A stretch of DNA of 62,694 nucleotides from Phycisphaerae bacterium (GTDB lineage: Bacteria; Planctomycetota; Phycisphaerae; UBA1845). Positions 1 through 62,694 of the stretch are shown piece by piece (within the stretch, counting starts at the first letter, position 1; each line of letters opens with the position of its first letter). The stretch spans positions 1 to 62,694 of the forward strand of contig JAZGDL010000332.1 of the NCBI GenBank assembly GCA_036477795.1, in the 5' to 3' direction. Both the position numbers and the translations under genes were made by a program. The notes below the pieces were generated by a model, which was not told where the DNA came from, did no database searches, and worked only from the letters and a program-made list of their open reading frames with translations.

Positions 1-513
1 TCCAAGATCACCCATCAGGAGGCCTTCGGGTTCCAGAGGCGTGACGAGGAAGTGTCCTATACCAAGATGAAGGACATGCTAAAGAAGGAGCTGGAAGACT
101 ACTTCCGCCCGGAGTTCATCAATCGCCTGGACGAGGTGATCGTGTTCAAGAAGCTGACCCACGATGACCTGACCAAGATCATCGATCTGGAGGTAGCCAA
201 GCTGGCCGAGCGGCTGCGCAACAAGGGACTGGAGCTGGAGCTGACCCAGGCAGCCAAGGACTTCTTGATCGAACGCGGCACCGACGAGAAGTTCGGCGCT
301 CGCCCCTTACGCCGGGCCATCGAGCAGTACATCGAGGACTCCCTCTCCGAGTCCATCCTGCGGAACGAGTATGAGGACTGCGACACGGTGGTGGTCGACG
401 CCAAGAAGGGCGAGACCGAGGACGACCTGGCCATGCTGGTCATCAAGGGCGAGAAGCGTTCTCCCGACAAGCCCGAACCCGCCGTAGCCGGCACCGTCGG
501 CGACGCGACGTAG
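1..513 (+). CDS. clpC: ATP-dependent Clp protease ATP-binding subunit, C-terminal part (runs off the window start)
   Basis: Open frame from base 1 with FRPEFINRLDEVIVF and FGARPLRRAIEQ motifs of the Clp/Hsp100 D2 domain. Confidence 0.88.
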   Translation, partial: SKITHQEAFGFQRRDEEVSYTKMKDMLKKELEDYFRPEFINRLDEVIVFKKLTHDDLTKIIDLEVAKLAERLRNKGLELELTQAAKDFLIERGTDEKFGARPLRRAIEQYIEDSLSESILRNEYEDCDTVVVDAKKGETEDDLAMLVIKGEKRSPDKPEPAVAGTVGDAT

Positions 514-541
514 TCCCGCGTCAGCGGGTTTCGCCCCATCT

Positions 542-730
542 CCGAGCCGCGACCGTAAGGGAGCGGGGTTTTGCTCCGTTTCCGAGCCGCGATCGTAAGG
601 GAGCGGGTCTTGCTCCGTTTTCGAGCCGCCGGGTGCCCCATGCCCTCTGGGCGTGGGGAACTGAATTCGATGATAGGATTGCCCTGGTTTGTGATGTCCG
701 TCCCCCACCCTCAGAGAGGGCGGGGCACCC
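542..730. repeat. Cluster of REP-like repeats downstream of clpC
   Basis: CCGAGCCGCGA(C/T)CGTAAGGGAGCGG at 542 and 582 with a partial third copy; inverted pair GGTGCCCCATGCCCTCTGGGCGTGGGGA / GTCCCCCACCCTCAGAGAGGGCGGGGCACCC at about 632-730. Confidence 0.75.
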
Positions 731-834
731 TGCCGATGATCGTGGGCGTGTTCCATCACCAGGGCGGTCTGAGCCTGTATCATCGTATCCCCCATGTCCC
801 AAAGACATGGGCCACCCGTCTTTGTTTCGATTCG

Positions 835-1245
835 TCATTTCAGGTGCTTCGCCTCCCGGTGCATACTTAAGATTTCGGCGCAGAATCCCCACTCGCATGC
901 GTATCGGTCCGCCAGGTCGTTCCTCTGATCCTTGTCTTGGGGGGTCGGTCTTACACGGCACACTGCATAGTCATACGCGTGTGCAAACTCGTGCGCAAGA
1001 ATCCCACGCTGCCCTCTCTCGCTATATGCCCGTGTGTTACGTACGTTAACACCTATGTACTTCTCTTGCGCGCTGAAGTGGGCCGCCGTCCCCCGTTCTT
1101 CAAGCCCCATGAACTCGACACATTCGCAAACCGACTCGATCTGTCTCTGTGCAGGGGCGGGTATGGCTTCAAAAACATCTTGGGCGATCGCCTTGAGGAT
1201 CGCCGTGAGATCTGGAGCAAAGTCGCACGAGTCTTTGTAGCGCAC
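835..1245 (-). CDS. Small HExxH zinc metallopeptidase-like protein
   Basis: GILAHEFAHAYDY motif followed by ADRYA; 136 aa. Confidence 0.55.
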   Translation of the reverse strand: MRYKDSCDFAPDLTAILKAIAQDVFEAIPAPAQRQIESVCECVEFMGLEERGTAAHFSAQEKYIGVNVRNTRAYSERGQRGILAHEFAHAYDYAVCRVRPTPQDKDQRNDLADRYACEWGFCAEILSMHREAKHLK

Positions 1246-1436
1246 AGGTTTATTCTACAAGTCTGTGCCACCATAATCAACACGGGGGGAAGAAAAGGGG
1301 ACATTCTGATTCTTCTTGCTGGAGGTCGGGATGTACGCTACGGTACTGGGATGCCCAGGACCGCGCGAGCGTCGGTCGGCAGCCAGAAAGTAGAAAATTC
1401 CCCCTTTTCTTTTCCGCACCAGAAACGGAGGCACAC

Positions 1437-3032
1437 ATGAATACCGATGACAGAATTGCACAACTGGAACGCGCTATCGCGAATAACGAAAAGAAGAACC
1501 GACACACACGAGTTGTGGCTATCCTGGCAATTCTCGCCGCCAGCATCGCGGGCATTCCGGCATATCTACTGTTGAAAGAACGAGTATCGATGGACCATTC
1601 GTCTCAGGTGGGGTTACAGAAGGTCGCGCAAGTCCAGGATTTGATTAGGGCAAGGCAGATTCAGATTGTGGACGAGGACGGTCGAGCGGTGATAACTCTC
1701 GCTGTGAATGAATCGGCAGGCGAGATCGTCACGTCGAATGCCAAAGGTAAGCCGCTAGTGACGATTACCGCGACCAAGGGTGGTGGCGGCAAAGTCATCA
1801 CGGCGAACGCCGACGGTACGCCAAGGGTGGGCCTTTTCGCAACCGAGAACGGTGGCGCGGTCATCACGTCGAACGCTGATGGCAAGCCTATGGCGATACT
1901 CGGCGCATCCGATTACGGGGGCATCGTCGCCACGTCGAATGCAGAGGGCAACTACTTAGTGAAACTGACCGCAACCGAGAACGGTGGCGCGGTCATCGTG
2001 TCGAACGCTGATGGTAAGCCTATGGCGACACTCGGCGCATCCGAGTACGGCGGCATCGTCGCCACAATCAACGCTAAGGGCAAGGTATTGGTAAAACTTT
2101 TCGCAGTCGAGGACGAGGGCAGGGTCATCACGTCGAACGCTAAGGGCAAGGACTTGGTGAAACTCACCGCAACCGAGGATGGGGACGGCATGGTCATCAC
2201 GTCGAATGCAGAGGGCAAGGACTTGGTGAAACTTCTCGCACTCAAGAACCACGGCGCGGTCTTCACGATGAACGCTGACGGTAACCCGATGGTGACACTC
2301 GGCGCAACCGAGGGCGGGGGCGCGGTCATCGCCTGGAACGCCGAGGGTACGCCGGTGGTGGTGCTCGACTCGGACGCGAAAGGAGCTGGGAGGTTCACCG
2401 CAAACAGTGCTAAGGGCAACCCATTGGTGAAACTTGATGCGTTCGAGGGCGGCGGCACGGTCGTCACGTCGAACGCCAACGGTGTGCCGATGGCGACACT
2501 TGGTGCATTCGAGGGCCACGGGGTGGTCGCGACGTGGAACGCCGAGGGTATACCGGTGGTAATCCTCGACTCGGACCCTGAAGGATCTGGCAAGGTCACC
2601 ACAAGGAGTCCCCAGGGTAAGAACTTGGTGACCCTCACCACGACCGAGGATGGCGGGGGCAAAGTCGTCACAGCGAACACCGACGGTAAGCAAGGGGCGG
2701 TGCTCGGGGCAACCAGGGGCGGGGGCGTGGTCACGACCTTGAACGCCGAGGGTGGGACGGGGGTGATTCTCACCGGAGACGGCACGGTCTCCGTACGTAA
2801 TGCCAAAGGTAAGACGCTAGTGATGATTAGCTCGGAGGAGTTTGGCGGCATGGTCATCACGTCGAACGCTGATGGTAACCCTATGACGGCACTCGGCGCA
2901 TCCGAGTACGGCGGCATGCTCTCCACATCGAACGCTGACGGCAAGCCGATGGCGACGCTCGGCGCAACCGAGTTTGGCGGCATGGTCATCACGTTCGACC
3001 GTAATGGGAGGACTAGAACACTTGGACCGTAG
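1437..3032 (+). CDS. Membrane-anchored protein made of about 23-aa beta-strand repeats
   Basis: GGAGG RBS; N-terminal hydrophobic helix; about 18-19 copies of GGxVITSNADGKPMATLGASE-like units. Confidence 0.85.
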   Translation: MNTDDRIAQLERAIANNEKKNRHTRVVAILAILAASIAGIPAYLLLKERVSMDHSSQVGLQKVAQVQDLIRARQIQIVDEDGRAVITLAVNESAGEIVTSNAKGKPLVTITATKGGGGKVITANADGTPRVGLFATENGGAVITSNADGKPMAILGASDYGGIVATSNAEGNYLVKLTATENGGAVIVSNADGKPMATLGASEYGGIVATINAKGKVLVKLFAVEDEGRVITSNAKGKDLVKLTATEDGDGMVITSNAEGKDLVKLLALKNHGAVFTMNADGNPMVTLGATEGGGAVIAWNAEGTPVVVLDSDAKGAGRFTANSAKGNPLVKLDAFEGGGTVVTSNANGVPMATLGAFEGHGVVATWNAEGIPVVILDSDPEGSGKVTTRSPQGKNLVTLTTTEDGGGKVVTANTDGKQGAVLGATRGGGVVTTLNAEGGTGVILTGDGTVSVRNAKGKTLVMISSEEFGGMVITSNADGNPMTALGASEYGGMLSTSNADGKPMATLGATEFGGMVITFDRNGRTRTLGP

Positions 3033-3063
3033 CCAAAGGATGCGTGGCATGACTGATGGCCGA

Positions 3064-3125
3064 GCAAAATGAGCTGCGTCCCCGTTTCTTCCCGTCGCCT
3101 TTCTTCGCCCGTCCCCGTTTCTTCG
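3064..3125. repeat. GAGCTGCGTCCCC(G/T)TTT repeat family (also 3521-3610 and, in both orientations, 5388-5465)
   Basis: Same 15-20 bp core seen at least six times in intergenic spacers. Confidence 0.75.
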
Positions 3126-3250
3126 TGCGGGGTTGTCGGGTCGCCAGGTGCGGACGGCCCTTGAACGCGCCGGCTTCGACAGCGACGTAATTGGGCGTTT
3201 ATATCTGCCACGGGCGGTCGTATAATACGATGTGATGTGGAGAACTGCTG

Positions 3251-3496
3251 ATGCGTCCCGAAGACATTCTTGAAATCCTCCGATCCAGCCCCTTTGAGCC
3301 GTTTCGGGTTTATCTGACGGATGGGGCGGTATACAAGATTCGGCATCCCGACATGGCCATCGTCCAGAGGTCAAAGGTGATGGTGGCGGTGCCGGGACCG
3401 GAGGGACCCGATGGGCCGGCCGAACGTACCGTAAACTGCGCGCTGACTCACATCACGCGCACCGAACTGCTGAATGGCGAGAGCGAGCCCGGCTAG
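3251..3496 (+). CDS. Small conserved hypothetical protein (PFxPFxxxLxDG family)
   Basis: GGAG RBS; PFEPFRVYLTDG..IRHPD pattern; a related gene lies at 10012-10182. Confidence 0.75.
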   Translation: MRPEDILEILRSSPFEPFRVYLTDGAVYKIRHPDMAIVQRSKVMVAVPGPEGPDGPAERTVNCALTHITRTELLNGESEPG

Positions 3497-3789
3497 GTCG
3501 ACCGCGTGGCCCGGATCCTGTGCGAAACAATGAGCTGCGTGCGAAACAATGAGCTGCGTCCCCTTTTCTCCCTTGAGCTGCGTCCCCTTTTCTCCCTTTC
3601 TCCCCCCTTTTCTCCCCCCGAGATGGACCCGTCAAGAAATAGGTGACCGTCCCCAATTTTCACACATTTTCAGTTTTCCAAGAACGCGGTCGGGCCAGTG
3701 GTGGTGGGGGGTCCGCCGCTGATCGCCTCCGCATCTGCCAACTCGTCCTGCTCTTCAAGCACCAGCAACACGCCACAAGTACCTTCCAG

Positions 3790-3984
3790 TTACTTCCGAA
3801 GCTTTCGGAGTAGGCCGACAAGAATCGCCAAAGAGATTAGAGCAATCAAAACCATAACCGCGCAATAGCCCGCGAACAGGAGCGGGTCATCGTCCCATGT
3901 TTTAGGGGGTCTGGGGGTATACACGGCCGCCAGCAGCTTCCACACCATTTTTAATCTCCGTTCTATTAAATAGCGGGCAGTCAT
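3790..3984 (-). CDS. Small membrane protein
   Basis: 64 aa with one long hydrophobic helix and a basic C-terminus. Confidence 0.4.
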   Translation of the reverse strand: MTARYLIERRLKMVWKLLAAVYTPRPPKTWDDDPLLFAGYCAVMVLIALISLAILVGLLRKLRK

Positions 3985-4112
3985 CTATTTGTGATTCTGC
4001 TTCGGGCCACTCTTGGCCTTTTTGAGTGCCGAGGTGGAAAAGGTGTCATGATGAATTTCTTGATATCATGAGCGGCCTTGGTAGGATTGATCAAAAATCA
4101 TCCCGACACCTT

Positions 4113-4490
4113 TTACTTCTCCGAAACACCATCGGCTTCGTGTTTGGCGGTGCGTTCGTCGTACCAATGACACTTGGGGCAACGAAAGGCGATGGCGGTA
4201 GTAGGGCTGAGCCGATCATTCGGCCATCCCGCGCCCGGCCCCTCGCGGCTTAGGGGTGTATAGAGGCCTTGCGGAACGCAAGCCGGGCAGAATGGCTGCT
4301 TTTGATCTTCTGGGTTCAGCCGCCCCCAATAGATGCCATGAATGAGCTTTAGGTCCTGCGGTCTAGGCGGCTCAGTTTGCTTGAGCTCACCGACCTGGTT
4401 CTCAAGGTCCCTGAGGCGACGGACGAGTTGGAATACGCCGATCATCCAAGCGACGGTTCCTCGGCACATGTTCCAAAACTTGTCGATCAC
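4113..4490 (-). CDS. Hypothetical protein with a CxxC...CxxC zinc-ribbon-like motif
   Basis: FCPAC and RCPKC motifs; N-terminal coiled-coil-like segment. Confidence 0.55.
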   Translation of the reverse strand: MIDKFWNMCRGTVAWMIGVFQLVRRLRDLENQVGELKQTEPPRPQDLKLIHGIYWGRLNPEDQKQPFCPACVPQGLYTPLSREGPGAGWPNDRLSPTTAIAFRCPKCHWYDERTAKHEADGVSEK

Positions 4491-4674
4491 GCCATCATAC
4501 TAGCGGAACGGAATGGATTTAGATAGCTGTAAGCGGATTCGCCAGCGGGAGGTGCGCTTCCTTGAGTCGACCGTTCCAGCGCAGTAGGATTTGTCGGTGA
4601 GAGGCGGGGACGCGACTTGTCGACAGCGTAGGTTTCGCGCGGAATCCTCGGCCGGGCGTGCAGGGAAAAGGACG

Positions 4675-5343
4675 ATGGAAAGCAAAACGGTTGCAGATAA
4701 ACAATCGCGTCGCAGAATGGGCCCTGTTTGGGCGGGCTTATTGATTGGAGTTGGGATTCTGCTTGCATTCGCGGCTTGCACGCACCGTAGAGGAGCGGCT
4801 CCCGTTCACTCGGGGCCACTCTTGGCCGATAGCGGCACGTCGAGGAGGGATTCCCCCGTGAAGGTCCAGCAAGCCCGATCGCGAGAACTCACTTCAAACG
4901 AGATTCAGCGTATACGGGAGATCATGGTCGCGGCCATGCAGGACCCCGAGGCGGATATTGAGTCACTGAGGACTGAGCTATGGGGCATGGTGCCAAACGA
5001 GGATTCCGAGGCATTCTCTCAGGCACGCGATGTCGTTGTTGGTGTTGGTGCAGTATCTCAGCAACTGTTTTGGCAAGACGCTAAATGGGCGTATACGCAA
5101 GGTCGACCGTTCAAATCAGGCAACCGCGAAAAGCTCGAGCAACGGCTTAACGGCGCTGGGCTAATGACCGAATTCCAAATCCGGCAGAACGAGGCGACCA
5201 TTCGTAAGATTGCAGAGCGTGAGCCGATTCTCTTGCAAGGTGAATTAGTGGTCGTTGATGAGGAATTGATTGACGCGGTTCTCGCGAGCGTGGACGAGGT
5301 GATGAAAAGGTTCAATACACTCCTGACTCCGCCGAACGAGTGA
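4675..5343 (+). CDS. Hypothetical exported or lipoprotein
   Basis: ATG at 4675 after AAGGA; basic residues then a hydrophobic helix ending FAAC. Confidence 0.65.
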   Translation: MESKTVADKQSRRRMGPVWAGLLIGVGILLAFAACTHRRGAAPVHSGPLLADSGTSRRDSPVKVQQARSRELTSNEIQRIREIMVAAMQDPEADIESLRTELWGMVPNEDSEAFSQARDVVVGVGAVSQQLFWQDAKWAYTQGRPFKSGNREKLEQRLNGAGLMTEFQIRQNEATIRKIAEREPILLQGELVVVDEELIDAVLASVDEVMKRFNTLLTPPNE

Positions 5344-5582
5344 TTAACGAGCCAGAAAGGAAAAAGCGGGAAAGGAAAAGGAGGGAAAAACGGGGACGCA
5401 GCTCGTTTCCGCACGCGGCGCCGAGCAAAACGAGCTGCGTCCCCGTTTCTTCGCCCCCCGTTTCTTCGCGTTTCTTCGCTTAGGTGACTGTCCCCTATTG
5501 TCGTCCAAACGAGCCCCCCGCAGGGTTGACCCCTTTTTGGCCAGCCTGTGAACAACGGAACTAGCCGTAACTGATCGTTCCG

Positions 5583-6155
5583 TCACCGCCTTCGTTCAGG
5601 TTGAATGCTCGGAGGAGAACTTGCGTACGGATTGTTCGCACTGTTGGGGCTATACCGGCTCCCGTATTGTCCATAGGGATTGTTGACGCTGGTTGGTGAA
5701 TACCTGCTGCCGTAGACACCGTAGGGGTTCGAGATCGAGTCTGGGTCGTAAGGATTCGCACTGAGTTTGCCGAGATACGTGCCGTCCGGTGCGTATATAC
5801 GGGGTGTGTCGAATGCGTACGGATTGTTCGCACTGTTGGGGCTATACCGGCTCCCGTATTGTCCATAGGGATTGTTGACGCTGGTTGGTGAATACCTGCT
5901 GCCGTAGACACCGTAGGGGTTCGAGGTCGAGTCTGGGTCGTAAGGATTCGCACTGAGTTTCCCGAGATACGTGCCGTCCGGCGATGTCGCCCGGTTTGAA
6001 GAGAACGGGGTCATCAGTATTTGCGAAGATGGATATGGAGGGATTCTGTATTGACGTTGCTGGGAATGTTCCCAATAGCCACCTTGACGAAAACACCCTA
6101 CCGAACAGGTGACGAGAAATGCTACGGTAAGAATGAGGGCTCGAACGTCGGACAT
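5583..6155 (-). CDS. Putative lipoprotein with two near-identical NPYGxYGS-rich repeats
   Basis: GGAGG RBS; SVGC lipobox-like motif; DNA direct repeat 5623-5789 / 5815-5981 (192-bp period). Confidence 0.8.
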   Translation of the reverse strand: MSDVRALILTVAFLVTCSVGCFRQGGYWEHSQQRQYRIPPYPSSQILMTPFSSNRATSPDGTYLGKLSANPYDPDSTSNPYGVYGSRYSPTSVNNPYGQYGSRYSPNSANNPYAFDTPRIYAPDGTYLGKLSANPYDPDSISNPYGVYGSRYSPTSVNNPYGQYGSRYSPNSANNPYASSPPSIQPERRR

Positions 6156-6215
6156 GGCAGGCCTCCTCAGCGGTAACTCACCGCATCATTTCACCGGCCA
6201 GCAAGCCCAAACAGT

Positions 6216-6590
6216 TTATCCTTCCTCGTCGTGCACACAAGCGCTTAACCGGAAAAAAATTTGGGCAAATTTCCGAAACCCTAACCTCTTGCGGGAACGG
6301 CAGTTACGACAGAAAATCGATTTGAGTATTCGGGGGACACACACTTTATCTCCCGCCCGACCGACCGGCCCCGGGGAAGCCGTCCGGTCCTCGTGAAGGA
6401 TCGGGAGTCGACGTCGACGGCAACAGCGGGACCAACTCGCGGTCCTGGCCTTGGGAATCTCTGTGACCTTCATCCCGTACTCTCGGGGGACCGCTTCGCT
6501 TACCTGCCGGGCCTGCTCGGCGAGCTTGCGGATGTCGTGCCCCGCTTCGGCGTCGATTGTCGCCCGGATGGCCCGCACTTCATCAACCAC
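6216..6590 (-). pseudogene. Small hypothetical (VDEVRAIR-type) gene, probably truncated or frameshifted
   Basis: Plausible helical N-terminal half, then runs into repeat sequence; its 3' part is duplicated at 9807-9888. Confidence 0.4.
6325..6477. repeat. Direct repeat, copy 1 (copy 2 at 9763-9888), bracketing a three-gene block
   Basis: AAGGATCGGGAGTCGACGTCGACGGCAACAGCGGGA...TGTGACCTTCATCCCG (82 bp) is nearly identical at 6396 and 9807, each preceded by AGTATTCGGGGG..CAC..TATCTCCC. Confidence 0.85.
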
Positions 6591-6611
6591 CGATTCGCCG
6601 GGACCGCCGTT

Positions 6612-7088
6612 TCAGTTGTCCAGCGCCCCCTGGTCGATCCAGTCGCGGATGGTGGCTATCCGTGCGTCGCTCAGGGGCACCAGTTGGAACGGCATGCGGC
6701 TGCCGACCGGCGGGCTGTCGGAACTGATCTTCAGGAACAGCAGACTCGACGCCGAATCGCCCGGCTGTACGAAAGACAGGCTCTGGTCCTGCACGCTGTT
6801 GTTATTGAGCAGCATGTCGAACGCCAGGTCCTCGACGAGTCGCAGCGCAATCCCCGCCTGGTCTGCGATGCCGCCGTCTCGGTGACAGGTGGCGCAGACC
6901 GATGTCAGGATCGGCAGAACGTCCGCGGAGAACGAGACCGCAGCGCCCTGGGGGCCATCCTCCGCGTCCGTGCCCTGATCCGGACTTGCCATGTCGAGGT
7001 TCCCTCGGCAGGCCGTGCCCAATACCATCATGACCGCGCCCAGCACCAGCGTGGCCGTGAATCCGATCCGGGTCGAGAGTGATGTCAC
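6612..7088 (-). CDS. Lipoprotein monoheme cytochrome c (planctomycete-type)
   Basis: LGTAC lipobox; CATCH; distal RMP and IRDWIDQGA. Confidence 0.85.
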   Translation of the reverse strand: MTSLSTRIGFTATLVLGAVMMVLGTACRGNLDMASPDQGTDAEDGPQGAAVSFSADVLPILTSVCATCHRDGGIADQAGIALRLVEDLAFDMLLNNNSVQDQSLSFVQPGDSASSLLFLKISSDSPPVGSRMPFQLVPLSDARIATIRDWIDQGALDN

Positions 7089-7105
7089 TTGAGTCGCTCC
7101 TTATT

Positions 7106-7852
7106 CTATTCCAATCGTTCCTTCGCGGCGCCAGCGGCGTCCCCATTGCGGTGCGCCGATGGGACCGAATCCGCTTTGCGCTCGAGGTATTTCAAGGGAA
7201 AGTGTTCATGGAAGCCCCGCGTGTCCGACAGATCGACTTTGAACTCGTACACCTGGTGACTGTCGCCCTGGCCCTCTTGCGGAATCATGCAGATGGCGCG
7301 GCTATTGTGGCAGGAAAGGCAGACCTCACGAGTAACGATTCTGCGTCCCGCAGCGAGGACCTCCTCCCGTCGATATGCACGCTGCGTCAAGATGATTTCC
7401 TGCATCACCACAACAAAGCCGCTGCCGGGGCCATGGCACGACTCGCACCCGACGCCCTCGCGTACGGCCGCGCGCCGCAGGGCTCGACCGTCCGCGAGGT
7501 CGGGAACGGAGTAGCCGCCGGGCTTGCCGAACCCGACGGTGTGACACCTGAGGCATCGCGGGTCCGTGGTGTAGTCCACGCTGACGTCCAGTCCGGCCTT
7601 TCGTTTCACCATGACCCCCACACCTGGTTTCAGCGCCTCAAATGCTCGGGATTTGGAGGAGCGCAGCCACGATTTATACCACGCCGTGTGGCACATCCGA
7701 CACCGCTTGGTACCGACGTACTCATACTCGGATCTCTGCTCGAACGCCGCCGCCGTGGAAGGGACCGAATCATTGGATGGCTCTTGAGCGAGACCCGCCG
7801 CGCAACCCAGCAGGACCGCCGGACAGGCCACGCGAAGCCGGCTCACGACCAT
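7106..7852 (-). CDS. Tetraheme cytochrome c (c554/c552-like)
   Basis: YVGTKRCRMCH, CLRCH, GVGCESCHGPGS and CLSCH. Confidence 0.88.
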   Translation of the reverse strand: MVVSRLRVACPAVLLGCAAGLAQEPSNDSVPSTAAAFEQRSEYEYVGTKRCRMCHTAWYKSWLRSSKSRAFEALKPGVGVMVKRKAGLDVSVDYTTDPRCLRCHTVGFGKPGGYSVPDLADGRALRRAAVREGVGCESCHGPGSGFVVVMQEIILTQRAYRREEVLAAGRRIVTREVCLSCHNSRAICMIPQEGQGDSHQVYEFKVDLSDTRGFHEHFPLKYLERKADSVPSAHRNGDAAGAAKERLE

Positions 7853-9541
7853 CTATGGCGCCCCACCGGGCGGGCGGCGGGTTCGCCCCCGTCTCCGGCG
7901 CATCGCACGAAATCCCGCGAGACCGCTGAAGATACACAGGAACGTGATCATCCCAAACAGCCCGCAGAAGAATTGCAGCAGGCTTGGCGTTGGAACGTCC
8001 AAGACGTCATCCTCGGGGAGTGGCGCCGGGGCGGTTTCGTCGATCATCTCCGCCTGGGCCTCGCTACAGCCATTGCCGTCAACCGGCTCCCCCAGCGGCG
8101 TATCCGAACACTGATCGAGATCGTCGGATACCCCGTCACCGTCCTCGTCGGACAATGACATCGAATTGTCATCCCCTCCGTTGACATTCGCCGGGCCGCT
8201 CTGGTCATCTCCGTTTTGCCCGTCCTCCTCGCCGGTATCCGGATCATTGCCGTTGTCATTGCCTTCGACGACCCCATCGGTCGGCGCGCAACCCTCGATG
8301 GGCGCAAAAACACAGACGCCGTTGCTGCACGCGTCGTCAGTGCACTCATCACCGTCATCACAGGCATTGGCCGTGGTGCAGTGCGTGCAGTCGGCAATGA
8401 GTACGTGCACGCACTTGTTCTCGACGCAACCGTCATCGGTGCACGCGTTGGCATCATCGCAGTCGTCCTCTTGAACGCAGCAATCGGAAATCGGCGCGTG
8501 GTTACATGTGCCGTTCACACAAGTGTCCGCGGTGCACGGGTCCCCGTCGCCACAGTCGATGGGGGCCCCGGCGCAGACACCGCCGGAGCACACGTCTCCG
8601 GTCGTACAGGTGTCGCCGTCGACGCACGACGCGGTGTTGTTTGTGTGTTCGCAGACGTTGACGTTGCACACGTCATCCGTACAGACGTTGCCATCCTGGC
8701 AGTCACCGTCTTGAACGCAGCAGTTGGGTATCGCCGCGTGGTCGCAGTTGCCGTTCGCACAAGTGTCTGCGGTGCACGTGTTCCCGTCGTCACAGTCGAT
8801 GGGGGCTCCGGCGCAGACACCGCCGGAGCACACGTCCCCGGTCGTACAGGAGTTCCCGTCGTCGCACGACGCGGTGTTGTTGGTGTGTCCGCAGACGTTG
8901 CCGTTGCACACGTCATCCGTACAGACGTTGCCATCCTGGCAGTCGCCGTCTTGAACACAGCAGTCGGGTATCACCGTGTGGTCGCAGGCGTTGTTCACGC
9001 AAGCGTCCGTCGTACAGGGGTTTGTGTCGTCACACTCGCCGTCCGTCACGCAGCAACCCTCGATGGCGTTGTTCTGGCAATTGCCCGATACGCACACGTC
9101 CTGCGTGCACGCGTCGCCGTCGTCGCAGTCGCTGTGCGTGGTGCATCCGCCAGCCTGCACCGTGATCGAGCCGACCATGTTCACGCTGGCATGGACGATG
9201 CAGAAGTAGGGATACACGTTGCCGGGCATCGGTTTGGCAGCGAGAAACGCCGCATCAAACGTGAGCTCGAACGTGGTTCCGGGGGCGCTGGTCGGATCAC
9301 CGGACCGGAAGTTGCCGTCGTGGGCCCCGACGCTCCCTTGGACGACGCCGCTTTCCACGTTGTGAAGGCCGCTTAGCCATTGCCAGTGAACCGTATCGCC
9401 CACGTTGATCGTCCGATCGGTCGGTGTGAAACTAATTCCGGCCAGATCGACGGTGTGCGTCGTTTGGGCCGGCGCCGGCCCGGCAATGGTCAAGAGGCTA
9501 CCCGTCACAACCGCGATGCCGATGCCTGTGGAACGATTCAT
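7853..9541 (-). CDS. Secreted cupredoxin (plastocyanin-like) domain + Cys-rich CDDGxxCTxDxC repeats + acidic TSP3-like segment + C-terminal membrane anchor
   Basis: Signal peptide; HNV ... YFCIVHASVNMVG type 1 Cu ligands; DEDGDGVSDDLDQC; hydrophobic helix followed by RRRR. Confidence 0.85.
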   Translation of the reverse strand: MNRSTGIGIAVVTGSLLTIAGPAPAQTTHTVDLAGISFTPTDRTINVGDTVHWQWLSGLHNVESGVVQGSVGAHDGNFRSGDPTSAPGTTFELTFDAAFLAAKPMPGNVYPYFCIVHASVNMVGSITVQAGGCTTHSDCDDGDACTQDVCVSGNCQNNAIEGCCVTDGECDDTNPCTTDACVNNACDHTVIPDCCVQDGDCQDGNVCTDDVCNGNVCGHTNNTASCDDGNSCTTGDVCSGGVCAGAPIDCDDGNTCTADTCANGNCDHAAIPNCCVQDGDCQDGNVCTDDVCNVNVCEHTNNTASCVDGDTCTTGDVCSGGVCAGAPIDCGDGDPCTADTCVNGTCNHAPISDCCVQEDDCDDANACTDDGCVENKCVHVLIADCTHCTTANACDDGDECTDDACSNGVCVFAPIEGCAPTDGVVEGNDNGNDPDTGEEDGQNGDDQSGPANVNGGDDNSMSLSDEDGDGVSDDLDQCSDTPLGEPVDGNGCSEAQAEMIDETAPAPLPEDDVLDVPTPSLLQFFCGLFGMITFLCIFSGLAGFRAMRRRRGRTRRPPGGAP

Positions 9542-10011
9542 CCTGCGCTGTCCTTTCCGTGGAGCCGCGCCCTCGCGCCGGCTAGACTGCCATGGCGGTA
9601 ATGACGGACGGCTGCCGGCGCCGCTTCTTTCGATGGCCCGCGGTGCCTCCCGTGCTTCGCTTTCGTGCGGATGCGGTATCGCCACTCCGGCTATACCTAA
9701 TGCTAACTAACCAGCTAACCGTGCGGACGCGGTTTCTATTCCAAACAAATCAAAGTATTCGAAGTATTCGGGGGGCACACTCTCTATCTCCCTCCCGGCC
9801 CTGGTTAAGGATCGGGAGTCGACGTCGACGGCAACAGCGGGATCAACTCGCGATGCCGGCCTTGGGAATTTCTGTGACCTTCATCCCGGAGGAAGAAAAG
9901 GGGGGCCAGCTCTCTTGGGAGGGTCAAAGGACCGCATGGGGGGTCATGCTTACTTACCAATCGCCCCCAGGGCGCCCTGCCGTTGGGTCCATCGGGTGAA
10001 ATCCGCATGGT

Positions 10012-10182
10012 TCACGTTTTCTTCTTGCGTCCGTTGCCGCGGCGGGAAGGGCTTCCGTTGCCGACCTCGATGGCGGCTACCAGCAGGAGATCGATGATGT
10101 GAAACGTGCCGTCCGTGAGCAGCAGCTTGTAGGGACAGAATGGCTCGGCACGGTGCACTCGGCGTAGTTGTTCGGCCGTCAT
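10012..10182 (-). pseudogene. Short, probably internally deleted homolog of the 3251-3496 family (not in the ORF track)
   Basis: Manual translation MTAEQLRRVHRAEPFCPYKLLLTDGTFHIIDLLLVAAIEV... (56 aa) with AGGAG RBS; lacks the central HPD/E segment. Confidence 0.5.
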
Positions 10183-10223
10183 GGCGTTCTCCTATTCATA
10201 TTGCCGTTTAGGCTGATCCCCCG

Positions 10224-11213
10224 TTACTTCGCCGGCGCGACGGCCTGCGGGGCGGCGAAGGTCGCGTTGAAGACGCGAAGTGAATCGGGCTCCGTGTCAA
10301 CGCGCCAGTTCGGTTCGCCTTCGCGGCGTTTGTCGAAGTTGAACCAGACGGCTGCTCTGACGTGCGGTCGGGCGAGGAGGTTGTTGTAGGCCTCGCGAAT
10401 CCACATGGCTTGACGGCCCGGCTTACCGGGGGCGCAACCGAACTCGGTAATCATCACCGGTTTGTCGGCGTAGCGCTTTTCATAATCGGTGAGCACGGCG
10501 TCGAACACCTCGGCGAACGACTGCCATTTGTGCCACACATCGTGGTACTCGCCGAAGTTGTAGCCGTCCACGCCGATCCAATCCACGTAGGCGTCGCCGG
10601 GGTAGTAGCGATGCATGTCGTTCTCGGGCTTGTCGGGCACGCTCACCACGTTCGGCGCCCAGACCCACTCGACCTTGTCGGCGCCCTCGTCCTGAAAGAT
10701 GCGATGGGCACGTCGCCATGCCCCAACGAGTTGCTGCGGGTTACCGCCCCAGGTGAACCAGTCGCCGTTGAACTCGAAACCGAAACGTAGGAGCACGCGT
10801 CGCCCATCCGACTTGGCATCACGGGCCCACTTGCGGAAGAAGTCGTCGAACTTACCGGCGTTGATGTCCGGAAGATACGAGCCGCCGTGGTTGTCGTGCC
10901 ACTGCCAGAGCTCAAGCGAAACGATCGCCGTCGCACCCCGCGTGGCGATCGCGTCGATAACGGACTTCGGAAACGGACGGCCCAGGTCACGAAAGAACAT
11001 GACGTAGTTCGGCCTCGAGGCGAAGCGGGCGATCTGGGCATCCAACTGATCTCCGAACCTGCGTGACCAGAGAATCTGGTAGAGGCCCCACTGAAGCGGG
11101 GCGCGGCGGAGGGCGGTCGTTTTTTCGTGCGAAGGGGCGGTCTGCGGCAGAACAAGAACCACTGCGACCGCGGCGGCGGCCAGGCATGCAGCGGTCACAG
11201 CTCGCAGTCGCAT
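10224..11213 (-). CDS. Glycoside hydrolase family 26 (beta-mannanase-like), exported
   Basis: LRFGFEFNGDWFTW, YYPGDAYVDWIGVDGYN and KPVMITEFG motifs. Confidence 0.88.
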   Translation of the reverse strand: MRLRAVTAACLAAAAVAVVLVLPQTAPSHEKTTALRRAPLQWGLYQILWSRRFGDQLDAQIARFASRPNYVMFFRDLGRPFPKSVIDAIATRGATAIVSLELWQWHDNHGGSYLPDINAGKFDDFFRKWARDAKSDGRRVLLRFGFEFNGDWFTWGGNPQQLVGAWRRAHRIFQDEGADKVEWVWAPNVVSVPDKPENDMHRYYPGDAYVDWIGVDGYNFGEYHDVWHKWQSFAEVFDAVLTDYEKRYADKPVMITEFGCAPGKPGRQAMWIREAYNNLLARPHVRAAVWFNFDKRREGEPNWRVDTEPDSLRVFNATFAAPQAVAPAK

Positions 11214-11736
11214 CGATAAATCTCCCGCATCCGCGGTTCAGCGGAGTATTCCGAGCCCGGCACATATTCTAGCTTGTGCCTCCACAAGACGGAACCGTCG
11301 TTTCGGATCAGGGTGGGCGCGGCCCATGCTGCAACGCGGGTGAGTGTCGCGATAGGGCAAAGAAACATGACAATCCCGGCCAGAGGATGGTTGGTGCTGC
11401 GCCGTGCGGCGGGCAACGCCCGCGGCAGCACTCTCACGAGGGGACATGGGCCGGATTGGGCGCTTAAACGCAGAGATTCTCGTGAGAATGTCCGCTCGGT
11501 CTGGAAATCGGGCAAAGATTCGGTGGAATTGCGGGTTGGGAGGGGCAAATGGGAAATACCGGGAGAAGCTACGTGATCCACGCTTGATCTGAGCAGCCCC
11601 TTCCGGTAGGTTGCTCGTAAAGGTCCGGTAAACGGGCAATACCGGTGTAGGTGACGGATACCCTTTTATTGGAAAGGTACGTAACGCATTAGGAGAGCAT
11701 GTCATGACAGCAGTCCTGGGAGTACTGGACATTGGA

Positions 11737-14457
11737 ATGAAAACCAAGTCGCGAGTCGGATTGGCCAGGAAGATCCCTCTTGGGCCTGCTGTTCTGGCAA
11801 CCGGCCTGTGTTTCGCGCTGGTCAGCCCCCGCGTGGCTGACGCGGCCGTTACGATCGAGCGGGCAGAGGACACTGGTACCGGGGTAAAAGTGCAGGGGAT
11901 AGGCGCACTGCCCAACACTGCAATGACGATTGATGGAGTGGCTGTGGGCAGCTCCGACGATGCCGGCGACTTTCGTTTTGAGCCGGATCCCTTTGATTCT
12001 CCCAGTTGTGTCATCACCGTCAGTGATGGCAATACGTCGGACCAAGCGACGCTCGATGGATGCACGCCTACGGGGTGCGTAACCAACGCCGACTGCGATG
12101 ACGGGTTGTTCTGTAACGGTGCGGAGACGTGCGATGCGTTCAATGTGTGCCAGCCGGGAACGGATCCTTGTAATGACGGCGTAGCTTGCACGGACGACAC
12201 GTGCGACGAGTTCTTCAATTCGTGCAGCAACATCGCCAACGACGCCAATTGCAACGACGGTCTGTTCTGCAACGGTGTCGAAACGTGCGACCCGGTCCTT
12301 GACTGTCAGGCGGGGACAGACCCCTGCGCCCCGCTAGCGTGCAACGAGGCGACCGACACCTGCGGCGGCGCCGGCTGCGGTGCGGCGGCGGGCTTCTACG
12401 CCGCGGTTGATGCTACCAACGCGACAACCCTGAGAGCGACCCTCCACCCCGTGATTGACGATCACTTGCGGTTCCCCTACACGGCGGCCGCCACCGATAC
12501 GTGGGACATTCTGGAATTAGCGGACGAGGATCCGAACAACGCCGGCAATATCCTGGACGTCTACAAGAACAGTAGCTTCGCAAAAACCGGAGGAGGGGGA
12601 GTGGGCTACAACCGGGAGCACACCTGGCCCAAGTCCTACGGCTTCCCTATCGATAACGCCCAGAACATGCCGTTCACGGACTGCCACATGCTGTACCTCA
12701 GTGAGGTCGGCTACAACAGTTCGCGGAGCAATAAGCCCTACCGCATCTGCAACGCAGCCTGCCTCGAAAAGGAGACCGATGTCAACGACGGACGGGGTGG
12801 GGGCGTAGGGGTATACCCGGGAAACTCCAATTGGACCGAGGGCGCCTTCGCGGCCGGCACGTGGGAGACCTGGGTCGGGCGCCGCGGTGATGTCGCCCGG
12901 GCGCAGTTCTACATGGACATCCGCTACGAGGGTGGCGTTCACGGTGTTACGGGCGTGGCTGAGCCGGACCTGATCCTCACCGACGACCCGGCGCTGATCG
13001 TGTCGGATACGGGGAATAACCTGTCGGTAGCTCACATGGGCGAGCTTTCGGTATTGCTGCAGTGGCACGCCCAAGACCCGGTCGATGCGAACGAACAGTG
13101 CAGGAACGATACGGTTTTCAGTTTCCAGGGCAACCGAAACCCCTTCATCGATCACCCCGAGTGGGTGGAGTGCCTGTTCAACAACAACTGCGGCTGTAAC
13201 GTCAATGCCGACTGCGATGACGGTTTGTTCTGTAACGGGACAGAGACGTGCGTCGCGGGTAGCTGTGTCGCCGGTGCCGATCCCTGTCCGGGACAGAATT
13301 GCGACGAGGCGACCGATACCTGCGCCGACTGCTTCAACGACGCCCAGTGTGACGACGGACTGTTTTGCAACGGGCCGGAGACCTGCGTGGCGAATCTGTG
13401 CCAGGCCGGCACGGACCCATGCGCCCCGCTGCCCTGCAACGAAGGGACCGACACGTGTGGTGGCGGAGGCGGAGGTCCGGCTGAGACCTTCATCAACGAG
13501 TTCCACTACGACAACAGCGGCGCCGATACCGGTGAATTCGTGGAGATCGCCGGACCCGCCGGCAACGACCTCGCCGGTTGGCAGGTGATAGGCTATAACG
13601 GCAATGGCGGTGTCACGTACCAGACGGTGAACCTGTCGGGTATCATTCCTGATCAAGGGGGCTGCATGGGAACGCTGGGCTTCGCCTTCTCAGCGATGCA
13701 GAACGGAGCACCGGATGGGCTGGCTCTTATAGATAACCTTGGTGCGGTTATTGAATTCATCAGCTACGAGGGCTCGTTCACCGCAACGGATGGCCCGGCG
13801 AGCGGAATGACCTCCGTCGATGTCGGTGTCTCCGAAACGGGAACCACACCCGTGGGGCAATCGCTTCAACTGTCGGGAAGCGGGTCTGCTTCCGCAGACT
13901 TCGTATGGCAAGCGCCGGCTGCGAACACGGAGGGATTGGCTAACACCGGTCAGACATTTACCGGTTGTGCCGCCGCCTGCACTATAGACCCCGACTGCGA
14001 CGACGGCCTGTTCTGCAACGGGGCCGAAACGTGTGTCGCCAGCGCCTGTCAGGCGGGGACGAATCCTTGCGATGATGGGGTTGCATGTACGGATGACACC
14101 TGCGACGAAGTTTTCGACACCTGCACGAACACGCCGAACGACGCCAATTGCGATGACGGCCTGTTCTGCAACGGCGCGGAGACCTGCGATCCGGTGCTCG
14201 GTTGCCAGGCTGGCGCTAACCCCTGTCTGGTGGGCGACGTCTGTCTGGAAGCGACCGATACATGTTGCACCCCGGCCGCGGAGATCTGTAACGACGCTAT
14301 CGACAACGACTGCGACGGCCTCACCGATTGCGACGATCCGGACTGCGCCGGTGATCCCGCATGCGCGTGCTTGCCGGACGGTGCTGCCTGTACATCCGAT
14401 GCCCAGTGCTGTGGCGACCGGTGCAGGTTGAAGAATGGCGAATTGATCTGTGACTGA
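11737..14457 (+). CDS. Secreted endonuclease I family nuclease with a lamin-tail domain and Cys-rich repeats
   Basis: Signal peptide; YNREHTWPKS, RGDVARAQFYM, QGNRNPFIDHPEW; FINEFHYDN..EFVEI lamin-tail pattern; CDDGLFCNGxETC repeats. Confidence 0.9.
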   Translation: MKTKSRVGLARKIPLGPAVLATGLCFALVSPRVADAAVTIERAEDTGTGVKVQGIGALPNTAMTIDGVAVGSSDDAGDFRFEPDPFDSPSCVITVSDGNTSDQATLDGCTPTGCVTNADCDDGLFCNGAETCDAFNVCQPGTDPCNDGVACTDDTCDEFFNSCSNIANDANCNDGLFCNGVETCDPVLDCQAGTDPCAPLACNEATDTCGGAGCGAAAGFYAAVDATNATTLRATLHPVIDDHLRFPYTAAATDTWDILELADEDPNNAGNILDVYKNSSFAKTGGGGVGYNREHTWPKSYGFPIDNAQNMPFTDCHMLYLSEVGYNSSRSNKPYRICNAACLEKETDVNDGRGGGVGVYPGNSNWTEGAFAAGTWETWVGRRGDVARAQFYMDIRYEGGVHGVTGVAEPDLILTDDPALIVSDTGNNLSVAHMGELSVLLQWHAQDPVDANEQCRNDTVFSFQGNRNPFIDHPEWVECLFNNNCGCNVNADCDDGLFCNGTETCVAGSCVAGADPCPGQNCDEATDTCADCFNDAQCDDGLFCNGPETCVANLCQAGTDPCAPLPCNEGTDTCGGGGGGPAETFINEFHYDNSGADTGEFVEIAGPAGNDLAGWQVIGYNGNGGVTYQTVNLSGIIPDQGGCMGTLGFAFSAMQNGAPDGLALIDNLGAVIEFISYEGSFTATDGPASGMTSVDVGVSETGTTPVGQSLQLSGSGSASADFVWQAPAANTEGLANTGQTFTGCAAACTIDPDCDDGLFCNGAETCVASACQAGTNPCDDGVACTDDTCDEVFDTCTNTPNDANCDDGLFCNGAETCDPVLGCQAGANPCLVGDVCLEATDTCCTPAAEICNDAIDNDCDGLTDCDDPDCAGDPACACLPDGAACTSDAQCCGDRCRLKNGELICD

Positions 14458-14709
14458 TTCGCGCGTCGCCTGATCATGGAAAGTTCGGGCCTATAGCGGT
14501 GAGGTTATCGCCGTCATCAAGTGGCGGCGCTAGTGGTCGGGCCGACTGCGCAACATCTGCTGCACGAGGGGAAAGGGCGAACCTGCGGCTCGCAGGCGCT
14601 TTTAGCTGTTTTTTGGGGGAATCCGGGGCAGGTCAAGAGTGGTTTACCTGTTATAGCAAGGCAGTTTTGCCACTGTACGCTTGCCCTTCCCACCCGGGAG
14701 AACATCCAG

Positions 14710-15780
14710 GTGACCAGTCTGCGTTCGATGGCCTTGGTGTACACCAAGAACGCCTCTCGGAAGCGCGCAGGAATGGACCTGATTCGCTGGACCGAAATGG
14801 GACGCCAATTGGCTACGTCCGGTTGGGACGTTCACCTGGTCACGGACCAGCCTGCGGGAGTGCACGATCTACAAGGGTTGCCTGTCGTTGATGCCGCCGT
14901 AGCTTCATGGGAACAATACGACGCCGTTAAAGTGTGCTATCAGCACTCGATCGATCTTGTGCCACCCCATCCGTGCATCGTCGTGCGGATGTGCCGGGTG
15001 GCGGACGACGAGCGGCCGGCGCGCGATGGCATCCGCCGCGCTGAAATGCTTCGACAACAACAGCGAATCTCCGAAATCGCACATTACGTGGCCTTCAATG
15101 ACCAGGAGAACGTTCGCCGTTGGCGTGCGGCTTACGGCGACAAACAACAGGCGCTCATCGTGCCGACGGGGTGTCCTGAATCCATCCCCGAAGTGGGCCA
15201 CAATCCGTACAAGCCCGGCCGGAGCGTCGTCCTCTTTTGCGGTTCGCTCACCGCGCCGCGCTTTGTTTCGATCCTGAACTCTGTGTCCGAAGCGCTCCGA
15301 TCGGTGGCACCGGACGTTGATGTGCATTTCTTGGGTCGCAATCGCCTGCACGTTTACGGGGCATCCGACCAAGTGCTGGATTCTGATTTGATCACAATCC
15401 ATCCATCGGTCGACGTGGAGGAATCGTGGCAATATATGCTGCACGCCGATGTTGGCCTGGCGCTTGCCCCAAGTCCCGATGCCTTCGAGTGCGAGCTGGC
15501 CAAGATCTACTACTATCTGCGCGCAGGGCTCCCCGTCGTCACGGAATCAAATGTGCTCAACGGTTCGCTGATCGCCGAGACCGGCCATGGAGGCGTCGCG
15601 AGGTATGATGACGTTGGCGATTTGGCCGACAAGATCATCGCGGCGCTCAGGCTCGCGCCCCGATCGTCCCGGGTCATGCGCTACATGGCTGCCACACACA
15701 CTTGGCGGCAAAGAGCGGATGTCTACGTGAACGCTTTGAACTCACGGGCTCAAACGGAACGAGACGGTGAGCCGTCATGA
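14710..15780 (+). CDS. Glycosyltransferase (GT-B / GT4-like)
   Basis: GGAG RBS before GTG at 14710; ADVGL...KIYYYLRAGLPVV and HTWRQRA C-terminal pattern. Confidence 0.7.
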   Translation: MTSLRSMALVYTKNASRKRAGMDLIRWTEMGRQLATSGWDVHLVTDQPAGVHDLQGLPVVDAAVASWEQYDAVKVCYQHSIDLVPPHPCIVVRMCRVADDERPARDGIRRAEMLRQQQRISEIAHYVAFNDQENVRRWRAAYGDKQQALIVPTGCPESIPEVGHNPYKPGRSVVLFCGSLTAPRFVSILNSVSEALRSVAPDVDVHFLGRNRLHVYGASDQVLDSDLITIHPSVDVEESWQYMLHADVGLALAPSPDAFECELAKIYYYLRAGLPVVTESNVLNGSLIAETGHGGVARYDDVGDLADKIIAALRLAPRSSRVMRYMAATHTWRQRADVYVNALNSRAQTERDGEPS

Positions 15781-16493
15781 GCGGGGGAATCGATGGTTCT
15801 TGGTTGGTGGTGCGTTTCGACGATGTACTAGGACTCTGCCCGCGCCTATCCCAAGCCTGGGAGGCCATGGAAAAAAACGGCGTACCGTTGCACCTTGAGG
15901 TCGTTCCGGAGTGGCTCGACGGCACCGCCGCTTCTGCCCTCGCGGGACGCGCCCGGCGCTCCCGCGTTCCGATCGCCGTACATCAGCACGGGACCGCTCA
16001 CGTCAATCATGGCACCCAGACCCGTCGTTTTGAGTTCGACGATTGCCGCGGCGTGGATGCACAACTCGCCGACATCCGACAGGGGCGCGCCGTGCTGGAA
16101 GCAAGTCTGTGTGATTGGTTTGAGCTTATGTTTTCGCCACCGTGGAATCGATACGGCGCGTCGACCCTTCAAGCTTTGGCACGGGCTGATTTTACCGCGT
16201 TTTCCTGCCTGGCGAAACCCGACGCGACCACGCATCCATCGATCGCGTTTGTCCCCATGACCCTGGACCCGGTTCGATGGCGGCCGCATCCAAGATACCT
16301 GCCTTGGAATCAGATTCAGTCCGAACTGATTGCCTCGCTCGAGCAGGATGGCTTTGCCGGGCTGGAGCTGCATCATGACGTCATGACACAAGAGGATGTG
16401 GACGGGCTGGATCGGCTCCTAGAAAAGCTGCGCGCACTGGGGGTCAGGTTTCCGACGATGCAAACCGTGGCCGAGGGAAAGGTGCCTCGATGA
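15777..16493 (+). CDS. Polysaccharide deacetylase-like (CE4/DUF2334-type) protein
   Basis: RFDD, HQHGTAH, FSPPWNR and LHH motifs; ATGA overlap with the upstream gene. Confidence 0.8.
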   Translation: MSGGIDGSWLVVRFDDVLGLCPRLSQAWEAMEKNGVPLHLEVVPEWLDGTAASALAGRARRSRVPIAVHQHGTAHVNHGTQTRRFEFDDCRGVDAQLADIRQGRAVLEASLCDWFELMFSPPWNRYGASTLQALARADFTAFSCLAKPDATTHPSIAFVPMTLDPVRWRPHPRYLPWNQIQSELIASLEQDGFAGLELHHDVMTQEDVDGLDRLLEKLRALGVRFPTMQTVAEGKVPR

Positions 16494-17512
16494 GCGAGAC
16501 GCTCGGATTCGCACTTGTTGGGTGCGGCGACATTGGCTGGCGCAACGCGCAAAGCATCGCTCAAGCCGACGGCGCCAGTCTGGTCAGGCTTGTCGACATC
16601 GACGTGCAAGCGGCGGGTAAGCTTGCCGAACGATTCAGCGTGCCCGTATCACCGTCTTTCACCGAGGCATTGACCGATCGGCGCGTTGACGCCGTCTTTA
16701 TTGCAACGCCCCACGACTTGCATGCGCCGATGGTGATTGAGGCGGCAAAGGCGGGAAAACACGTCATTGTCGAAAAACCAATGGCCACGACGGTCGCCGA
16801 CGCCGAAGCAGCCATCGCAGCATGTGAGAACGCCGCCGTGAGTTTGAGTGTTTGCCATCCGCGGCGTTATGAAGAGAAGATCAAGCGTGCCCGCGAACTG
16901 GTTGAAGAGGGCAACATCGGCTCGCTCTTGCTGACGAATTCACGGTTTGTCAAGGAAAGGACACCGGACTATTGGTCAAGAGCACCCTGGCGGAGAAAAA
17001 GATCGCGGAGCGGGGGAGGGGTGTTGATCACGAATCTCATCCATCACATCGACGCTCTGCAAGTGATCACCGGCCATCGCATCATCACGGCTGTCGGACT
17101 AACGGCAACACAATCCGGCAACGCGGAGGTCGAGGATTCCGCGGCCGTCGCCGTACGCTACGATTCGGGTGCACTCGGTACGCTCGCAGCCTGTTCTTCG
17201 ATTCCCGGCAAGAAAGCCTTCGAGGACCAGGTCTACGGGAAGAAGGGTCGCCTGATCGTAGAAAAGCGGACGGTGCGGCTGCAGATGCATGATTCCTATG
17301 TGTCCGGAGAGCCGGAATCGTGGACCGTTTTCGACTTCGAGGAAGATTCCGTATCCAAGACGAGATTCATCGAATCTTTTGCGGCGAGCGTCAAATCTTC
17401 GGAGCCGCCTCCCCTGCCGGGTAGCTACGGTTTGGAACTCTTGAGGATTGTCCTAAACGTATACCAAACGCCGCATGCCACGATGGTATCTTCGAACGAA
17501 GAGGTAATCTGA
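16490..17512 (+). CDS. Gfo/Idh/MocA family NAD(P)-dependent sugar dehydrogenase
   Basis: GCGDIG, TPHDLH, KHVIVEKPMA and GGGVLITNLIHHID. Confidence 0.92.
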   Translation: MSETLGFALVGCGDIGWRNAQSIAQADGASLVRLVDIDVQAAGKLAERFSVPVSPSFTEALTDRRVDAVFIATPHDLHAPMVIEAAKAGKHVIVEKPMATTVADAEAAIAACENAAVSLSVCHPRRYEEKIKRARELVEEGNIGSLLLTNSRFVKERTPDYWSRAPWRRKRSRSGGGVLITNLIHHIDALQVITGHRIITAVGLTATQSGNAEVEDSAAVAVRYDSGALGTLAACSSIPGKKAFEDQVYGKKGRLIVEKRTVRLQMHDSYVSGEPESWTVFDFEEDSVSKTRFIESFAASVKSSEPPPLPGSYGLELLRIVLNVYQTPHATMVSSNEEVI

Positions 17513-17515
17513 CCT

Positions 17516-18769
17516 ATGACAAGAGAGCAAACCGTAGCCGCACGTTTGGCGATCGAAGGTGGGAAGCCGGTGCGAGACGTACCGCTGCCGACAGCCTTGG
17601 GTGGAGCGATGATCGGCGAAGAAGAGAAGCGCGCCGTGCTTGAGGTTCTAGAGAGCCGTTCGCTGTTTCGATACTACGGCCCCCACCTGTTGCGCAAGGT
17701 TGAACGGTTGGAGGAGGAGTTCGCCCCGGTTGCGGGGTGCGCCCACGCCTTGGCTGTTTCGTCCGGTACGGCGGCACTGCGAACGGCGCTGATCGCGCTG
17801 GAGATCGGCCGCGGCGACGAAGTTCTGATGCCCGCCTATTCATTCCTCGCATGTCCGGCGGCCGTTATGACCTGCGGCGCGATCCCTGTCTTTGTAGAGT
17901 GCGATGAATCACTGCTGCTCGATTCAAGCGACTTGGAAGCAAGAATCACACCGCGAACCCGAGCGATACTTGTCGTGCACAACAACGGTGCCGCATCGGC
18001 AATGGAACCGATCCTGGACGTCGCCCGTCGGCATGACCTGCGGGTGATCGAAGACTGCGCCCAGGCCCTTGGAGCGACGTATCTGGGCAGGCCGGTCGGG
18101 AGCTTTGGCGATATCGCTACGTTCAGCTTGCAGTATCTCAAGCTCATCACTTCCGGTGAAGGTGGTGTGCTAACCACCAACGATGCGGCCGTCTACCAAC
18201 GGGCGGTCTTCTATCACGATCTCGGGTTTCAACGTCCCGGGCGTGAGGGACATCCATTGGCCGGAGAAAACTACCGCATGAGCGAGCTGACAGGCGCCGT
18301 GGCGTTGGAGCAATTGCGCAAGTTGCCAATCTTCCTAGAGCGGATCCGAGAGTGCCGCCAGGTCGTCGTCGGAAGGATTGGCAGCCTCGACGGCGTCGGA
18401 CTCCGCAACGTGCCGGATCCCGATGGTGACCAGGGAAGCTCCTTGGTCCTGCAATTCGAAAACGCGGAGAAAGCCCGCTTTTTTCGACGGGCCCTGCGCG
18501 TGGAAAACATCCCATGTGATGGCTGCTTCGCCAAGCTCAGTTACGGATATCACGCGATCCTCGGGGCACGCCTTACGGAGCGCGATGACCGCCAAGAGTT
18601 CAGCAAACACGCGGACGGCGTGTTGCCCTACCGCTTGGGACTGTGTCCACGAACGGAGGCCATCCTGAAGCGTTCCGTGGCCATCACCATCAGTCCTGCG
18701 TATTCCGACTCCGACGTTGATGATATCGCCCGCGCGATCGTGAAAGTCGCCGCCCACTTGCCATGCTGA
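17516..18769 (+). CDS. DegT/DnrJ/EryC1/StrS sugar aminotransferase
   Basis: SSGTAAL, VIEDCAQALG, FSLQYLKLITSGEGG (PLP lysine) and NYRMSEL. Confidence 0.93.
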   Translation: MTREQTVAARLAIEGGKPVRDVPLPTALGGAMIGEEEKRAVLEVLESRSLFRYYGPHLLRKVERLEEEFAPVAGCAHALAVSSGTAALRTALIALEIGRGDEVLMPAYSFLACPAAVMTCGAIPVFVECDESLLLDSSDLEARITPRTRAILVVHNNGAASAMEPILDVARRHDLRVIEDCAQALGATYLGRPVGSFGDIATFSLQYLKLITSGEGGVLTTNDAAVYQRAVFYHDLGFQRPGREGHPLAGENYRMSELTGAVALEQLRKLPIFLERIRECRQVVVGRIGSLDGVGLRNVPDPDGDQGSSLVLQFENAEKARFFRRALRVENIPCDGCFAKLSYGYHAILGARLTERDDRQEFSKHADGVLPYRLGLCPRTEAILKRSVAITISPAYSDSDVDDIARAIVKVAAHLPC

Positions 18770-18794
18770 CGCAGTTCAACGCGGAATCCTCTGG

Positions 18795-19991
18795 TCAGCG
18801 CGGCTCGCTCAATCCTTCGAGTGTTCGCCGGCAGGCTCTGGTGAGCGAGCGATACCGTTCCGGCACGAGGACATAGAGGCAGCAGTTGCGAAGCAGGGAG
18901 ACCGCATGCCCGAACGCCACCCGGCGATGGAAGGATGCGTCACCGACTTCGCCGTAGCCATCCAGGAACGCTGCGGCATACGGCTTCGGATCATCGTCCG
19001 CTTCCTCAAATGCGATACGAAAATCAATGTGCGCCAAGAGATTTCCGACGTCGATGGCCGGATCACCGCGCCCGCACTGGTCCAGATCAAGAAGAACCAC
19101 CTTCGACTCGTCCAGGAGGATCTGGTTATCGTGAAAGTCGCCATGCAGGTTCTTGTCCTCGAACTTGTCGAACCCCAGGATGCAGTGCTCGAGTTTCGTA
19201 GAACATTCTGCCAGTTCGCCTGGTTGCGTTCCCATCAGAGTGCTGACACGGTCGACGTAGGCTCGCGCAACGCGCAGCTCATCGCCCAGTGTGCGATGGC
19301 CGGTGGCCTCGCCGTCCACGATGTTCGGTACGTCCGCATCGTGCACTTGTCGCAATGCCGCCGCCGCCAGCCGCAACCCGTCGCCATATGCCACGCCAGA
19401 AAACGCTCGGGCAAGCAACGATCCGCCGGCCCTTCGCCAGATGACCATTTCCAGCTCGGCAATGCGAGCGAGTGGTTCGACCAGGTACTCCTTCAACCCC
19501 GACTTGCGAAGATGGTTCGCGGTTTCGATAGCTTGCTCCGACCGACCAGGGCGATAGAGCTTCCCGAAGTAGTCGGTACCGTCGCGACAGCAATAGCGGA
19601 TGATTGCGCGACGAAAAGGCGTGTAGGAAAACAGAGACGATTCCACAACTTCAGAGCCAAGCAGTCGCCCGAGCCGGCGATGCCAGGTTCGATCGAGGGA
19701 CTCCGTGATATGAAGGTGCGAATCACGTAGGGGGTCGCAGTAGACGAGTTCCCACGATCCGAGAGAAAACGAAGCGTCGATGACCGCTGTTGCGGGCACG
19801 ATCTGGAAAGCCATTGCACGCCATTGACCGCCCTCATTCAGACTCCTGATACGCAGGTCGAAAGCATTGTTTCTCGGTATGAGCCGATCGATCTGGTAGT
19901 CGCGCGCGTTCCCGGCTGGCGCGGTCGCGTTCAACCAATTCAAGAACCGGGGGCGATCAAGAAGCACGGCAATGGTAGAAGACAGATTCAC
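18795..19991 (-). CDS. Aminoglycoside phosphotransferase (APH/kinase-like) family protein
   Basis: LHGDFHDNQIL, LLDLD and GDPAIDVGNLLAH. Confidence 0.8.
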   Translation of the reverse strand: MNLSSTIAVLLDRPRFLNWLNATAPAGNARDYQIDRLIPRNNAFDLRIRSLNEGGQWRAMAFQIVPATAVIDASFSLGSWELVYCDPLRDSHLHITESLDRTWHRRLGRLLGSEVVESSLFSYTPFRRAIIRYCCRDGTDYFGKLYRPGRSEQAIETANHLRKSGLKEYLVEPLARIAELEMVIWRRAGGSLLARAFSGVAYGDGLRLAAAALRQVHDADVPNIVDGEATGHRTLGDELRVARAYVDRVSTLMGTQPGELAECSTKLEHCILGFDKFEDKNLHGDFHDNQILLDESKVVLLDLDQCGRGDPAIDVGNLLAHIDFRIAFEEADDDPKPYAAAFLDGYGEVGDASFHRRVAFGHAVSLLRNCCLYVLVPERYRSLTRACRRTLEGLSEPR

Positions 19992-20210
19992 GAATTCGAA
20001 GTGAATCGCGTCATGGGCATCCTGTCAAGCACCATGCTCAACTCGCTGCACAATAACGCGCAGCAATCCTTGGCCGACAGCATTCCGGGTGCGCGAACTG
20101 CCGAACGTCGTCACAGCACTTCTTCCCCACGTGATCAGGTGACGACCGCGTCTCCGGCAACACGGTTCTTTACAACCTCGACAACTACGACAGCGTCAGC
20201 GCTCGACTTA

Positions 20211-20682
20211 GGGGCTCTATCAAAACCTCATGAGAATGTGTCTGGCGCGCCGACGATGATGATGGACCATTGCCAAGGAGGGCATCATTATGGCCAAGCC
20301 ATTGCTCACGGACGAATTATGGGAGCGGATCGAACCGCTACTGCCGCCGGAACCCCCCAAACCCCAAGGCGGTCGGCCACGCGTGCCGGACCGGGCCTGT
20401 CTAACCGGTATTTTGTTTGTGCTTCGCAGCGGCATCTCATGGGAGTATCTGCCCAAAGAGATGAACCGCGGCATTGGTTCGTTGATCGCAAAGCGTAACA
20501 CCGAACACGGGAGTGGTTTGGGGCAACTCCGTTGGGTGGTGGAGGCCGCTTTCGCCTGGCTGTTTCAACAACGACGACTCCGCGTGCGATATGAAAAACG
20601 AGACGACATTCATCAGGCGTTCCTGATCATCGGATGTTTGCTCATATGTTGGAATCGCGTGAATGCGTTTTGTTAGAGTCCC
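20211..20682 (+). mobile_element. Internally deleted IS5-family element (472 bp)
   Basis: Terminal inverted repeats GGGGCTCTATCAAAAC (20211-20226) and GTTTTGTTAGAGTCCC (20667-20682), 14/16 match; TTA duplicated on both flanks. Confidence 0.9.
20290..20676 (+). pseudogene. IS5 transposase remnant: N- and C-termini fused, catalytic core missing
   Basis: LTDELWERIEPLLP..GGRPR..ILFVLRSGISW joined directly to RWVVEAAFAWL..RRLRVRYE; only 128 aa. Confidence 0.88.
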
Positions 20683-20823
20683 TTAGGCCGTTGACGCGGT
20701 CGCCCTCGACGGTGCCAACCAGGAAGGCGTTTTCGACGTAACCCGAATCGTTTGCGTTGAACGTGCGATGGGTGACATCGAACACCGTTGCGAAAAACAC
20801 AACCTGATCGTTAAATTCGTAAA

Positions 20824-20872
20824 TTCGGGGGACATACACTTTAATTCAGAATTAAAGTGTATGTCCCCCGAA
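20824..20872. repeat. Perfect inverted repeat with 24-bp arms (REP-like; may terminate the 20889 gene)
   Basis: TTCGGGGGACATACACTTTAATTC-A-GAATTAAAGTGTATGTCCCCCGAA; related half copies at about 6329 and 9767. Confidence 0.85.
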
Positions 20873-20888
20873 CTCCCCGAACTCCCGC

Positions 20889-21314
20889 TCAACGTGTCTT
20901 TTTCGTCTGGAAGACCAACATATACGGAATGGCTGATCGCCCGTCGCGGTCCTTGAAGTTGCCGAACTTCTGGGAGTTGAGCCAGATGGCGTACGTGCGA
21001 CCGGGTTCAAGCCTTACGGGTAAGACAGAGGTCCGACCGTCTTTGTCGTAGCGGATGTCGCCGTCGATTTCGGGAAACGCTGCGTCGGACGTTTGGCTCC
21101 AAGACCAACTCTTATCCATCATCGGCTTGGAGAAGGTTACGCGAATCTCTTTGGTGTTTGGGTCGACATTGGCGACTCCGGCGACCGGTGTAGTTGAGAT
21201 GACGACCGGTGGAGCGGTGGCTACGGTCATCTTCTCCCGGGAATCCGCCCAAACGACGATGGCCGGGATGATGACGCCTAACGCGATGACGATGGTTTTT
21301 CTGGCGGGCTTCAT
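20889..21314 (-). CDS. Secreted Ig-like (Big_5-type) domain protein
   Basis: AAGGAG RBS; signal peptide; PPVVISTTP..NVDP..IRVTFSKPM..LEPGRTY. Confidence 0.8.
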   Translation of the reverse strand: MKPARKTIVIALGVIIPAIVVWADSREKMTVATAPPVVISTTPVAGVANVDPNTKEIRVTFSKPMMDKSWSWSQTSDAAFPEIDGDIRYDKDGRTSVLPVRLEPGRTYAIWLNSQKFGNFKDRDGRSAIPYMLVFQTKKTR

Positions 21315-21471
21315 GGGTGGTCTCCTTGTCGTGACACGAGAACATGACGGAATGGACGAGTTAGCGCACGGCGCATGCCCCCTCCATTACCACAAAGAGC
21401 GCCGCCCGTCAAGCTCCTCCCCAAGAGCTTTCCGCGGCACGGGCCAACCATCCTCCGCAGCACACGGGGTG

Positions 21472-21924
21472 CTACGGCCTCCGCCTCGTTTGCAGGATGC
21501 TCTCGACGTCGACCCTGGTGACCTCGCCGCCTTTGATCACCACCCCTATACGCGGCCGTGCTGCTCCGCCACCTTCCGGGACGACGAAGTATTTTCCGGC
21601 CGGAAGCTCTACGGTGGTCGGTTTCTCATCGTAGTTGCTGCGGTGGTTGGGAACATGTTGAACCAGGCCGCCCTTCTCGTCGTAGATTCTGTACGGTTGG
21701 TGCGGGTAGTACGAGACATCGCCATCCAGGAACGCACGCGTTTCCGTGTACACGATGAGATGGCCTGTCGGAGTGCGGAGCGGGCCGCTGGGCTCGACGG
21801 TGACTATGACCTCTCCAGGCGAGATTCGACCGTTCTGCGCGCAGGACACGGCCATCGCGCATATCGCAGCCAGAAGCAATGGTGTCGCACGCGACACCGC
21901 TAAGCTTGGTGGGGCTTCAGACAT
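21472..21924 (-). CDS. Hypothetical lipoprotein
   Basis: AVSC lipobox; LPAGKYFV beta-sandwich-like segment; repeat family A lies in its signal region. Confidence 0.65.
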   Translation of the reverse strand: MSEAPPSLAVSRATPLLLAAICAMAVSCAQNGRISPGEVIVTVEPSGPLRTPTGHLIVYTETRAFLDGDVSYYPHQPYRIYDEKGGLVQHVPNHRSNYDEKPTTVELPAGKYFVVPEGGGAARPRIGVVIKGGEVTRVDVESILQTRRRP

Positions 21925-21957
21925 TGCTTGCTCCCAAAGGGTGCTCTTACCACCCTA

Positions 21958-22749
21958 TCATCGTACGCCTACAAAACGTTTGGTCACGACCTTCTGGCCC
22001 TCCTTGCTCAGCGCCCAATCGATAAAACGCTTGGCTTCTCCCCGCGGGCGGCCCTTGGTGCACAGGTACAAGGGGCGTGTGATCGGGTAATTGGGGTTCC
22101 AGGCGGAGGGTTCCTGACCTTCGACCCAAAGGGGCTTCACTTCCGTGCAAGCGGGGAGGAAGGCGAAGCTGATATGGCCTATGGCGCCCCTCGTTTTTGC
22201 GACCACGTGGATCATCTCCGCGTCGGGTTCGACGACCACACAGGTCTGATAGCGCTGTTCCTTCAGAACGGCGGATCGGAAGATGTTATGTGTCGCTGAC
22301 GCGCGAGATACGATATAGGGTTGGATCTGAAGATCCTCACCGCCAAGGTCTTTCCAGTTCTTGGTCTTGCCGGTGAAAATAGCCCTGAGCTGGTCGATGG
22401 AAACGCTCTTTACCGGATTCTCGCCGTGAACGATGACGGTGATGGCATCCTTGCCGATCATGGTGCCGACAACCCCTTGGGCCAAGACGGCCGGGTCTAC
22501 GCCGCGCGCCACGCCGCCGATATCGGCGATCCCCTTGAGCGCCGCCTGCTCGCCCCCGAAGCTTTCCGGTTCGGTCCAGAGCGCGAACTGACACCTTCCG
22601 TATGGCCCTTCAGCATCGGCCATGAATCTCCCGATGGTCGAGGATCCCACATAGCGGAGGGTTCCGTTTTGAGGCATGCCGGCGCAGCCTGCCAATAGAG
22701 CAGACGCAAGCGCCACGGTCAGCCCCACAATACTCGTTCCCGGTTTCAT
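21958..22749 (-). CDS. PstS-like periplasmic oxyanion-binding lipoprotein
   Basis: LAGC lipobox; GSSTI, DAITVIVH..NPV, GAIGHIS and YPITRPLY motifs; no pstCAB in the window. Confidence 0.82.
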   Translation of the reverse strand: MKPGTSIVGLTVALASALLAGCAGMPQNGTLRYVGSSTIGRFMADAEGPYGRCQFALWTEPESFGGEQAALKGIADIGGVARGVDPAVLAQGVVGTMIGKDAITVIVHGENPVKSVSIDQLRAIFTGKTKNWKDLGGEDLQIQPYIVSRASATHNIFRSAVLKEQRYQTCVVVEPDAEMIHVVAKTRGAIGHISFAFLPACTEVKPLWVEGQEPSAWNPNYPITRPLYLCTKGRPRGEAKRFIDWALSKEGQKVVTKRFVGVR

Positions 22750-22810
22750 AAGCCTAACGTTCCTTTCTTTGGACCTTCTCGGTGATTCTACTATTCTCAA
22801 GCGGGCGCGA

Positions 22811-24331
22811 CTAGAACCTGATGTTGAAATCCAGTCGAAAGCGCCACTGATCGTCTCCGCTCTTGCCAAGAAGAAAGGCATCCGAGGACAGCCTTTCGGC
22901 GAGCAACGCCCACAGGTGAAGCACAACGGAATCACTGAGCTTGTACTGCGCCCCGAAAACGTGGCCGCGGAAGTTCGTGGCCAACGTAAAGTCGTCCTGG
23001 GACACCGCCGACAGGATAGCATCCCGTTCGATGTAGTGGAACTGATAGTAGACCCGCCAATCTCTTGTCTTCCTCGTTTCGCCGTAGGAAAGTCCCCCCG
23101 CCCAACCTTCTCCACGTCCGCGCACGGCGCGCGTATTGAACATGAATTCCCCGCTCAGCGTCAAGGGCTTGGGAAGACCTTTGTACGTAAGGGCGACGAT
23201 GGGGTTGAGAATACTGAACCTTGACACGAATTCATCGCCTTCTATGGCGTTGCCCGCGTTCTTTAATCGAAACGCAAGGCCGCCGTCGGGCGTCAAATCC
23301 GAATAGTGGTACCAGCCCAGCGCGGCGAGCAAATCCAGGTTGGAGGTAAGGCCCTTCTCGCCGGAAACCTGGGCGACAAACAGACTCGCTTCATCCAGTT
23401 CGTTCTGCTGAAGCACGAGGTACTCACCGATCGCGAAGCCGAGGCGGTCGAACAGTTTGAGCTTCCCGTTGGCGAGCGTGTAGCTGACGCTGACGCCCTC
23501 GGGCTGTATGTCCGCATCCCATACAAGTTCGCCGTATACGGGATTCATGCGAAAAGGATGGCGGAACTTGCCACCCGTGATCGAGAGGCCCGGAACCTCC
23601 TGCGGCCTGTAGGTAGCGTAGGCCCGGTCGAGGGTGACCTCGAAGCTCTCGAATCCGCTGCCGAAGTTCTGGTGCGATGATTTTGGGTCGATCGCGTTGC
23701 CGGTCACGATTCGTGCCCCAATGTCCAGCTCGTCGGAGAGTTGGTATATCGCTCCCAGGCGAAAGCGCAGGCGCTCGCGATTCCGTGTCGGGCGACGGTC
23801 GACGTTGTTGTCCGTTTCATGGCGCAGACGCAGGTCGCCATAGAGGTTCAGCTTTTCGAAAACATCGCCCACGGCGTCCAGTACACGGTCCCTTTCGACA
23901 TTCTGTGTGGCCAGGCTCGCCAGCACCTCGTTCTTGAGTTCCTCCCGCTGCACTTGGGGCGAGACCAGGGTTGTCTCCTCCCGAAGGGCCGAGAGCAATT
24001 CGCCAAAAGCCTCCTTGAACTCCGGTGAGAGGTTTGGCTCGTTCCGCAAGGCGGCGTTCAACTTCTCCAGCGCATTCAGTTTTGCCTGACGGACATCAGG
24101 GTCCTGTTCGCCTTGCGCCGCCGCTGCGGGGCGATCCGCTTGCTCAGTCTCCGGCGGCTCGGCGCGGCACGTGGCCGTTGGCGCTGGGGTCGCCAGCCAA
24201 ACGGCCAATCCCAAGAAAGCGTGCCATCGCACAACATAGCGACGACCATTCGGGCCCGCTGTGTGTGTGGTCAGGAAGCCCGGCCGTCGGAACCGCGTGG
24301 CACCAAGGACGATCCGCTCAACGCGTATCAT
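22811..24331 (-). CDS. Putative outer-membrane porin (Porin_5-like)
   Basis: GDLRLRHE..RERLRFRLG, LDRAY, LVWDADIQPEG, TNFRGH; C-terminal DFNIRF; start codon uncertain. Confidence 0.82.
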   Translation of the reverse strand: MIRVERIVLGATRFRRPGFLTTHTAGPNGRRYVVRWHAFLGLAVWLATPAPTATCRAEPPETEQADRPAAAAQGEQDPDVRQAKLNALEKLNAALRNEPNLSPEFKEAFGELLSALREETTLVSPQVQREELKNEVLASLATQNVERDRVLDAVGDVFEKLNLYGDLRLRHETDNNVDRRPTRNRERLRFRLGAIYQLSDELDIGARIVTGNAIDPKSSHQNFGSGFESFEVTLDRAYATYRPQEVPGLSITGGKFRHPFRMNPVYGELVWDADIQPEGVSVSYTLANGKLKLFDRLGFAIGEYLVLQQNELDEASLFVAQVSGEKGLTSNLDLLAALGWYHYSDLTPDGGLAFRLKNAGNAIEGDEFVSRFSILNPIVALTYKGLPKPLTLSGEFMFNTRAVRGRGEGWAGGLSYGETRKTRDWRVYYQFHYIERDAILSAVSQDDFTLATNFRGHVFGAQYKLSDSVVLHLWALLAERLSSDAFLLGKSGDDQWRFRLDFNIRF

Positions 24332-24765
24332 CGCCGCCTCTTTCTCTTGGCAATACTCTTTGACCACCTGATCGCCACATCTTCTACTGATGTGCCGTCA
24401 AGGAACTCGAAGTAGGCCTCCATGACCCTTACCCACCCGTCGTGACCCGGACAGGGATTACCGATTTCGCATTCCGCGGTCGCAAAAGGGCATCGAGGTG
24501 GATCCGCGGCAACCGGTTCGAAGGGGGCTACAACCTCGGCCAAGCAAACACCGCTCGCCGCGCGCGCCAAACGAAAGCCGCCGCCGGGACCGGGAGACGC
24601 GACCAATGTCTCCGACCTGGTGAGTTTACCTAGTATCTGCCCCAAGTACTTCACAGGAATTCCCAAGTCGTTGGCAATCTTTCTTCTCGGAACCGGATGG
24701 TCTTCAGCGTGCCGCGCGAGGTAGCACACCGCTTGTAACGCGTATTGACTCGTCAAGGTCAACAC
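24328..24765 (-). CDS. Rrf2 family transcriptional regulator with Cys/His ligands
   Basis: YALQAVCYLA, YLGQIL, GPGGGFRLAR and CPF...C....CPGH. Confidence 0.9.
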   Translation of the reverse strand: MLTLTSQYALQAVCYLARHAEDHPVPRRKIANDLGIPVKYLGQILGKLTRSETLVASPGPGGGFRLARAASGVCLAEVVAPFEPVAADPPRCPFATAECEIGNPCPGHDGWVRVMEAYFEFLDGTSVEDVAIRWSKSIAKRKRRR

Positions 24766-24792
24766 AAAGGATGTCCTCGGTGGCCTCGAACA

Positions 24793-25533
24793 TCACTGCT
24801 TCAAGGCAAACTCAACCCGCGTCTCTTGTCCGGGTCTGACGGTCACTTCCTTCTCTTGCTTGCCGAGCTTCTCGTGCCAGATTTTCACCGTGTGCGTGCC
24901 GGCGGGGACGTTCTCAAGCCGGAAAGTCCCGTCCTCGCCGGTCACCGCATAGTACGGATGCTCCGCCACGACGATCCATGCTCCCATCCACTTGTGTACG
25001 TCACAGCTGACGCGAATCCGTTCTTCGCGATCGAACGACACGTCCATGCTGGTAACGCGCCCCGGCATTGCCCTATTGAAGGTATCGTTTTTCGTCGCCC
25101 AAATATGCACGTTGTGCAGGATGCCGTCTCTGTTGAGAATCTGAAGCGTGCGGTCTTCGGGAACAATCACCACGTGCGGACGAAACCGGCAGCCAATCTG
25201 ATCCAACTGCACCGGGTTTTCGGGATCCTCCGCCGCGAAGGGTTTCCCGCTGCTGATCTTTTCGATCGAAGCCAAGACCCATCGCACCTTCAGGTCCTCC
25301 GATACCACAAGGTCGTCATTGAGGATGGGCTTCCTGCCGCAGGGCTCTATGTCAGTAGTCACTTGCAGCTTCCTGCGCTTCGGAGGTTCGCCCTCAAAGT
25401 TGACTACTCCGACGATCGTTCCACCCTCTTTGAGCTCCACTTCCTCGTACTTACCTGCGCGCGCTTGGCCTGCGGCGAGTCCTAACATAGCCGCAGCCAC
25501 AAGCACGGTCGTCCATTCGTTCTTCTTGCTCAC
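24793..25533 (-). CDS. Exported carboxypeptidase-regulatory-like/cupredoxin-like protein, paralog 1
   Basis: AAGGAG before GTG at 25533; DQIGCRFRPH, LHNVH, CDVHKWM, HPYYAVT..G.F. Confidence 0.82.
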   Translation of the reverse strand: MSKKNEWTTVLVAAAMLGLAAGQARAGKYEEVELKEGGTIVGVVNFEGEPPKRRKLQVTTDIEPCGRKPILNDDLVVSEDLKVRWVLASIEKISSGKPFAAEDPENPVQLDQIGCRFRPHVVIVPEDRTLQILNRDGILHNVHIWATKNDTFNRAMPGRVTSMDVSFDREERIRVSCDVHKWMGAWIVVAEHPYYAVTGEDGTFRLENVPAGTHTVKIWHEKLGKQEKEVTVRPGQETRVEFALKQ

Positions 25534-25744
25534 TGGATCGCTCCTTCCGAGCTTGCACAAACTGTCTCGCGCGGACGCGGAAACCCAACGCGCCACGAGG
25601 GCGTCAGAGCCTCCGAAAATAACGAATCGCCGACGCCATGTCTACGGCAAAGAAACGGCGGGCTGCCCAGCTAACTGTTTGTCGGCGGATCGCACGTCGC
25701 CCAAAACGCCGCGCGCTTGTGCGGAGTCTATCCCAGTCAAGAAT

Positions 25745-25965
25745 CTAATCGGTCAACTGGTCAGTAACTGACCGCTTGCACGATACTGACCACATTCAGC
25801 AGCGCAAACGCTGAGATATGTTCTCTAACGTGTGAACGCGCACTCCATCTGATCGCCAACGTATTCAAACAGGTCCACAATATACGATCGCACAAAGCCC
25901 CTCGTAACTTTGCTTCAAGTTTAGTTACTGGAAGACTGGTCAATCATTTCGTCCTGGTCAAGTTC
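25745..25965. promoter_or_regulatory. Divergent promoter region with repeated GGTCA/TGACC half-sites (candidate Rrf2 operator)
   Basis: AT-richer spacer; near-palindrome GGTCAGTAACTGACC at 25759-25773; CTGGTCAA at about 25936 and 25954. Confidence 0.35.
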
Positions 25966-26242
25966 TGACCTGTTATGCATGGGGATTGACTCCCATGGGG
26001 CCATCGTGCTTTGCGACTGGATGTGTACAGTCGGTCTGTCTGCGTTTTGACCAGCGCACACTCGGACCGTTATGTTATTCTATCGGCATCTCAACCGGAC
26101 TCGGCTGGTTTTGTGACATTGTTTTTTTTGAACGTGTTGCCTCTAATGTGTTGCGATAGTCGTGAGCGTTAACTACAGTGACAGTCTGTTGACGATCTCG
26201 CGAATGCGGACGTGTGTTCGCCGTCTTGAAGGAGGAGTAGCG

Positions 26243-27079
26243 ATGAAAGCGTGCGGTGTGGTACTCGCCGGGATCCTGGCATGCGCCGCCTCGGAAGCGG
26301 GAGAGGTGGAGGAAACGCTGAAGCAGAAGGTTTCCTACACGGAAGTCGAAGCAATAGAGGGAGGAACGATCTCCGGAAAGGTTTTCTGGAGCGGCGATGT
26401 CCCCGAGGTCACTAAGTTCCCCATCAACAAGAACGTGGAGGTCTGCGCCAAGCACGCCAAGAAGGAAATGGCGGACTCGCCGCGGTTAATCATCGACAAG
26501 GAGTCCAAAGGTGTGGAAAACGCGGTGGTCTTCCTGGCGGACATCAGGGAAGGCAAGTCGCTCGAGACAATCGAGACGCCCGTGTTCGACCAGAAGAACT
26601 GCACGTACGACCCGCACATCCTCCTAATAAGGGCTGGGGCGCGATTGCAGATGAAATCGAGCGACGACATCTTGCACAACATCCACGCGGTGGGCCCCTC
26701 CAAGTTCAACAAGCCCTTTCCCCTGCGGAACACGATCATCAAACAGAAAATGCGCAAGCCGGGCGTCTCCGTGCTCAGTTGCGACGCCGGGCACTCCTGG
26801 ATGAGCGCCTACATATTTGTCGTGCAACACCCGTACTTCGCCTTGACCGACGAGAAGGGCGACTTTGTCCTGAAGGACGTTCCCGCCGGCACCTACAAGC
26901 TGATGGTGTGGCACGAGGGATGGACGGTGGCCAAGACGGACTCCGATAGCGAGGGGAAGATTACGCGCTACACGTTCGACGCGCCGAAGGAGACCCAGAA
27001 GTCGGTCACCGTGTCGTCCGCAGGCGAAGTTGAGATGAGATTCGCGCTCTCGGCTGAGGGACTCGAAGAACAGGAATAG
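26243..27079 (+). CDS. Exported cupredoxin-like protein, paralog 2
   Basis: AGGAGG RBS; DQKNCTYDPH, LHNIH, CDAGHSWM, HPYFALT. Confidence 0.85.
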   Translation: MKACGVVLAGILACAASEAGEVEETLKQKVSYTEVEAIEGGTISGKVFWSGDVPEVTKFPINKNVEVCAKHAKKEMADSPRLIIDKESKGVENAVVFLADIREGKSLETIETPVFDQKNCTYDPHILLIRAGARLQMKSSDDILHNIHAVGPSKFNKPFPLRNTIIKQKMRKPGVSVLSCDAGHSWMSAYIFVVQHPYFALTDEKGDFVLKDVPAGTYKLMVWHEGWTVAKTDSDSEGKITRYTFDAPKETQKSVTVSSAGEVEMRFALSAEGLEEQE

Positions 27080-27257
27080 AGTGGGATGAATTCAGAATGT
27101 CGAACAGCGAATGGCGAAAGACGTCATGCGGAACGCCCCCGCGAGTCCCTGCGGAAGCGCTCCCCTGTCGGGTCGCGGTTAAACATTCGCTATTCGCTAT
27201 TCGACATTCGCTATTGGCGGAGAAGAGGTGTCGCACGCGACACCGCTAAGCAATGCC

Positions 27258-28187
27258 ATGACCGAAAACGCGAAACCTGCGGAAGCAACGGATTCGAATC
27301 ACGCTCCCTTACGGTCGCGTCTCGGTGGTGCTCCCGTGGTGTGGTCCTTCGCGATCCTCTTCGCCTTCTGGATGTTCTTTCAGATCGGCGTTCCCTTCAT
27401 CGCGAAATGGGTCACCGGGAAGGAGACCGCGAGCCTGACCGTCGACCTGGTCTTCACGCGGATGCAGTTCGAGGACGTCAAGGTGGGCGCGCCGCTTCCA
27501 GCCAGTCTGGTGAAGATGTACATGGGCATGACCACCGTGGCCATCCTTGTCTACATCAGCATCACGGACGTTGGGCTCCAACGGTTCGTCGCGCCCGTGC
27601 GGAATCTCTTGTTGGTGGAGAAGCCCAAGGGGCTCGTAGCGTTCAAGTACGCTTGCATGGCCGCCTTCGCGTTCCTGATCGCGTTCCTGGTCTACGATGC
27701 GAACCGGTTCCATTTGGAGCCGCCGACGGAATTGCGAACGATCCACCCCACGCTGCCGGGCAAGTACCTCGATATGAGCAATCCCTTCCCCTGGACGGAG
27801 GAGAACATCAAAGAGGGGCGCGAGCTCTATGTCGCCAACTGTTCCTGGTGCCACGGAGACCGGGCCGACGGGAACGGGCTGTTGGCCGGCGGGTTCAATC
27901 CGGCTCCGATCGATTTCTCCGCCGCCGGAACGATCGACATGCTGCCCGAGAACTACCTCTTTTGGAGGATCAAAGAGGGCGGCGCGGGGCTCCCCAACGA
28001 ATCCTGGCCGTGGGCGTCCGCTATGCCGGCTTGGAACCCGTCGGGCAAGGGGACCGGAAAGGTGTCGCACGCGACACCGCTAAACTTGGATATCCCGGCA
28101 GAGCATCGCTTGAGCGACGAAGACATATGGCTGGTCATCATGGGAGCCTACGATGTCGCGGGGCGGAAACCCGCAAAGAGAGACTGA
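27258..28187 (+). CDS. Membrane-anchored monoheme cytochrome c (set 1)
   Basis: Three hydrophobic helices; CSWCHG; LFWRIKEGGAGLP..PWASAMPAW. Confidence 0.88.
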   Translation: MTENAKPAEATDSNHAPLRSRLGGAPVVWSFAILFAFWMFFQIGVPFIAKWVTGKETASLTVDLVFTRMQFEDVKVGAPLPASLVKMYMGMTTVAILVYISITDVGLQRFVAPVRNLLLVEKPKGLVAFKYACMAAFAFLIAFLVYDANRFHLEPPTELRTIHPTLPGKYLDMSNPFPWTEENIKEGRELYVANCSWCHGDRADGNGLLAGGFNPAPIDFSAAGTIDMLPENYLFWRIKEGGAGLPNESWPWASAMPAWNPSGKGTGKVSHATPLNLDIPAEHRLSDEDIWLVIMGAYDVAGRKPAKRD

Positions 28188-28188
28188 G

Positions 28189-29913
28189 ATGAAAGGGCTG
28201 CACGCTCCCCTTCGGGTCGCCGCTAAACTCAGTGCTCTGGTGGTGATCGCCTGCGCCCCCCACCTGGGGCGAGCACAGGAGACACCTCCGCCTGAGAACG
28301 AGGAGACCGTCCAAGCGGGCAAGATCATCTATGAGATGCGCTGCGCAGCGTGTCACGGGCTGGAGGGGGACGGCCAAGGCCTGGCGGCGCCCCACATGCT
28401 CCCACAGCCTCGCGACTTCACGGACATCGTCTATAAGCTCCGCAGCACGGCCTCGGGGGAGCGGCCCCTTGAAATCGACCTGTTCCGGACGGTCAGCCAG
28501 GGGGTCCCCGGAACGCCCATGACCTCTTGGCAGGAGATTCTCTCGGAGCGGCAGCGCTGGCAGGTGGTGCACTACATCAAGACGTTCGCGGCGGAGGATT
28601 GGGCGGAGGAGCTGCCCGAGGACGTGGTCATTAAGCTTCCCGACTGGGAAGGGGTGGGGGGTGTCGCACGCGACACCGCAAAACGGGGAGATGATAGGAC
28701 GCTGGCGCGCGGCAAGAAGCTGTATGAAGTTCTCAAGTGCGGGGAGTGCCACGGGGACGGAGGCAAAGGTAACGGACCCAGCGCCAAGACGGTGCAAGAC
28801 GAGTTCGGCAACCCGATGTGGCCGGCCGACCTGACACGTCCCGACCTGTTCCGCGGTGGGAGCGGGATCCAGGACATCGCGCGGGCCTTTATCACGGGCC
28901 TGGGCACTACGCCCATGCCCTCCTATGACGACTATTTCACGCTGTTCAGCGAGAGCGAAGACCTGCCGGAAGACCAGGTAATCCTGCACGTTCCCCGCGA
29001 TACCAACGCCCTGGCGCTGGCACACTATGTCCTGAGCCTGGGCGCGAATCAGAGCCCCAAGCGCCAGCGCCGGGAGGAACAGCAGATCCTGGCGAGCTAC
29101 ACCGACGGAGAGATTCCGGACGATCCGGATTCTCCAGAGTGGGACAAGACCCAGGGCGTGATCATGAAGCTGTCGGCCCAGTTGACTGTAGCACCGAGAT
29201 GGCAGTTCGCCAACGTCGATCGCCTCCTGGTGGATGCTCTGTACAACGACGAGGAGCTCGGCATCCTCATCCAGTGGGACGACCGCACCGAAGACCGCGA
29301 GCACGAGGAGGACGACTACAAATTCGAGGCCCGCTCCAAGTCGGTCGCCCTCCCGACGCGGAACGACCTCGCAGAGCTGAGGCAGAAGGCGTTCGCTGAC
29401 GCGCTATCGATCCAGTTTCCCACCGGGACTGGAGAGGGGGCGAAGCGGCCCTTCTTCGCGCTGGGCGAGCCCGAGGCGCCGGTGGAGAGTTGGCGCTGGC
29501 AAGCCAGCCCGCTGGTCCGGGCGCTGGCAAACCAGCCTGCTGGTCGGGATGGCGAGAGATTTACGGCGAAGGGCTTTCATCTTCCGCCGGAGAACGTGGA
29601 GGAACTCTTCACGAACGCGAAATACGACGACGGCCGCTGGAAGGTCGTGTTCAAGGTCGCGATCGCGGAGGATAAGAGGTTTACGCCGGGGCAATACCTG
29701 CCGATCGCGTTCGCGGCGTGGGACGGCTCGAATGGCGAGAGTGGCACGCGGTGCTCGATCTCCTCGTGGTATTGGTTCCTCTTGAAACCCCGGGGAAGTG
29801 CTGCGCCCTACGCCTACGCCCTGTTGGCCTTCGTGATGATTGGTCTCGGCGAGTTCTTACTGATCAAGAGATTGAGAGAGAACCAACAAGATCCGGCCAT
29901 GCAGATTATCTAG
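28189..29913 (+). CDS. Diheme cytochrome c fused to an EbdC/NxrC-like heme b (DOMON-like) domain, C-terminal anchor (set 1)
   Basis: CAACH and CGECH; PRDFT..YKLRST; QWDDRT, DALSIQFP, AFAAWDGSNGE; C-terminal helix. Confidence 0.85.
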   Translation: MKGLHAPLRVAAKLSALVVIACAPHLGRAQETPPPENEETVQAGKIIYEMRCAACHGLEGDGQGLAAPHMLPQPRDFTDIVYKLRSTASGERPLEIDLFRTVSQGVPGTPMTSWQEILSERQRWQVVHYIKTFAAEDWAEELPEDVVIKLPDWEGVGGVARDTAKRGDDRTLARGKKLYEVLKCGECHGDGGKGNGPSAKTVQDEFGNPMWPADLTRPDLFRGGSGIQDIARAFITGLGTTPMPSYDDYFTLFSESEDLPEDQVILHVPRDTNALALAHYVLSLGANQSPKRQRREEQQILASYTDGEIPDDPDSPEWDKTQGVIMKLSAQLTVAPRWQFANVDRLLVDALYNDEELGILIQWDDRTEDREHEEDDYKFEARSKSVALPTRNDLAELRQKAFADALSIQFPTGTGEGAKRPFFALGEPEAPVESWRWQASPLVRALANQPAGRDGERFTAKGFHLPPENVEELFTNAKYDDGRWKVVFKVAIAEDKRFTPGQYLPIAFAAWDGSNGESGTRCSISSWYWFLLKPRGSAAPYAYALLAFVMIGLGEFLLIKRLRENQQDPAMQII

Positions 29914-29939
29914 CTCGAGATAGAAGTGAGGACAATCGT

Positions 29940-30959
29940 ATGAAGCTAAGAACATTTTTTGCCGTCCCAGTCCCGATGTACATCGGGATGATCGCGGTCC
30001 TGGGAGGATGCGTTGCAGTATCCGGCGCGCCCGGCGAACAGAAAGGTGTCGCACGCGACACCGCTAAGCGAAGAGATGTCGCACGCGACACCTTGGAACA
30101 TTCCGGCGCGCAATCCGCAATCCGCAATCCGCAATCCTCAATCCCCAATCCCCAATCCCCAATCCGCAATAGGATTGAGAGGTTGCACTGGGAAGATGCG
30201 ATCGCCATTAAGACCCCTGTTTCCTATGATCTGGTGGAGCTCGGTCGCAGGACGTACAACACGCGTTGTCTTATCTGCCACGGACGGGAAGGGCACGGGG
30301 ACGGGTCGGCAGCGAACTACCTCGACACCAAACCGAGGGATTTCACCAAGGCCATCTTCAAGTATCGCACTACGCCCCAGGGATCTTTCCCGCGCGACGA
30401 GGACCTCTTCCGATCCATCAGCGTCGGCTTCCCCATCTACGGCATGCCCTCCTTCCACTATCTCTCCGCCCGCCAGCGGTGGGGCCTGGTCTACTACGTG
30501 GAGAAGCTCTGTGAGGCAGGTTTCCGAAAGAGCCTGGAAGACGACGGGGACTCCGACCCTGACGAGATCAAGGAGATCCTCGACGAGAGGCTCACGCCGG
30601 AAAAGCCCCTCGACGTGGGCAACGCGCCGGAATGGAACGACGACGCCATCGCGCGAGGCAAGACGGTCTACCAGGAGCTCCAGTGCGCCACCTGTCACGG
30701 TGACAGGGGCATGGGCGACGGGCCTTCCGCCAATGATCAGACGGACGTATGGGGCAACGAGCTCACACCCGTGCCCTTCGCGCTGAACCCGTACTTCATG
30801 AAGGCTGGTGGTCGGCCGCGGGACATCGTTCGGGTGCTCATGACCGGCGTGGGCGGAACGGGCATGCCCCGGTTCGAAACGCAGAATCAGGACGATTACT
30901 GGAAACTCGCTTACTACGTCCTGCAACTCGCCGACGAGCGCTCCGAAGAGAACCAGTAA
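29940..30959 (+). CDS. Diheme cytochrome c
   Basis: CLICH and CATCH; PRDFT..FKYRTT; GMPSF and GMPRF distal Met. Confidence 0.88.
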   Translation: MKLRTFFAVPVPMYIGMIAVLGGCVAVSGAPGEQKGVARDTAKRRDVARDTLEHSGAQSAIRNPQSSIPNPQSPIRNRIERLHWEDAIAIKTPVSYDLVELGRRTYNTRCLICHGREGHGDGSAANYLDTKPRDFTKAIFKYRTTPQGSFPRDEDLFRSISVGFPIYGMPSFHYLSARQRWGLVYYVEKLCEAGFRKSLEDDGDSDPDEIKEILDERLTPEKPLDVGNAPEWNDDAIARGKTVYQELQCATCHGDRGMGDGPSANDQTDVWGNELTPVPFALNPYFMKAGGRPRDIVRVLMTGVGGTGMPRFETQNQDDYWKLAYYVLQLADERSEENQ

Positions 30960-30980
30960 ATGTTCTGGAGAATAATAAGG

Positions 30981-31724
30981 ATGAAAAGCATGAAGAGCCA
31001 TGCCGTAATCGGAGTCGTGGCCTTGTTCGCCGGGGCGCTGAGCGTCTCGTACGGCCAGCAGAACACGGAACCGGATAAGGATTTCGCCACCATCACAGGC
31101 AAGATCAGGGTCACAGGAGACGAGGTCCCCGGGCCCGAGAAGAAGCCCATCAACAAGGATCCGGAGGTCTGCGGCAAGGGACAAAGGGATATCCACTGGT
31201 ACAAGGTGGTCGACGGTCGCATCGACGAAGCCATCGTGTTCCTGAATGGAGACTTTGACGGGGCGAGCTGGACCGGCGCCGAAGCCTCTGCCAAGCTCGT
31301 CCAAGAGGGTTGCTTCTTTAAGCCCTACGTCGATATTTGGAAGAGGGGCGCGGAGGTCACCATCATCTCCAAGGACGCCGCCGCCCACAACATCCACACG
31401 TATGAGCGGATCGGTGAAGCCCGTCGCGAGCTCTTTAACTTCAACCAGCCCAATAAGGACGTGAGGAAGGTGGTGATCAAACCGCGGCGGAGCCAGTTCA
31501 TCGAACTGACCTGCGACAACCACGACTTCATGGCCGGCTGGCGGTTTGTGGCCAAGAACCCCTACTGCACGGTGGCGCGCGGCGGCACGTTCACACTCAA
31601 GGTTCCCCCGGGGAGCCATACCCTGAAGGTATGGCATCCCATGATGGGCGTTCTGGAGGAGGAGATCGAGGTCAAGGCGGGGCAGAAGATGACCGTGGAT
31701 TTCGAGTTCGAGTACGAAGAATAG
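30981..31724 (+). CDS. Exported cupredoxin-like protein, paralog 3
   Basis: QEGCFFKPY, AHNIH, CDNHDFM, NPYCTV; signal peptide. Confidence 0.85.
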   Translation: MKSMKSHAVIGVVALFAGALSVSYGQQNTEPDKDFATITGKIRVTGDEVPGPEKKPINKDPEVCGKGQRDIHWYKVVDGRIDEAIVFLNGDFDGASWTGAEASAKLVQEGCFFKPYVDIWKRGAEVTIISKDAAAHNIHTYERIGEARRELFNFNQPNKDVRKVVIKPRRSQFIELTCDNHDFMAGWRFVAKNPYCTVARGGTFTLKVPPGSHTLKVWHPMMGVLEEEIEVKAGQKMTVDFEFEYEE

Positions 31725-31796
31725 GATGATGAAGAAAGGCACGTAGGCACGAAGGCACGAAGTAGGATCATGAAGAAACGTACGAAAAGTAGGCGC

Positions 31797-34022
31797 ATGA
31801 AGGAACTCCTGTCCCCGCGCTGGCGCTTGGGGCTCGGAATTCTGCTACAGGTTGTTCTGGCCGGTGGTGTCGCTCCCCAGGCGCGGGGCGACGATGCGAA
31901 AATGGTGGAACTGGGGAGGATGCTCTTCTTCGAGAACCGCCTCTCGGGCGACGACGGATTCTCCTGCGCTAAGTGCCACGATCCCGAGAAGGCCTTCACC
32001 GACGGGCTGGCCCTTTCGAAAGGCTATCCGGGAACCATGTATTTCCGGAACACCAAGACCGTGATGAACGTCGGCGAGATGGAGTCCCTGTACTGGGACG
32101 GGAGACTCTCCGGCAAGGACCTCCCCACACTCGTGCGCGACCACATCGCGGAATCGCACTTCATGAACACCGACGGCCGGCTCCTCAGCGAGCGGCTCCG
32201 GCAGGTTCCCTATTACGAGAGGACGTTCCGAGAGGTGTTCCAGACGGAGCCGCGCTACGGCGGTATCCTCAAGGCGGTGGCAGCGTTCCTGCGCACGCTC
32301 AACTCCGAGAACGTGCCCTTTGATCGGTTCCTTGACGGGGACCGGAGCGCCATCTCCGAAACCGCGAAGAAGGGCTACGAGCTTTTTACCGGCAAGGCCG
32401 GCTGCGCAAACTGTCACAAAAGCCCACGGGTTGCAACCCGTGGGCGTTCGGAGTTGCTGACCGACGGCAAGTTCCACAACACCGGCGTCCCGATGAACGA
32501 TGAAATCTTCGCAGAGCCGATGCGACACATCGTCTTCAGGAGGTTTTTCAAGACCTTCGGTGTGGCGGGCTACGGCGATCTTGATGAGGACGTGGGACGG
32601 TACGCCGTGACCAAGAACGCCGCGGACCGTGGCGCTTTTCTCACCCCGAGTCTGAGAGAGGTAAGCCGGACGGCGCCCTACATGCACAACGGGATGCTCA
32701 AGACCCTCACCGACGTCGTGGACTTCTACAACCGCGGCGGCGGGAAAGCCCACGGATTGGAATCCGTGGGCTTGAAGGCGCTGGGACTCACGAAGCAGGA
32801 GAAGGAGGCCCTGGTCGAGTTCCTCAAGACGCTGAGCGGGGACAAACTGGTGGTGGAGGTTCCCAAGCGGCTCGAATACGAACTGCGCCCGCTTCCTACG
32901 TTCCATGCTCCGCCCATCGAAGACGAGGGCGGCGACATCGGGACGATCGTCGACTTCCGGTCGGTTCCTCCGATCGGGGCGCTGCCCGAGCCGCCCATCC
33001 CGCCGGACAATCCTGTAACCGAGGAGAAGGTCGAACTGGGAAAGTTACTCTTTTTCGACTCGCGTTTAGCTGGCGACGCATCCAACTCCTGCGCCTCCTG
33101 CCACGATCCGAAACTGGGCTGGGGCGATGGGATCGACCTGTCGCGCGGCTATCCGGGGACCAAGCACTGGCGAAACGGGAACACGGTGATCAACTCCGCC
33201 TACTTCAAGAAGCTCTTCTGGGCCGGCTCGGTGACCAGCTTGGAGAAGCAGGCCAACAGCGCCATCACCGGCAACGTGGCCGGCAACGGCGATCCCATGA
33301 TGATCGAGGAGCGCTTAGCGCAGATTCCGGAGTACGTGGAACGGTTCAAGAAGGTCTTCGGCACGGAGCGGCCGCTCTACGGGGACGTCCTGAAGGCCAT
33401 CTCCACGTTCGAGCGGAAGATGGTCATCTCCCGCAACACGCGTTTCGACCGCTACGCGCGGGGCGAGAGGACAGCCCTGAGCGCGTCGGCCAAGCGGGGT
33501 CTGGACCTCTTCCAGGGCAAGGCGCGGTGCATCCTGTGCCACAACGGTCCGAACTTCACCGACGAGGACTACCACAACCTTGGCGTTGGGGAGAACGAGG
33601 CCTTTGCCCAAGACGTTCAGAGGCAGATCACCCTCCGCTTCGAGTATTTCGCGAAGGGCGTACCGGAGCGTTACTACCACGAGGCCCGATGGGACCTGGG
33701 CCTGTTCTACCGGACAAAGCATCCTCGCGACATGTGCAAGTTCCGCACGCCTCACCTGCGCGAGCTGAAGTGGACGGTCCCGTTCATGCACAACGGGGTG
33801 TTCTACACGCTGGAGGAGGTGGTGGACTTCTACGACCGGGGAGGCGACGAGTCACCCGGCAAGAAGGACCCGCTGATAAAGCCTCTGAACCTGACCAAGA
33901 AGGAAAAGAAGGATCTCATCAAGTTCCTGGAAAGCCTCTCCAGCAAGAAGAAGCCGCTCCAAATCAGACCACCCGTTCTTCCGGAGTACGCGGTGATGAT
34001 ACCGAAAGGGCTAGACAAATGA
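31797..34022 (+). CDS. Fused tandem diheme cytochrome c peroxidase/MauG protein (IdrP1-P2-like)
   Basis: Two CcP units: LGRMLFF..CAKCH..CANCH..TAPYMHNG and LGKLLFFD..CASCH..CILCH..VPFMHNG; an alternative start lies at 31770. Confidence 0.9.
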   Translation: MKELLSPRWRLGLGILLQVVLAGGVAPQARGDDAKMVELGRMLFFENRLSGDDGFSCAKCHDPEKAFTDGLALSKGYPGTMYFRNTKTVMNVGEMESLYWDGRLSGKDLPTLVRDHIAESHFMNTDGRLLSERLRQVPYYERTFREVFQTEPRYGGILKAVAAFLRTLNSENVPFDRFLDGDRSAISETAKKGYELFTGKAGCANCHKSPRVATRGRSELLTDGKFHNTGVPMNDEIFAEPMRHIVFRRFFKTFGVAGYGDLDEDVGRYAVTKNAADRGAFLTPSLREVSRTAPYMHNGMLKTLTDVVDFYNRGGGKAHGLESVGLKALGLTKQEKEALVEFLKTLSGDKLVVEVPKRLEYELRPLPTFHAPPIEDEGGDIGTIVDFRSVPPIGALPEPPIPPDNPVTEEKVELGKLLFFDSRLAGDASNSCASCHDPKLGWGDGIDLSRGYPGTKHWRNGNTVINSAYFKKLFWAGSVTSLEKQANSAITGNVAGNGDPMMIEERLAQIPEYVERFKKVFGTERPLYGDVLKAISTFERKMVISRNTRFDRYARGERTALSASAKRGLDLFQGKARCILCHNGPNFTDEDYHNLGVGENEAFAQDVQRQITLRFEYFAKGVPERYYHEARWDLGLFYRTKHPRDMCKFRTPHLRELKWTVPFMHNGVFYTLEEVVDFYDRGGDESPGKKDPLIKPLNLTKKEKKDLIKFLESLSSKKKPLQIRPPVLPEYAVMIPKGLDK

Positions 34023-34600
34023 GCAAGACAAACGAATCCGAGCCCCAAGCGCCAGCGCGGGGAATGGAAACCCCGACCTGCACCTCTCGGCGTACCTTCC
34101 TGCTGGCCGGCGGGACGGTGGTGGCCGGGACGGCCCTGGCGACCGTGTTCCCGGGCATCACCTTTGCCGACGACCGGGACACGGTGTTCAAGGCGGCAAA
34201 GTACCCGAGGAAATGGGTGGCAGACGCGAACAAGCTCGTCGAGGGCAAGCCCGTGCGGTTCTTCTATCCCTACGAGGAGCCGCACTGTTCGAGCTCTATC
34301 GTGAAACTGGGAACGAAGGCGGGCGGCGGCGTTGGGGCTGGAAAGGACATTGTCGCGTTCAACACGATGTGCCCCCACATGGGCGGCACGCTCGATGGGC
34401 AATACTGTCACCAGGTGAAGGTTCAGGGCCCCTGTCCCATCCATCTTTCGACGTACGACCTGACGCGGCACGGAATGACCATCGCCGGTCACGCCACCGA
34501 ACCTCTTCCGCAGGTCGTCCTGGAGGAGAAAGGCGGACAGATCTACGCGGTCGGCATGCTTGGACTTATCTACGGCTACGCGAGTCACCTCGCGCGCTAA
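34019..34600 (+). CDS. idrB: Rieske [2Fe-2S] small subunit of the AioB/IdrB family, Tat signal
   Basis: SRRTFL twin-arginine motif; GGGVG..DIVAFNTMCPHMG and CPIHLSTYD..GHATEPLPQV. Confidence 0.85.
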   Translation: MSKTNESEPQAPARGMETPTCTSRRTFLLAGGTVVAGTALATVFPGITFADDRDTVFKAAKYPRKWVADANKLVEGKPVRFFYPYEEPHCSSSIVKLGTKAGGGVGAGKDIVAFNTMCPHMGGTLDGQYCHQVKVQGPCPIHLSTYDLTRHGMTIAGHATEPLPQVVLEEKGGQIYAVGMLGLIYGYASHLAR

Positions 34601-34619
34601 TAACAGCAAGGAGTTGGCA

Positions 34620-37268
34620 ATGTCCCAGGACTATAGGATAGATAGGGTTCCCATCCCACCCAAAGATGCAAAGGTGTTCCCGACCTGCTGCGACTACTGC
34701 ATCGTCGCCTGCGGGTACAACGCCTACGTGTGGCCGGTGGGCCGGGAAGGCGGAGAGAAGGCGTCCGAGAACGCCTTCAACGTGGACTATCCCTCACCCG
34801 CGCTGAGCGGCCGCTGGGCCAGCCCCAACCAGCACAACATCGTGATGCGCGAGGGCAAGAAGCACCACGTACTGGTCGTTCCCGACGGCGACGCAGTGGC
34901 GGTCAACCGCGGCGGAAACCACAGCATCCGCGGCGGCTGCATCGCCAGAAAGTGCTACACGCCCGACGGCCCCACGAAGGTCCGTCTTCACTATCCGATG
35001 ATGCGAATCAACGGAAAGCTCGAGCGGGTCTCGTGGGACACTGCCCTTTCCGTCATGGCGGGAATCTCCAAGCACGTGGTTGCCAAGTACGGCGAGATCG
35101 CCTGGGGGATGAAGACGTTCTCCTATCAGTTCTTTGAGAACACCTACGCGATCTCCAAGATCGCCTTCCTCTCGATGAACACGCCGGCGTATGCGCCCCA
35201 CGACAAGCCGGGGCCCGGCAACGACACCGCGGGCATCGACGACGCGGGGATCAAGACCTTCAGCGCCTCCTACGAGGACTGGTCGTTGGCCGACGTGATC
35301 TACTGCTCCGGAACCGACCCCTACGAGACCAAGACGGTCCTGTTCACCGAATGGTGGATGAAGGGCTCCCCCAACAAGCTCATCTTTGCTCTCCCGCGGA
35401 GGACGACCGGCGTCGCATTCGCGGAGAAAAACGGCGGGCTGTGGCTCGACGTCATTCCCGGGAGCGACACCATCCTGCATCTGGCGATTGCCCGAATCAT
35501 CCTTGAGAACGGCTGGGAGGACAAGGAGTTCATCGAGAAGCACATCGCGTCGAAGTGGGACATCTACTCCGGCTTCGGGCGCGGCACCCGTAACACGCCC
35601 TGGCAGTGGAGAACAACCTGGGGCAAGCTTGGTACCGACTTTGCCGGGTACAAGAAGTGGCTGCTGAGCTACAAGCCCGCGGAGTTGGACGAGGCGGTCA
35701 AAGTCACCGGCGTATCCGCTGAGAAGATCAAGAAGACGGCCGAGTTGCTGGCGAAGCCGATCGACGGGAAACGTCCGAAGGCATCGTTCGCCTTCGAAAA
35801 GGGCTGCTACTGGAGCAACAACTACCTGAACACGGCTTCACTCGCTTCCCTCGCGTTGATTTGCGGAGCGGGGAATCGGCCGGGGCAGGTAGTGTCGCGG
35901 CTGGGCGGCCACCAGAGAGGCTGGGCATCCAAGGCCGCCGGCTATCCGCGCATCAAGAGCCCCGAGAAGTTTCCGGGGCGGCGTAAGAAGGAGATCGATC
36001 TGGACCGTTGGGTTGAATCGGGCAACCTCCGATTCGCCTGGGTCATCGGGACGACCTGGGTGCAGGCGATGGCCGCCTCCCAGGAACTCGCCAAGGCCTT
36101 CATGCGCATGACGCGGGAGAACCCGCACCAGATCACCAGCGAGAACCCCGCGCTGGCGCTTGGGGCTCTGAAGAAGCGCGTCGACAGCGGCGGCATGGTC
36201 GTCGTCGACCAGGACATCTACCTGCGCGACCCGATCGGGAAGGAAATCGCGGATATTGTCTTTCCCGCCGCCACCTGGGGAGAAGAGGACTTCACCCGGG
36301 CGAACGGGGAGCGGCGACTGCGCATGTACTCCAAGTTCTACGATCCGCCCGGCGAGGCCAAGCCCGACTGGTGGATCATCGCGCAGTTCGCCAAGAAGAT
36401 GGGGTTCGAGGGCTACGACTGGAAGACGTCCAACGACGTCTTTGAGGAAGGCGCCCGATTCTCACGGGGTGGTCTGTTGGACTATTTTCCTCTGGTGTGG
36501 AAAGCGTGGAAAGACAAGGTTCCCGCCCACGAGGTGCTCCGGAAGATGGGGTCCACGGGCCTCCAGTGCCCCATCCGGTACGTTAAGGGGAAGCTGGTGG
36601 GGACCAAGCGACTGCATGACTCTACGGCCGACTTCGGAACGCCCGAAGGACCCACTGTCCACAAGAAATGGCTCTACAACTTCAATACCCAGTCGGGCAA
36701 CGCGATCCTACACAAGAGCCCCTGGGAGTTTTTCAGCGACTACTACGAGAGAATCACCCCGACGGGCGACGAACTGTGGGTTACCAACGGCCGGATCAAC
36801 GAGATCTGGCAGAGCGTCTTCGACGACGTTCACAAGGCGTACATCATGGATCGGTGGCCGTCCAACTGGGTGGAAATCCACCCGGACGACGCTCAGAAGC
36901 GCGGCATTGAAAGCGGGGACGAGGTGGTCGTCGAGAACGACGACGTCCTGGTGCAGACCGGCGGCTTCGTCGGGGTCGAAATGGACGACCTCTCCTACAC
37001 GGCTCTGGAAAAGGCCGGTCACATCCGGATCGGGAAAGGCGCGTTCCGGGGAATCGCCATGGTCAGTCCGGACGTCAAGAAGGGGGTCTTGTTCACCTAC
37101 TTCATGTGGCCGTCGGAGCCGGTCAACTCCGTCGTCCATCGCGTGGCCGATCCGATGACAAACCGGTACCGCTTCAAGCTCGGCAAGGGAAGAATCAGAA
37201 AGACCGGTGAGTCTCCCTACAAGAAGGACTTCAGCAAACTCACCTTTGCGCCCAGGACCGTTCTCTAG
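34620..37268 (+). CDS. idrA: Molybdopterin oxidoreductase large subunit, AioA/IdrA family (iodate reductase-like rather than canonical arsenite oxidase)
   Basis: CDYCIVACGY [3Fe-4S] motif plus HSIRGG; HDKP in place of AioA HNRPAYNSE; EKGCYWSNNY; GGHQRG; adjacent to Rieske and CcP genes. Confidence 0.82.
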   Translation: MSQDYRIDRVPIPPKDAKVFPTCCDYCIVACGYNAYVWPVGREGGEKASENAFNVDYPSPALSGRWASPNQHNIVMREGKKHHVLVVPDGDAVAVNRGGNHSIRGGCIARKCYTPDGPTKVRLHYPMMRINGKLERVSWDTALSVMAGISKHVVAKYGEIAWGMKTFSYQFFENTYAISKIAFLSMNTPAYAPHDKPGPGNDTAGIDDAGIKTFSASYEDWSLADVIYCSGTDPYETKTVLFTEWWMKGSPNKLIFALPRRTTGVAFAEKNGGLWLDVIPGSDTILHLAIARIILENGWEDKEFIEKHIASKWDIYSGFGRGTRNTPWQWRTTWGKLGTDFAGYKKWLLSYKPAELDEAVKVTGVSAEKIKKTAELLAKPIDGKRPKASFAFEKGCYWSNNYLNTASLASLALICGAGNRPGQVVSRLGGHQRGWASKAAGYPRIKSPEKFPGRRKKEIDLDRWVESGNLRFAWVIGTTWVQAMAASQELAKAFMRMTRENPHQITSENPALALGALKKRVDSGGMVVVDQDIYLRDPIGKEIADIVFPAATWGEEDFTRANGERRLRMYSKFYDPPGEAKPDWWIIAQFAKKMGFEGYDWKTSNDVFEEGARFSRGGLLDYFPLVWKAWKDKVPAHEVLRKMGSTGLQCPIRYVKGKLVGTKRLHDSTADFGTPEGPTVHKKWLYNFNTQSGNAILHKSPWEFFSDYYERITPTGDELWVTNGRINEIWQSVFDDVHKAYIMDRWPSNWVEIHPDDAQKRGIESGDEVVVENDDVLVQTGGFVGVEMDDLSYTALEKAGHIRIGKGAFRGIAMVSPDVKKGVLFTYFMWPSEPVNSVVHRVADPMTNRYRFKLGKGRIRKTGESPYKKDFSKLTFAPRTVL

Positions 37269-37388
37269 CGAATGGCGTCGCGATGTACATCGGGGCTGCG
37301 CGCCATGATCAGGCGCGACCTTCCGCTTGCGGGCTCTGTGCGGCTCCACCGTCCCGGAAAAGGCACTTGAGGAGACCACGCACGCGCC

Positions 37389-39548
37389 ATGCTTGACACG
37401 GCACTGTCTTCCGTCCCGACGTACATTGGGATCGCCCAAGCGGGCGTACCGTACAGGACCTTCTTCGGTCTGGATCCCCGTCTCACCGTCTGGATCATCG
37501 CCCAGCTTCACCTCATGTTCGCGGCATTCGTGCTCGCCGTTCCGATCTTCGCGTCCATCGTCGAGGTCGTCGGGGTGCGGGCCAAGGAGCCCGAGACGCG
37601 AGAGCGGTACGACAAGCTAGCCTACGAGTTCGTCAAGCTGCTTTCCGCGGCCTTCGCGACCACCGCCGCGCTCGGCGGGTTCCTGGCGTTCGTGCTCTTC
37701 TCGACCTACCCGAAATTCATGGCCCACCTGACCGACACCTTTCACCCGACGTTCTACATTTACGGCATGCTGTTCTTCGCGGAAAGCTTCACGCTCTACT
37801 CTTACTACTATTCATGGAACCGCCTCCAGGGCATCTCCAAGAACATCATCCTACGCCGCGCCGGGGGTGCGATCTTCTTGATCACCCTGGCGTATCTGCT
37901 GGGGGCGTGGATGGGGATCTTCCCCGTGATCCGGTTTAGCGGCGACCCGAAGGGGAGCGCGGGGTTCCTCCACTGGACGATCTTTGCGATCCTCGGTCTC
38001 TGCATCGTGGGCCTCGGGGTATTGTGCATCGGGTACGGACGGAAGGGATTCCACATCTACCTGGGGATCCTGCTCAACATCTTCGGCACGGTGATCATGT
38101 TGATCGCCAATTCCTGGGCGACTTACATGATGAGCCCGCCGGGCCTCGCGGAAGGCGCCGCAGGACCGCTTGAATCGCACTGGGACAAGACGGACTACAT
38201 CGGCCCGCTCTCGGACGCTTTCTTCAACCACCTGTGGATGCCCCTCAACGTCCACCGCTTCCTCGCCAACATCGCGTTCGGCGGCGCCATCTGCGGCGCC
38301 TATGCAGCCGTCAAGTTCCTCGGGGCCCGCTCGAAGGAAGATAGGGCCCACTACGACTGGATGGGATACGTCGGGAACTTCATCGCCATCATGTCGCTCA
38401 TCCCCCTCCCCTTCGCGGGCTACTACCTTGGCCGCGAGATCTACTCCTTTAACCCGACAATGGGACAGGACATGATGGGCGGGACGTTCTCCTGGACGTT
38501 CATCCTTCAGGCGGTCTTCGTGGGCACGCTCTTCATCGGAGGCAACTACTACATCTGGTCGGGAATGAGAAGGATCCCCGGCGGCGAACGTTATGAGAAG
38601 TTCGTACCGTGGATGTTGGGCGTCCTTTTCATCTGCTTCGGAGTCTGGCTCACACCGCACAACCTGCCGCTGGGAGGTCTGGAGAAAAAGTTCGGCCTCA
38701 TGCCGGCCAAGAACGCCGTGATCCAGTTGATGATCATCACGACGTTCCTGGGCTTCCTTCTCTACCGCAGGGCGAACAAGAAAAAGGAAACGGACTGGAA
38801 GGAGAACGGCATTACGGCCTACCTCGCCACCGGGATCTCGGTCGCGGTGGCCGTGCTCATCGTCCTCATGTACGCGTCCTCTGGCGACCTCTCCGCCGCG
38901 CACCCCGAGTACGGGAAGTTCGTCGTGAAAGAGATGCTCGTGGGGCCGGTAGAGATCAATCTGGATGGGAAGGTGACCTACGGTGCCACGCTGAGAGCGA
39001 CGCTCTACTTCGCCGCGTTCTTGTACGTCTTCGCGGCGGTCCTGGCATTCGTCAACCGCGGAAAGCTCGGGCAGGTCATTCTGCTGGGTGGGATCGGGTT
39101 CACGACAAGCCTCTGGCTCTTCCAGCACGGCTTCACCATCATGGAGAAGGCCAATCCGCTGGTCCGGCACGTCGCCGTCTGCCAAGTGCTGATGATCTTG
39201 GGGGCGTTTATCGTCTGCATGACTATCGATATCTTCTTGTTCAGAAAATCCGAGTCCCTGGGGAAGATCCAGTGGGGCAAGATGCACGGCCGGAGCCAGT
39301 TCGCGCTCATTCTTCTCTGCACCTTTTTTGTGATGAACATGGGACTGATGGGATTCATCCGCTCGGGTCTTAGGAAGGAGTGGCATGTCGTCTCGGTGCT
39401 GAAGGACACTTCCGAGTCCGCATCCACCCCGAGCAACCTGACGATGGCCGTCATGGTCACGGCCATCACGATCACGTTCCTGTCCACGGTTTCCTTCGTC
39501 TTCTGGATCGCTTCGCTGGCCGCGCCGAAGAAGGAGGCGGTGCTGTGA
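37389..39548 (+). CDS. Cytochrome bd subunit I-like membrane protein, copy 1
   Basis: QLHLMFAAFVL, HRFLANIAFGG, YDWMGYVGNF, WLTPH, MGFIRSG; many TM helices. Confidence 0.85.
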   Translation: MLDTALSSVPTYIGIAQAGVPYRTFFGLDPRLTVWIIAQLHLMFAAFVLAVPIFASIVEVVGVRAKEPETRERYDKLAYEFVKLLSAAFATTAALGGFLAFVLFSTYPKFMAHLTDTFHPTFYIYGMLFFAESFTLYSYYYSWNRLQGISKNIILRRAGGAIFLITLAYLLGAWMGIFPVIRFSGDPKGSAGFLHWTIFAILGLCIVGLGVLCIGYGRKGFHIYLGILLNIFGTVIMLIANSWATYMMSPPGLAEGAAGPLESHWDKTDYIGPLSDAFFNHLWMPLNVHRFLANIAFGGAICGAYAAVKFLGARSKEDRAHYDWMGYVGNFIAIMSLIPLPFAGYYLGREIYSFNPTMGQDMMGGTFSWTFILQAVFVGTLFIGGNYYIWSGMRRIPGGERYEKFVPWMLGVLFICFGVWLTPHNLPLGGLEKKFGLMPAKNAVIQLMIITTFLGFLLYRRANKKKETDWKENGITAYLATGISVAVAVLIVLMYASSGDLSAAHPEYGKFVVKEMLVGPVEINLDGKVTYGATLRATLYFAAFLYVFAAVLAFVNRGKLGQVILLGGIGFTTSLWLFQHGFTIMEKANPLVRHVAVCQVLMILGAFIVCMTIDIFLFRKSESLGKIQWGKMHGRSQFALILLCTFFVMNMGLMGFIRSGLRKEWHVVSVLKDTSESASTPSNLTMAVMVTAITITFLSTVSFVFWIASLAAPKKEAVL

Positions 39549-40850
39549 TTGCAGATTGCGGATGGCGGAATATCACTGGACCGAGAATCGCCGGGACCGC
39601 TGGACCGAGAATCCCTTCTCGGTCCGATGGCTTTCGTGACGAGAAGGGATTCTCGTCAGAGCCGCTCCTTCAAGAGGTGCCGAGAAGGGATTCTCGGCAC
39701 AGCCTATGATTGCCCAATAGTGATGCAACAGGGATCGATCTCAACTTCGCCAATCCGCAATCCGCAATCCGCAATCCGCAATTCGGCGGGGCGGGGCTTC
39801 CTCCAGGCCTACGCCTTCGTGCTCTTCCTCGGCGCGGTATTCATCTACCTCAGCTACGAGGTGACGGAGATTCAGGGGAAGGGGATGAAATCCGCTCCTG
39901 CGGGAGTGAACGCCGAGCGGGGGGAGATCATCTTCTGGGATCAGGTCAAAGGCGTCTGCCACCGATGCCACATGATCGGCGGCAGGGGCACCATGACGCG
40001 GTGCCCAAACCTCGGAGAGTCCGAGCTGGGGCCCCCCATCCTGGAGCGGGCCGCGCTCCGGGCGGCGGAAAGAACCAAGCAGACCGGGACAACCTACACG
40101 GCGGTGGACTACATCGTGGAGTCTCTGGCCACTCCGAGCGCCTACGTCGTCGAGAAGTTCCCGGACAAGCTGATGCCAGTAGTCTACACCGGGCAAACGG
40201 ATCTCTCGGCGGAGGAGGTGATGTCGGTGATTGCCTACCTGCAGAGCCTCACCGACGAGGTGGACATCGAGGAGATCACCAAGTCGATGAGCAGGTTCGG
40301 CCAGGCGATTTTCGACAAGGACAGACTGGGGCTGGAGGAGCCCGTCCGTGTGGTGAACTTCCCCAGCCCCGAGTGGGTCGTGCTTCCTGTGGACAAGCTG
40401 GAGAAATACCGGGAGCTAAGCCCCGCGGAGAGGGAGAAGTTCATCGACCAGGAGCTGACGGAGGAGGAGACGGAGGAACTCCAGGACGAGATCAGCGACT
40501 GGATCGAGGACGGTAGGGAAGCATTCGAGGTCATGAAGTGCTGGCAGTGCCACATGATCGCGGGAGAGGATTTCGGACCGCTGGAACAGGGCAAGATTGG
40601 TCCTGAGCTTACCGGGATGGGGGACATCCAGACGTACGAGTACATCCGGGAATCGATCCTCAACCCCAACGCGGTCATCGTGCCGCCCCTGGAGGATCAT
40701 ACTGACGAGGAGGGGAGGTCCAAGATGCCGGTCTACGAGGACTCCATGAAACTGAGGGAGCTCGACCGAATGATCTACTACCTTGCAAGCCTGCACACCA
40801 GTGTGTCTGTTAAGGCGGGTGCGGGCGCGACGGAGGAACCAACCGAGTAA
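39549..40850 (+). CDS. Membrane-anchored diheme cytochrome c (true start obscured by repeats)
   Basis: TM helix; CHRCH..RCPNL..YIVESLATPSAYVV; CWQCH..GPELT..ESILNPNA..KMP. Confidence 0.82.
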   Translation: MQIADGGISLDRESPGPLDRESLLGPMAFVTRRDSRQSRSFKRCREGILGTAYDCPIVMQQGSISTSPIRNPQSAIRNSAGRGFLQAYAFVLFLGAVFIYLSYEVTEIQGKGMKSAPAGVNAERGEIIFWDQVKGVCHRCHMIGGRGTMTRCPNLGESELGPPILERAALRAAERTKQTGTTYTAVDYIVESLATPSAYVVEKFPDKLMPVVYTGQTDLSAEEVMSVIAYLQSLTDEVDIEEITKSMSRFGQAIFDKDRLGLEEPVRVVNFPSPEWVVLPVDKLEKYRELSPAEREKFIDQELTEEETEELQDEISDWIEDGREAFEVMKCWQCHMIAGEDFGPLEQGKIGPELTGMGDIQTYEYIRESILNPNAVIVPPLEDHTDEEGRSKMPVYEDSMKLRELDRMIYYLASLHTSVSVKAGAGATEEPTE

Positions 40851-40893
40851 CCGTAGGGTCCGCCGTGCGGACCAGTTCGTCCGGAGTTAAACA

Positions 40894-41805
40894 GTGAACA
40901 AACCCAAAGGGACATTCCTAAAGGCCGTCATCTTCCTGGTCTGCTTCTACCTGGGTTTGAAGATCATCCTTCCGTATGTCGCCGCGTGGTTGGCCGCCAA
41001 GGGATGGTTCGAGCTTCGCGAAGGGCTCCCCACCTCCGGCAAGGAGGTCACGATTTACTTCACGCTGGCGTGTCTGGCGATCTTCGCCTACGTCAGCTAC
41101 AGCGAGGAGCGCTGGCGGGAGTTCAAGAGGCCCATCATCGGGCTTCTGGAAAGGAAGACTCTCCGGCGCACGGCCGCACTGATCCTGTTCCCGCTGGTTT
41201 GCGGCGGGCTCGTGTTCTGGGACATGACCGCCGAGGCTGGCGCGAGCGCTTTCGTGGCGATCAAGCACCCTACTCCGCCGGACCGGTTCTCGAAAATGAA
41301 GAATCCCTTCCGGAACCCCACGCCCGAGTTGCTCGATGCCTTCGAAACGGAGGTACGGAAAGGAAAGAACAAGAAAAAGGACACCACCGAAGAAGTCCTG
41401 ATCGAGTACATCGAGGCGTTTAGCGGCGACCCGAAGGGAAGCGCGTTCACCGGCCCCCTGCGCGCCAAGGCGTTCGAGCGCAAGGTGATCGAGGAAGGAC
41501 GGATCCTCTTCGTAAAGAACTGCCGCCCATGCCACGGTACCAAGGCGATGGGTGACGGCCCCATGGCACGGGGCCTGCTCCGCGAGCCGGCCGACTTCAC
41601 CGGCGTCGAGACGATTGCGACGCTGGTGGAGGGCGCCGTGTTCTGGCGGGTCAAGATGGGAGGGATCGGACTGCCCCACGAGGGAGGACCGTGGGAGTCC
41701 GCCATGCCGCCGTGGGGAGAGGAAGACCTCACCGACGATGAGATTTGGAAGATCATCATGGCCGAATACGACATCGCGGGGAACAGGCCAAGGGAACCGG
41801 AGTAG
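40894..41805 (+). CDS. Membrane-anchored monoheme cytochrome c (set 2)
   Basis: Three TM helices; CRPCHG; VFWRVKMGGIGLP..PWESAMPPW; paralog of 27258. Confidence 0.88.
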   Translation: MNKPKGTFLKAVIFLVCFYLGLKIILPYVAAWLAAKGWFELREGLPTSGKEVTIYFTLACLAIFAYVSYSEERWREFKRPIIGLLERKTLRRTAALILFPLVCGGLVFWDMTAEAGASAFVAIKHPTPPDRFSKMKNPFRNPTPELLDAFETEVRKGKNKKKDTTEEVLIEYIEAFSGDPKGSAFTGPLRAKAFERKVIEEGRILFVKNCRPCHGTKAMGDGPMARGLLREPADFTGVETIATLVEGAVFWRVKMGGIGLPHEGGPWESAMPPWGEEDLTDDEIWKIIMAEYDIAGNRPREPE

Positions 41806-41818
41806 ATTGAGTAGGGCA

Positions 41819-43702
41819 ATGATGACACCCACCTTAGCGACAATCCTCTTCCCCCTTCGTGCCTTCCGCTACGAAGACGCGCTCCCCTTCGGGTCGCCGC
41901 TAAACTCACCCCTCTCTTCCCTTCGTCCCTTCGTCCCTTCGTCCCTTCGTCCCTTCCTTCTTCTGTTCGTGCTCTTGACTATCAGGATCCCATGCGTGGG
42001 CGCCGCGGAACTGCATGCTCCGGGCTGGATGGAAATCCCGGTCCCCGAGCGCCGTCCGGAACCGACGGAAGAGAACCTCCTTGAGGGGAAACGGATCTAC
42101 AACTTCCGCTGCAGTCCTTGCCACGGCGTGAAAGGGGACGGGAATGGACCAGTGGCCAAGACCCTTGAACCCCGCCCCCGCGACTTCACGAACGGGAACT
42201 TCCGATTCCGCACCACCAAAACCGGCGAGGTGCCCAAGGATGAGGACATGTTCCGGACCATCACCCGCGGAATCCCCGGAACGGCCATGCCGTCGTGGGC
42301 GCCCCTGTCGGCGGATGATCGGTGGAAAGTGATTTACTATGTGAAGAAGATCAGCGGATGGTTCGACGACGAGGAATTCAGCCCCTACCGGGAGGAGGCA
42401 GCCCTTAAGCTGGGGAATCCGCCGCCGCGCACGGAGGAAATAGTCGCCGAAGGGGAGAAGCTCTTCAAGGAAGAGGGCGCCAACTGTATCGTGTGCCACG
42501 GGATCAACGGGCGGGGGAATGGTACCGGTCCCGATGCCCAGAAGAAGAACGCCAAACGGGAGCGGCTCTGGCCGAGAGATCTGACCAAGTCCTGGCGTTA
42601 CAAGAACGGTTCCCGCGTCGAGGACATCTTCCGAACGCTGACCGGAGGACTAACCGGGACCCCCATGCCCTCAAGTCTCGAGTCCCTCCACAAGACCGAC
42701 CCAGCCCAAGACGAGCACGCCCGGTGGGCCATCGCCTATTTCGTCGAGAGTATCTTCGAGTTTAGCGGCGACCCGAAGAGGAGCGCGTTCCCTCCGCAGA
42801 AACGCATTCTCGAAGTGGTCAAGATCGACGGCGAGCTGCCGACCGACCCCAAGGATCCCGCCTGGGAGCAATCGGACGAGATCGCCATCGTTCTGACGGG
42901 GCAAGTGACCTTCCGGCCGCGGTGGCAGACGCCGGCCATCGACTTCATACGGGTGCGGGCGATGTATAACAACGAGAACATTGCGTTCCGGCTGGTCTAC
43001 AACGACCGCACCCATAGTACGGTCCATGAGAGCCCGGAGGTCTGGACGACCGAGGACACCTATCCGGAACTGGACGTGATGAAGTTCCCCTTCGAGCAGT
43101 CCACCTATCGCGATGCAGTGGCCATCCAGTTCCCGGTCAAGGACTCCGAGGGCGCCCAGAGGCCTTACTTCATCTACGGAAGCCAGGCAAGCCCCGTGCA
43201 CCTTCTCAGATACGAGGCCGACAAAGGTGTGGGACCCAAAGGTGTGGGACCCAAAGGTGTGGGACCGACTTTCCAGTCGGTCAGCGACAGGCTGGAAAGC
43301 CTGTCCCATAACGGGGTCGTTGAATACAACGCCAGGGGGCGGAAGAAGCTCAAGGCTCAGCCCGACGAGGAGCAGCAGGCCCGGGGAACGGGCGTTTTCG
43401 ATGACGGTCAGTGGCAGGTTGTGTTTCAGCGTCCCCTCGTGGGAGGCAAGGGCGACGCGAAGATGGCTCCGGGCGCCTACATCCCATTCACCCTGATGGC
43501 GTGGGATGGCGGAAACGGCGAGAGCGGCCTGCAGCAATCCGTCTCGTCCTGGTACAGCCTGAAGCTGGTGACGCCGATTTCGGCGCGGGTTTACATCGGC
43601 GTGCTGATCGGGATCCTTCTTGCCACCCTCACCGAGCTTTACGCCCTGTTCCGGGTGAAGAGAGCGGGCCGATTGGCAATACCAGCCGGAGAGACCCTAT
43701 GA
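41819..43702 (+). CDS. Diheme cytochrome c + EbdC/NxrC-like heme b domain, C-terminal anchor (set 2)
   Basis: CSPCH and CIVCH; YNDRT, DAVAIQFP, MAWDGGNGE; paralog of 28189. Confidence 0.85.
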   Translation: MMTPTLATILFPLRAFRYEDALPFGSPLNSPLSSLRPFVPSSLRPFLLLFVLLTIRIPCVGAAELHAPGWMEIPVPERRPEPTEENLLEGKRIYNFRCSPCHGVKGDGNGPVAKTLEPRPRDFTNGNFRFRTTKTGEVPKDEDMFRTITRGIPGTAMPSWAPLSADDRWKVIYYVKKISGWFDDEEFSPYREEAALKLGNPPPRTEEIVAEGEKLFKEEGANCIVCHGINGRGNGTGPDAQKKNAKRERLWPRDLTKSWRYKNGSRVEDIFRTLTGGLTGTPMPSSLESLHKTDPAQDEHARWAIAYFVESIFEFSGDPKRSAFPPQKRILEVVKIDGELPTDPKDPAWEQSDEIAIVLTGQVTFRPRWQTPAIDFIRVRAMYNNENIAFRLVYNDRTHSTVHESPEVWTTEDTYPELDVMKFPFEQSTYRDAVAIQFPVKDSEGAQRPYFIYGSQASPVHLLRYEADKGVGPKGVGPKGVGPTFQSVSDRLESLSHNGVVEYNARGRKKLKAQPDEEQQARGTGVFDDGQWQVVFQRPLVGGKGDAKMAPGAYIPFTLMAWDGGNGESGLQQSVSSWYSLKLVTPISARVYIGVLIGILLATLTELYALFRVKRAGRLAIPAGETL

Positions 43703-45759
43703 GGGCCGGCGGAGCGCTCCGACACCACCTCGTCACCTCCCTGGCCAAGGTGTCCGCGCTGCTCGGCACCGCTGCCGTCCTCCTGCTGGTGGTCCTGCCC
43801 CGCCTGCGCGGCGACTACGGTTCCTCCCCCGTGCTCGACTCCCGCACTGTCGTCTGGGTGGTCATGCAACTGCACCTGATGTTCGCAGCCTTCGTGTTGG
43901 GCGTACCTATCTTCGCCATGATCGTGGAGATCGTCGGCGTCGCGACCAAGGATGAAAGATATGACCGGCTGGCCCGGGAGTTCACACGACTCTTGGCGCT
44001 GGCCTTTACCGCAACGGCCGTCCTGGGTGTCCTCGGCTTGGCAGCGCTAGTGGTTCTGTACCCGAAGTTCATGGCGTACTTCGGGAGAATATTCTCGCCC
44101 ACGTTCCTGCCGTACGCCGCCGCAATCGTTGTCGACGCGATACTCCTGGTGGTCTACTACTATGCTTGGGACGCCATGGCAGGCCGCCTCAAGTGGCTGC
44201 ACATCGGTGTAGGTGCAGCCCTGAACATCGTGGGCACGGTACTGATGTGCATTGCCAACGCCTGGACGACATTCATGATGAGCCCGGCGGGCGTCGCGGA
44301 GGACGGCCAGCTTCTCTCGCTGGCGGAGGCCATCCAGAATCCGCTCTGGTGGCCGATCAACATCCATCGCTTTATCGCCAACATTGCTTTTGGAGGCTCG
44401 ATTGCCGCAGCCTACGCCGCGATCCGATTCCTATCGAGTACCTCCAAGGAACAACGCGCCCACTACGACTGGATGGGATATGTGGGCAACTTCATCGCTC
44501 TTTGGGCGCTGATCCCACTTCCCTTCGCGGGCTACTGGTTGGGAAAAGAAATCTACGCCTACAGTGCCCAGATGGGAACCGCCCTGATGGGCGGAGCCTT
44601 CTCATGGCTTTTCATCATTCAAGCCGTGCTCATCGCAGCGCTTTTCATCAGCGCCAACTATTACATGTGGATGGGGTTGGGACGGATCCCCGGGGGGAAT
44701 CGCTACTACAAATACATCCTGTGGATGGAGGCTCTTCTGTTCTTGTCGATGGCCATCTGGATGACACCGCACACGCTGGTGGCTTCGCTGGCAGAGGCCC
44801 GCCGCATGGGTGGCGCCCACCATCCGCTGTTGGGTGTCTTCGGGGTGATGAGCGCCAAGAACACCGTGGTGAACATAGTGATCTTGACTACCTTCTTGTC
44901 CTTTGTGCTCTATCGTCGAGCGAACAAGGAACGTTCCGGACTGCGCCCGGCAGGCGGCATGGGAGCCCCGGTGTTTGTGGCCGGCCTCTCGATGTTTCCA
45001 ATCATCTTCTGCGGCGTGAATGGTTTTGTGGGACAGGCCGCGCGGGCGGAAGCGAGAATACCGTCCCTCGAACAGCAAGTGCAGACCATGCAGGTCTCGA
45101 TCTTGGGAACCGAGGCGCCCATCGGCACGGTCTTGGATGAGCTCAAAGAACTCGGACGGCTGGAGGCGGAACTCGCGACTCTGAGCCAAGTGCCCGGCAT
45201 CCACCACGCAGCCGGTTTTCGGGTCATCGCCATCATCTTCGCGTCGTTTCTGGGCCTGGCCTTGGTGGACATGTTCGCTCTTCGCGGGCGTATCGGCGGG
45301 CTCCTGCAGTTTGCCATCATGGCCATGGCGGCGAGCGTTGTTATTTACTACGGTGTCAAAGGGTACTTCGTTGAAGCCGAGGTGCGGATCGGTTACTCGG
45401 TCTACCAGGTGGCCGCTGTTCTGTTCGCCATGCTGGCGGTGACCGCCCTGGACCTGTATCTCTTCTTCGGCGCCAAGTCGCTGGGCGAGATCAAGTGGGG
45501 CCACATGTCCAATCGATCACAGTACGTTCTGGTTGGTCTGGCCGTCGTCTTCACTTTCACCATCGGGCTGATGGGTTTCGTGCGGTCCGGCATCCGGGAT
45601 ACGTGGCATGTCTACGGCGTCATCCGCGACACCTCGCCCGAAGCTTACACGCCGACGATGGGCTCAGCCGCGACGGTCATCACGGCTGCGACGCTCATCT
45701 TTTTCGCACTGCTGTTTGCCATCTTCCGTTTCGGGATGCGCAAGGAGGACGCATCGTGA
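43699..45759 (+). CDS. Cytochrome bd subunit I-like membrane protein, copy 2
   Basis: QLHLMFAAFVLG, HRFIANIAFGG, YDWMGYVGNF, WMTPH, MGFVRSG; ATGA overlap. Confidence 0.85.
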   Translation: MRAGGALRHHLVTSLAKVSALLGTAAVLLLVVLPRLRGDYGSSPVLDSRTVVWVVMQLHLMFAAFVLGVPIFAMIVEIVGVATKDERYDRLAREFTRLLALAFTATAVLGVLGLAALVVLYPKFMAYFGRIFSPTFLPYAAAIVVDAILLVVYYYAWDAMAGRLKWLHIGVGAALNIVGTVLMCIANAWTTFMMSPAGVAEDGQLLSLAEAIQNPLWWPINIHRFIANIAFGGSIAAAYAAIRFLSSTSKEQRAHYDWMGYVGNFIALWALIPLPFAGYWLGKEIYAYSAQMGTALMGGAFSWLFIIQAVLIAALFISANYYMWMGLGRIPGGNRYYKYILWMEALLFLSMAIWMTPHTLVASLAEARRMGGAHHPLLGVFGVMSAKNTVVNIVILTTFLSFVLYRRANKERSGLRPAGGMGAPVFVAGLSMFPIIFCGVNGFVGQAARAEARIPSLEQQVQTMQVSILGTEAPIGTVLDELKELGRLEAELATLSQVPGIHHAAGFRVIAIIFASFLGLALVDMFALRGRIGGLLQFAIMAMAASVVIYYGVKGYFVEAEVRIGYSVYQVAAVLFAMLAVTALDLYLFFGAKSLGEIKWGHMSNRSQYVLVGLAVVFTFTIGLMGFVRSGIRDTWHVYGVIRDTSPEAYTPTMGSAATVITAATLIFFALLFAIFRFGMRKEDAS

Positions 45760-46988
45760 AGAGCGGTGGCAACGTGGTGGTGTTCATCCTGGCGATCGCC
45801 GCGGGATTCGTCTACATCTGTCGCGCTATTCCTCAGATGAAGAGCGGGCCGGTGGAAGTTGTGACCGATATCGGTGAGACTCCGGAGGAGCTGATCGCGG
45901 CCGGCAAGCGCGTCTTCAACAGCGATCGCGCTCAATGCCTGACCTGCCACACTATCGGCGAGGATCCCAAGGCGCGATGTCCCAACCAGGAGGATGTAGG
46001 CGAACGGGCCGGCGGGCGCCAGCCGGGTGTCAGCGCGGCCCAGTACCTGATTGAATCCGTCTACGACCCCAATGCGTACATCGTGTCCGGCTACCCGAGC
46101 AAACAGATGACGCCCGTTAACAAACCGCCGATCGCACTTTCCCATGACGAGATCCTGGCGGTTGTGGCGTTTCTCAACACGCTGGGAGGTACAACCGACG
46201 CGCAGTTCATCGATGCGCTCAAGGAGGCCCAGAGCCCCTGGCGCAAGGGTCTCCTCAAACCGGGCGAGGGACAGGAAAAGGAACAACTGCCCATCCTGGC
46301 CGGCGATTCGCGACGAGGACGAGAGCTGTTTGAGGAGCAGCCCTGCGCCCAATGCCACCGCGTTAAGGATTTGGGTCGCGAGGTAGGCCCGGAGCTGACA
46401 GCGATCGGCGCCTCTCAAACCCCGCATTACATCCTGGAGTCGATCCTCGACGCCAGCGCCGTGATTGTGAAAGGCTACAGACAGACGATCGTGTTCTGGA
46501 AGGACGAGAACCGTCTACCGCTGCGCGGTACAGCGCTGGCATGGATTCCGGACAAGGAACGCCCGACCACGCTGCGCCTTGCCATCCTGGAGGGCACGGC
46601 AGGCGACGACGAGGAAGAAGAGGAGGAGGAAGAGGGCGAGGATGAGGCGGGCGAGGACGCAGGCGCGGCGCCGGCGGCTGGCCAAACGGTGGAGAAGGAA
46701 GTCGATCTGAGCGAGGTTGCCCACGTTGGCGATACCATCGTCGGGGTAACTGCCGACGGCGAGTTCAGTTCTCTTTGCGGCCAATACGTTGACGGGGACA
46801 AGGAAACGGGACTGACGTTGGCGTTTCTGGAGGGGGGCCAGTGGGTGGAGAAGCGCATCCCACCGGAACAGATCGATTTCATCAATCTTCCCATGTCGCC
46901 CATGCCCGCCAACTTCGCGGATTTGCTCACACCGCGTGACGCTTACGATCTGGTCGCGTACCTCCTTGCCCAGAAGGGAGACAAGTAA
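45756..46988 (+). CDS. Membrane-anchored diheme cytochrome c
   Basis: AAGGAGG RBS; CLTCH..RCPN..YLIESVYDPNAYIV; CAQCH..GPELT; poly-Glu tract; paralog of 39549. Confidence 0.85.
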   Translation: MKSGGNVVVFILAIAAGFVYICRAIPQMKSGPVEVVTDIGETPEELIAAGKRVFNSDRAQCLTCHTIGEDPKARCPNQEDVGERAGGRQPGVSAAQYLIESVYDPNAYIVSGYPSKQMTPVNKPPIALSHDEILAVVAFLNTLGGTTDAQFIDALKEAQSPWRKGLLKPGEGQEKEQLPILAGDSRRGRELFEEQPCAQCHRVKDLGREVGPELTAIGASQTPHYILESILDASAVIVKGYRQTIVFWKDENRLPLRGTALAWIPDKERPTTLRLAILEGTAGDDEEEEEEEEGEDEAGEDAGAAPAAGQTVEKEVDLSEVAHVGDTIVGVTADGEFSSLCGQYVDGDKETGLTLAFLEGGQWVEKRIPPEQIDFINLPMSPMPANFADLLTPRDAYDLVAYLLAQKGDK

Positions 46989-49027
46989 TGAAACGCAAGG
47001 GACGAAGGGACGAAGGGACGAAGGGACGAAGAGACGAGACCAACGAGTTTAGCGGCGACCCGAAGGGGAGCGCGTACCCTCGCGCCGGCGATACCATCCT
47101 CGCCGTAGACCCCCTAACCCCCGACCAGTCGGACCGGACAAGTCCGACTGGTCGGTCCGCGATCTATCGGTCCATCTTGTTGGCGGTCGACTCCTCCGAC
47201 CACTCCGACCGCGCTACCGAGGAGGCGGCGGCGCTGGCCGCCCTGTACGGCGCACAGGTCACCGGCGTGCACGTCTACGCTGCCAAGCTGCACGACCTGC
47301 GATTCCGCCAGATGGAGGGCGGCCTACCGGAGCAGTATCGCCAAGAGCAGGAGTTGGAGCGACAGCGCGACATACACGATGACCTGATCACCCGCGGCCT
47401 GTCCGTCATCACCGACTCCTACCTGGACCAGGCCGAAAAGGTCTGCCAACGCCAAGCGGTGCGCTTCGCCCGGCGGAGCCTGGAAGGCAAGAACTACCGC
47501 GAGCTGGTCACCGAGGCCAACCGACCAGTCGGACTTGTCCGCGGCGGCTACGACCTGTTGGTCTTAGGCTCGCGCGGCCTGGGGGCGATCGAAGGCGGGA
47601 ATCTAGGAACTGTCTGCCAGCGCGTGGCCCGCCGCAGCGCGATCGACACTCTGATCATCAAGGAGCCCAAGCGGCGGCTGTCGGAGGGCCCTATCGTTGT
47701 GGCGGTCGACGGTTCGGATCGGGCCTACGGCGGCCTGTTGACCGGCTTGAACCTGGCGCGGCACTGGGAGGTGCCCGTCGAGGTGGTGGCTGCCTACGAC
47801 CCGCACTACCACTACGTGGCCTTCAACCGCATCGCCGGCGTGCTCTCGGAGGAGGCTCACAAGGTGTTCCGCTTCAAGGAACAGGAGAAGCTGCACGAGG
47901 AGATCATCGACTCGGGTATCGCCCGCATCTACGAGTCACACCTAAAGATGTCCGAAATGATCGCCGGAGATCTCGGCGCCGAGGTGACGACGGTGTTGCT
48001 GGAGGGCAAGCCCAATCACGTCATCGAGGAACACGTCAGACGAGTGAAGGCATCGCTACTGGTAGTCGGTAAGTTGGGCATCCACGCGGACGATGGTCTT
48101 GACATTGGAGGCAACGCCGAATCGCTACTCCACGGCGCCCCTTGCGCGGTGCTGCTAAGCGAGCGGACCTACCGTCCCCCGTTGGATGAGGTGGCGGAGC
48201 TGACCATGTCCTGGACCAAGGAAGCCGAGGGTATGATGGAGGCGGTGCCGCAAATGGTTCGCAAAATGGCGCGCATGGGCATTCTGCGCTACGCCCAAGA
48301 GCGGGGGCACACCGTGATCACCGGCAAGATTGTCGAGGAGGTGACCAAGCTCATGTGTCCGGTTCGACCCGATGGGAGAGCGTCCGAAACCACCCGCTTA
48401 GCGGTGTCGCGCGCGACACCCCATTGGTCGGTGGAGGCCCTGGCTCGTTTGGCGCGCGTGCCGGCGGGTTTCATGCGCGACGCCACACGCCAGCGTATCG
48501 AAGACTACGCCCTTAAGGTCGGCGCCGGCGAAGTCACCCTGGAGGTGGCGGAACAGGGAATCGCCCAAGCGAAGCAGGCCATGCACGAGGCCGCACGCGA
48601 CGGAACCGATCCGAGCCCCAAGCGCCAGCGCGGGGAACGCGAAGAGCCCGCGCTCACCTGGACCGCAGAGGCTGAGCAAGCCCTGCTCAGGGTGCCGGAA
48701 GGATTTATGCGGGACTTAACGCGACAGCGGGTGGAGGCCTTTGCCAGCCGCCACGGCAAGAACGAGGTGACCAAGGATGTCATGGACGCAAAGTACGCCG
48801 AGTGGGGAGAGGGCTCTGCCAGCCAACGGTCCGAACTCCCCTGGGACGACGACACACTGGAACACGTCGGCCGGATTCCCGAGTTCGTCCGCGGAATGGT
48901 CATCAAGGAGGTGGAAGGGTGTGCTCGCCGAATGGGCGTTGAGGCCGTCTCCATGAAGGTGCTGGAGCACGCCCGTCGCACCTGGCAGGAGCACGGCGTT
49001 TTTCACTCGGAGGACAACCTACAGTAG
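46988..49027 (+). CDS. Tandem universal stress protein domains fused to four PCP_red-like helical domains
   Basis: ILLAVDSSDHS and IVVAVDGS; GSRGLG and GKLG; four W(T/S/D)xxA...(V/I)PxF(M/V)R-type units. Confidence 0.88.
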   Translation: MKRKGRRDEGTKGRRDETNEFSGDPKGSAYPRAGDTILAVDPLTPDQSDRTSPTGRSAIYRSILLAVDSSDHSDRATEEAAALAALYGAQVTGVHVYAAKLHDLRFRQMEGGLPEQYRQEQELERQRDIHDDLITRGLSVITDSYLDQAEKVCQRQAVRFARRSLEGKNYRELVTEANRPVGLVRGGYDLLVLGSRGLGAIEGGNLGTVCQRVARRSAIDTLIIKEPKRRLSEGPIVVAVDGSDRAYGGLLTGLNLARHWEVPVEVVAAYDPHYHYVAFNRIAGVLSEEAHKVFRFKEQEKLHEEIIDSGIARIYESHLKMSEMIAGDLGAEVTTVLLEGKPNHVIEEHVRRVKASLLVVGKLGIHADDGLDIGGNAESLLHGAPCAVLLSERTYRPPLDEVAELTMSWTKEAEGMMEAVPQMVRKMARMGILRYAQERGHTVITGKIVEEVTKLMCPVRPDGRASETTRLAVSRATPHWSVEALARLARVPAGFMRDATRQRIEDYALKVGAGEVTLEVAEQGIAQAKQAMHEAARDGTDPSPKRQRGEREEPALTWTAEAEQALLRVPEGFMRDLTRQRVEAFASRHGKNEVTKDVMDAKYAEWGEGSASQRSELPWDDDTLEHVGRIPEFVRGMVIKEVEGCARRMGVEAVSMKVLEHARRTWQEHGVFHSEDNLQ

Positions 49028-49185
49028 TGCAGCGGTTGTTAAGCTGTCGCAATCGGATATGATGGCGCGATCATCGGGTCAGCCGAATGCTGTGCGCCGA
49101 AGATCCGGCGATGAAACGCGGAGTCGAGGCGGATGATTCAAATCGACTTGGTCGAGATCTACTCCCCGTTGGAGGTCGTGGAACC

Positions 49186-49377
49186 ATGAAGGCTAAGACC
49201 TTTGATTGCGTGGAGATGAAACACGAGATCCAGCGCCGTCTGCGCAAGGAGCGAGGTGGACGATCCTGGGCCGAGCGAAACCGGATGATTCGTCAGGCGC
49301 TTCGCGACGATCCGCATTTGGCTCGCTTGTTGGACACGGAGTGGCCGCCCGCAACGACGAACCGCGCGGAGCCATGA
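49186..49377 (+). CDS. Small hypothetical protein (antitoxin-like, KTFDCVEMK)
   Basis: GGAGG RBS; 63 aa. Confidence 0.55.
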   Translation: MKAKTFDCVEMKHEIQRRLRKERGGRSWAERNRMIRQALRDDPHLARLLDTEWPPATTNRAEP

Positions 49378-49564
49378 CTTGCACGATGGCGGCCGTACGC
49401 ATGCACGGGAGCTGGACGCGGGTGCGATCACCCCCGTCCGCGACTACAGGATCAGGGTCTCAATGGGAAAACACAACATATGAGACCGCCAAGAATACAA
49501 GAAATAGGGGACTGTCCCGAGTTACCCAGTTATCTTCAGTTACCTTTGAGAACGAAAGAGAGCC

Positions 49565-51082
49565 ATGCGGTGGTTGACGTTGCTAAAACTTAGATCTAGG
49601 AAGCCAGGAAGACGACGGCGAGTCGTCGAACAACTAGGGAACTCAAGGGATGAGGGAGCCTTCGAACTACTGATCGAAGCACTCACGGACAAAGAAGTGT
49701 CCGTAAGGGTCGCAGCGAGTGTAGCGCTAAGGAAGTTCGATTCAAAGGGGGCGAAGTCTGGAGCAGCTAGGGCGGCCTTCGCGAGAGTTGTCGGGGCGCT
49801 GAAGGACGAGGACGCCGATGCGCGCGAGGCGGCAGCTGAGGTTCTCGGTCTAATCGGTGATCGGCGAGCTGTCGAGCCGCTCACGGTAGCGCTCCACGAC
49901 GAGGCATGGCATGTGAGAAGGGCAGCAGCTAAAGCGCTTGGCGCGATCGCTGATGAGAGAGCTTTTGAACCACTGGTTATCGCGCTCGATGATGAAGAAC
50001 CGCATGTGAGGCCAGCGGCAGCTGAAGCGCTCGGGATGATCGGCGACAAGAGAGCGCTCGAACCATTGATCGTAGCACTCGAGCGGGACGATTGGGAGGC
50101 GTCCGCCGCAGCGGCGCAGGCACTGGGGAAGATCGGAGATGTGCGGTCTGTCGAGCCTCTAATCGCTGCGGTCAAGAGAGGCCACTGCGCAGTACAAGCT
50201 CTTGCAGCGGTAGCTCTTGGGGCGCTCGGAGACCCCCGCGCAATCGAACCCCTGTTTGCGTTATTAACTGAAAGGGTCGGAAGCCTGGCCTATTGTGCAA
50301 AGGAGGCGCTCGCTCGCCTCGGGGTCCAGGAGGCCGATTTCCCGCCTGCGTTCGAACTGTATAGTATTCGCCTGAAGCACGAAGACTTCAGCGCTCGCGA
50401 AGACGCAGTAGAGAGCCTCAGACGGCTCGAGGATCCCAGGGCCGTTGAACCCATAATCGCCGCCCTCAAGGATGAGAATTACAGCGTGCGCGAAAAAGCA
50501 GCAAAAGCGCTTGCGCATTTGGCCGATTCTCGGGCGATTGACTCGCTAACGGTCGCCCTCGGTGATGAGAAAGAAGAATACGTGCGACGTTCGATCAGAG
50601 GTGCCCTGGATCGCATCCAGAGTCGTGAGAAGCCAATTTCCCATTCTTGGGTTCTAGCGGATGAAGACATCATACGAGATGCTCGGGATTTCGTGAGTGC
50701 ATTTGAGGGAATTCGAGCCACAGAGCAAATCACGAGTACGGAGAAACCGTGGCAAATGGCCGCAGCAGGTCGGTTTGCCTACTCTAATGGTAAGGCAACC
50801 GATGCATTGATCGAGGCGATAAAGGATTGGGCACCCCACCTAACGGATGCGCAGATCAGCGACGGACTACGAGCGCTTTGGGACTATGACCGAGAGTTGA
50901 GCTCTGTACACGAAAAGGACGGTGTTCTATGCCCGGAAAAGAGAGACTGGGGCGAGTATCTAGACCCGAAGCGTCGGGATCCCAGCTACATGTTCTCGTG
51001 CGTACTATGCCTCCTGTACCTCACCGAGAAAGGCGTAACCATTGATGAACCGCATCCGGGATCCCTAAAGATATCCGTTTGA
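49565..51082 (+). CDS. HEAT/PBS-lyase repeat protein
   Basis: Many VRxAAAxALGxIGDxRAVEPLxxAL units. Confidence 0.9.
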   Translation: MRWLTLLKLRSRKPGRRRRVVEQLGNSRDEGAFELLIEALTDKEVSVRVAASVALRKFDSKGAKSGAARAAFARVVGALKDEDADAREAAAEVLGLIGDRRAVEPLTVALHDEAWHVRRAAAKALGAIADERAFEPLVIALDDEEPHVRPAAAEALGMIGDKRALEPLIVALERDDWEASAAAAQALGKIGDVRSVEPLIAAVKRGHCAVQALAAVALGALGDPRAIEPLFALLTERVGSLAYCAKEALARLGVQEADFPPAFELYSIRLKHEDFSAREDAVESLRRLEDPRAVEPIIAALKDENYSVREKAAKALAHLADSRAIDSLTVALGDEKEEYVRRSIRGALDRIQSREKPISHSWVLADEDIIRDARDFVSAFEGIRATEQITSTEKPWQMAAAGRFAYSNGKATDALIEAIKDWAPHLTDAQISDGLRALWDYDRELSSVHEKDGVLCPEKRDWGEYLDPKRRDPSYMFSCVLCLLYLTEKGVTIDEPHPGSLKISV

Positions 51083-51189
51083 ACCCGAAGAAGCAACGAG
51101 GCGGGTGGCCCACCTCCTCTGGAGGTGGGGGACTCGATTTGAGCCCAAATTGGACGGCAAGTTAGCCAAGACGCGGACGAAGATGAGTC

Positions 51190-51450
51190 ATGACGTTCAG
51201 GTTGACACGCCATGCTGAGGAGGAGCTGAAGAGGCGGATGATCCCGCGTGAGTTGTTGGATTCGGTGCTGGAGAATCCCCAGCAGGTTGTGCCCGAGTAT
51301 GGCGGGAAGAAGGCCTACCAGTCGAAACTCGACTTCGGAGGTGGTAAAACCTACTTGCTCAGAGCAATCGTCAACGACTTGGTTGACCCGGCAACGGTGG
51401 TAACCGTCTATCGAACGACTAAACTGGAGAAATACTGGAGGAATCTATGA
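51190..51450 (+). CDS. DUF4258-like putative toxin
   Basis: FRLTRHAEEELKRR..., VVTVYRT; overlaps the DUF2283 gene. Confidence 0.75.
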   Translation: MTFRLTRHAEEELKRRMIPRELLDSVLENPQQVVPEYGGKKAYQSKLDFGGGKTYLLRAIVNDLVDPATVVTVYRTTKLEKYWRNL

Positions 51451-51671
51451 GGGTAACTTACGATCCTGAGACCGACATCGTGCGCGTCCTGTTCGGCAAC
51501 GCGTCCATCGAGGAGAGCGACGAGGACAAGCCTGGCGTGATTCTGGACTATGACAAGGACGGCAACATCGTCGGGCTGGAAATCCTTGACGCCTCCAAGC
51601 GCATGGATAATCCGCGTTCGCTGGAATACGCCGTAGAGGACGCTCCATCCTCTCTGAGGGTGGGGGACTGA
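51447..51671 (+). CDS. DUF2283 putative antitoxin
   Basis: MRVTYDPETD..ILDYDKDGNIVGLEILDAS. Confidence 0.85.
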   Translation: MRVTYDPETDIVRVLFGNASIEESDEDKPGVILDYDKDGNIVGLEILDASKRMDNPRSLEYAVEDAPSSLRVGD

Positions 51672-51769
51672 TTTGAAAATCAAGGTGTCCCAGCGTACGG
51701 CTCCGTCCTCTGCCCAGAAAGGCACGGAGGACCGCGCGACCGGGCGCCGCTGAGCCTGGTCGTCGATAG

Positions 51770-52996
51770 GTGATGGATGCAGCGATGGAATTCGTGCCGT
51801 ATGTCATCTCCTGGAACCTCACCGCCAGGTGCAACCTGCGCTGTAAGCATTGCTACATCGACGCCTCCAAACCGATGCCCGGCGAACTTTCGACGGCGGA
51901 AGCGCTACGCGTTCTCCATGAGATTGCGGAGGTGAACTCCGAGACTCTCTTGATTCTGACCGGCGGCGAACCGCTGATGAGGCCTGACCTGGAAGAGCTG
52001 GTCGCGCGAGCCTCCGGGTTGGGCATGACGGTGGTCCTCGGGACGAACGCCACGCACCTCACGGAGGATCGCGCACGCGCCCTGGCGGAGCAAGGCCTGG
52101 CGGGAGTGGGGGTCAGCCTTGATTCACTCCTTGCTTGGCGCCACGACGACTTCCGCGGCGTCAGAGGTGCGTGGGAAGCGACCTTGCGGGGGATCGACGC
52201 CGCCCGCCGCGCCGGGATCGATGTGCAGATACAGATGACGCTGACCCGTGAAAATGTCCGCGAGCTACCGGCGGTCGTACGCTTTTCGCAGGAGACCGGG
52301 GCCCGCGTGGTAACCGTGTTCTTTCTGGTCTGCACGGGCCGCGGGCAAGATGTAGTGGACCTGACACCGGAGGAATATGAGCACACCTTGCAGTGGCTCG
52401 TCGGTGTAAAACACGACGGAATCATGATCCGTCCCCGCTGTGCCCCGACGTTCCGCCGCGTGCTGGCCCAAAAGGATCCCGACTCGATCCTGCTGAAATC
52501 CGACGCCGGTCGCTGTATGGCGGCGAAGAACTACTGCAGGATCACTCCTGACGGCAAGGTCACGCCATGCCCCTACATGCCCTTGGTCGCGGGGGATATG
52601 CGGAAGGATTCCTTCGGGATGATCTGGGAAAAGGCTCCGCTGTTTGAGTCGTTGCGGAACCCGTCGCTGCAAGGCCGCTGCGGGGATTGCGAGTATCAGG
52701 AGCTTTGCGGGGGGTGCCGCGCCCGGGCCTACGCGGCCACCGGAGATCCACTTGCCGAAGATCCCTGGTGCACATACGTTCCCGGGACCGATCCGAGCCC
52801 CAAGCGCCAGCGCGGAGAGCGCGAAGAGACCACCATCACCTGGACGGCACAAGCCGAGGCTCGCATCGAAAAGGTTCCGTTCTTCGTGCGGAGGATGGTT
52901 CGCTCCGTCGTTGAGGCGGCTGCTAGACGAGAGGGGCTCGCAAAGGTTACAGTTGAGGTGTTGGATAAAGCACGACGGAGGGTGAGGTCGCGATGA
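51770..52996 (+). CDS. Radical SAM/SPASM protein (NirJ/AhbD/PqqE-like) with a C-terminal PCP_red-like domain
   Basis: WNLTARCNLRCKHCY, TGGEPL, CMAAKNYCRITPDG..PCPY, CGDCEY..CGGCRARA; WTAQAEARIEKVPFFVR. Confidence 0.9.
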   Translation: MMDAAMEFVPYVISWNLTARCNLRCKHCYIDASKPMPGELSTAEALRVLHEIAEVNSETLLILTGGEPLMRPDLEELVARASGLGMTVVLGTNATHLTEDRARALAEQGLAGVGVSLDSLLAWRHDDFRGVRGAWEATLRGIDAARRAGIDVQIQMTLTRENVRELPAVVRFSQETGARVVTVFFLVCTGRGQDVVDLTPEEYEHTLQWLVGVKHDGIMIRPRCAPTFRRVLAQKDPDSILLKSDAGRCMAAKNYCRITPDGKVTPCPYMPLVAGDMRKDSFGMIWEKAPLFESLRNPSLQGRCGDCEYQELCGGCRARAYAATGDPLAEDPWCTYVPGTDPSPKRQRGEREETTITWTAQAEARIEKVPFFVRRMVRSVVEAAARREGLAKVTVEVLDKARRRVRSR

Positions 52997-53703
52997 CACG
53001 GAAGGTTGAATCGAAGACCGTCAAGATGCCGGCGGTGTTTCTGGAGTGGCAATGCCAGGAACGCCAAACCATGTTTGCTGCTTTGCGGCGCGGTGAGCAC
53101 CCGCGATTCCTGGCTAGCCACCTGCCGGTGCTAAGCACGCTCAACAGCGAACCGACCGCGTTTCCTATTCATGCATCAACGAAAGGCGTAGGACTTTTTC
53201 CCAAGGAGGAGCACCTGGCCGAGCATGTCGACGAAATCAGCGACTGTCTGGCACGATCAGAGCATAAGCATGCGCCGGACTCCCTCGACGAGCGCATCGA
53301 GACCACCCTGTCCCTGTACAATCGACCGGAGCGCATCGATCAGGGGGTTTTCGGAGGCATTGAGATCTTTCGCGGGCAGACCTATCGCAATCTGCTGATC
53401 GACGCCCGCGCTTCGTTGCTCTTCACGGGCTTTGGCCCTCAGTACTTGAGCTACCAGTTCAACTGCGACGTGGAACTCGTCGAGCCGCAAGATGCTCGTT
53501 TCGAGTTTCTGCGGGGCATGCGCTTGCTCTTTGAGCAAGAACGATTCCACATCCAACAGCCGGAACACACGCTGGGCTATGTCTTCCACATCCGGGAAGT
53601 CTTCGACAAGACACCACGAGCGTTGGTCGGAGGAAAGCAGAGGGCATGCCCGCTCCGCGCCGGGCCCGGCCCACACCGAAGCCCCCCCCAACCCTTCGCT
53701 TAG
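52993..53703 (+). CDS. Hypothetical protein, possibly an FMN-binding split-barrel fold
   Basis: ATGA overlap; QTYRNL..ASLLF..SYQFNC..EVFDKTP pattern; its stop codon is supplied by repeat family A. Confidence 0.6.
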   Translation: MTRKVESKTVKMPAVFLEWQCQERQTMFAALRRGEHPRFLASHLPVLSTLNSEPTAFPIHASTKGVGLFPKEEHLAEHVDEISDCLARSEHKHAPDSLDERIETTLSLYNRPERIDQGVFGGIEIFRGQTYRNLLIDARASLLFTGFGPQYLSYQFNCDVELVEPQDARFEFLRGMRLLFEQERFHIQQPEHTLGYVFHIREVFDKTPRALVGGKQRACPLRAGPGPHRSPPQPFA

Positions 53704-53747
53704 CGGTGTCGCGTGCGACACCCTGCCGTCTATCGGTCCATCTCCAA

Positions 53748-55115
53748 TCAACCGCGTTGCGGTAGGTTCTCCGGCGACCGCAACCGCGCTTTGAGTGTGT
53801 TCCTGGCTACACCGAGAACTCGGCAGGCTTCGGACAGATTCCCGTTGACCTGATCCACGATGTACTCCATGTACCGCCGTTCCATTTCAACAAGCGAAGG
53901 CATGGCACCCGAGCCTTTCGCCGCATGGCGACGCACAAATGCGGACATCTGGAAGTCTCCCGGCAGTTGCTCGGGAGAGACGGCTTCCGCCTTGCTAAGG
54001 ATCGCGGCACGCTCCATTACGTTCCGGAGCTCGCGGACGTTGCCCGGCCAATCGTAGGCGAGGAGGGCTTCCTCGGCCTGCGGAGTTAGAGTCAGAGGTT
54101 GCTTGCGCAACGCCGCCGCGGATCGCTGAAGGAAGAACCGCCCCAGCAATACCACGTCGGGCCCGCGCGCCCGTAGCGGAGGTACCGTAATCTGAAAGGC
54201 GTTGAGTCTGTAGTACAGATCCTGCCGAAAACTACCGGATCGGATGCATGCCCGCAGGTCACGGTTCGTGGTCGCAATCACGCGCACATTCGTCTGGATC
54301 TCACGACGGCCGCCGACCCGCCGAAACGGTTGCCCCTCCACAACACGCAGCAGCTCCGACTGCAGACCGGGCTTCATCTCCGACACCTCGTCGAGTAGGA
54401 GGCTGCCGCCGTCGGCCATCTCAAAGAGTCCAGCGCGAGCCTGTTCGGCATCCGTGAACACGCCCTTCTCGTGGCCGAACAGCTCGCTTTCCAGGATCTG
54501 TTCGGAAAACGCGCTGCAGTTGAGTTTAATGAGCGGCCCCGCGGAACGCGAAGAAAGACGGTGGATCGAATCCGCAACCAGTTCCTTACCAGTTCCAGTC
54601 TCTCCGACAACGAGCACCGGCGTGTCGGCCTCGGCCACCAGGCGTGCCTCTTCCCGGACCCGCTCAATCGCGGGGCTCTCTCCGAGAATCTCCGTGATTC
54701 TGTCACGGGTACGGTGTTCACGCTCGAGGCGGCGAACGTCGTGCCGCAGCTTCCGGGCTTCGAGGGCGCGCTCCACGGACAAGTGGAGCTCTTCGAGCTC
54801 AAAAGGCTTGACGATGAAATCGCGCGCTCCTTCCTTCATCGCCCGCACCGCAGTCTTTACTTCCGGGAAGGCCGTTATCACAATCACGAGGATTTCTTCA
54901 TCAAGGTCGCGCACCTTGACCAGGAAGTCCAGGCCCGAACCGTCGGGCAGGCGGATATCCAGCAGCACCAGGTCAATCTTGCGCCCGTGGATCAGCCGAT
55001 CGGCCTCCGATAGCGTGGACACGCCGATGATCTGGTGTCCTCGCCGCCGGAGCGACTTCTCCATGGAGGATCGAAGCCCCTCGTCGTCTTCCACGATGAG
55101 CGTAGTGGTTCTCAT
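53748..55115 (-). CDS. Sigma54-dependent (NtrC-type) response regulator
   Basis: Receiver LLDIRLPD; GETGTGKE; ESELFGHEKGVFTDA; FRQDLYYRL; WPGNVRELRN; Fis-type HTH. Confidence 0.93.
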   Translation of the reverse strand: MRTTTLIVEDDEGLRSSMEKSLRRRGHQIIGVSTLSEADRLIHGRKIDLVLLDIRLPDGSGLDFLVKVRDLDEEILVIVITAFPEVKTAVRAMKEGARDFIVKPFELEELHLSVERALEARKLRHDVRRLEREHRTRDRITEILGESPAIERVREEARLVAEADTPVLVVGETGTGKELVADSIHRLSSRSAGPLIKLNCSAFSEQILESELFGHEKGVFTDAEQARAGLFEMADGGSLLLDEVSEMKPGLQSELLRVVEGQPFRRVGGRREIQTNVRVIATTNRDLRACIRSGSFRQDLYYRLNAFQITVPPLRARGPDVVLLGRFFLQRSAAALRKQPLTLTPQAEEALLAYDWPGNVRELRNVMERAAILSKAEAVSPEQLPGDFQMSAFVRRHAAKGSGAMPSLVEMERRYMEYIVDQVNGNLSEACRVLGVARNTLKARLRSPENLPQRG

Positions 55116-57538
55116 GACCGATCTACCACAGACCTGTCCAACCTGGTCTGCTTCGACGGGTCAGTCTCGCCTGCGCCTTCGACCTGCCACGCAGGAAACG
55201 TCAGCGTGAAGACCGTCCCGTCACCCGCGTCGCTGCGCACTTGGATCGTCCCTCGGTGGTCCTCAACAATCTTCTGGCAGATCGAAAGACCGAGCCCGGT
55301 CCCTTCCGATCTTGTGGTGAAGAACGGGTCCCAGATTCTGTCGACGATCTCCGGAGGAATGCCCGACCCCCGGTCGATCACCTCGATTCTGACCCCACCG
55401 GCCGCAGCCCGCTCTTCGACACCGGCTGCTGGACCGAGAATCCCTTCTCGGTCCCCGCTAAGCGCACGGGTGCGAGAAAGGGTTCTCGCACCAGCACACA
55501 CCTTCACCAGGACCTCATCGCCGTGGGATGAGGCCTCCATCGCGTTCAGGATCAGATTCATCAGGAGATGTCGCAGTTGGTCAGCATCGCCGCGAATTGT
55601 GGGAGTCTCCCCGCTTGACGCTACACGCAACGATATCCCCCTTCTTCGTAGCTCCGGCGTCACAAGAGTCGTCACGCCCTGGACAACCTCCGCCAGGGAA
55701 ACCACCTCCATGCAGGGCTCACGTCCCTTGCCAAGGCGCGAAAACGAGCGGAGGAACATCGTGAGTCGGTCCACCTCCAGGAGAATCTCGCAACAAAGAG
55801 ATTGGCAGTTGCTACACAGGGTGCTGTCCTCCTCGGCAACCTGAATCTTGGTCTTAATGGCAGCAAGCGGGTTACCAACTTCGTGCATTACCCCGGCGGT
55901 CATCTGTCCGATCGACGCCATCTTGTCGGCGCGGGCCAGTGCGGTCTGTAGTTGGTGAAGATCATCCGTCTGTCGCGCTACCTCCCGCTCGAGCTTCTCG
56001 TTCCAGGCCGACACGCGCGCACGGGCTTCGAGCAGCCGCTTTGTCATTGTGTTGAAGTCGCTGGCCAACCCTTCGAGCTCATCGCCCGTGGTGACATCTA
56101 CGTGTCTTGACAAGTCGCCCGCGGCGATCTCGCGCGTGGCACGACGCAGCCTCATAATGGGACGAGCCAGGTAACTACCCGTCAGTACTCCCAGCACGCC
56201 CGCCGCTAAGACGGCAACCACCAACACGATCGACAGAAACGCCGTCAAGTGGCGAATCGGGGTGTCAATCGGTGCGCGAGGGTAGGCAACCAATAGAGTC
56301 CATCGCCCCTCCGCGCCGCCGCCGGGTTCGATTGGTGTGGAGGATACAAAGGCGCCGGACGTCTCAAGGATTGAGTGGGCTGGCCGGTGCTCCAGAATCG
56401 CGGAGGCCTCCTCGGGGCTGAAGTCCTGCGAAAGCCGACGCCCCTGCCCGAGTCTGAACAGCTTCCGACGTGCCTCCGATTCGCCGGCGTAGCCCAGGTA
56501 TGTCCCGTCATTGTCGACCAACCAAGCCTCCGTAGCGAGGGGAAGAGGCGCCAGCAGCGATAGCACGTAGTCCGCGTACAGGTTAATCACCACCAGGCCG
56601 CATCCCCGGCCGTCCGACCCGCGTACGCGAACTGCGTAACGCACAACACCGCGGTGAGGGAGTTCTACTTGACCATGCTCGACATTCAGGTCCATGAGCG
56701 ACACGTAGATTTGCCGCGGTTCCAGAGTCACCGCTTCGGTCACGTAATAGCGGTCGCTCTTGTCCTGAAGCCGCTCGGGCGGTACGATCTCAACTTGACC
56801 CTTATCGATATTGAGCCGGATGACCTCGCGCCCGGTGTCGTCAAGGTAGCGAACCTGGTAGTAAGCGCGCTTGCCTTGAGCGAATATGGCAAGTTCCCGC
56901 TCCGCCACGCGGCGCAAGTCGTTCAGTTGCTCTGCTCGGCAGGCGCCTCGCACTCCCGTAGTCAAGGAGGCCCCGGGTGTCGCGCGCGACACCGTTAAGC
57001 GAAGACAAGCTGCGAGATCCCGGACCGGGGCCAGTTCGCTCACGAAACGCAGGTCCCCTCGTACGCCTTCCAGGAATTCGCTGATGGCGCGCACCCTGGA
57101 TGCGGCATCAAACTCCAGGCGCTGAAGCGCAGTTGTTCTAAGGGCCGTGCGCACCGATGAGATCGTAAAGAGCCCCACGAAGATCGTTGGAACAACGGCG
57201 AGGATCACCATGGGAACGACAATCTTGGTGCGCACGCGAACGTGCTGGAGGCGTCTCCGCCAACCCTTTGTCGAAACGGGAAGCGCGGGCTCGTCCAGCG
57301 AGGAGTCGTGCAACCAGCGAAGCAAGAGCACAGTCGCGAGCGCGGCGGAGATCACCGCCGCGCACAGCCATCGCATGATACGGAGCAGATGCAGAAGTTC
57401 CGGGTCGACGCTCCTCAGCCACGCTCGCTCGACGATCTCGTAGCCCAGGAACAGAACGGTGATCGGCAGGAGACATACGCCAAGGGAGCGTAGCCAGGGC
57501 AGTCCCGCGAAACCTGTCGACCGGCGCAGCTCAGGCAC
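55112..57538 (-). CDS. Membrane sensor histidine kinase (Cache-like + HAMP + HisKA + HATPase)
   Basis: LQDKSDRYY periplasmic motif; HAMP DELEGLASDFNTM; HEVGNPL; NLILNA; DRGSG, PFFTT, GTGLGL. Confidence 0.9.
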   Translation of the reverse strand: MPELRRSTGFAGLPWLRSLGVCLLPITVLFLGYEIVERAWLRSVDPELLHLLRIMRWLCAAVISAALATVLLLRWLHDSSLDEPALPVSTKGWRRRLQHVRVRTKIVVPMVILAVVPTIFVGLFTISSVRTALRTTALQRLEFDAASRVRAISEFLEGVRGDLRFVSELAPVRDLAACLRLTVSRATPGASLTTGVRGACRAEQLNDLRRVAERELAIFAQGKRAYYQVRYLDDTGREVIRLNIDKGQVEIVPPERLQDKSDRYYVTEAVTLEPRQIYVSLMDLNVEHGQVELPHRGVVRYAVRVRGSDGRGCGLVVINLYADYVLSLLAPLPLATEAWLVDNDGTYLGYAGESEARRKLFRLGQGRRLSQDFSPEEASAILEHRPAHSILETSGAFVSSTPIEPGGGAEGRWTLLVAYPRAPIDTPIRHLTAFLSIVLVVAVLAAGVLGVLTGSYLARPIMRLRRATREIAAGDLSRHVDVTTGDELEGLASDFNTMTKRLLEARARVSAWNEKLEREVARQTDDLHQLQTALARADKMASIGQMTAGVMHEVGNPLAAIKTKIQVAEEDSTLCSNCQSLCCEILLEVDRLTMFLRSFSRLGKGREPCMEVVSLAEVVQGVTTLVTPELRRRGISLRVASSGETPTIRGDADQLRHLLMNLILNAMEASSHGDEVLVKVCAGARTLSRTRALSGDREGILGPAAGVEERAAAGGVRIEVIDRGSGIPPEIVDRIWDPFFTTRSEGTGLGLSICQKIVEDHRGTIQVRSDAGDGTVFTLTFPAWQVEGAGETDPSKQTRLDRSVVDRS

Positions 57539-57543
57539 TCGGG

Positions 57544-57915
57544 TTACCCCGCTTTCTTGATCTTGCAGCAACCAGGTGCGCCTTTCACCAGCCCGCACTT
57601 AGCGCAGGTTGCCTGCCCGGGCCGGCAGCACTTCGCGCTGCCTTTAATGTGGCCGCAATGCGCGCACAGGTAAGCCGGCTTGCTCGATCCTTTCGTGATT
57701 TTGCAGCAACCCGGCGAGCCTTTCGCCAGCCCGCACTTCGAACAAACTGCTTGCCCGGGTTTGCAGCACGAGGCGGTTCCCTTGATCTGACCGCACCCCG
57801 TACAAAGTGCCACTTTGCCAGGCGCCGAAGGCACCTTCTGCGTGGTCTTACATCCCGCCAGCGTCCCCACGGCGACAAACCCGACCGCCAAAGCCAGTCT
57901 TGCAAATGCTCTCAT
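57544..57915 (-). CDS. Cys-rich lipoprotein with four CxxCGxxKGxxxCC repeats
   Basis: LAGC lipobox; GAGGAG upstream; 16 Cys in four regular units. Confidence 0.75.
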   Translation of the reverse strand: MRAFARLALAVGFVAVGTLAGCKTTQKVPSAPGKVALCTGCGQIKGTASCCKPGQAVCSKCGLAKGSPGCCKITKGSSKPAYLCAHCGHIKGSAKCCRPGQATCAKCGLVKGAPGCCKIKKAG

Positions 57916-58083
57916 GGAATGCACTCCTCTCTCGTTTGGATTCGCGTCGGCGCGCGAATTCCATCCAGCCTCGATTCCGCCGCCCACAGCCAACGTGCCG
58001 CAACGGACACCACCGCCGGAATCACCTATTCACTCTCCGACGGCCCTGCAGGTTCCGGGATTGTACCGTCCAAACATCCGAGG

Positions 58084-58700
58084 GTCACGCCCGGTTGAAT
58101 TCCCGGACTCGAAATCGAGGGGGCGAACCGGAATCGCCGGACGTAAGCGACCCGGTGATTGACGCGTTGTTTGACGGCAGAGGACGATGGATCAAGAAAC
58201 CCGGGCACGTTGAGATCGACCCTGCGGCGTTGCAGGAGCGTGCCGACTTCCCGGTGGTTTTCGAGGACTGCCTCGGCATGTTACCGGAGCTTGAGGCGGA
58301 CGCATTCTCGTTGCGGGTCATGGACGACGTGAAATCCCAGGAGACCTGTAAGGTCTTGTCGGTTTTCTCGACTAACCTATGGGCGATGCTGCACCGCGCA
58401 CGGGCACGGCTGCGGGCGTGCCTTGAAACCAAGTGGTTCGATTTGAACTCTGGAGAGAAGCTTCTGATGCTGCTTTGCAAAGAGGTCACCAAGCTGGTCT
58501 CTCAGAGCCTGGATCGCGACCTGCCGCTTTGGAGACGGTTGGGTTCGCGGCTGCACGTAGCGATGTGCAAGGTCTGCTTAGCGTACAGGCGTCAAATCGA
58601 GTCCCTGAACGAGCTTGTTTCCGACCATTATCGGAATGACCAGGCCGTGAAAGATTGCAACGGTTTTCCTGACGATGCCCTTGAGAGAATCAAGGGTCAA
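58084..58700 (+). pseudogene. ECF sigma factor C-terminal remnant read through into a zf-HC2 anti-sigma domain
   Basis: CLGMLP..AFSLR..CKVL..NLWAMLHRARARLRACLETKWF then CKEVTKLVSQSLDRDL..LHVAMCKVC; no region 2 or clear start; boundaries approximate. Confidence 0.65.
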
Positions 58701-58759
58701 TCCCCAATCCGCGATCCCCCTGTCCCTTCGCCCGTTCCCCGTATACCATTTCACGTCCA

Positions 58760-60037
58760 GTGGACCACTTCATTTACAAAGACAATGAACTCTACTGTGA
58801 GAGCGTCCGCGTCGCCGACGTCGCCGACGCCTACGGCACTCCCGCCTACATCTACTCACGCCAGACCTTCATCGACCATTTCGACCGCATCCGTGCCGCC
58901 TTCGACCGGCTCAAGACCGCCATCTGTTACTCGATCAAGAGCTGCCACAACCTCACCATCCTGGGCCTGCTCAAAGAGCGCGGGGCCGGCTTCGACGTGG
59001 TCAGCCTGGGCGAGCTGCGCCGCGCTCTGGAGATCGGTGCCCACCCGTCCGGTATCGTCTTCGCCGGTGTGGGCAAGACTGATAGTGAGATCAAGAGCGC
59101 CCTCGACGCTCGAATCGGCCGGTTCAATGTGGAGAGTGAGCAGGAGTTGGAACAGATCGACCGCATCGCCGGCGAACTGGGCCGCACCGCGGTGTGCGCC
59201 TTGCGTGTCAACCCCGACGTCGACCCCAAGACGCACCGCTACACCACTACCGGCAAGCGCGAGACCAAATTCGGCGTCGACCTGGAACGCGCTCGCCGCG
59301 TATTCAAAGACTTCGGCCGCCGCAAGAACATCCGCCTCACCGGCATCCACGTCCACCTCGGCTCCCCGGTCAACACCATCGGGCCGTACGTCCGCTCGGT
59401 AACCAAAGCCGTCAGGCTCATCAGCTCGTTGCGCGCCGACGGATTCACCATCGACACCATCAACATCGGAGGCGGCTTCGGTGCCCACTACCAGGGCGCC
59501 GAAGCCCCGTCCGCCAAAGATTACGCCGACGCGGTGATACCGATATTGAGTGACATGGGTCTGTCACTAATCCTCGAACCCGGCCGCTCCATCGCCGCCA
59601 ACGCCGGCATTCTCGTCGGCCGCACCATCTACACCAAAGCCAGCGGCGACAGACAGTTTCTCATCATCGACGCAGCTATGACCGAGCTGATTCGCCCCGC
59701 ACTCTACCAAGCCTACCACTTTGCCTGGCCGGTGCAGCCGCCGCCCGGATTCGTGGCCGCCAGCCGCAGCCCGGACCTCAAACCCCAGGGCAGCGTACTC
59801 ATGGACGTCGTCGGCCCGGTCTGCGAAACCGGCGACTTCCTGGCAAAGGACCGCTGGCTGCCGCCCATGAAACGAGGCGACCTTATCGCCATATTCAGCG
59901 CCGGGGCCTATGGCAGCGTGATGGCCAGCCGTTATAACTCCAGGCCTCAGGCGCCGGAAGTCCTCGTCGAGGGCGACTCCTTCCGCCTGATTCGCCGCCG
60001 CGAAACCTATGACGACCTCGTTAGCCACGAACGATGA
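58760..60037 (+). CDS. lysA: Diaminopimelate decarboxylase
   Basis: GTPAYIYS, YSIKS, FDVVSLGEL, RVNPDVD..KFG, HLGS, GGGFG, EPGRSI, GPVCETGD, AGAYG..YNSRP. Confidence 0.96.
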   Translation: MDHFIYKDNELYCESVRVADVADAYGTPAYIYSRQTFIDHFDRIRAAFDRLKTAICYSIKSCHNLTILGLLKERGAGFDVVSLGELRRALEIGAHPSGIVFAGVGKTDSEIKSALDARIGRFNVESEQELEQIDRIAGELGRTAVCALRVNPDVDPKTHRYTTTGKRETKFGVDLERARRVFKDFGRRKNIRLTGIHVHLGSPVNTIGPYVRSVTKAVRLISSLRADGFTIDTINIGGGFGAHYQGAEAPSAKDYADAVIPILSDMGLSLILEPGRSIAANAGILVGRTIYTKASGDRQFLIIDAAMTELIRPALYQAYHFAWPVQPPPGFVAASRSPDLKPQGSVLMDVVGPVCETGDFLAKDRWLPPMKRGDLIAIFSAGAYGSVMASRYNSRPQAPEVLVEGDSFRLIRRRETYDDLVSHER

Positions 60038-60328
60038 CGAGCTGGTACGAGAATCCCTTCGCGAGCTGGTGCGAGAATCCCTTCTCGCACCTCGTGAAGG
60101 AGGGACCGAGAAGGGATTCTAATAAGGGTCCAGCAGCCGACGGTTTGGAAAACAGGGCCGGTTCGACTAAACTACTATGTGTGGCCAGGTGGCTGAGGGT
60201 GCCACGAGCTGGTGCGAGAATCCATTCGCGAGCTGGTGCGAGAATCCATTCGCGAGCTGGTGCGAGAATCCCTTCTCGCACCTCGTGAAGGAGAGACCGA
60301 GAAGGGATTTTAATAAGGGTCCAGCGGC
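60037..60328. repeat. Composite repeat: 24-bp tandem units plus a duplicated tail of about 75 bp (GAGAATCCCTTCTC family)
   Basis: CGAGCTGGTGCGAGAATCC(C/A)TTC two times then three times; tail CTCGCACCTCGTGAAGGAG.GACCGAGAAGGGATT.TAATAAGGGTCCAGC twice; same core at 39580-39700 and 55428-55495. Confidence 0.85.
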
Positions 60329-60359
60329 AAGCCAGGCGGGTAAAGGGATAAACAGACTT

Positions 60360-62694
60360 ATGCTCTCGCTTTCAAGAATGGGACTATCGTTGTGTGTTGT
60401 GGGCACCATGGTCGTATTGGCGGTGGACGCGACGAATGCGGGCGCCGGGCAGACCGGAGCCTCTCAAGTCGTGCTCGCGGATCCGGCGTTGGTCGAACGC
60501 GTCAATGCCGAGTTCAATCTTGCCGACAGCGTGGTGGCTACGCTGGACTATGACACCACTCCGGGCGTGAGCCAGCGGCTCATGGTTCCAGCCGACCAGG
60601 CGGTGTTCACGTTGGACATCGCCCCTTACTCCGTGCGTTCCTCCGAACATTACCAGGTCAAGTACCAGCGGCCGGACGGCTCGTTTGAGATTGTCCAACC
60701 GGGTCCGTTGCGCACGGTGCGCGGCAGCGTTCCGGGGATTGCCGACTCCATCGTGGCGGGGTCGGTGGGCGAAGACGGCCTGCACCTGATGATCGTCCTG
60801 CCGGACGCCGATCGTTGGTGGGTTGAGCCCATCGCGGGCCGGGTGGGCGGCGCGGGGCCGCACGACCATGTCATCTATCGCGACCGGGACGTGTTGGGCG
60901 GCGGGGGCACCTGCGCGACGGAGGTCCTCCAAAGCCGAGATGCAGCCGGCGGCCAACCGGTCTCCTTGGGCGGCCCATGCAACAGCGACGTTTGCGTTAC
61001 CGAATTGGCGTGCGATTCGGACGTCGAGTATTTCCAGCGCTGGCGCAGTGGGGTCGAGCAACGGATCAATTTCATCACCAACACCATGAACGTTCAGTAC
61101 GAAAGCGAAATCGGCGTAACACACGTGATTACCACCATCATTGTGCGCCCGAGGGAGCCGGACCCCTACACCTCGTTTGAAAACCATCCCTTGCTCCTGG
61201 AGTTTCAAAGCCACTGGGTCACCCAGCAGGGCGACGTGGTCCGTGACGTGGCTGAGTTGTTCACCGGCCGGTCGATCATCGGCTCGGTCATCGGCGAGGC
61301 GTTGACCCTGGGCGCAATCTGTAGCGGGACGCTGGGCTACTGTTTTGTGCAATCGGATTACAATAATTCGAATCAATGCGCGACCGATCTGTCGGCGCAC
61401 GAACTGGGCCATCTGTGGGACGCGGACCACTGCGATTGTCCCGGTAACACGATGAATCCCAGCATCACCTGCAGCAACACGTTTCACGCGGCGGAAACCC
61501 GTCCGGAGATCCGGGTTCACCGGGATTCGCGCCTATGTCTCAGCGACCAGGCACCAGTTACCGTGTTCCCTTTTGAGGATTCGTTTACCGGGGTTTCCCT
61601 TGATCCGGCCAAGTGGATCGCGGGCGGCGCGACGATCTCCAGTCTGGCTCGTGACCCGCCCAGCCCACCGCTTTCGCTGCGAATCAACGAGAACGACCGG
61701 GCGGTGACCGGTTTCATCAACACCTCCAACGTCAATCGTGTCGGCGTGGAGTACTGGTGGCAGCGCACCGGCAGCGCCGGGTCGCCGGAGCCGGGCGAAG
61801 ACCTGGTCTTGGACTATCACGGTGCAGGCGGGAACTGGACCAGGGTCGACCGCCAGTTGGGCGATCCGGGCGGCGGGGGCGATGACGAGCCTTTTGCCCG
61901 GAGTTGTCTGATCCTTCCTGCGGACGCATCTCACCACGGACTGCAGCTTCGCTTCTCGATTAACGGCAGCGACGTCTCCAGTTCGGACAACTTCTTTGTT
62001 GACGACTTCCGGGTGGTCGATGCCAGCGAGTTCTTGAACATCACCAGGCAACCGGAAACGACCTGTGCCTGCCAGGGCGGGACCGTCGAGCTAAGCGTTG
62101 AGGTGGACGGAGAACCGCCGTTTGACTATCGATGGAAGCACGACGGTCAGTTCATGTTCGGCCAGACCGAACCCACCCTGGTGTTCGCCCCGGTGGAGGG
62201 CGGCGACTTCGGCAGTTATTCGGTCGAGGTGCTCAACGGGTGCGGTACCATCGAAAGCGAAAAGGTGGAACTCCGGCAGAGCAACACGCCTTTCATTATC
62301 GTTCCGCCGCAGGGCACGACGGTGGACGTCGGCGGCTCGTTGTTCCTCAACTACTTCGCGGTGGGCGGCGGGTGCAATAGATCGCAATGGCTGTTCAACG
62401 GCGCACCGCTCGCCGGCGAGACCGACCAGTCCTTGATCATTTCGGACGTCCAGTGCAGCCATCAAGGTTGCTACAGCGTGGAGGTCTTCAACGACTGTGG
62501 TTCGGTGACTTCGGCTATTGCAGAAATCATCGTCAACGGTGACTGCGGGCCTTTCAGTTGTGTCGATGCGGAGGCCCCGGTGATCCTGCACGGTGAGGGG
62601 CTGGCGGGTCAGACCAGGCCCTTCAGCGGGTACATCGACCCGCGGCGGGAAAGCGATAACGGCGTTGATCTCAATCAGGGCATCACCGAGGTGA
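60360..62694 (+). CDS. Secreted M12/reprolysin-like zinc metalloprotease with Ig-like domains (runs off the window end; absent from the ORF track)
   Basis: Manual translation from ATG 60360: signal peptide, pro-domain, in-frame HELGHLWDADH (61398) + NTMNP Met-turn; later YRWKHDG..GSYSVEVLNGCG Ig-like repeats. Confidence 0.85.
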   Translation, partial: MLSLSRMGLSLCVVGTMVVLAVDATNAGAGQTGASQVVLADPALVERVNAEFNLADSVVATLDYDTTPGVSQRLMVPADQAVFTLDIAPYSVRSSEHYQVKYQRPDGSFEIVQPGPLRTVRGSVPGIADSIVAGSVGEDGLHLMIVLPDADRWWVEPIAGRVGGAGPHDHVIYRDRDVLGGGGTCATEVLQSRDAAGGQPVSLGGPCNSDVCVTELACDSDVEYFQRWRSGVEQRINFITNTMNVQYESEIGVTHVITTIIVRPREPDPYTSFENHPLLLEFQSHWVTQQGDVVRDVAELFTGRSIIGSVIGEALTLGAICSGTLGYCFVQSDYNNSNQCATDLSAHELGHLWDADHCDCPGNTMNPSITCSNTFHAAETRPEIRVHRDSRLCLSDQAPVTVFPFEDSFTGVSLDPAKWIAGGATISSLARDPPSPPLSLRINENDRAVTGFINTSNVNRVGVEYWWQRTGSAGSPEPGEDLVLDYHGAGGNWTRVDRQLGDPGGGGDDEPFARSCLILPADASHHGLQLRFSINGSDVSSSDNFFVDDFRVVDASEFLNITRQPETTCACQGGTVELSVEVDGEPPFDYRWKHDGQFMFGQTEPTLVFAPVEGGDFGSYSVEVLNGCGTIESEKVELRQSNTPFIIVPPQGTTVDVGGSLFLNYFAVGGGCNRSQWLFNGAPLAGETDQSLIISDVQCSHQGCYSVEVFNDCGSVTSAIAEIIVNGDCGPFSCVDAEAPVILHGEGLAGQTRPFSGYIDPRRESDNGVDLNQGITEV

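What the first reader, a model, noticed from the sequence alone, without database searches (positions are those of the whole stretch)
21881..56998. Many palindromic repeats inserted in-frame inside the respiratory genes, creating peptide inserts
Seen: families A (9 copies), B (6) and C (6) lie mostly inside CDSs, in both orientations and in different frames, with no frameshifts. They give recurring peptides: VSHATPL / GVARDTAK / LAVSRATP (A), FSGDPKGSA / LPFGSPLN (B) and PSPKRQRG / EPQAPARG / SPRWRLGLG / NPALALGAL (C). Paralog comparison supports insertion: 27258 reads AMPAW-NPSGKGTGKVSHATPLNLDIPAEHR-LSDEDIW, while 40894 reads AMPPW-GEED-LTDDEIW. Families A and B share a CCGCTAA/TTAGCGG end. 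Known: REPs are normally extragenic; Rickettsia palindromic elements are the classic intragenic exception. Inference: an active repeat-dispersal system is writing into loops, linkers and signal peptides, with selection keeping only in-frame events. This could act as a source of protein sequence or as mRNA structure control along a long operon.
Basis: partly seen in the sequence, partly recalled or inferred. Interest (0 to 1): 0.8.

Follow-up and report, generated by a model that had tools for sequence, protein, structure and literature searches.

The report
REP-type hairpin repeats inside respiratory genes
Short mobile hairpin repeats of the REP kind, which normally sit between genes, have landed in frame inside many cytochrome and oxidase genes of this bacterium and add short peptides in loops, linkers and signal peptides; this is a rich new example of a phenomenon already described in a few other bacteria.

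Summary
The window has 9 A, 6 B and 6 C copies encoding the quoted peptides. I place 15 of 21 inside CDSs, 4 at uncertain 5' edges and 2 between genes.

They are recent, lineage-specific additions. A at 28660 is a clean 10-residue insert missing from 10 of 10 homologs. C at 36146 is missing from all 7 cluster mates (88-95% identical) that span the site. B at 37939 is missing from both 90%-cluster mates.

The genome (4.9 Mb MAG; a cluster mate is labelled Hydrogenedentota) holds about 2,000 such hairpin repeats in at least 16 families. It has 21 matches to the REP-associated tyrosine transposase model, 5 over cut-off. Several of these genes are flanked by their own repeats, including B on both sides and A on one side.

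Genome-wide, 205 of 1,922 copies are strictly intragenic, against 49% of random positions.

Verdict: REP/RAYT-type elements tolerated at permissive coding sites. Intragenic REPs are in print (PMC3733652), so this is a new member of a known kind. The unexplained parts are different families occupying the same site and variable net insert lengths.

The parts
21881..21905 (+). Family A copy, intergenic. Its TAA (21901-21903) ends ORF 21055-21903.
27227..27251 (+). Family A copy 7 nt upstream of ATG 27258 of a cytochrome c gene. It is 5'UTR, or N-terminal coding if GTG 27228 is the start.
   Evidence: The exact protein from ATG 27258 is not in the collection.
28061..28085 (+). Family A copy inside cytochrome c gene 27258-28187 (peptide KVSHATPLN). 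It lies within an insert of about 22 aa.
   Evidence: Paralog alignment. The insert is missing in 7 of 7 distant orthologs shown.
28202..28228 (-). Family B copy encoding the n-region of the signal peptide (APLRVAAKL) of gene 28189-29913.
   Evidence: the MKGLH start is shared with P0144, which has an F7-type peptide there. A relative's contig carries 66 other letters in place of 93.
28660..28684 (+). Family A copy. It is a clean 10-aa insert (GGVARDTAKR, 30 nt) between the two cytochrome c domains of gene 28189-29913.
   Evidence: Missing in 10 of 10 homologs. pLDDT is below 50 at residues 157-160. Strictly intragenic.
29048..29074 (+). Family C copy in the linker between the cytochrome c and EB_dh domains (SPKRQRR), net +3 aa.
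   Evidence: (10 of 10 homologs are 3 aa shorter).
30045..30092 (+). Two family A copies (30045, 30075) in the tether of a lipoprotein cytochrome, after the lipobox LGGC. They are followed by a (CAATCCG)n array at 30109-30170.
   Evidence: Coding status is inferred from the signal peptide upstream and the heme domain downstream in one open frame.
31813..31839 (-). Family C copy inside the signal peptide (SPRWRLGLG) of the di-heme peroxidase gene 31770-34022.
   Evidence: Both gene calls on record start upstream of the repeat.
32417..32447 (+). It is a 9-aa insert just after the CANCH heme motif of the peroxidase.
   Evidence: Missing in 7 of 7 orthologs shown.
32745..32764 (+). F2-family hairpin inside the peroxidase gene (KAHGLESVG).
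34036..34062 (+). Family C copy at the N-terminus or 5'UTR of the Rieske subunit. Its status depends on whether the start is ATG 34019 or 34067.
36146..36172 (-). Family C copy inside the arsenite-oxidase-like large subunit gene 34620-37268 (NPALALGAL).
37934..37960 (+). Family B copy in a loop between hydrophobic helices of the bd-like oxidase gene 37389-39548 (FSGDPKGSA).
41418..41444 (+). Family B copy inside cytochrome c gene 40894-41805, in a region absent from the paralog.
41879..41905 (-). Family B copy in the 5' region of gene 41819-43702. It is followed by an 8-nt tandem array at 41918-41956. Coding status is uncertain.
42760..42786 (+). Family B copy in the linker between cytochrome c and EB_dh domains. 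This is the same linker position as family C in the paralog.
43258..43308 (+). It lies inside an insert of about 21 aa in the EB_dh domain.
47047..47073 (+). Family B copy after an 8-nt tandem array (46997-47037) in the N-terminal region of the USP/PCP_red gene 46988-49027. It is probably coding.
   Evidence: relatives share the MKR start but lack about 39 aa..
48396..48420 (-). Family A copy in a hypervariable linker of gene 46988-49027 (LAVSRATP).
48609..48635 (+). Family C copy in a linker before a PCP_red domain (SPKRQRGE).
52791..52817 (+). Family C copy in the linker before the PCP_red domain of the radical-SAM gene 51770-52996.
53698..53722 (-). Family A copy between convergent genes. 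The TAG of its head (53701-53703) is the stop of ORF 52993-53703.
55428..55456 (+). F6-family hairpin inside the minus-strand histidine-kinase gene 55112-57598.
56976..57000 (+). Family A copy inside the sensor region of the minus-strand histidine-kinase gene (TVSRATP).
   Evidence: No ortholog test was done.

Best explanation
Families A, B and C are three of at least 16 families of REP-type elements: 23-30 nt units made of a hairpin plus a short conserved head. I found about 2,000 copies in this genome. They are most likely spread in trans by Y1 (HUH) tyrosine transposases of the RAYT / IS200-like kind encoded in the same genome, several of which are flanked by their own repeats.

Most copies lie between genes. 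A minority has landed inside coding sequences. Only copies that keep the frame, carry no stop codon and fall at tolerant places have survived. Those places are signal-peptide n-regions, lipoprotein tethers, interdomain linkers, surface loops and inter-helix loops. The recurring peptides are by-products of the DNA element read in whichever frame it landed.

SHOWN: repeat families and copy numbers; transposase genes flanked by cognate repeats; absence of the inserts from relatives; placement in poorly ordered segments; use of many frames.

INFERRED: that these transposases move these repeats; the single-strand hairpin mechanism; and that selection, not targeting, explains the in-frame outcome.
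For: (1) REPEAT LOAD. There are 2,024 distinct sites for 16 family cores. Unit consensus is 23-30 nt. A is a strong hairpin.

(2) TRANSPOSASES.
- 15 PF01797 matches.
- 21 NF047646 matches, 5 over the 80-bit cut-off.
- Classic arrangements with inverted cognate repeats on both sides: C23 with F1, C158 with GTAG-headed F3, C201, C184 with F7, and C32 with the full 52-nt family-B palindrome.
- C60 has family A pieces directly upstream only.
- The C32 and C60 proteins are 33% identical over 189 aa, E 6e-27. This matches the head shared by A and B.

(3) RECENT ADDITIONS.
- A 28660 is missing from 10 of 10 homologs (38-83% identical) as a clean 10-aa gap.
- C 29052 is +3 aa against 10 of 10.
- The C 36146 peptide is in none of the 7 cluster mates that span the site, nor in the 4 that begin within it, nor in 60 of 60 aligned homologs.
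- B 37939 is missing from both 90%-cluster mates.
- A 28061 and F2 32417 are missing from 7 of 7 distant orthologs shown.
- Contigs of relatives in two public runs agree. One spans 28564-29291 with 39 gap letters (= 30 + 9). Others replace 37926-37998 by 37 letters and 28194-28286 by 66 letters. All differences are multiples of 3.

(4) FRAMES. Intragenic copies genome-wide use many frames and both orientations.

(5) STRUCTURE. In the AlphaFold model of gene 28189-29913 (mean pLDDT 86.7), the A insert falls in a coil with pLDDT below 50 (residues 157-160). The 10-residue blocks holding the C insert average 76 and 81.

(6) DEPLETION FROM GENES. 205 of 1,922 copies are strictly intragenic, against 1,421 of 2,884 random positions. 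Families F9-F12 give 0 of 200.

(7) AGE. Intragenic copies are as close to consensus as the others. Detection was capped at 2 mismatches, so this is a weak point.
Against: - Net length changes are not one fixed unit: +30 nt (A 28660); +9 (C 29052); +6 against six of the seven full-length cluster mates, or 0 against P0133 and 57 of 60 aligned homologs (C 36146); +27 (F2 32417); about +66 (A 28061). Simple insertion of a 25-28 nt unit does not predict these.
- No cognate transposase was found for family C.
- The A- and B-linked proteins score below the curated RAYT cut-off: 60.8 and 39.4 against 80 bits.
- A has flanking repeats on one side only.
- Different families occupy the same site in three comparisons. 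Pure random landing plus selection explains this only if tolerant sites are very few.
- The intragenic classifier is home-made. Its best-frame accuracy is 525 of 600 on its own training ORFs.
- No nucleotide sequence of the closest relatives could be obtained, so exact junctions are unknown.
Confidence: 0.8

Rival explanations
1. Copying by short-patch gene conversion or template switching between repeat copies, seeded by chance microhomology, rather than (or besides) transposase-mediated insertion. A resident stretch is overwritten by a repeat, so length need not change by one unit.
For: - C 36146 replaces a segment of the same length as in 57 of 60 aligned homologs. It differs from a 95%-identical relative only in 8 against 6 residues, inside otherwise identical flanks.
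- C 29052 is net +9 nt although the unit is 27-28 nt, and its 3' end is shared with the relatives' RREEQQ coding sequence.
- Different families replace each other at one site.
Against: - A 28660 and F2 32417 are clean gaps of about one unit, 30 and 27 nt.
- The genome has many transposase genes flanked by cognate repeats.
- No DNA of close relatives was available to test for microhomology.
Confidence: 0.2
2. The intragenic hairpins are kept because they do something at those positions, on the mRNA or on DNA. Examples would be pausing translation at domain borders or in signal peptides of exported cytochromes, or setting mRNA stability within the long operon.
For: - Same-site occupation by different families in paralogs and in relatives.
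- Enrichment of strictly intragenic A/B/C copies in this window: 10 of 21 against 41 of 210 elsewhere, Fisher p 0.0099.
Against: - Relatives and orthologs do without the inserts.
- B and C are no more stable than shuffled sequence.
- Copies occur in either orientation.
- No Rfam family matches in the window.
- Nothing on expression could be tested.
Confidence: 0.1
3. Assembly artefact: repeats were wrongly threaded into genes while the MAG was assembled.
For: The genome is a fragmented MAG of 568 contigs, and repeats break assemblies. Many transposase genes sit at contig ends.
Against: - Every insert keeps the frame and lacks stops.
- A second assembly record, with a 75,970-nt contig, gives identical proteins. 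It may come from the same reads.
- Relatives carry other repeat families at the same sites within intact proteins.
Confidence: 0.02
4. The recurring peptides are protein-level motifs under selection.
For: The same peptides recur in many proteins.
Against: - One DNA unit is read in up to six frames and in both orientations.
- It also occurs between genes in far larger numbers.
- Homologs lack the peptides.
Confidence: 0.01

Closest known systems
REP / REPIN elements with RAYT transposases (REPtrons), as in Escherichia, Pseudomonas and Stenotrophomonas
   Same: - Units of 20-40 nt made of a hairpin plus a conserved head, in high copy number and several families per genome.
- Y1 transposase genes flanked by inverted cognate repeats.
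- F3, F5 and the C201 family carry the GTAG head.
- Mostly extragenic.
   Different: - A and B carry a TTAG(CGG) head, not GTAG.
- Their linked transposases fall below the curated RAYT cut-off.
[quoted passage not shown]
- The intragenic share is far higher for A (22 of 67), B (6 of 25) and F2 (49 of 203).
Intragenic GTAG/CGTC REPs of Opitutus terrae, Thauera, Xanthomonas and others (Di Nocera et al. 2013, PMC3733652; abstract and passages read)
   Same: - REPs lie entirely inside ORFs that encode known proteins.
- They include singles and dimers and are frequent at N-termini.
- The authors suggest a neutral location in flexible linkers or loops.
- Different REPs lie at about the same site in recB of two Xanthomonas species.
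- GTAG termini supply stop codons to flanking ORFs.
   Different: - The phylum differs: the label Hydrogenedentota comes from one cluster mate's name.
- The targets here are respiratory genes, not the replication and repair genes stressed there.
- The families are different.
- I could not see that paper's Additional file 3 (the list of intragenic REPs) or Figure 7, so numbers cannot be compared.
Rickettsia palindromic elements (RPE). Recalled, and cited in a passage of PMC3733652.
   Same: Palindromic repeats inserted in frame into genes that likely remain functional, adding peptide segments.
   Different: - RPE-1 is a longer palindromic insertion than the short REP-like RPE-4 and RPE-6 (passage). 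An RPE-1 size of about 100-150 bp is recalled, not from a call. The units here are 23-30 nt.
- No sequence relation was tested or expected.
- The host here is free-living with a 4.9 Mb genome.
IS200/IS605 TnpA single-strand transposition (PMC6006769, abstract in the listing only)
   Same: A Y1/HUH transposase fold (PF01797 matches) and recognition of subterminal hairpins.
   Different: - The repeats here carry no transposase gene and are far shorter than an IS.
- The mechanism is inferred, not tested.

Membership tests
REP / REPIN-RAYT system | Short (about 20-40 nt) imperfect palindromes in many copies | tested here: met
   67 A, 25 B and 142 C sites. 2,024 sites for 16 families. Units are 23-30 nt. 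The hairpin is strong for A and weak for B and C.
REP / REPIN-RAYT system | Conserved GTAG (or CGTC) tetranucleotide head | tested here: inconclusive
   F3, F5 and the C201 family have GTAG. F4 has GTGG. A and B have TTAG within GTTTAGCGG. C and F7 share ATCCGAGCC.
REP / REPIN-RAYT system | A tyrosine transposase gene flanked by the same repeats in inverted orientation | tested here: met
   Met for B (C32, both sides), F1 (C23), F3 (C158), F7 (C184) and F5 (C410). A has flanking repeats on one side only (C60). C has none found.
REP / REPIN-RAYT system | The transposase scores as RAYT by the curated model NF047646 (cut-off 80 bits) | tested here: not met
   Not met for the A- and B-linked genes: C60 scores 60.8 bits and C32 39.4 bits. 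Five other genes in the genome pass: C158, C216, C201, C23, C299.
REP / REPIN-RAYT system | Predominantly extragenic location | tested here: met
   205 of 1,922 copies are strictly intragenic, against 1,421 of 2,884 random positions. In this window the share is higher, 10 of 21.
REP / REPIN-RAYT system | The transposase cuts and joins the cognate single-stranded hairpin | not testable with these tools
   This needs a biochemical test.
Rickettsia palindromic elements | RPE consensus sequences and lengths, in the genus Rickettsia | not tested
   It was considered only as a functional analogy. The units here are 23-30 nt. No RPE sequence was available from a tool.
MITE (miniature inverted-repeat transposable element) | 70-300 bp with 15-30 bp terminal inverted repeats (definition in a passage of PMC3733652) | tested here: not met
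   Units are 23-30 nt. The longest form seen is the 52-nt B palindrome.

The most novel reading that the evidence does not exclude
Intragenic positions act as fixed 'landing pads' where REP families replace one another. The same linker, loop or signal-peptide position holds C in one paralog and B in the other. It holds B here and an F4-type repeat in a cluster mate of at least 90% identity. It holds B here and an F7-type repeat in an 83% relative.

This would mean hairpin-targeted insertion or conversion that can overwrite coding DNA with patches that keep length and frame. It could also mean selection for a hairpin at domain borders of exported respiratory proteins.
Probability: 0.15. Interest if true: 0.7.

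Novelty: new member of a known kind. Interest (0 to 1): 0.45.

Why it matters
- It extends REP/RAYT biology to a poorly known phylum and to core energy-metabolism genes.
- It gives a natural catalogue of positions in multi-heme cytochromes, a bd-like oxidase and an arsenite-oxidase-like enzyme that tolerate 3-22 extra residues.
- Close relatives with empty, differently filled or replaced sites offer material to work out how REPs actually enter DNA, which remains an inference here.
- For annotation, such repeats inflate 'novel' peptide motifs, shift predicted start codons and break assemblies.

Tried and rejected
- The held genome collection has no second genome of the window's genus. The best ortholog of gene 28189-29913 among 40 relatives is 34% identical.
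- The metagenome scan with the arsenite-oxidase-like protein returned nothing closer than 74% and no syntenic close relative. Scans of those loci for the family cores gave only scattered hits at up to 3 mismatches, which may be chance.
- Sequencing runs: only two small-share DNA holders, 0.07 and 0.05 of the words, and no RNA holder listed. Laying them gave contigs of relatives, not read-level support for the window itself.
- Rfam at gathering thresholds gave 0 matches in the window.
- The PDB sequence search of the peroxidase segment showed only that the region after CxxCH varies among solved relatives.
- The paper search for Hydrogenedentota together with 'palindromic' or 'REP' listed nothing on such repeats among the 10 rows shown. 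The term 'rep' mostly hit journal names. This is weak evidence that the case is not in print.
- A codon-only coding model separated frames poorly, so I replaced it with a dicodon model.
- F2 counts were inflated by a 6-nt offset of the palindrome. They are corrected.

Full report
WHAT IS THERE

The window is a whole 62,694-nt contig (C260) of a 4.9 Mb, 568-contig, 61% G+C MAG. One protein that shares a 90% cluster with the window's arsenite-oxidase-like subunit is labelled Candidatus Hydrogenedentota by its source.

Region 26-50 kb encodes respiratory proteins (Pfam; PDB sequence matches):
- mono- and di-heme cytochromes c, some fused to an EB_dh heme-b domain;
- a di-heme peroxidase;
- a Rieske protein and an arsenite-oxidase-like molybdoenzyme;
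- two bd-like oxidase subunits;
- a USP/PCP_red protein.

Part of the set is duplicated as paralogs at 27258-31724 and 40894-46988.

CHECKING THE OBSERVATION

The quoted peptides are the translations of these units in open frames.

The repeats are not chance. With up to 2 mismatches there are 67 A, 25 B and 142 C sites in the genome. The unit consensus is:
- A: GGTGTCGCACGCGACACC followed by GCTAAAC;
- B: CGTTTAGCGGCGACCCG.AGGGGAGCGC;
- C: ATCCGAGCCCCAAGCGCCAGCGCGGGG.

A folds into a 7-bp stem, -11.4 to -13.7 kcal/mol over 3 copies, with z -0.78, -2.12 and -2.77. B and C are bulged hairpins no better than shuffles.

ARE THEY INSIDE GENES?

I trained a dicodon model on the genome's long ORFs. 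I called a site strictly intragenic when both 50-codon flanks have the same best frame and that frame is open throughout.
- Random positions pass in 1,421 of 2,884 cases.
- Ten of the 21 window copies pass.
- Five more are coding on other grounds:
  - A 28061 lies 34 codons before the stop, within an insert missing from 7 of 7 distant orthologs shown.
  - B 28202 and C 31813 lie in signal peptides whose start is fixed by homologs or by both gene calls on record.
  - A 30045 and A 30075 lie between a lipoprotein signal peptide (…LGGC) and the heme domain in one open frame.
- Four copies sit at uncertain 5' edges: 27227, 34040, 41879, 47052.
- Two are intergenic: 21881 and 53705. There the head's TAA or TAG is the stop codon of the ORF that runs into it.

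So 'mostly inside CDSs' is right: 15 of 21.

Other families also sit in window genes:
- F2 hairpins at 32417 and 32745 in the peroxidase;
- an F4/F8 inverted dimer at 43258-43308;
- F6 at 55428 in the histidine kinase.

ARE THEY INSERTIONS?

Gene 28189-29913, compared with 10 homologs of 38-83% identity:
- A 28660 is a clean 10-residue gap in 10 of 10.
- C 29052 is +3 residues in 10 of 10.
- The signal peptide holds B here, an F7-type peptide (SPLRSRLGG) in the 83% relative P0144, and nothing comparable in the relatives with shorter N-termini, such as P0145-P0147.

The arsenite-oxidase-like subunit:
- A 95%-identical protein differs locally only at the C site. It reads ERSAAM--TL against ENPALALGAL, within fully identical flanks.
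- Of 14 other members of the 90% cluster, 7 span the site and 4 begin within it. None has the C peptide. Six of the 7 are 2 residues shorter. One (P0133) has another 8-residue segment.
- Among 60 aligned homologs none has the peptide. 57 have the window's length there, 2 are 2 shorter and 1 is 4 longer.

The bd-like oxidase, inter-helix loop:
- The window reads RFSGDPKGSAGF.
- Cluster mate P0138 reads CGTGFQPVG, which matches the F4 family read with a 1-nt shorter loop (compare the F4 peptides).
- Cluster mate P0139 reads Q---APSAGAGF.

Contigs of relatives in two public runs agree:
- One spans 28564-29291 with 39 gap letters (30 + 9).
- Others replace 37926-37998 by 37 letters and 28194-28286 by 66 letters.
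- These contigs are 82-90% alike and show relatives. They do not give read support for the window itself.

Distant orthologs on metagenome loci lack the 9-aa F2 insert after the CANCH motif (7 of 7). Six of 7 shown lack the stretch of about 21-23 residues that holds the F4/F8 dimer, and L076 aligns differently there. Seven of 7 lack about 9 residues at B 42765.

THE GENOME-WIDE PICTURE

A k-mer survey found many more hairpin families. Sixteen cores give 2,024 distinct sites.

The strictly intragenic share is 205 of 1,922, or 10.7%. By family:
- A 22 of 67
- B 6 of 25
- F2 49 of 203
- C 23 of 139
- F1 and F3-F8: 6-11%
- F9-F12: 0 of 200

The repeats are therefore depleted from genes, as REPs are. 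Some families are tolerated much more often than others.

In this window the A/B/C share (10 of 21) is higher than elsewhere (41 of 210; Fisher p 0.0099).

Intragenic copies use many frames and both orientations. They are as close to consensus as other copies (detection was capped at 2 mismatches).

THE LIKELY ENGINE

The genome has 15 matches to Y1_Tnp and 21 to the REP-associated tyrosine transposase model. Five of the latter are over the curated cut-off.

Genes flanked by inverted cognate repeats are:
- C23 (F1);
- C158 (F3, with GTAG head);
- C201 (another GTAG family);
- C184 (F7);
- C410 (F5);
- C172 (F9);
- C71 (F10/F11).

The gene on C32 is flanked on both sides by a 52-nt palindrome. 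The window's B copies are one arm of it.

The gene on C60 has family A pieces directly upstream and none within 500 nt downstream.

The C32 and C60 proteins are 33% identical, E 6e-27. Both score below the RAYT cut-off. No partner was found for family C.

Among the 30 related genomes searched, PF01797 matches range from 1 to 14, against 15 here.

WHERE THE INSERTS SIT IN THE PROTEIN

The model of gene 28189-29913 has mean pLDDT 86.7 and pTM 0.84, from a 45-row alignment.
- The A insert is in a coil between helix 120-139 and helix 169-181. pLDDT is below 50 at residues 157-160.
- The C insert is at the junction of the second cytochrome domain and the beta-rich EB_dh domain. Block means are 76 and 81.
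- The B-encoded segment is at the start of the N-terminal signal helix. Block means are 48 and 65.

WHAT REMAINS ODD

First, net length changes are +30, +27, +15, +9, +6 or 0, and about +66 nt. They are not one unit length. So either insertion is untidy and only in-frame outcomes survive, or resident sequence is overwritten by conversion.

Second, different families occupy the same position in three comparisons:
- C against B in the paralogous linkers;
- B against F4 type in the oxidase loop;
- B against F7 type in the signal peptide.

A published passage notes the same for recB of two Xanthomonas species (PMC3733652). Very few tolerant sites, repeat-targeted insertion, or selection for a hairpin could each explain this. 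I cannot tell them apart without the relatives' DNA.

COMPARISON WITH WHAT IS KNOWN

Intragenic REPs, their frequent N-terminal position, dimers, the stop codon supplied by the head, and the 'flexible linker or loop' reading are all in Di Nocera et al. 2013 (PMC3733652; abstract and passages read). In-frame fusion of small repeats with genes is reviewed in PMC3184786 (passages read).

I did not see the supplements of either paper. The finding is therefore a new member of a known kind. Three features make it worth a modest follow-up: its density in respiratory genes, the TTAG-headed A/B pair with its own transposase subfamily, and the site re-use.

Noticed in passing
window 27185-27215, 30109-30170, 31736-31762, 39751-39782, 41918-41956, 46997-47037: Tandem arrays of 7-nt (CAATCCG-like) and 8-nt (GGGACGAA / GGCACGAA-like) units sit at or just inside the 5' ends of respiratory genes. 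Genome-wide there are 213 heptamer and 163 octamer arrays of 3 or more units. Unit lengths are not divisible by 3, so a change in copy number inside a CDS would shift the frame. That is a possible on/off switch.
   Followed up: partly
protein P0265 (relative of gene 46988-49027), compared with window 37955-37995: The linker of this 73%-identical relative reads EPRAPARGSSTGRSLRSS. That is a C-type peptide followed by residues identical to another-frame translation of the window's bd-like gene just 3' of its B copy; 13 residues (ARGSSTGRSLRSS) are shared in all. The DNA stretch is unique in G000. It may be a repeat that carried flanking DNA along, or recombination between the similar ends of B and C.
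   Followed up: partly
window 43222-43266: A perfect 15-nt x3 tandem (CAAAGGTGTGGGACC; PKGVG x3) duplicates the head of the F4-type repeat and its flank in frame, inside gene 41819-43702.
   Followed up: no
window 27258-31724 and 40894-46988: The respiratory module is present twice as diverged paralogs at 35-45% identity: cytochrome c, di-heme/EB_dh cytochrome, and bd-like oxidase with 37389-39548. An arsenite-oxidase-like pair lies between the copies at 34019-37268.
   Followed up: partly
window 60038-60330 and 39596-39703: Arrays and inverted pairs of the F1 and F6 families lie around the start of ORF 60177-62693 and upstream of the cytochrome gene at about 39723.
   Followed up: no
window 11704-14457: A 917-aa ORF has six copies of a 55-nt cysteine-rich repeat (…DCDDGLFCNG.ETC…). 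These are protein-domain repeats unrelated to the hairpin families.
   Followed up: no
window 20791-20905: A 57-nt inverted repeat with 1 nt between the arms, 75% complementary, contains a genome-wide repeated motif (GGGGGACATACACTTTAAT). The same motif lies just upstream of the Y1 transposase gene on contig C269.
   Followed up: no

Follow-up and report, generated by a model that had tools for sequence, protein, structure and literature searches.

Organisation of the locus

The window analysed here is the whole 62,694-nucleotide stretch of contig JAZGDL010000332.1, from a Phycisphaerae bacterium. Positions 26243-53703 of the window form a single run of tightly spaced, co-oriented (+) genes, those from g01 to g15 either overlapping slightly or lying at most about 150 nt apart. 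The genes of this run and its neighbours are as follows.

21958-23115, - strand: ORF for a PBP_like_2 periplasmic binding protein, divergent upstream unit (Pfam)
22811-24367, - strand: ORF for a Porin_5 porin, same unit, which spans 21958-24367 (Pfam)
24793-25596, - strand: third cupredoxin-like paralogue, type-1 copper domain and CarboxypepD_reg beta-sandwich (Pfam, tblastn)
26243-27079, + strand: g01, secreted cupredoxin-like protein (profile, ligand alignment)
27228-28187, + strand: g02, membrane monoheme cytochrome c, about three TM helices, cytochrome c domain C-terminal, B cassette
28153-29913, + strand: g03, diheme cytochrome c with EB_dh heme-b domain and C-terminal TM anchor, B cassette
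29940-30959, + strand: g04, diheme cytochrome c
30960-31724, + strand: g05, secreted cupredoxin-like protein, immediately 5' of the peroxidase gene
31770-34022, + strand: g06, fused double diheme cytochrome c peroxidase (two CCP_MauG, four CxxCH)
34019-34600, + strand: g07, idrB-type Rieske small subunit with twin-arginine leader (Pfam Rieske, TIGR02694)
34620-37268, + strand: g08, idrA-type molybdopterin catalytic subunit (Rieske_3, Molybdopterin, Molydop_binding)
37389-39548, + strand: g09, CydA-like (bd-like, OR-N family) membrane haem protein, A type (PF01654)
39549-40850, + strand: g10, membrane-anchored diheme cytochrome c, A cassette
40894-41805, + strand: g11, membrane monoheme cytochrome c, A cassette, paralogue of g02
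41819-43702, + strand: g12, diheme cytochrome c with EB_dh domain and C-terminal TM anchor, A cassette, paralogue of g03
43699-45759, + strand: g13, CydA-like (bd-like, OR-N family) membrane haem protein, B type (PF01654, 84.5 bits)
45756-46988, + strand: g14, membrane-anchored diheme cytochrome c, B cassette, paralogue of g10
46988-49027, + strand: g15, fusion of two Usp and four PCP_red stretches (Pfam)
49565-51082, + strand: g16, HEAT/PBS-lyase-repeat protein
51190-51450, + strand: DUF4258 protein
51770-52996, + strand: g17, radical SAM/SPASM protein of the NirJ2/AhbD kind with C-terminal PCP_red (Pfam, TIGR04055, TIGR04545)
52993-53703, + strand: g18, no match in Pfam or NCBIfam
53748-55115, - strand: sigma-54-dependent response regulator, idr-linked type
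55112-57598, - strand: dCache/HAMP histidine kinase, idr-linked type

A gene-by-gene check placed every element named by the first-pass annotation at its coordinates on the + strand, and a recount of the run returned exactly the 16 CxxCH motifs it had reported, peroxidase included. The start of g03 is probably 28189, while that of g10 is uncertain (39549-39723). The PBP_like_2 and Porin_5 ORFs overlap, so their starts are uncertain; judging from its position, this unit may be linked to the cluster. Beyond the run lie the third cupredoxin-like gene and the kinase/regulator pair (53748-57598), all on the - strand. Gene g02 carries a 22-residue in-frame repeat insertion, and many short repeats are present in the window. 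Scans of the locus for promoters, terminators and sigma-54 sites gave results at chance level.

The iodate reductase-type core and its regulators

The Idr core (31770-37268) consists of a fused double cytochrome c peroxidase (CcP), a Rieske subunit and a molybdoenzyme. In a 91-row tree, g08 falls in an 86-row IdrA clade with IdrA of Azonexus hydrophilus NCP973, an iodate-respiring isolate; the stem branch of this clade has a length of 1.21 and an SH-aLRT value of 100, and the AioA references, three in number, fall outside it, as does an Aio-like protein from Cytobacillus. The identity of g08 to NCP973 IdrA is 56.6%, versus 32-35% to AioA. A plasmid-wide tblastn search gave a bimodal result, with three records at 49-58% and 60 lower, the others among the matches listed lying at 27.7-30.2%. 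Of the columns diagnostic for the clade versus AioA, g08 has the clade state in 17/17. Its CxxCxxxC motif is retained, and the Mo-ligand column holds Gly in g08, Ala in AioA and Cys in the outgroup. At NT-26 position 207, g08 has Asp in place of Glu, as do 79 of the 86 clade rows when its own row is counted. Three of the four residues of the AioA substrate pocket are retained. The protein scores 474.5 bits against the NCBI arsenite-oxidase model TIGR02693 (cut-off 359). Canonical AioA is set apart from g08 by the long, fully supported branch and the 32-35% identity. The tree supports the earlier proposal of an Idr-type catalytic head, and iodate would be its predicted substrate.

Judged from gene order, g06 is a putative idrP2-idrP1 fusion. 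Each of its halves is nearest to the matching separate CcP gene of relatives, and a fusion of this kind is seen in 12 of the 80 nearest idr loci; CcP is present in 77 of these loci and a Rieske gene in 74. Peroxidase genes are described as setting idr loci apart from aio loci (PMC8692401). The Rieske protein g07 scores 98.4 bits against TIGR02694 (cut-off 95.65). A homologue of g04 lies immediately 3' of idrA in genomes G092, G290 and G444, for which reason g04 is likely to be a direct redox partner of Idr. The position of g05, 5' of the peroxidase gene, is occupied by a homologue in 30/80 related idr loci. No cupredoxin domain was called by Pfam in g01 or g05, but the cupredoxin-like label given to them earlier is backed by a profile of 21 homologues, which matches type-1 copper proteins (5fc9_A, E 1.5e-6; amicyanin, 7.8e-4; pseudoazurin), and by His, Cys, His and Met ligand columns that are invariant in the 21-row alignment. 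The protein encoded at 24793-25596 is 37% identical to g01 (tblastn) and carries the same invariant ligands.

The regulator at 53748-55115 shows 45-47% identity to idr-adjoining regulators of Azonexus NCP973 and Thiothrix, and the sensor region of the kinase (residues 125-537) is 31% identical to the idr-linked kinases of these bacteria; the match to a kinase located by the cassette of G228 is confined to the catalytic part. The pair is also kept in G444. The dCache kinase and sigma-54 regulator, a pair of the sort that adjoins idr in iodate-respiring Proteobacteria, probably control the idr operon.

The CydA-like cassettes

Each cassette encodes a CydA-like protein, a diheme cytochrome c, a membrane monoheme cytochrome c and a diheme c protein with an EB_dh domain. 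The A cassette (g09-g12) is contiguous, while the B cassette (g13-g14 and g02-g03) is split to both sides of the idr core. The membrane apparatus had been called duplicated: two cassettes are indeed present, but they are ancient paralogous types, with g09 and g13 being 38% identical and falling in separate groups of the CydA-like tree. The window holds the only PF01654 matches of the genome. The CydA-like family to which they belong is very large: of 8000 proteins scored, 6377 reach E<=1e-10. In alignment, the CydA-like proteins retain His19, have the quinol-site residues of the Q-loop gapped or missing, and show Glu or Asp at the E107 position. No CydB was found.

In G092, G228 and G444 a homologue of g02 has genes of the g14 and g03 types as neighbours, and the cassette is accompanied by a g15 homologue in G092, G116, G132, G228, G005, G444 and the Rokubacteria contig L032. 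Homologues of g17 (60-72% identity) adjoin it in G092, G228 and G444; g17 itself scores 313.6 bits against TIGR04055 and 312.9 against TIGR04545, both under the 500-bit cut-offs. Homologues of g18 occur in G092 (57%) and G444 (72%). The language-model look-alikes of g18 in an atlas search are named PNPOx-like, which serves as a lead only. The products of g15, g17 and g18, which accompany the cassette, are presumed to mature a haem cofactor. Full-length g16 was absent from all other loci examined, with a lone match of 20% coverage in G026.

Occurrence of the pairing and the host genome

Idr and cassette genes lie next to each other on the same strand in G092, G116, G444 and L032, that is, in four genomes besides the source, in two phyla and with differing gene arrangements; the IdrA proteins of these loci belong to three subclades. 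In a 401-genome sample of the phylum, IdrA was found in five genomes, a CydA-like gene in 24 and both in three (on one contig in each case), and among 30 relatives both occurred only in G444, although such co-occurrence counts overstate the case as related genomes are non-independent. A CydA-like gene lies within 10 kb in only 1 of the 80 nearest idr loci, and cassette parts in 2, indicating that Idr works without the cassette. The flanking genes recur next to IdrA in four other genomes but are absent from most idr loci. IdrA homologues from Planctomycetaceae, Rokubacteria and NC10 have been published before (PMC8692401). Literature searches found no description of the idr-cassette pairing, in keeping with the first-pass annotation, which knew of none.

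The host had been regarded as a probable non-anammox planctomycete, and its genome indeed yielded no hydrazine synthase above cut-off. It carries aerobic respiration genes; with a haem-copper oxidase and four genes for cytochrome b, it has conventional routes to cytochrome c.

Possible role of the cluster

With moderate confidence, we read the respiratory cluster as an idr-type operon combined with a bd-like (OR-N) cassette that would act as the membrane end of the Idr chain. The first unit (31770-37268) would be an iodate-reductase-type operon with the order idrP2-idrP1 (fused), idrB, idrA, aided by the diheme cytochrome g04 and the secreted type-1 copper cupredoxins (g01, g05 and the third, upstream copy). 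The second is the cassette in its A and B versions, the same as accompanies anammox NXR; it would lie at the membrane end of a high-potential chain of haem and copper proteins, exchanging electrons between the membrane and the periplasmic carriers (g04, cupredoxins), from which they would pass to the Rieske centre of IdrB, the 3Fe-4S cluster of IdrA and the Mo site, where iodate would be reduced, while the fused peroxidase g06 would clear the peroxide by-product. Any role of the cassette in serving Idr is itself inferred; the direction of its electrons and quinol as its membrane partner are likewise presumed. The description of the core as wired into this apparatus holds for gene adjacency, but functional coupling stays conjectural because the literature reads OR-N as a putative cytochrome c-oxidising O2 reductase (PMC10839748; preprint 10.1101/2021.01.16.426971), not as a quinol module.

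That literature leads to a different reading, possible but rather unlikely, in which g09 and g13, joined by their cytochrome c subunits, would make up a single high-affinity O2 reductase of the CydAA' type that oxidises cytochrome c. It would be a parallel electron sink and not a supply to Idr, co-located and co-regulated with it for the oxic-anoxic fringe or for scavenging O2 or peroxide-derived oxidants from iodate reduction. Such a complex is proposed for OR-N1/OR-N2 (bioRxiv preprint 10.1101/2021.01.16.426971; PMC10839748), a pair that g09 and g13 resemble, their identity comparing with up to 40% reported in the preprint for N1/N2 pairs within one operon. The retained His19, the missing Q-loop residues and the lack of a detected CydB are in agreement, as is the presence of one A-type and one B-type CydA-like gene each in the window, G116 and G228. 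PMC10149662 moreover summarises the Yamazaki model as one in which iodate reduction yields O2 and H2O2; however, no chlorite-dismutase-like gene was found in the 96%-complete host genome, leaving the O2-forming step without a candidate here. In the anammox family f39 a single CydA-like gene is present in all 17 matching genomes (beside NXR in G132), and as these are anaerobes, both a dedicated oxidase and an obligate A+B pair are disfavoured. Furthermore, idr is paired with a single cassette type in G092, G444 and L032, and E99 is replaced by Tyr and E445 by Leu in all bd-like rows, in an alignment that is unreliable in its C-terminal half.

It is improbable that Idr and the cassettes are functionally unrelated neighbours, two mobile respiratory units brought into one variable region. 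Both units are patchy in the phylum sample and each is also found alone, and the window looks rearranged, with its split B cassette, inserted g16 and DUF4258 genes and short repeats. Against this stand the adjacency in five genomes of two phyla, with varied gene orders and IdrA from three subclades, the shared contig in all three sampled genomes with both units, and the common strand with small gaps or overlaps.

Oxidation of iodide to iodate with O2 has, from redox potentials, a very small energy yield. Least credible, and in our view very improbable, is an oxidative, NXR-like molybdoenzyme passing electrons from arsenite, antimonite or an iodide/iodine intermediate through cupredoxin and cytochrome c to a bd-like oxidase: the same cassette does accompany the oxidising NXR of nitrite oxidisers (PMC3578206), g08 is an AioA relative that exceeds the arsenite-oxidase cut-off and keeps most of the pocket, and aerobic respiration genes are present, but g08 lies far from AioA in a clade holding a proven iodate reducer and has Asp for the NT-26 Glu, the distinguishing peroxidase genes are there (PMC8692401), and the sensor kinase is similar to kinases of iodate reducers.

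Comparison with known systems

The order CcP, CcP, Rieske, Mo-subunit is the same here as in NCP973, and is also stated for strains SCT and IR-12 (PMC10989891). On the side of the cassette, which we favour as the membrane end of the Idr chain, the component list of the flanks agrees with the accessory gene set of NXR loci described in PMC3578206. In the anammox genome G132 (hydrazine synthase gamma above cut-off), the genes run in the order cupredoxin, CydA-like, g14-, g11- and g12-like, then g15-like, and adjoin an NXR-like Mo/FeS pair made up of a molybdopterin protein (1150 aa) and a 4Fe-4S protein (411 aa). The flanks had been likened to an NXR-type chassis, which the gene set and synteny in G132 bear out; the cassette is nevertheless not NXR-specific, standing alone elsewhere in Planctomycetota (G228, G005, G026 and G144). 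The cassette of this locus is homologous to and syntenic with that beside the NXR-like enzyme of G132, and its pairing with idr could help to reveal the role of the enigmatic NXR-associated membrane cytochrome module.

Gene organisation of the locus

The locus at 26243-53703 consists of about 20 genes in one co-oriented run on the + strand, with intergenic distances up to g15 ranging from 4-nt overlaps to approximately 150 nt. It combines a predicted iodate reductase (Idr) core (g06-g08, 31770-37268) with two cassettes, each comprising a CydA-like, cytochrome bd-like (OR-N) protein, cytochromes c and an EB_dh protein: the A cassette (g09-g12) and the B cassette (g13-g14 with g02-g03). This gene run and its elements, as listed by the first-pass annotation, were confirmed by Pfam and NCBIfam scans, and a scripted count of CxxCH motifs gave exactly the 16 reported there.

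Genes of the run at 26243-53703, in order
g01, +, secreted cupredoxin-like protein
g02, +, membrane monoheme cytochrome c
g03, +, diheme cytochrome c with EB_dh domain and C-terminal anchor
g04, +, diheme cytochrome c
g05, +, second cupredoxin-like protein
g06, +, 750-aa protein with two CCP_MauG halves (fused cytochrome c peroxidases, CcP)
g07, +, Rieske protein with twin-arginine leader (TIGR02694, 98.4 bits; cut-off 95.65)
g08, 34620-37268, +, IdrA-type subunit, 882 aa, with Rieske_3, Molybdopterin and Molydop_binding domains (TIGR02693, 474.5 bits; cut-off 359.05)
g09, +, CydA-like protein (PF01654, 44.6 bits)
g10, +, anchored diheme cytochrome c
g11, +, membrane monoheme cytochrome c
g12, +, second diheme cytochrome c with EB_dh domain
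g13, +, second CydA-like protein (PF01654, 84.5 bits)
g14, +, anchored diheme cytochrome c
g15, +, two Usp stretches fused to four PCP_red stretches
g16, +, HEAT/PBS-lyase-repeat protein, with a DUF4258 protein next to it
g17, +, radical SAM/SPASM protein with PCP_red (best models NirJ2 and AhbD, approximately 313 bits, under their 500-bit cut-offs)
g18, +, protein of no known family

Genes on the opposite strand flank the run. Downstream are a dCache histidine kinase and a sigma-54 response regulator. Upstream (21958-25596, - strand) and divergent from the cluster are a third cupredoxin-like gene, a porin (Porin_5) and a PstS-like periplasmic oxyanion-binding protein (PBP_like_2). By analogy with AioX, these proteins could serve oxyanion entry or sensing. 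Promoter and terminator scans gave matches at chance level (sigma-54 consensus, 4 versus 4.22 expected; within 25000-44999, sigma-70 promoters, 4 versus 3.6, and terminators, 18 versus 16.4), and therefore no operon boundaries can be drawn from them.

Identification of the predicted iodate reductase core

A 91-row tree of g08 was built by a quick IQ-TREE search (LG+G4, no bootstrap). Its rows were the window protein, proteins from 80 idr loci (one genome per GTDB species; the best 80 of 564 confirmed relatives), two Planctomycetota genomes, three plasmid Idr-like proteins, three AioA (arsenite oxidase) references, a Cytobacillus Aio-like protein and, as outgroup, another Mo enzyme of the host genome. 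Azonexus hydrophilus NCP973 provided the characterised IdrA, those of SCT and IR-12 not being among the rows. g08 and NCP973 IdrA fall in one 86-row clade (stem 1.21 substitutions per site, SH-aLRT 100), with all AioA outside it and g08 in a subclade made up mostly of Planctomycetota. This placement agrees with the earlier reading of the catalytic head as Idr-type and not canonical AioA.

Sequence identity divides in the same way: g08 is 56.6% identical to NCP973 IdrA and 32-35% identical to AioA. A tblastn search of 72,556 plasmids was sharply bimodal, with three records at 49-58% (Azonexus hydrophilus NCP973, Thiothrix subterranea and Vibrio sp. THAF190c) and the other matches listed at 27.7-30.2%, including the classical AioA of Thermus HB8, NT-26 and Ralstonia. 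There are 17 columns in which one residue makes up 97% or more of the clade and AioA is uniform for another; g08 has the clade residue at 17 of 17. Among these columns, Glu207 of NT-26 becomes Asp and the Glu after the GGHQ motif (Glu453) becomes Arg; for NT-26 AioA residues 199, 207, 447 and 451 we assume the roles given in the arsenite oxidase literature. Although g08 passes the AioA family model TIGR02693, it neither groups with characterised AioA nor has Glu at NT-26 position 207, and this model cannot separate Idr from Aio, since RefSeq gives NCP973 IdrA the same name.

The 3Fe-4S motif (CxxCxxxC) of g08 is intact, its Rieske_3 domain scores 120.3 bits, and the Mo-ligand column holds Gly, where AioA has Ala and the outgroup Cys. 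g08 thus shows the trait described for IdrA, namely an N-terminal 3Fe-4S motif together with Mo that is not ligated by Cys or Sec (PMC10100899). Across the 86 clade rows, this column (NT-26 AioA Ala203; approximately residue 198 of g08) holds Gly in 55, Ser in 23, Thr in 4 and Ala in 3, with NCP973, a proven iodate reducer, among the Ser rows. As Ser could in principle ligate Mo, the IdrA clade may not be uniform in Mo coordination. The solved structures closest to g08 are arsenite oxidases (4aay_A, E 7.9e-88), the PDB copy searched containing no iodate reductase structure.

The adjoining genes follow the same pattern. It has been described that idr loci are told from aio loci by their peroxidase genes, a neighbourhood of two diheme CcP and a Rieske protein being diagnostic (PMC8692401); beside g08 are two peroxidases, fused in g06, and the Rieske protein g07. 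The gene order reported for SCT and IR-12 is idrP2, idrP1, idrB, idrA (PMC10989891). NCP973, one of five isolated dissimilatory iodate reducers, forms iodide from iodate when cultured (PMC13455634); the same paper expressed MAG idr genes heterologously. On the NCP973 plasmid the genes run in the order kinase, sigma-54 regulator, CcP, CcP, small subunit, large subunit, cytochrome c, MoaA. Within 10 kb of the best 80 of the 564 loci, a CcP homologue was found in at least 77 and a Rieske homologue in at least 74, and a fused double peroxidase like g06 occurs in at least 12; all counts over these loci are lower bounds, with many loci ending at contig ends. As for Idr, a twin-arginine leader is present on g07 (IdrB) and absent from the start of g08; this leader is called mainly from the motif TSRRTFLLAGG, the Pfam TAT_signal score (16.5 bits) lying under the 22.7 cut-off.

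The regulatory genes also have idr-linked homologues. The periplasmic sensor region of the window kinase is 31% identical over approximately 420-440 residues to the idr-linked kinases of Azonexus and Thiothrix, and the sigma-54 regulator is 45-47% identical to their regulators. The kinase beside a stand-alone cassette in another genome (G228) aligns with the window kinase in its catalytic part only.

The catalytic head is read as Idr-type because clade, identity, diagnostic columns and gene order agree, and from clade and context we infer iodate as the probable substrate of g08. The closest named relative of g08 in the scan (71%, among the best 80 of 564) comes from a contig whose label names a Methanobacteriota archaeon MAG (L016, JACQPP010000123.1); the other relatives are bacterial, and gene transfer or a binning error is possible.

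The bd-like cassettes

Identities between the two cassettes are 38% (g09/g13), 32% (g03/g12), approximately 26-27% (g02/g11) and approximately 30% (g10/g14). A 29-row tree of CydA-like proteins, rooted on E. coli CydA with a root that is unreliable, places g13 in a 15-row clade (SH-aLRT 100) with proteins of the compared genomes G092 and G228 (contig C62) and of Terriglobia and Hydrogenedentes MAGs, and g09 with G116a, G026, a Rokubacteria copy, G228-C136 and anammox proteins. The first-pass annotation had called the membrane apparatus duplicated. Two cassettes are indeed present, but the 26-38% identity of the paralogues and the separate tree groups of the CydA-like genes mark them as old versions and reject a recent tandem duplication.

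In all 11 bd-like rows aligned with E. coli CydA, the His19 ligand is kept and the Q-loop residues K252 and E257 fall in gaps. E99 is replaced by Tyr, E107 is Glu in g09 and Asp in g13, and E445 is replaced by Leu, in an alignment that is untrustworthy in its C-terminal half; no solved-structure match extends beyond residue 286. Crude hydropathy analysis gave 12 segments for g09 and 13 for g13, which is an undercount, as only 6 were found in E. coli CydA. No match to CydB (PF02322) was found in the host genome, where PF01654 matches are confined to the window and a haem-copper oxidase and four cytochrome b genes are present. A canonical cytochrome bd quinol oxidase (CydAB) was rejected on the lack of CydB in the genome and the gapped Q-loop.

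CydA N-terminal homology with His19 and absence of the Q-loop are the features of the OR-N family of Murali et al., which g09 and g13 appear to fit. OR-N1 and OR-N2 are described as 14-helix genes with up to 40% similarity, located in one operon in some bacteria (bioRxiv 10.1101/2021.01.16.426971). They have been hypothesised to form a cytochrome c-oxidising CydAA' O2 reductase, which is experimentally unconfirmed, the complex still being called uncharacterised in PMC10839748. The g13 family is very large: of 8000 candidates scored, 6377 match g13 at E<=1e-10, and they represent many phyla.

g15, g17 and g18 travel with the cassette and not with idr. They may mature a cofactor, perhaps as a haem-cofactor maturation block, because tetrapyrrole-related domains (PCP_red and NirJ/AhbD-type radical SAM) occur among them. 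Within 46988-53703 such domains comprise the four PCP_red stretches of g15, the PBS-lyase HEAT repeats of g16 and the NirJ2/AhbD-like radical SAM and PCP_red domains of g17; the PNPOx-like look-alikes of g18 are a lead only.

Cupredoxin-like proteins

Pfam analysis of g01 and g05 returned only a weak C-terminal CarboxypepD_reg match. In a 21-row alignment of the three window paralogues and 18 homologues from idr loci, His143, Cys185, His188 and Met191, as well as Asn144, are invariant, and each of the 35 homologues extracted has the C-x2-H-x2-M loop (rows that include a few duplicates and one mis-started frame). The 21-row profile matches a 'Blue (Type 1) copper domain protein' (5fc9_A, E 1.5e-6) and also the nitrite reductase copper domain, amicyanins and pseudoazurin. 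g01, g05 and the third paralogue are thus predicted to carry a type-1 copper cupredoxin domain with His, Cys, His and Met ligands.

A cupredoxin-like homologue adjoins the peroxidase genes in at least 30 of 80 idr loci (best 80 of 564), a frequency that points to a putative copper-based electron donor for Idr outside Proteobacteria; no discussion of a cupredoxin together with iodate reductase was found in the literature searched. On contig C37 of the host genome (7731-13612), the gene for haem-copper oxidase subunit I lies approximately 4 kb from another cupredoxin-like homologue (35% to g01), a proximity which hints that this copper protein family serves more than one terminal enzyme.

Relationship to the nitrite oxidoreductase accessory cluster

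A set of genes conserved beside nitrite oxidoreductase (NXR) in Kuenenia, Nitrospira and Nitrospina has been described as an alternative NxrC, one monoheme and one diheme cytochrome c, a pair of cupredoxin-like proteins and a bd-like oxidase of 14 helices, which conserves the haem b ligands but lacks the Q-loop that binds quinol (PMC3578206). In a sample of 401 genomes of the phylum, 24 encode a g13 homologue at E<=1e-40. Seventeen of these belong to family f39, with 54-57% identity over the N-terminal two thirds, and f39 is taken as an anammox family because hydrazine synthase gamma scored above cut-off in 3 of 3 genomes tested. A complete f39 genome (G132) carries, in order, cupredoxin-like, CydA-like, g14-, g11- and g12-like, cytochrome c and g15-like genes, followed by a 411-aa 4Fe-4S protein and a 1150-aa molybdopterin protein, by which adjoining pair alone its NXR-like enzyme was identified. 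Its CydA-like gene is 45% identical to g13 over nearly the full length. Homologous proteins in the same order beside an NXR-like enzyme uphold the earlier view of the genes flanking the Idr core as an NXR-type accessory set.

The host was likewise suspected not to be an anammox bacterium, and this stands: none of the 61 genomes in its class, the host among them, has hydrazine synthase gamma above cut-off, and an anammox host is rejected on this count. No NarG-type enzyme (TIGR01580) was above cut-off in the host genome (best 58.9 bits), using a model that also scores anammox NxrA-like genes far below cut-off.

Cassette and idr genes in other genomes

The cassette adjoins idr on the same strand in four further genomes.

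Gene order at the other cassette-paired idr loci
G092 (also seen as L037): two cupredoxins, B cassette, g15, g17, CcP, CcP, Rieske, IdrA, g04, g18
G116: A cassette, g15, g10/14, cupredoxin, B-type CydA-like directly upstream of CcP, CcP, Rieske, IdrA
G444: regulator, kinase, two cupredoxins, B cassette, g15, g17, g18, fused CcP, Rieske, to contig end
L032 (Rokubacteria GWA2_73_35 contig): g15, cupredoxin, fused CcP, Rieske, IdrA, CydA-like, g14, g02, g12

G444 represents a different genus of the window's own family, and its IdrA, g04 and cupredoxin genes are found on a contig ending in IdrA. The IdrA proteins of cassette-paired loci belong to three different subclades of the 91-row tree. In the phylum sample, IdrA was detected in 5 of 401 genomes and the CydA-like protein in 24, with both in three and always on one contig; among 30 relatives, both occur in the same single genome. 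The genomes in these counts are related and not independent, and no statistic is attached to them.

Each partner also occurs alone. G290 and G369 have idr without a CydA-like match, while cassettes occur with no IdrA match at E<=1e-100 in G228, G005, G026 and G144. For the best 80 of 564 loci, a CydA-like gene lies within 10 kb of idr in at least one and cassette parts in at least two. The link is therefore not obligate, and the pairing is conserved in a minority of loci: conservation of the flanks next to IdrA, on which the first-pass annotation made its reading depend, extends to four other genomes but, at one of those best 80 loci, does not hold in general.

Further cassette copies were observed in these genomes. 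G228 carries its B-type (C62) and A-type (C136) cassettes on separate contigs, the B cassette being preceded by its own kinase and sigma-54 regulator and followed by one g15-like and three g17-like radical SAM matches. A short contig of G092 (C268) encodes a second B-type CydA-like protein and two cupredoxins.

Proposed function of the cassettes

By well-supported homology, IdrB/IdrA would form a periplasmic Rieske, 3Fe-4S and Mo enzyme, and the peroxidase would remove a peroxide by-product, as in published models (PMC13455634, PMC10149662). The cassette would then constitute the membrane end of a chain that serves Idr via g04 and the cupredoxins. This reading is favoured, at overall chances that we consider evenly balanced, because the adjacency recurs in rearranged forms, because g04 and the cupredoxins interleave with cassette genes, and because exchange between a membrane pool and a periplasmic high-potential carrier is the only role common to anammox nitrite oxidation and iodate reduction.

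A wider proposal, which we put forward tentatively, is that the OR-N cassette is a reversible quinol/quinone:cytochrome c/cupredoxin adaptor for periplasmic high-potential oxyanion molybdoenzymes generally. With anammox NXR, nitrite-derived electrons would be pushed uphill into the quinone pool, and with Idr, electrons would flow downhill from quinol to iodate; the NirJ/AhbD-like radical SAM and PCP_red proteins would supply the cassette with a modified haem, by synthesis or delivery. If this is true, the Idr pairing would be the first context with a terminal reductase as cassette partner. Such a context would be hard to square with a pure O2-reductase role and would make the function of the NXR-linked bd-like 'oxidase' directly testable.

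The main competing explanation, possible but rather improbable in our estimate, is the one proposed in the literature, by which the A and B proteins would together make up an O2 reductase that oxidises cytochrome c. Such an enzyme would suit organisms of oxygen-minimum fringes, and also the model of Yamazaki, by which iodate reduction yields H2O2 and O2. However, no gene for the chlorite-dismutase-like protein (PF06778) needed by the O2-forming model was found in the 96%-complete host genome. Oxidative operation of the Mo enzyme is less likely, g08 lying in the IdrA clade, and so is mere co-location of idr and cassettes, which recur together in the four genomes listed.

Repeats in the window

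The coding regions of the cluster contain most copies of four families of short repeats (M1-M4), which are translated in frame. M1, a perfect palindrome, occurs at 21881, 27227, 28061, 28660, 30045, 30075, 48403, 53705 and 56976; M2 occurs at 37934, 41418, 42758, 47047, 28203 and 41877, M3 at 29043, 34031, 48604, 52786 and 31812, and M4 at 30097-30170 and 39737-39782. Around one M1 copy, g02 has a 22-residue insertion absent from 6 of 6 aligned homologues, and other copies fall at gapped linker positions of homologues. Genome-wide (up to 2 mismatches, both strands), there are 122 M1 copies (17 on this contig), 25 of M2 (6 here), 155 of M3 and 267 of M4. We take these families to resemble the in-frame palindromic elements of Rickettsia. 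Longer repeats were seen in a 531-aa ORF (1437-3032), most of which consists of 66-nt (22-residue) units repeated in tandem, the repeat families having 9-12 copies at 60-78% identity, and in a 917-aa Endonuclease_1 protein (11704-14457), where a Cys-rich 55-nt repeat with the peptide motif CDDGLFCNG occurs six times.

Distribution and significance

Proteobacteria and SAR324 are credited with most iodate reduction in seawater and groundwater. In the scan of relatives, idr loci were common in Planctomycetota, Chloroflexota, Methylomirabilota and Nitrospinota. IdrA homologues have already been reported in Planctomycetaceae, Rokubacteria, Lindowbacteria and NC10 (PMC8692401). A locus in Stieleria marina K23_9 (NZ_CP036526.1: 5593848-5616523) encodes a cupredoxin-like protein, CcP, CcP, Rieske and an IdrA-type subunit (64% to g08), with no cassette within 10 kb. 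As its record is of a named strain with a complete chromosome, iodate respiration in Planctomycetota may be bench-testable through this organism.

The NXR accessory cluster and the OR-N family have each been described already. A link between idr and an NXR-type, bd-like cassette was not found in the published text searched, although Fig. 5 and Fig. S1 of PMC8692401, which cover ten genes either side of idrA in Planctomycetaceae and Rokubacteria, may already show such neighbours without remark. The first-pass annotation knew of no description of this arrangement; none was found in the literature text, where no report of idrA in Scalindua was found either, but a near-unique system is not borne out. 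Idr, as a second and chemically different partner, opens cassette function to comparison, since any role that an iodate reductase shares with the NXR of a nitrite oxidiser is more narrowly defined than a role deduced from one of the two. The locus offers a useful natural experiment for this unsolved respiratory module. Were the coupling merely one of position, the Idr family would simply have gained an ordinary new member.

Comparison with known systems

Like Idr of SCT, IR-12 and NCP973, the window core has the order peroxidase, peroxidase, Rieske, Mo subunit. It shares with NCP973 the clade of the catalytic subunit, the 3Fe-4S motif and the lack of Cys at the Mo-ligand column, as well as an adjoining homologous kinase and sigma-54 regulator and a cytochrome c gene in the cluster. 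Unlike characterised Idr systems, its peroxidases are fused, no moaA lies beside it, its IdrA belongs to a different subclade, and the core is closely surrounded by two bd-like cassettes and a radical-SAM block; cupredoxin genes are present, whereas none is annotated in the NCP973 locus. AioAB of Pseudorhizobium NT-26, Alcaligenes faecalis and Thermus HB8 also combine a Rieske small subunit with a 3Fe-4S/Mo-bisPGD large subunit, but the window differs in its peroxidase genes, the absence of an ars or aio context and its separate large-subunit clade.

The two CydA-like paralogues resemble OR-N1/OR-N2 in being 38% identical and encoded in one run, with His19 kept and neither CydB nor a Q-loop; the text of the OR-N preprint (10.1101/2021.01.16.426971) mentions neither 'iodate' nor 'arsenite' as partners. 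The component list of the NXR accessory cluster of Ca. Kuenenia, Nitrospira and Nitrospina equals that of the genes flanking the Idr core. In contrast to that cluster, with its one cassette type, the window has two types, its genome has no NxrA/NarG-type enzyme above the cut-off of a weak model, and its partner is an enzyme of AioAB architecture that is expected to consume, not deliver, electrons.

What the first reader, a model, noticed from the sequence alone, without database searches (positions are those of the whole stretch)
34620..37268. Active-site motifs say this is not a canonical arsenite oxidase
Seen: CDYCIVAC, YAPHDKPGPGNDTAG, FEKGCYWSNNY and RLGGHQRG. Known, from memory: AioA has CHFCIVGC, HNRPAYNSE, YEKGIIWGNDNY and GGHQEG. 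The substrate-funnel substitutions and the adjacent peroxidase point to the IdrA/Aio-like clade. No ars resistance genes or chlorite dismutase are visible in the window. Automated annotation would probably mislabel it aioA.
Basis: partly seen in the sequence, partly recalled or inferred. Interest (0 to 1): 0.7.

Follow-up and report, generated by a model that had tools for sequence, protein, structure and literature searches.

The report
Iodate reductase mislabelled as arsenite oxidase
This gene is the molybdenum subunit of a bacterial iodate-respiring enzyme that annotation pipelines call arsenite oxidase; the enzyme type is already known, but here it sits inside a set of membrane and haem genes otherwise known from nitrite oxidisers.

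Summary
The reading holds: it belongs to the IdrA (iodate reductase) clade, not to AioA. It is 58% identical over its full length to IdrA of Denitromonas iodatirespirans IR-12, and 28-31% to plasmid AioA. A tree places it with IdrA, and an AU test rejects a clade with AioA (p 7.5e-5). An HMM of eight proteobacterial IdrA scores 1352 bits; an AioA HMM scores 514. All 14 clade-diagnostic columns carry the IdrA residue. The idrP2-idrP1-idrB-idrA gene order is kept, with the two peroxidases fused. NCBIfam's AioA model passes it (474.5 bits, cut-off 359; true AioA about 1480), so the predicted mislabelling is real. One correction: three of the four recalled AioA active-site residues are unchanged and the fourth is Glu to Asp. 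The telling changes lie beside them.

Iodate turnover is inferred; this subclade is untested. This scan has found idr clusters before in at least 13 other genomes.

Less ordinary: the idr genes lie within two modules of bd-like oxidase, NxrC-like haem protein and cytochromes c. A conserved cupredoxin sits upstream and an idr-type sensor kinase downstream. The same linkage recurs in four other genomes.

The parts
34620..37268 (+). idrA: Mo-bisPGD catalytic subunit with an N-terminal [3Fe-4S] motif (882 aa). This is the finding.
   Evidence: Pfam Rieske_3, Molybdopterin and Molydop_binding domains. 58% identical to Denitromonas IR-12 IdrA. Tree and AU test. HMM scores 1351.6 against 513.6 bits. 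IdrA residue at 14 of 14 diagnostic columns.
34019..34600 (+). idrB: Rieske [2Fe-2S] small subunit with a twin-arginine signal (SRRTFLL). An alternative start is the ATG near 34065.
   Evidence: PF00355. TIGR02694 98.4 bits against a 95.65 cut-off; AioB of NT-26 scores 231.7 and Azonexus IdrB 115.7. CPHMGG and CPIH motifs read. 40-60% identical to the gene upstream of idrA in the loci.
31770..34022 (+). Fused idrP2-idrP1: two di-haem cytochrome c peroxidase modules in one 750-aa protein, with 4 CXXCH motifs, one N-terminal signal and a Pro-rich linker.
   Evidence: Two PF03150 domains. CXXCH at residues 66, 212, 441 and 587. The N half matches the first and the C half the second peroxidase gene of Denitromonas, Azonexus and the other loci. 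The same fusion occurs in 11 of 65 assessable loci.
30960..31724 (+). Secreted cupredoxin (type-1 copper site) with a C-terminal beta-sandwich domain. Candidate electron donor.
   Evidence: A homologue lies upstream of idrP2 in 25 of 80 loci. His143, Cys185, His188 and Met191 are invariant in 26 of 26 sequences. AlphaFold2 mean pLDDT 83.9. Best Foldseek matches are amicyanin and other cupredoxins, probability 1.00. No sequence-level Pfam or PDB hit for the copper domain.
29940..30959 (+). Di-haem cytochrome c.
   Evidence: Two PF13442/PF00034 hits. CXXCH at residues 110 and 249. Homologues lie just downstream of idrA in L003, L004, L007, G015, G152 and G350.
28189..29913 (+). Di-haem cytochrome c fused to an NxrC/EbdC-like haem b (EB_dh) domain, with a C-terminal membrane anchor.
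   Evidence: PF00034 and PF09459. TIGR03477 99.9 bits, below its cut-off. One C-terminal hydrophobic segment.
27258..28187 (+). Membrane-anchored mono-haem cytochrome c with three hydrophobic segments. Paralogue of 40894-41805.
   Evidence: PF13442. CXXCH at residue 205 and three hydrophobic segments. Start position is uncertain.
37389..39548 (+). Cytochrome bd-like membrane protein (719 aa, about 13-14 helices), probably of the OR-N kind.
   Evidence: PF01654 matches only residues 31-148. PDB CydA 9r2g matches at E 0.0014 over the first helices. 13 hydrophobic segments. Family description taken from passages of bioRxiv 10.1101/2021.01.16.426971 and PMC3578206.
39723..40850 (+). Di-haem cytochrome c. 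The ORF opens at 39549; the true start is uncertain.
   Evidence: PF00034. CXXCH at residues 137 and 331 of the ORF. Candidate starts listed.
40894..41805 (+). Membrane-anchored mono-haem cytochrome c.
   Evidence: PF13442. CXXCH at residue 210 and three hydrophobic segments.
41819..43702 (+). Second di-haem cytochrome c plus EB_dh (NxrC-like) protein.
   Evidence: PF00034 and PF09459. Start position.
43699..45759 (+). Second bd-like membrane protein. Its ATG overlaps the preceding stop codon.
   Evidence: PF01654 over ORF residues 144-384. 58% identical to the first bd-like protein over its core. 14 hydrophobic segments. Start position.
55112..57598 (-). dCache/HAMP sensor histidine kinase of the type found beside idr clusters.
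   Evidence: Pfam domains. The sensor part is 31-34% identical to kinases next to idr in Azonexus (E 1e-44), Denitromonas, L007 and L011. Only the kinase core matches AioS, at E 1e-6.
53748..55115 (-). Sigma-54-dependent response regulator, partner of the kinase.
   Evidence: Pfam domains. 45% identical to the Azonexus idr-linked regulator, against 35% to AioR.

Best explanation
The gene encodes IdrA, the catalytic subunit of a periplasmic dissimilatory iodate reductase (IdrAB). It is not an arsenite oxidase.

Shown here:
- It belongs to the IdrA clade.
- It keeps the idrP2-idrP1-idrB-idrA gene order.
- It keeps the C-X2-C-X3-C [3Fe-4S] motif.
- The small subunit has Rieske motifs and a Tat signal.
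- The peroxidases carry four haem c sites.

Inferred from what is established for AioAB and IdrAB:
- IdrB carries IdrA across the membrane by the Tat route.
- Electrons pass from c-type cytochromes, or from the cupredoxin encoded upstream, to the Rieske cluster. From there they go to the [3Fe-4S] cluster, then to Mo-bisPGD, which reduces iodate to hypoiodous acid.
- The fused IdrP2-P1 removes peroxide or another oxidant formed on the way.
- Iodide then forms chemically. No chlorite dismutase was found in this genome.

More tentative: in this organism the electrons come through the co-encoded membrane module of bd-like protein, NxrC-like haem b/c protein and anchored cytochrome c.
For: - Identity: 58% over residues 8-882 to IdrA of Denitromonas iodatirespirans IR-12, the strain studied in PMC8692401 (passages). 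56% to Azonexus hydrophilus NCP973, an isolate shown to reduce iodate (PMC13455634: abstract in the listing, section 7).
- Tree of 87 rows: the window lies in a 79-row clade with Denitromonas IdrA, stem length 1.02, SH-aLRT 100.
- Careful tree of 28 rows: AioA forms one clade at 100/100. Forcing the window into it costs 133 lnL; p-AU 7.5e-5.
- HMMs: 1351.6 bits against eight proteobacterial IdrA, 513.6 bits against six AioA. NT-26 AioA gives the reverse, 334.9 and 1455.7.
- TIGR02693: window 474.5, Denitromonas 438.7, Azonexus 425.6. NT-26 AioA 1499.5, Thermus AioA 1467.7.
- Diagnostic columns: 14 of 14 carry the IdrA residue.
- Synteny: P2-like, P1-like, Rieske and IdrA lie in this order in 64 of 80 genome loci and in both IdrA-type plasmid loci.
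- The sensor kinase and regulator are of the idr-linked type.
- This is the only AioA/IdrA-type gene in the genome.
Against: - No activity data exist for this protein or for its subclade. Its nearest neighbours are MAG sequences from several phyla outside the proteobacterial clade. All tested enzymes that I saw in print are proteobacterial or SAR324.
- The funnel loop differs from the tested enzymes: HDKPGPGNDT here, HDKASATNDA in Denitromonas. The position after EKG is Cys here, Asn in most.
- The loci were collected with the CDYC pattern and a second pattern (AW[GA]MKT[YF]S). Intermediate AioA-like clades, such as the 'unknown clade' of PMC8692401, are therefore not in my trees.
- The MAG has 5.8% estimated contamination, so the host of the contig is not certain. 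A same-family genome does carry the same gene set.
Confidence: 0.8

Rival explanations
1. It is a divergent arsenite oxidase (AioA) that oxidises arsenite and passes electrons to a cupredoxin or cytochrome c, as the automatic name says.
For: - It passes the curated cut-off of the AioA equivalog TIGR02693 (474.5 against 359.05).
- The only solved relatives above 120 bits are AioA.
- His194, Arg427 and His431 are kept.
- A cupredoxin is encoded upstream, and azurin-type proteins are known AioAB partners (recalled).
Against: - The score equals that of proven IdrA and is one third of that of real AioA.
- The AU test rejects a clade with AioA.
- None of the 14 diagnostic columns carries the AioA residue.
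- No aioX-type gene was seen in the window, and the kinase is of the idr type rather than the AioS type.
- Two peroxidase modules lie directly upstream, which PMC8692401 reports as missing from aio loci.
Confidence: 0.03
2. It is a true member of the IdrA clade, but in this untested, non-proteobacterial subclade the physiological substrate or role differs. It could act on another high-potential oxyanion. It could also serve detoxification under oxic conditions rather than respiration.
For: - The funnel loop differs from the tested enzymes.
- The cluster is joined to bd-like proteins that some authors regard as oxygen reductases.
- idr clusters also occur in aerobic bacteria whose physiological use of them is unclear (abstract of PMC11445184).
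Against: - The 14 columns that separate the clade from AioA are shared with the tested enzymes.
- The peroxidase pair, the Rieske subunit and the idr-type sensor kinase are all kept.
- idr clusters taken from MAGs outside the isolates' clade worked when expressed in another host (PMC13455634, section 7).
Confidence: 0.15

Closest known systems
IdrABP1P2 dissimilatory iodate reductase of Denitromonas iodatirespirans IR-12, Pseudomonas sp. SCT and Azonexus hydrophilus NCP973
   Same: Same clade (58% and 56% identity), same gene order P2-P1-B-A, [3Fe-4S] motif, Tat-signal Rieske subunit, four haem c sites in the peroxidases, and an idr-type kinase with a sigma-54 regulator.
   Different: - The two peroxidases are one polypeptide here. 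That is also so in 11 of 65 other loci.
- A cupredoxin gene precedes them.
- A bd-like oxidase gene takes the place of the small cytochrome c and moaA genes seen downstream of idrA in Azonexus.
- The kinase and regulator lie 8 kb away on the other strand.
- The funnel loop is PGPG rather than ASAT.
Arsenite oxidase AioAB (Pseudorhizobium banfieldiae NT-26, PDB 4aay; Alcaligenes faecalis, PDB 1g8k)
   Same: Same fold family and the same cofactor set. The aligned position of the usual Mo ligand is Gly here and Ala in AioA, so no protein ligand is expected. His, Arg and His near the Mo site are conserved.
   Different: 28-31% identity, a separate clade, 14 fixed differences, no peroxidases in aio loci, and aioXSR regulation. 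The reaction runs the other way, as an oxidation.
Accessory gene set of periplasmic nitrite oxidoreductase clusters in Kuenenia, Nitrospira and Nitrospina (alternative NxrC, mono- and di-haem cytochromes c, cupredoxins, 14-helix bd-like oxidase)
   Same: The window encodes the same kinds of protein around its Mo enzyme: NxrC-like EB_dh haem proteins, mono- and di-haem cytochromes c, a cupredoxin, and two bd-like proteins with 13-14 helices. The description is from PMC3578206 (passages).
   Different: The Mo enzyme is IdrAB, not NXR. No NarG/NxrA-type gene passed the cut-off in this genome. I did not test orthology of the individual accessory proteins to the NXR-linked ones.

Membership tests
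IdrA (iodate reductase catalytic subunit) | Falls in the clade that holds genetically or physiologically tested IdrA, apart from AioA. | tested here: met
   79-row clade with Denitromonas IR-12, SH-aLRT 100. AU test against AioA placement, p 7.5e-5. Caveat: intermediate AioA-like clades were not sampled.
IdrA (iodate reductase catalytic subunit) | Scores higher with an IdrA profile than with an AioA profile.
   1351.6 against 513.6 bits. The IdrA profile was built from eight proteobacterial sequences, without the window or its near kin.
IdrA (iodate reductase catalytic subunit) | Conserved idrP2-idrP1-idrB-idrA neighbourhood. PMC8692401 uses this to delimit the clade. | tested here: met
   Window genes 31770-37268 match this order, with P2 and P1 fused.
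IdrA (iodate reductase catalytic subunit) | N-terminal C-X2-C-X3-C [3Fe-4S] motif and no amino-acid ligand to Mo. | tested here: met
   C24-D-Y-C27-I-V-A-C31 is present. The position aligned with Ala of AioA's HNRPA is Gly198. Absence of a ligand is inferred from the alignment, not from a structure.
IdrA (iodate reductase catalytic subunit) | Reduces iodate. | not testable with these tools
   No assay is possible. No RNA run was listed either.
AioA (arsenite oxidase large subunit) | Passes the NCBIfam equivalog TIGR02693. | tested here: inconclusive
   474.5 bits is above the 359.05 cut-off. But proven IdrA score 425.6-438.7, and real AioA score 1467.7-1499.5. The cut-off does not separate the two enzymes.
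AioA (arsenite oxidase large subunit) | Residues fixed in AioA: Asn-Arg after the active-site His, Glu of NSE, Ile of EKGxIW, Glu of GGHQEG, and nine others. | tested here: not met
   The window carries the AioA residue at 0 of the 14 columns that are invariant in six AioA and differ from the IdrA clade.
AioA (arsenite oxidase large subunit) | aio-type neighbourhood (aioX, aioS, aioR, cytochrome c, arsenic or phosphate genes) without peroxidases. | tested here: not met
   NT-26 locus for comparison. The window has peroxidases, and its kinase has an idr-type sensor domain.
OR-N type cytochrome bd-like proteins (neighbours 37389-39548 and 43699-45759) | About 14 helices, CydA-like first four helices only, quinol-binding loop missing, found in operons with other electron donors. 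| tested here: inconclusive
   13 and 14 hydrophobic segments. The first protein matches Pfam PF01654 and PDB CydA only over its first helices; the second matches PF01654 over the first 240 of 418 profile positions. I did not test loss of the Q-loop residue by residue, and the authors' subfamily HMMs were not available.
Cupredoxin, type-1 copper (neighbour 30960-31724) | Cupredoxin fold with a His, Cys, His, Met ligand set. | tested here: met
   Foldseek probability 1.00 to amicyanin and other cupredoxins. His143, Cys185, His188 and Met191 are invariant in 26 of 26 sequences. Copper binding itself was not tested.

The most novel reading that the evidence does not exclude
The bd-like oxidase, NxrC-like haem b/c protein, anchored cytochrome c and cupredoxin set has so far been discussed as an enigmatic companion of nitrite oxidoreductase. 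It may instead be a general adaptor that connects the quinone pool to high-potential periplasmic molybdoenzymes. In this lineage it would be wired to iodate reductase, giving a self-contained quinol:iodate respiratory chain that does not need a bc1 complex. A variant of this reading is that the bd-like proteins reduce oxygen or another oxidant released during iodate reduction.

Support:
- The idr genes lie between the parts of one such module in the window.
- The two gene sets are also neighbours in L011, G015, G152 and G176, in different arrangements.
- Among 40 relatives in the same order, the only genome with the bd-like gene is the only one with idrA.
- No NXR-type gene was found in this genome.

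Against:
- Two of four idr-bearing genomes in the phylum sample lack the module.
- 21 of 396 genomes without idr have it.
- Neighbouring genes alone do not show electron transfer.
Probability: 0.3. Interest if true: 0.6.

Novelty: new member of a known kind. Interest (0 to 1): 0.35.

Why it matters
Practical point. The curated AioA model lets the whole IdrA clade through, so genome surveys count iodate reducers as arsenite oxidisers. The motif scan of one genome per species found 565 relatives, and every source name shown among the 120 listed homologues is arsenite oxidase or arsenate reductase. A separate IdrA model, or a cut-off near 1000 bits, would fix this: real AioA score about 1470-1500, IdrA about 425-475.

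Biological point. Untested, non-proteobacterial lineages may take part in iodine cycling.

The neighbourhood gives a second, independent context for the bd-like oxidases, whose function has been called enigmatic since they were found beside nitrite oxidoreductase (PMC3578206). That question could be tested by expressing idr genes with and without the module.

Tried and rejected
- Arsenite oxidase: rejected (see rivals).
- Cys396 in EKGCYW as a special ligand: rejected. The position varies among 120 homologues (N 92, I 12, C 7, S 5, L 2, A 2).
- CDYC against CHFC as a diagnostic: only partly useful, because two of six AioA have CQYC.
- Sequence searches for the cupredoxin gene gave nothing meaningful. 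PDB best E was 0.022, to a designed TIM barrel. Pfam gave only a weak beta-sandwich hit. The fold search was needed.
- Promoter and terminator scan of 26001-46000: counts no higher than in shuffles (3 against 4.1; 19 against 15.6). The single-operon idea therefore rests only on shared strand and short gaps.
- Expression: no RNA holder was listed. The five DNA holders have small shares of 0.05-0.08, and I did not lay them.
- Taxonomy by RpoB in the protein atlas: uninformative.
- Searches for the recalled AioA residue numbers and for iodate with 'bd-like' found no relevant paper. A search combining iodate, IdrA, cupredoxin, azurin, Planctomycetota and fused listed no paper among its 12 shown rows that holds IdrA together with cupredoxin or Planctomycetota.
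- Earlier notes of this scan near this place: none.
Full report
**The observation**

The + strand frame ending at 37268 has an ATG at 34620. A GGAG lies six bases before it, and the stop of the upstream Rieske gene lies 19 bases before it. The product is 882 aa, and homologues cover 98-100% of it.

I compared the recalled AioA motifs with six AioA from plasmids: NT-26, Thermus, Hydrogenophaga, Acidiphilium, Ralstonia and Acuticoccus. GGHQEG is in 6 of 6, HNRPAYNSE in 5 of 6, CHFCIVGC in 3 of 6, and YEKGIIWGNDNY in 2 of 6.

**What the gene is**

Pfam finds the Rieske_3 ([3Fe-4S]) domain, the molybdopterin domain and the dinucleotide-binding domain.

NCBIfam's AioA equivalog TIGR02693 scores 474.5 bits, above its cut-off of 359.05. 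NCBI's pipeline uses this library to name proteins, so the gene would be named arsenate reductase (azurin) large subunit. The same model gives:
- 1499.5 to NT-26 AioA and 1467.7 to Thermus AioA
- 438.7 to IdrA of Denitromonas iodatirespirans IR-12 and 425.6 to IdrA of Azonexus hydrophilus NCP973

RefSeq indeed names the Azonexus gene arsenate reductase. All the names that sources give among the 120 listed homologues are of that kind.

The best solved structures are AioA, at only 281-299 bits. No IdrA structure is in the PDB copy.

A scan of one genome per species used two peptide patterns taken from an alignment of 19 homologues. It found 565 relatives. Among the best 80 is Denitromonas IR-12, 58% identical over residues 8-882. 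Plasmids show a clear gap: Azonexus 56% and a Vibrio 49.5%, then AioA at 27-32%.

**Tests between IdrA and AioA**

- Tree of 87 rows (quick search, LG+G4). The window lies in a 79-row clade with Denitromonas IdrA. The stem has length 1.02 and SH-aLRT 100. Six AioA form the sister group.
- Careful tree of 28 rows. The six AioA form one clade at 100/100. Holding the window with them costs 133 log-likelihood units; p-AU 7.5e-5.
- Own profiles. Eight proteobacterial IdrA give the window 1351.6 bits and six AioA give it 513.6. NT-26 AioA gets 334.9 and 1455.7.
- Diagnostic columns. There are 14 columns invariant in the six AioA and at least 95% another residue in the 78 other rows of the IdrA clade. 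The window has the IdrA residue at 14 of 14.

Rows left out: the divergent Cytobacillus protein L089 and the nitrate reductase L090 were dropped from the column count. Partial loci were not used in trees (83 of 90 loci were full length).

A limit of all this: the loci were collected with CDYC-type patterns. AioA-like clades that lie between AioA and IdrA are therefore not sampled.

**A correction to the active-site argument**

The four residues that I recall as lining the Mo site of the A. faecalis enzyme are His195, Glu203, Arg419 and His423. This is recalled; my paper search for these numbers found nothing. They align with His194, Asp202, Arg427 and His431 in the window. Three are kept and one is a conservative change.

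What separates the clades are the neighbouring positions, given in NT-26 numbering then window numbering:
- Asn200 to Asp195
- Arg201 to Lys196
- Ile416 to Tyr397
- Glu453 to Arg433

The Cys in EKGCYW is not special. Among 120 homologues the position is N 92, I 12, C 7, S 5, L 2, A 2.

**Neighbours**

The gene upstream (34019-34600) is a Rieske protein with an SRRTFLL Tat motif and CPHMGG/CPIH motifs.

Before it lies a 750-aa protein (31770-34022) with two di-haem peroxidase domains, four CXXCH motifs and one signal peptide. Its N half matches the first peroxidase gene of other idr loci and its C half the second.

The order P2-like, P1-like, Rieske, IdrA across the 80 genome loci:

| Loci | Pattern |
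|---|---|
| 64 | complete order seen |
| 11 | cut by a contig end |
| 4 | Dehalococcoidia loci with only a P1-like gene and no Rieske hit |
| 1 | L043, neither peroxidase nor Rieske |

PMC8692401 (passages read) uses exactly this synteny, and the absence of peroxidases from aio loci, to delimit IdrA.

The fusion of the two peroxidases is not unique. No stop separates them in 11 of 65 assessable loci.

**A conserved fifth gene**

The gene 30960-31724 has homologues upstream of idrP2 in 25 of 80 loci. His143, Cys185, His188 and Met191 are invariant in 26 of 26 sequences, with C-x2-H-x2-M spacing.

Sequence searches did not name it. An AlphaFold2 model (mean pLDDT 83.9) matches amicyanin and other cupredoxins with Foldseek probability 1.00. 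It is most likely a blue-copper electron carrier. That fits the azurin-type partners of AioAB, which I recall rather than tested. Earlier notes of this scan also report copper carriers beside idr; they gave me the lead.

**The wider cluster**

From 27.2 to 45.8 kb, twelve genes lie on the + strand with short gaps or overlapping stop and start codons. In order they are:
1. anchored mono-haem cytochrome c
2. di-haem c plus NxrC-like EB_dh protein
3. di-haem c
4. cupredoxin
5. idrP2P1
6. idrB
7. idrA
8. bd-like protein
9. di-haem c
10. anchored mono-haem c
11. second di-haem c plus EB_dh protein
12. second bd-like protein

Module 2 has the order anchored c, EB_dh protein, bd-like. In module 1 the idr genes sit between the EB_dh protein and the bd-like protein.

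The bd-like proteins have 13-14 hydrophobic segments. The first resembles CydA only in its first helices; the second matches the first 240 of 418 positions of the CydA profile. This matches the OR-N family described in the bd-oxidase preprint (passages). It also matches the 14-helix bd-like oxidase that PMC3578206 (passages) reports in the nitrite oxidoreductase clusters of Kuenenia, Nitrospira and Nitrospina. There it sits beside an alternative NxrC, mono- and di-haem cytochromes c and cupredoxins, and its function is called enigmatic.

This genome has no NarG/NxrA-type gene over the cut-off. Both of its bd-like genes are on this contig.

**Is the linkage more than chance?**

- With 8-kb flanks, only L011 (a Rokubacteria MAG) showed a bd-like gene. 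It lies directly downstream of idrA in the same gene order as the window. L003 and L059 showed only EB_dh-type hits at their edges.
- Among relatives in the same order, idrA was found in 1 of 60 genomes (G015, 71% identical). The bd-like gene was found in 1 of 40, again G015. In G015 the module lies about 7 kb upstream of idrP2 on the same strand, and idrA continues on a second contig.
- In a sample of 400 genomes of the phylum, idrA was found in four and the bd-like gene in 23, of which 17 belong to one family. Two genomes have both, G152 and G176. In both, a bd-like gene lies 0.4-4.6 kb upstream of idrP2. G350 and G429 have idr without the module in the stretches fetched.

So the module is neither required for idr nor specific to it. 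Where both occur (the window, G015, G152, G176) they are neighbours, in three different arrangements; L011 shows the same adjacency, though only its locus was examined. Related genomes are not independent, so I give no p-value.

**Regulation**

A dCache/HAMP kinase (55112-57598) and a sigma-54 regulator (53748-55115) lie on the minus strand, 8 kb downstream of the cluster. The kinase's sensor part is 31-34% identical to kinases encoded beside idr in Azonexus (E 1e-44), Denitromonas, L007 and L011. Against AioS only the kinase core matches, at E 1e-6. The regulator is 45% identical to the Azonexus one and 35% to AioR.

**Mechanism**

Shown: clade membership, cofactor motifs, signals and gene order.

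Inferred from the published models (PMC8692401; PMC10989891):
- IdrAB is exported by the Tat route.
- Electrons run from cytochrome c or the cupredoxin to the Rieske cluster, then the [3Fe-4S] cluster, then Mo.
- Iodate is reduced to hypoiodous acid.
- IdrP2P1 removes peroxide or another oxidant.

No chlorite dismutase family gene was found in the 96%-complete genome. This fits the chemical-disproportionation model better than the model that needs a Cld-like enzyme.

**Host**

The window is a whole contig of a 4.9-Mb MAG with 568 contigs, 96% completeness and 5.8% contamination. The idr contig of a genome that the tool calls 'same phylum' (G152:C345) has the same length and gene layout as locus L003, whose title says Planctomycetota. 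The phylum is therefore probably Planctomycetota. I did not confirm this otherwise; an RpoB look-up was uninformative. The sparse presence of idr among relatives fits gain by transfer, which the papers also propose.

**Novelty**

The enzyme type, its mislabelling and its wide spread are in print. This scan has reported idr clusters in at least 13 other genomes. The gene is a new member of a known kind.

In the library searched, I found no paper that links iodate with bd-like oxidases. Among the 12 rows shown for a six-term search, none holds IdrA together with cupredoxin or Planctomycetota. Supplements of the bioRxiv preprint were not open to me and may bear on the subfamily of the bd-like proteins.

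Noticed in passing
window 21881, 27227, 28061, 28660, 30045, 30075, 48403, 53700, 56976 (family A); 28203, 37934, 41418, 41878, 42758, 47047 (family B); 29043, 31812, 34037, 48610, 52792 (family C): Three families of short (about 18-30 nt) dispersed repeats occur in both orientations; one is a perfect hairpin. Allowing up to 2 mismatches, the genome holds 122, 25 and 133 copies. Several lie in frame inside genes of this cluster or at their 5' ends. One example is an extra stretch of about 20 aa in the cytochrome c at 27258-28187 that its paralogue at 40894-41805 lacks. This recalls palindromic elements that insert into coding sequence.
   Followed up: partly
window 30097-30170 and 39737-39782: Tandem 7-nt repeats (CAATCCG and variants) lie in the 5' parts of the ORFs for two cytochromes c. 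They read as IRNPQSA repeats if translated. They probably lie upstream of the true start codons.
   Followed up: no
window 1437-3032: A 531-aa ORF with no Pfam hit is built largely of 66-nt (22-aa) tandem repeats: 9-12 copies at 60-78% identity.
   Followed up: no
window 11704-14457: A 917-aa protein has an Endonuclease I domain and six copies of a Cys-rich repeat. If translated, the repeat reads roughly DCDDGLFCNG.ETC.
   Followed up: no
window 7106-9685 (-) and 22811-27079: More candidate electron-transfer and envelope genes lie near the cluster: a cytochrome c554-like protein, a 610-aa protein with a plastocyanin/azurin-type copper domain, a Porin_5 porin, and two secreted proteins with CarboxypepD_reg-like beta-sandwich domains.
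   Followed up: no
window 46988-49027 and 51770-52996: The short PCP_red domain (protochlorophyllide reductase 57 kD subunit) appears four times in a Usp-domain protein and once at the end of a radical SAM/SPASM protein. Its role here is unknown.
   Followed up: no
L064, L065, L066, L068 (Dehalococcoidia MAGs): In these loci idrA is preceded directly by a single P1-like peroxidase gene. There is no Rieske hit and no P2-like hit in the flank. The Rieske subunit may be encoded elsewhere or lost.
   Followed up: no
L002: A contig titled Methanobacteriota archaeon carries a bacterial-type idr cluster whose IdrA is 71% identical to the window's, the closest full-length locus from the genome scan. 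This may be a binning error or a transfer.
   Followed up: no
L089 (Cytobacillus firmus plasmid): A divergent AioA-like gene sits beside pst, arsR, an arsenic transporter gene and arsC. It scores 436.9 bits on TIGR02693, yet RefSeq calls it only 'molybdopterin-dependent oxidoreductase'. This is the opposite annotation error to the one in the window.
   Followed up: no
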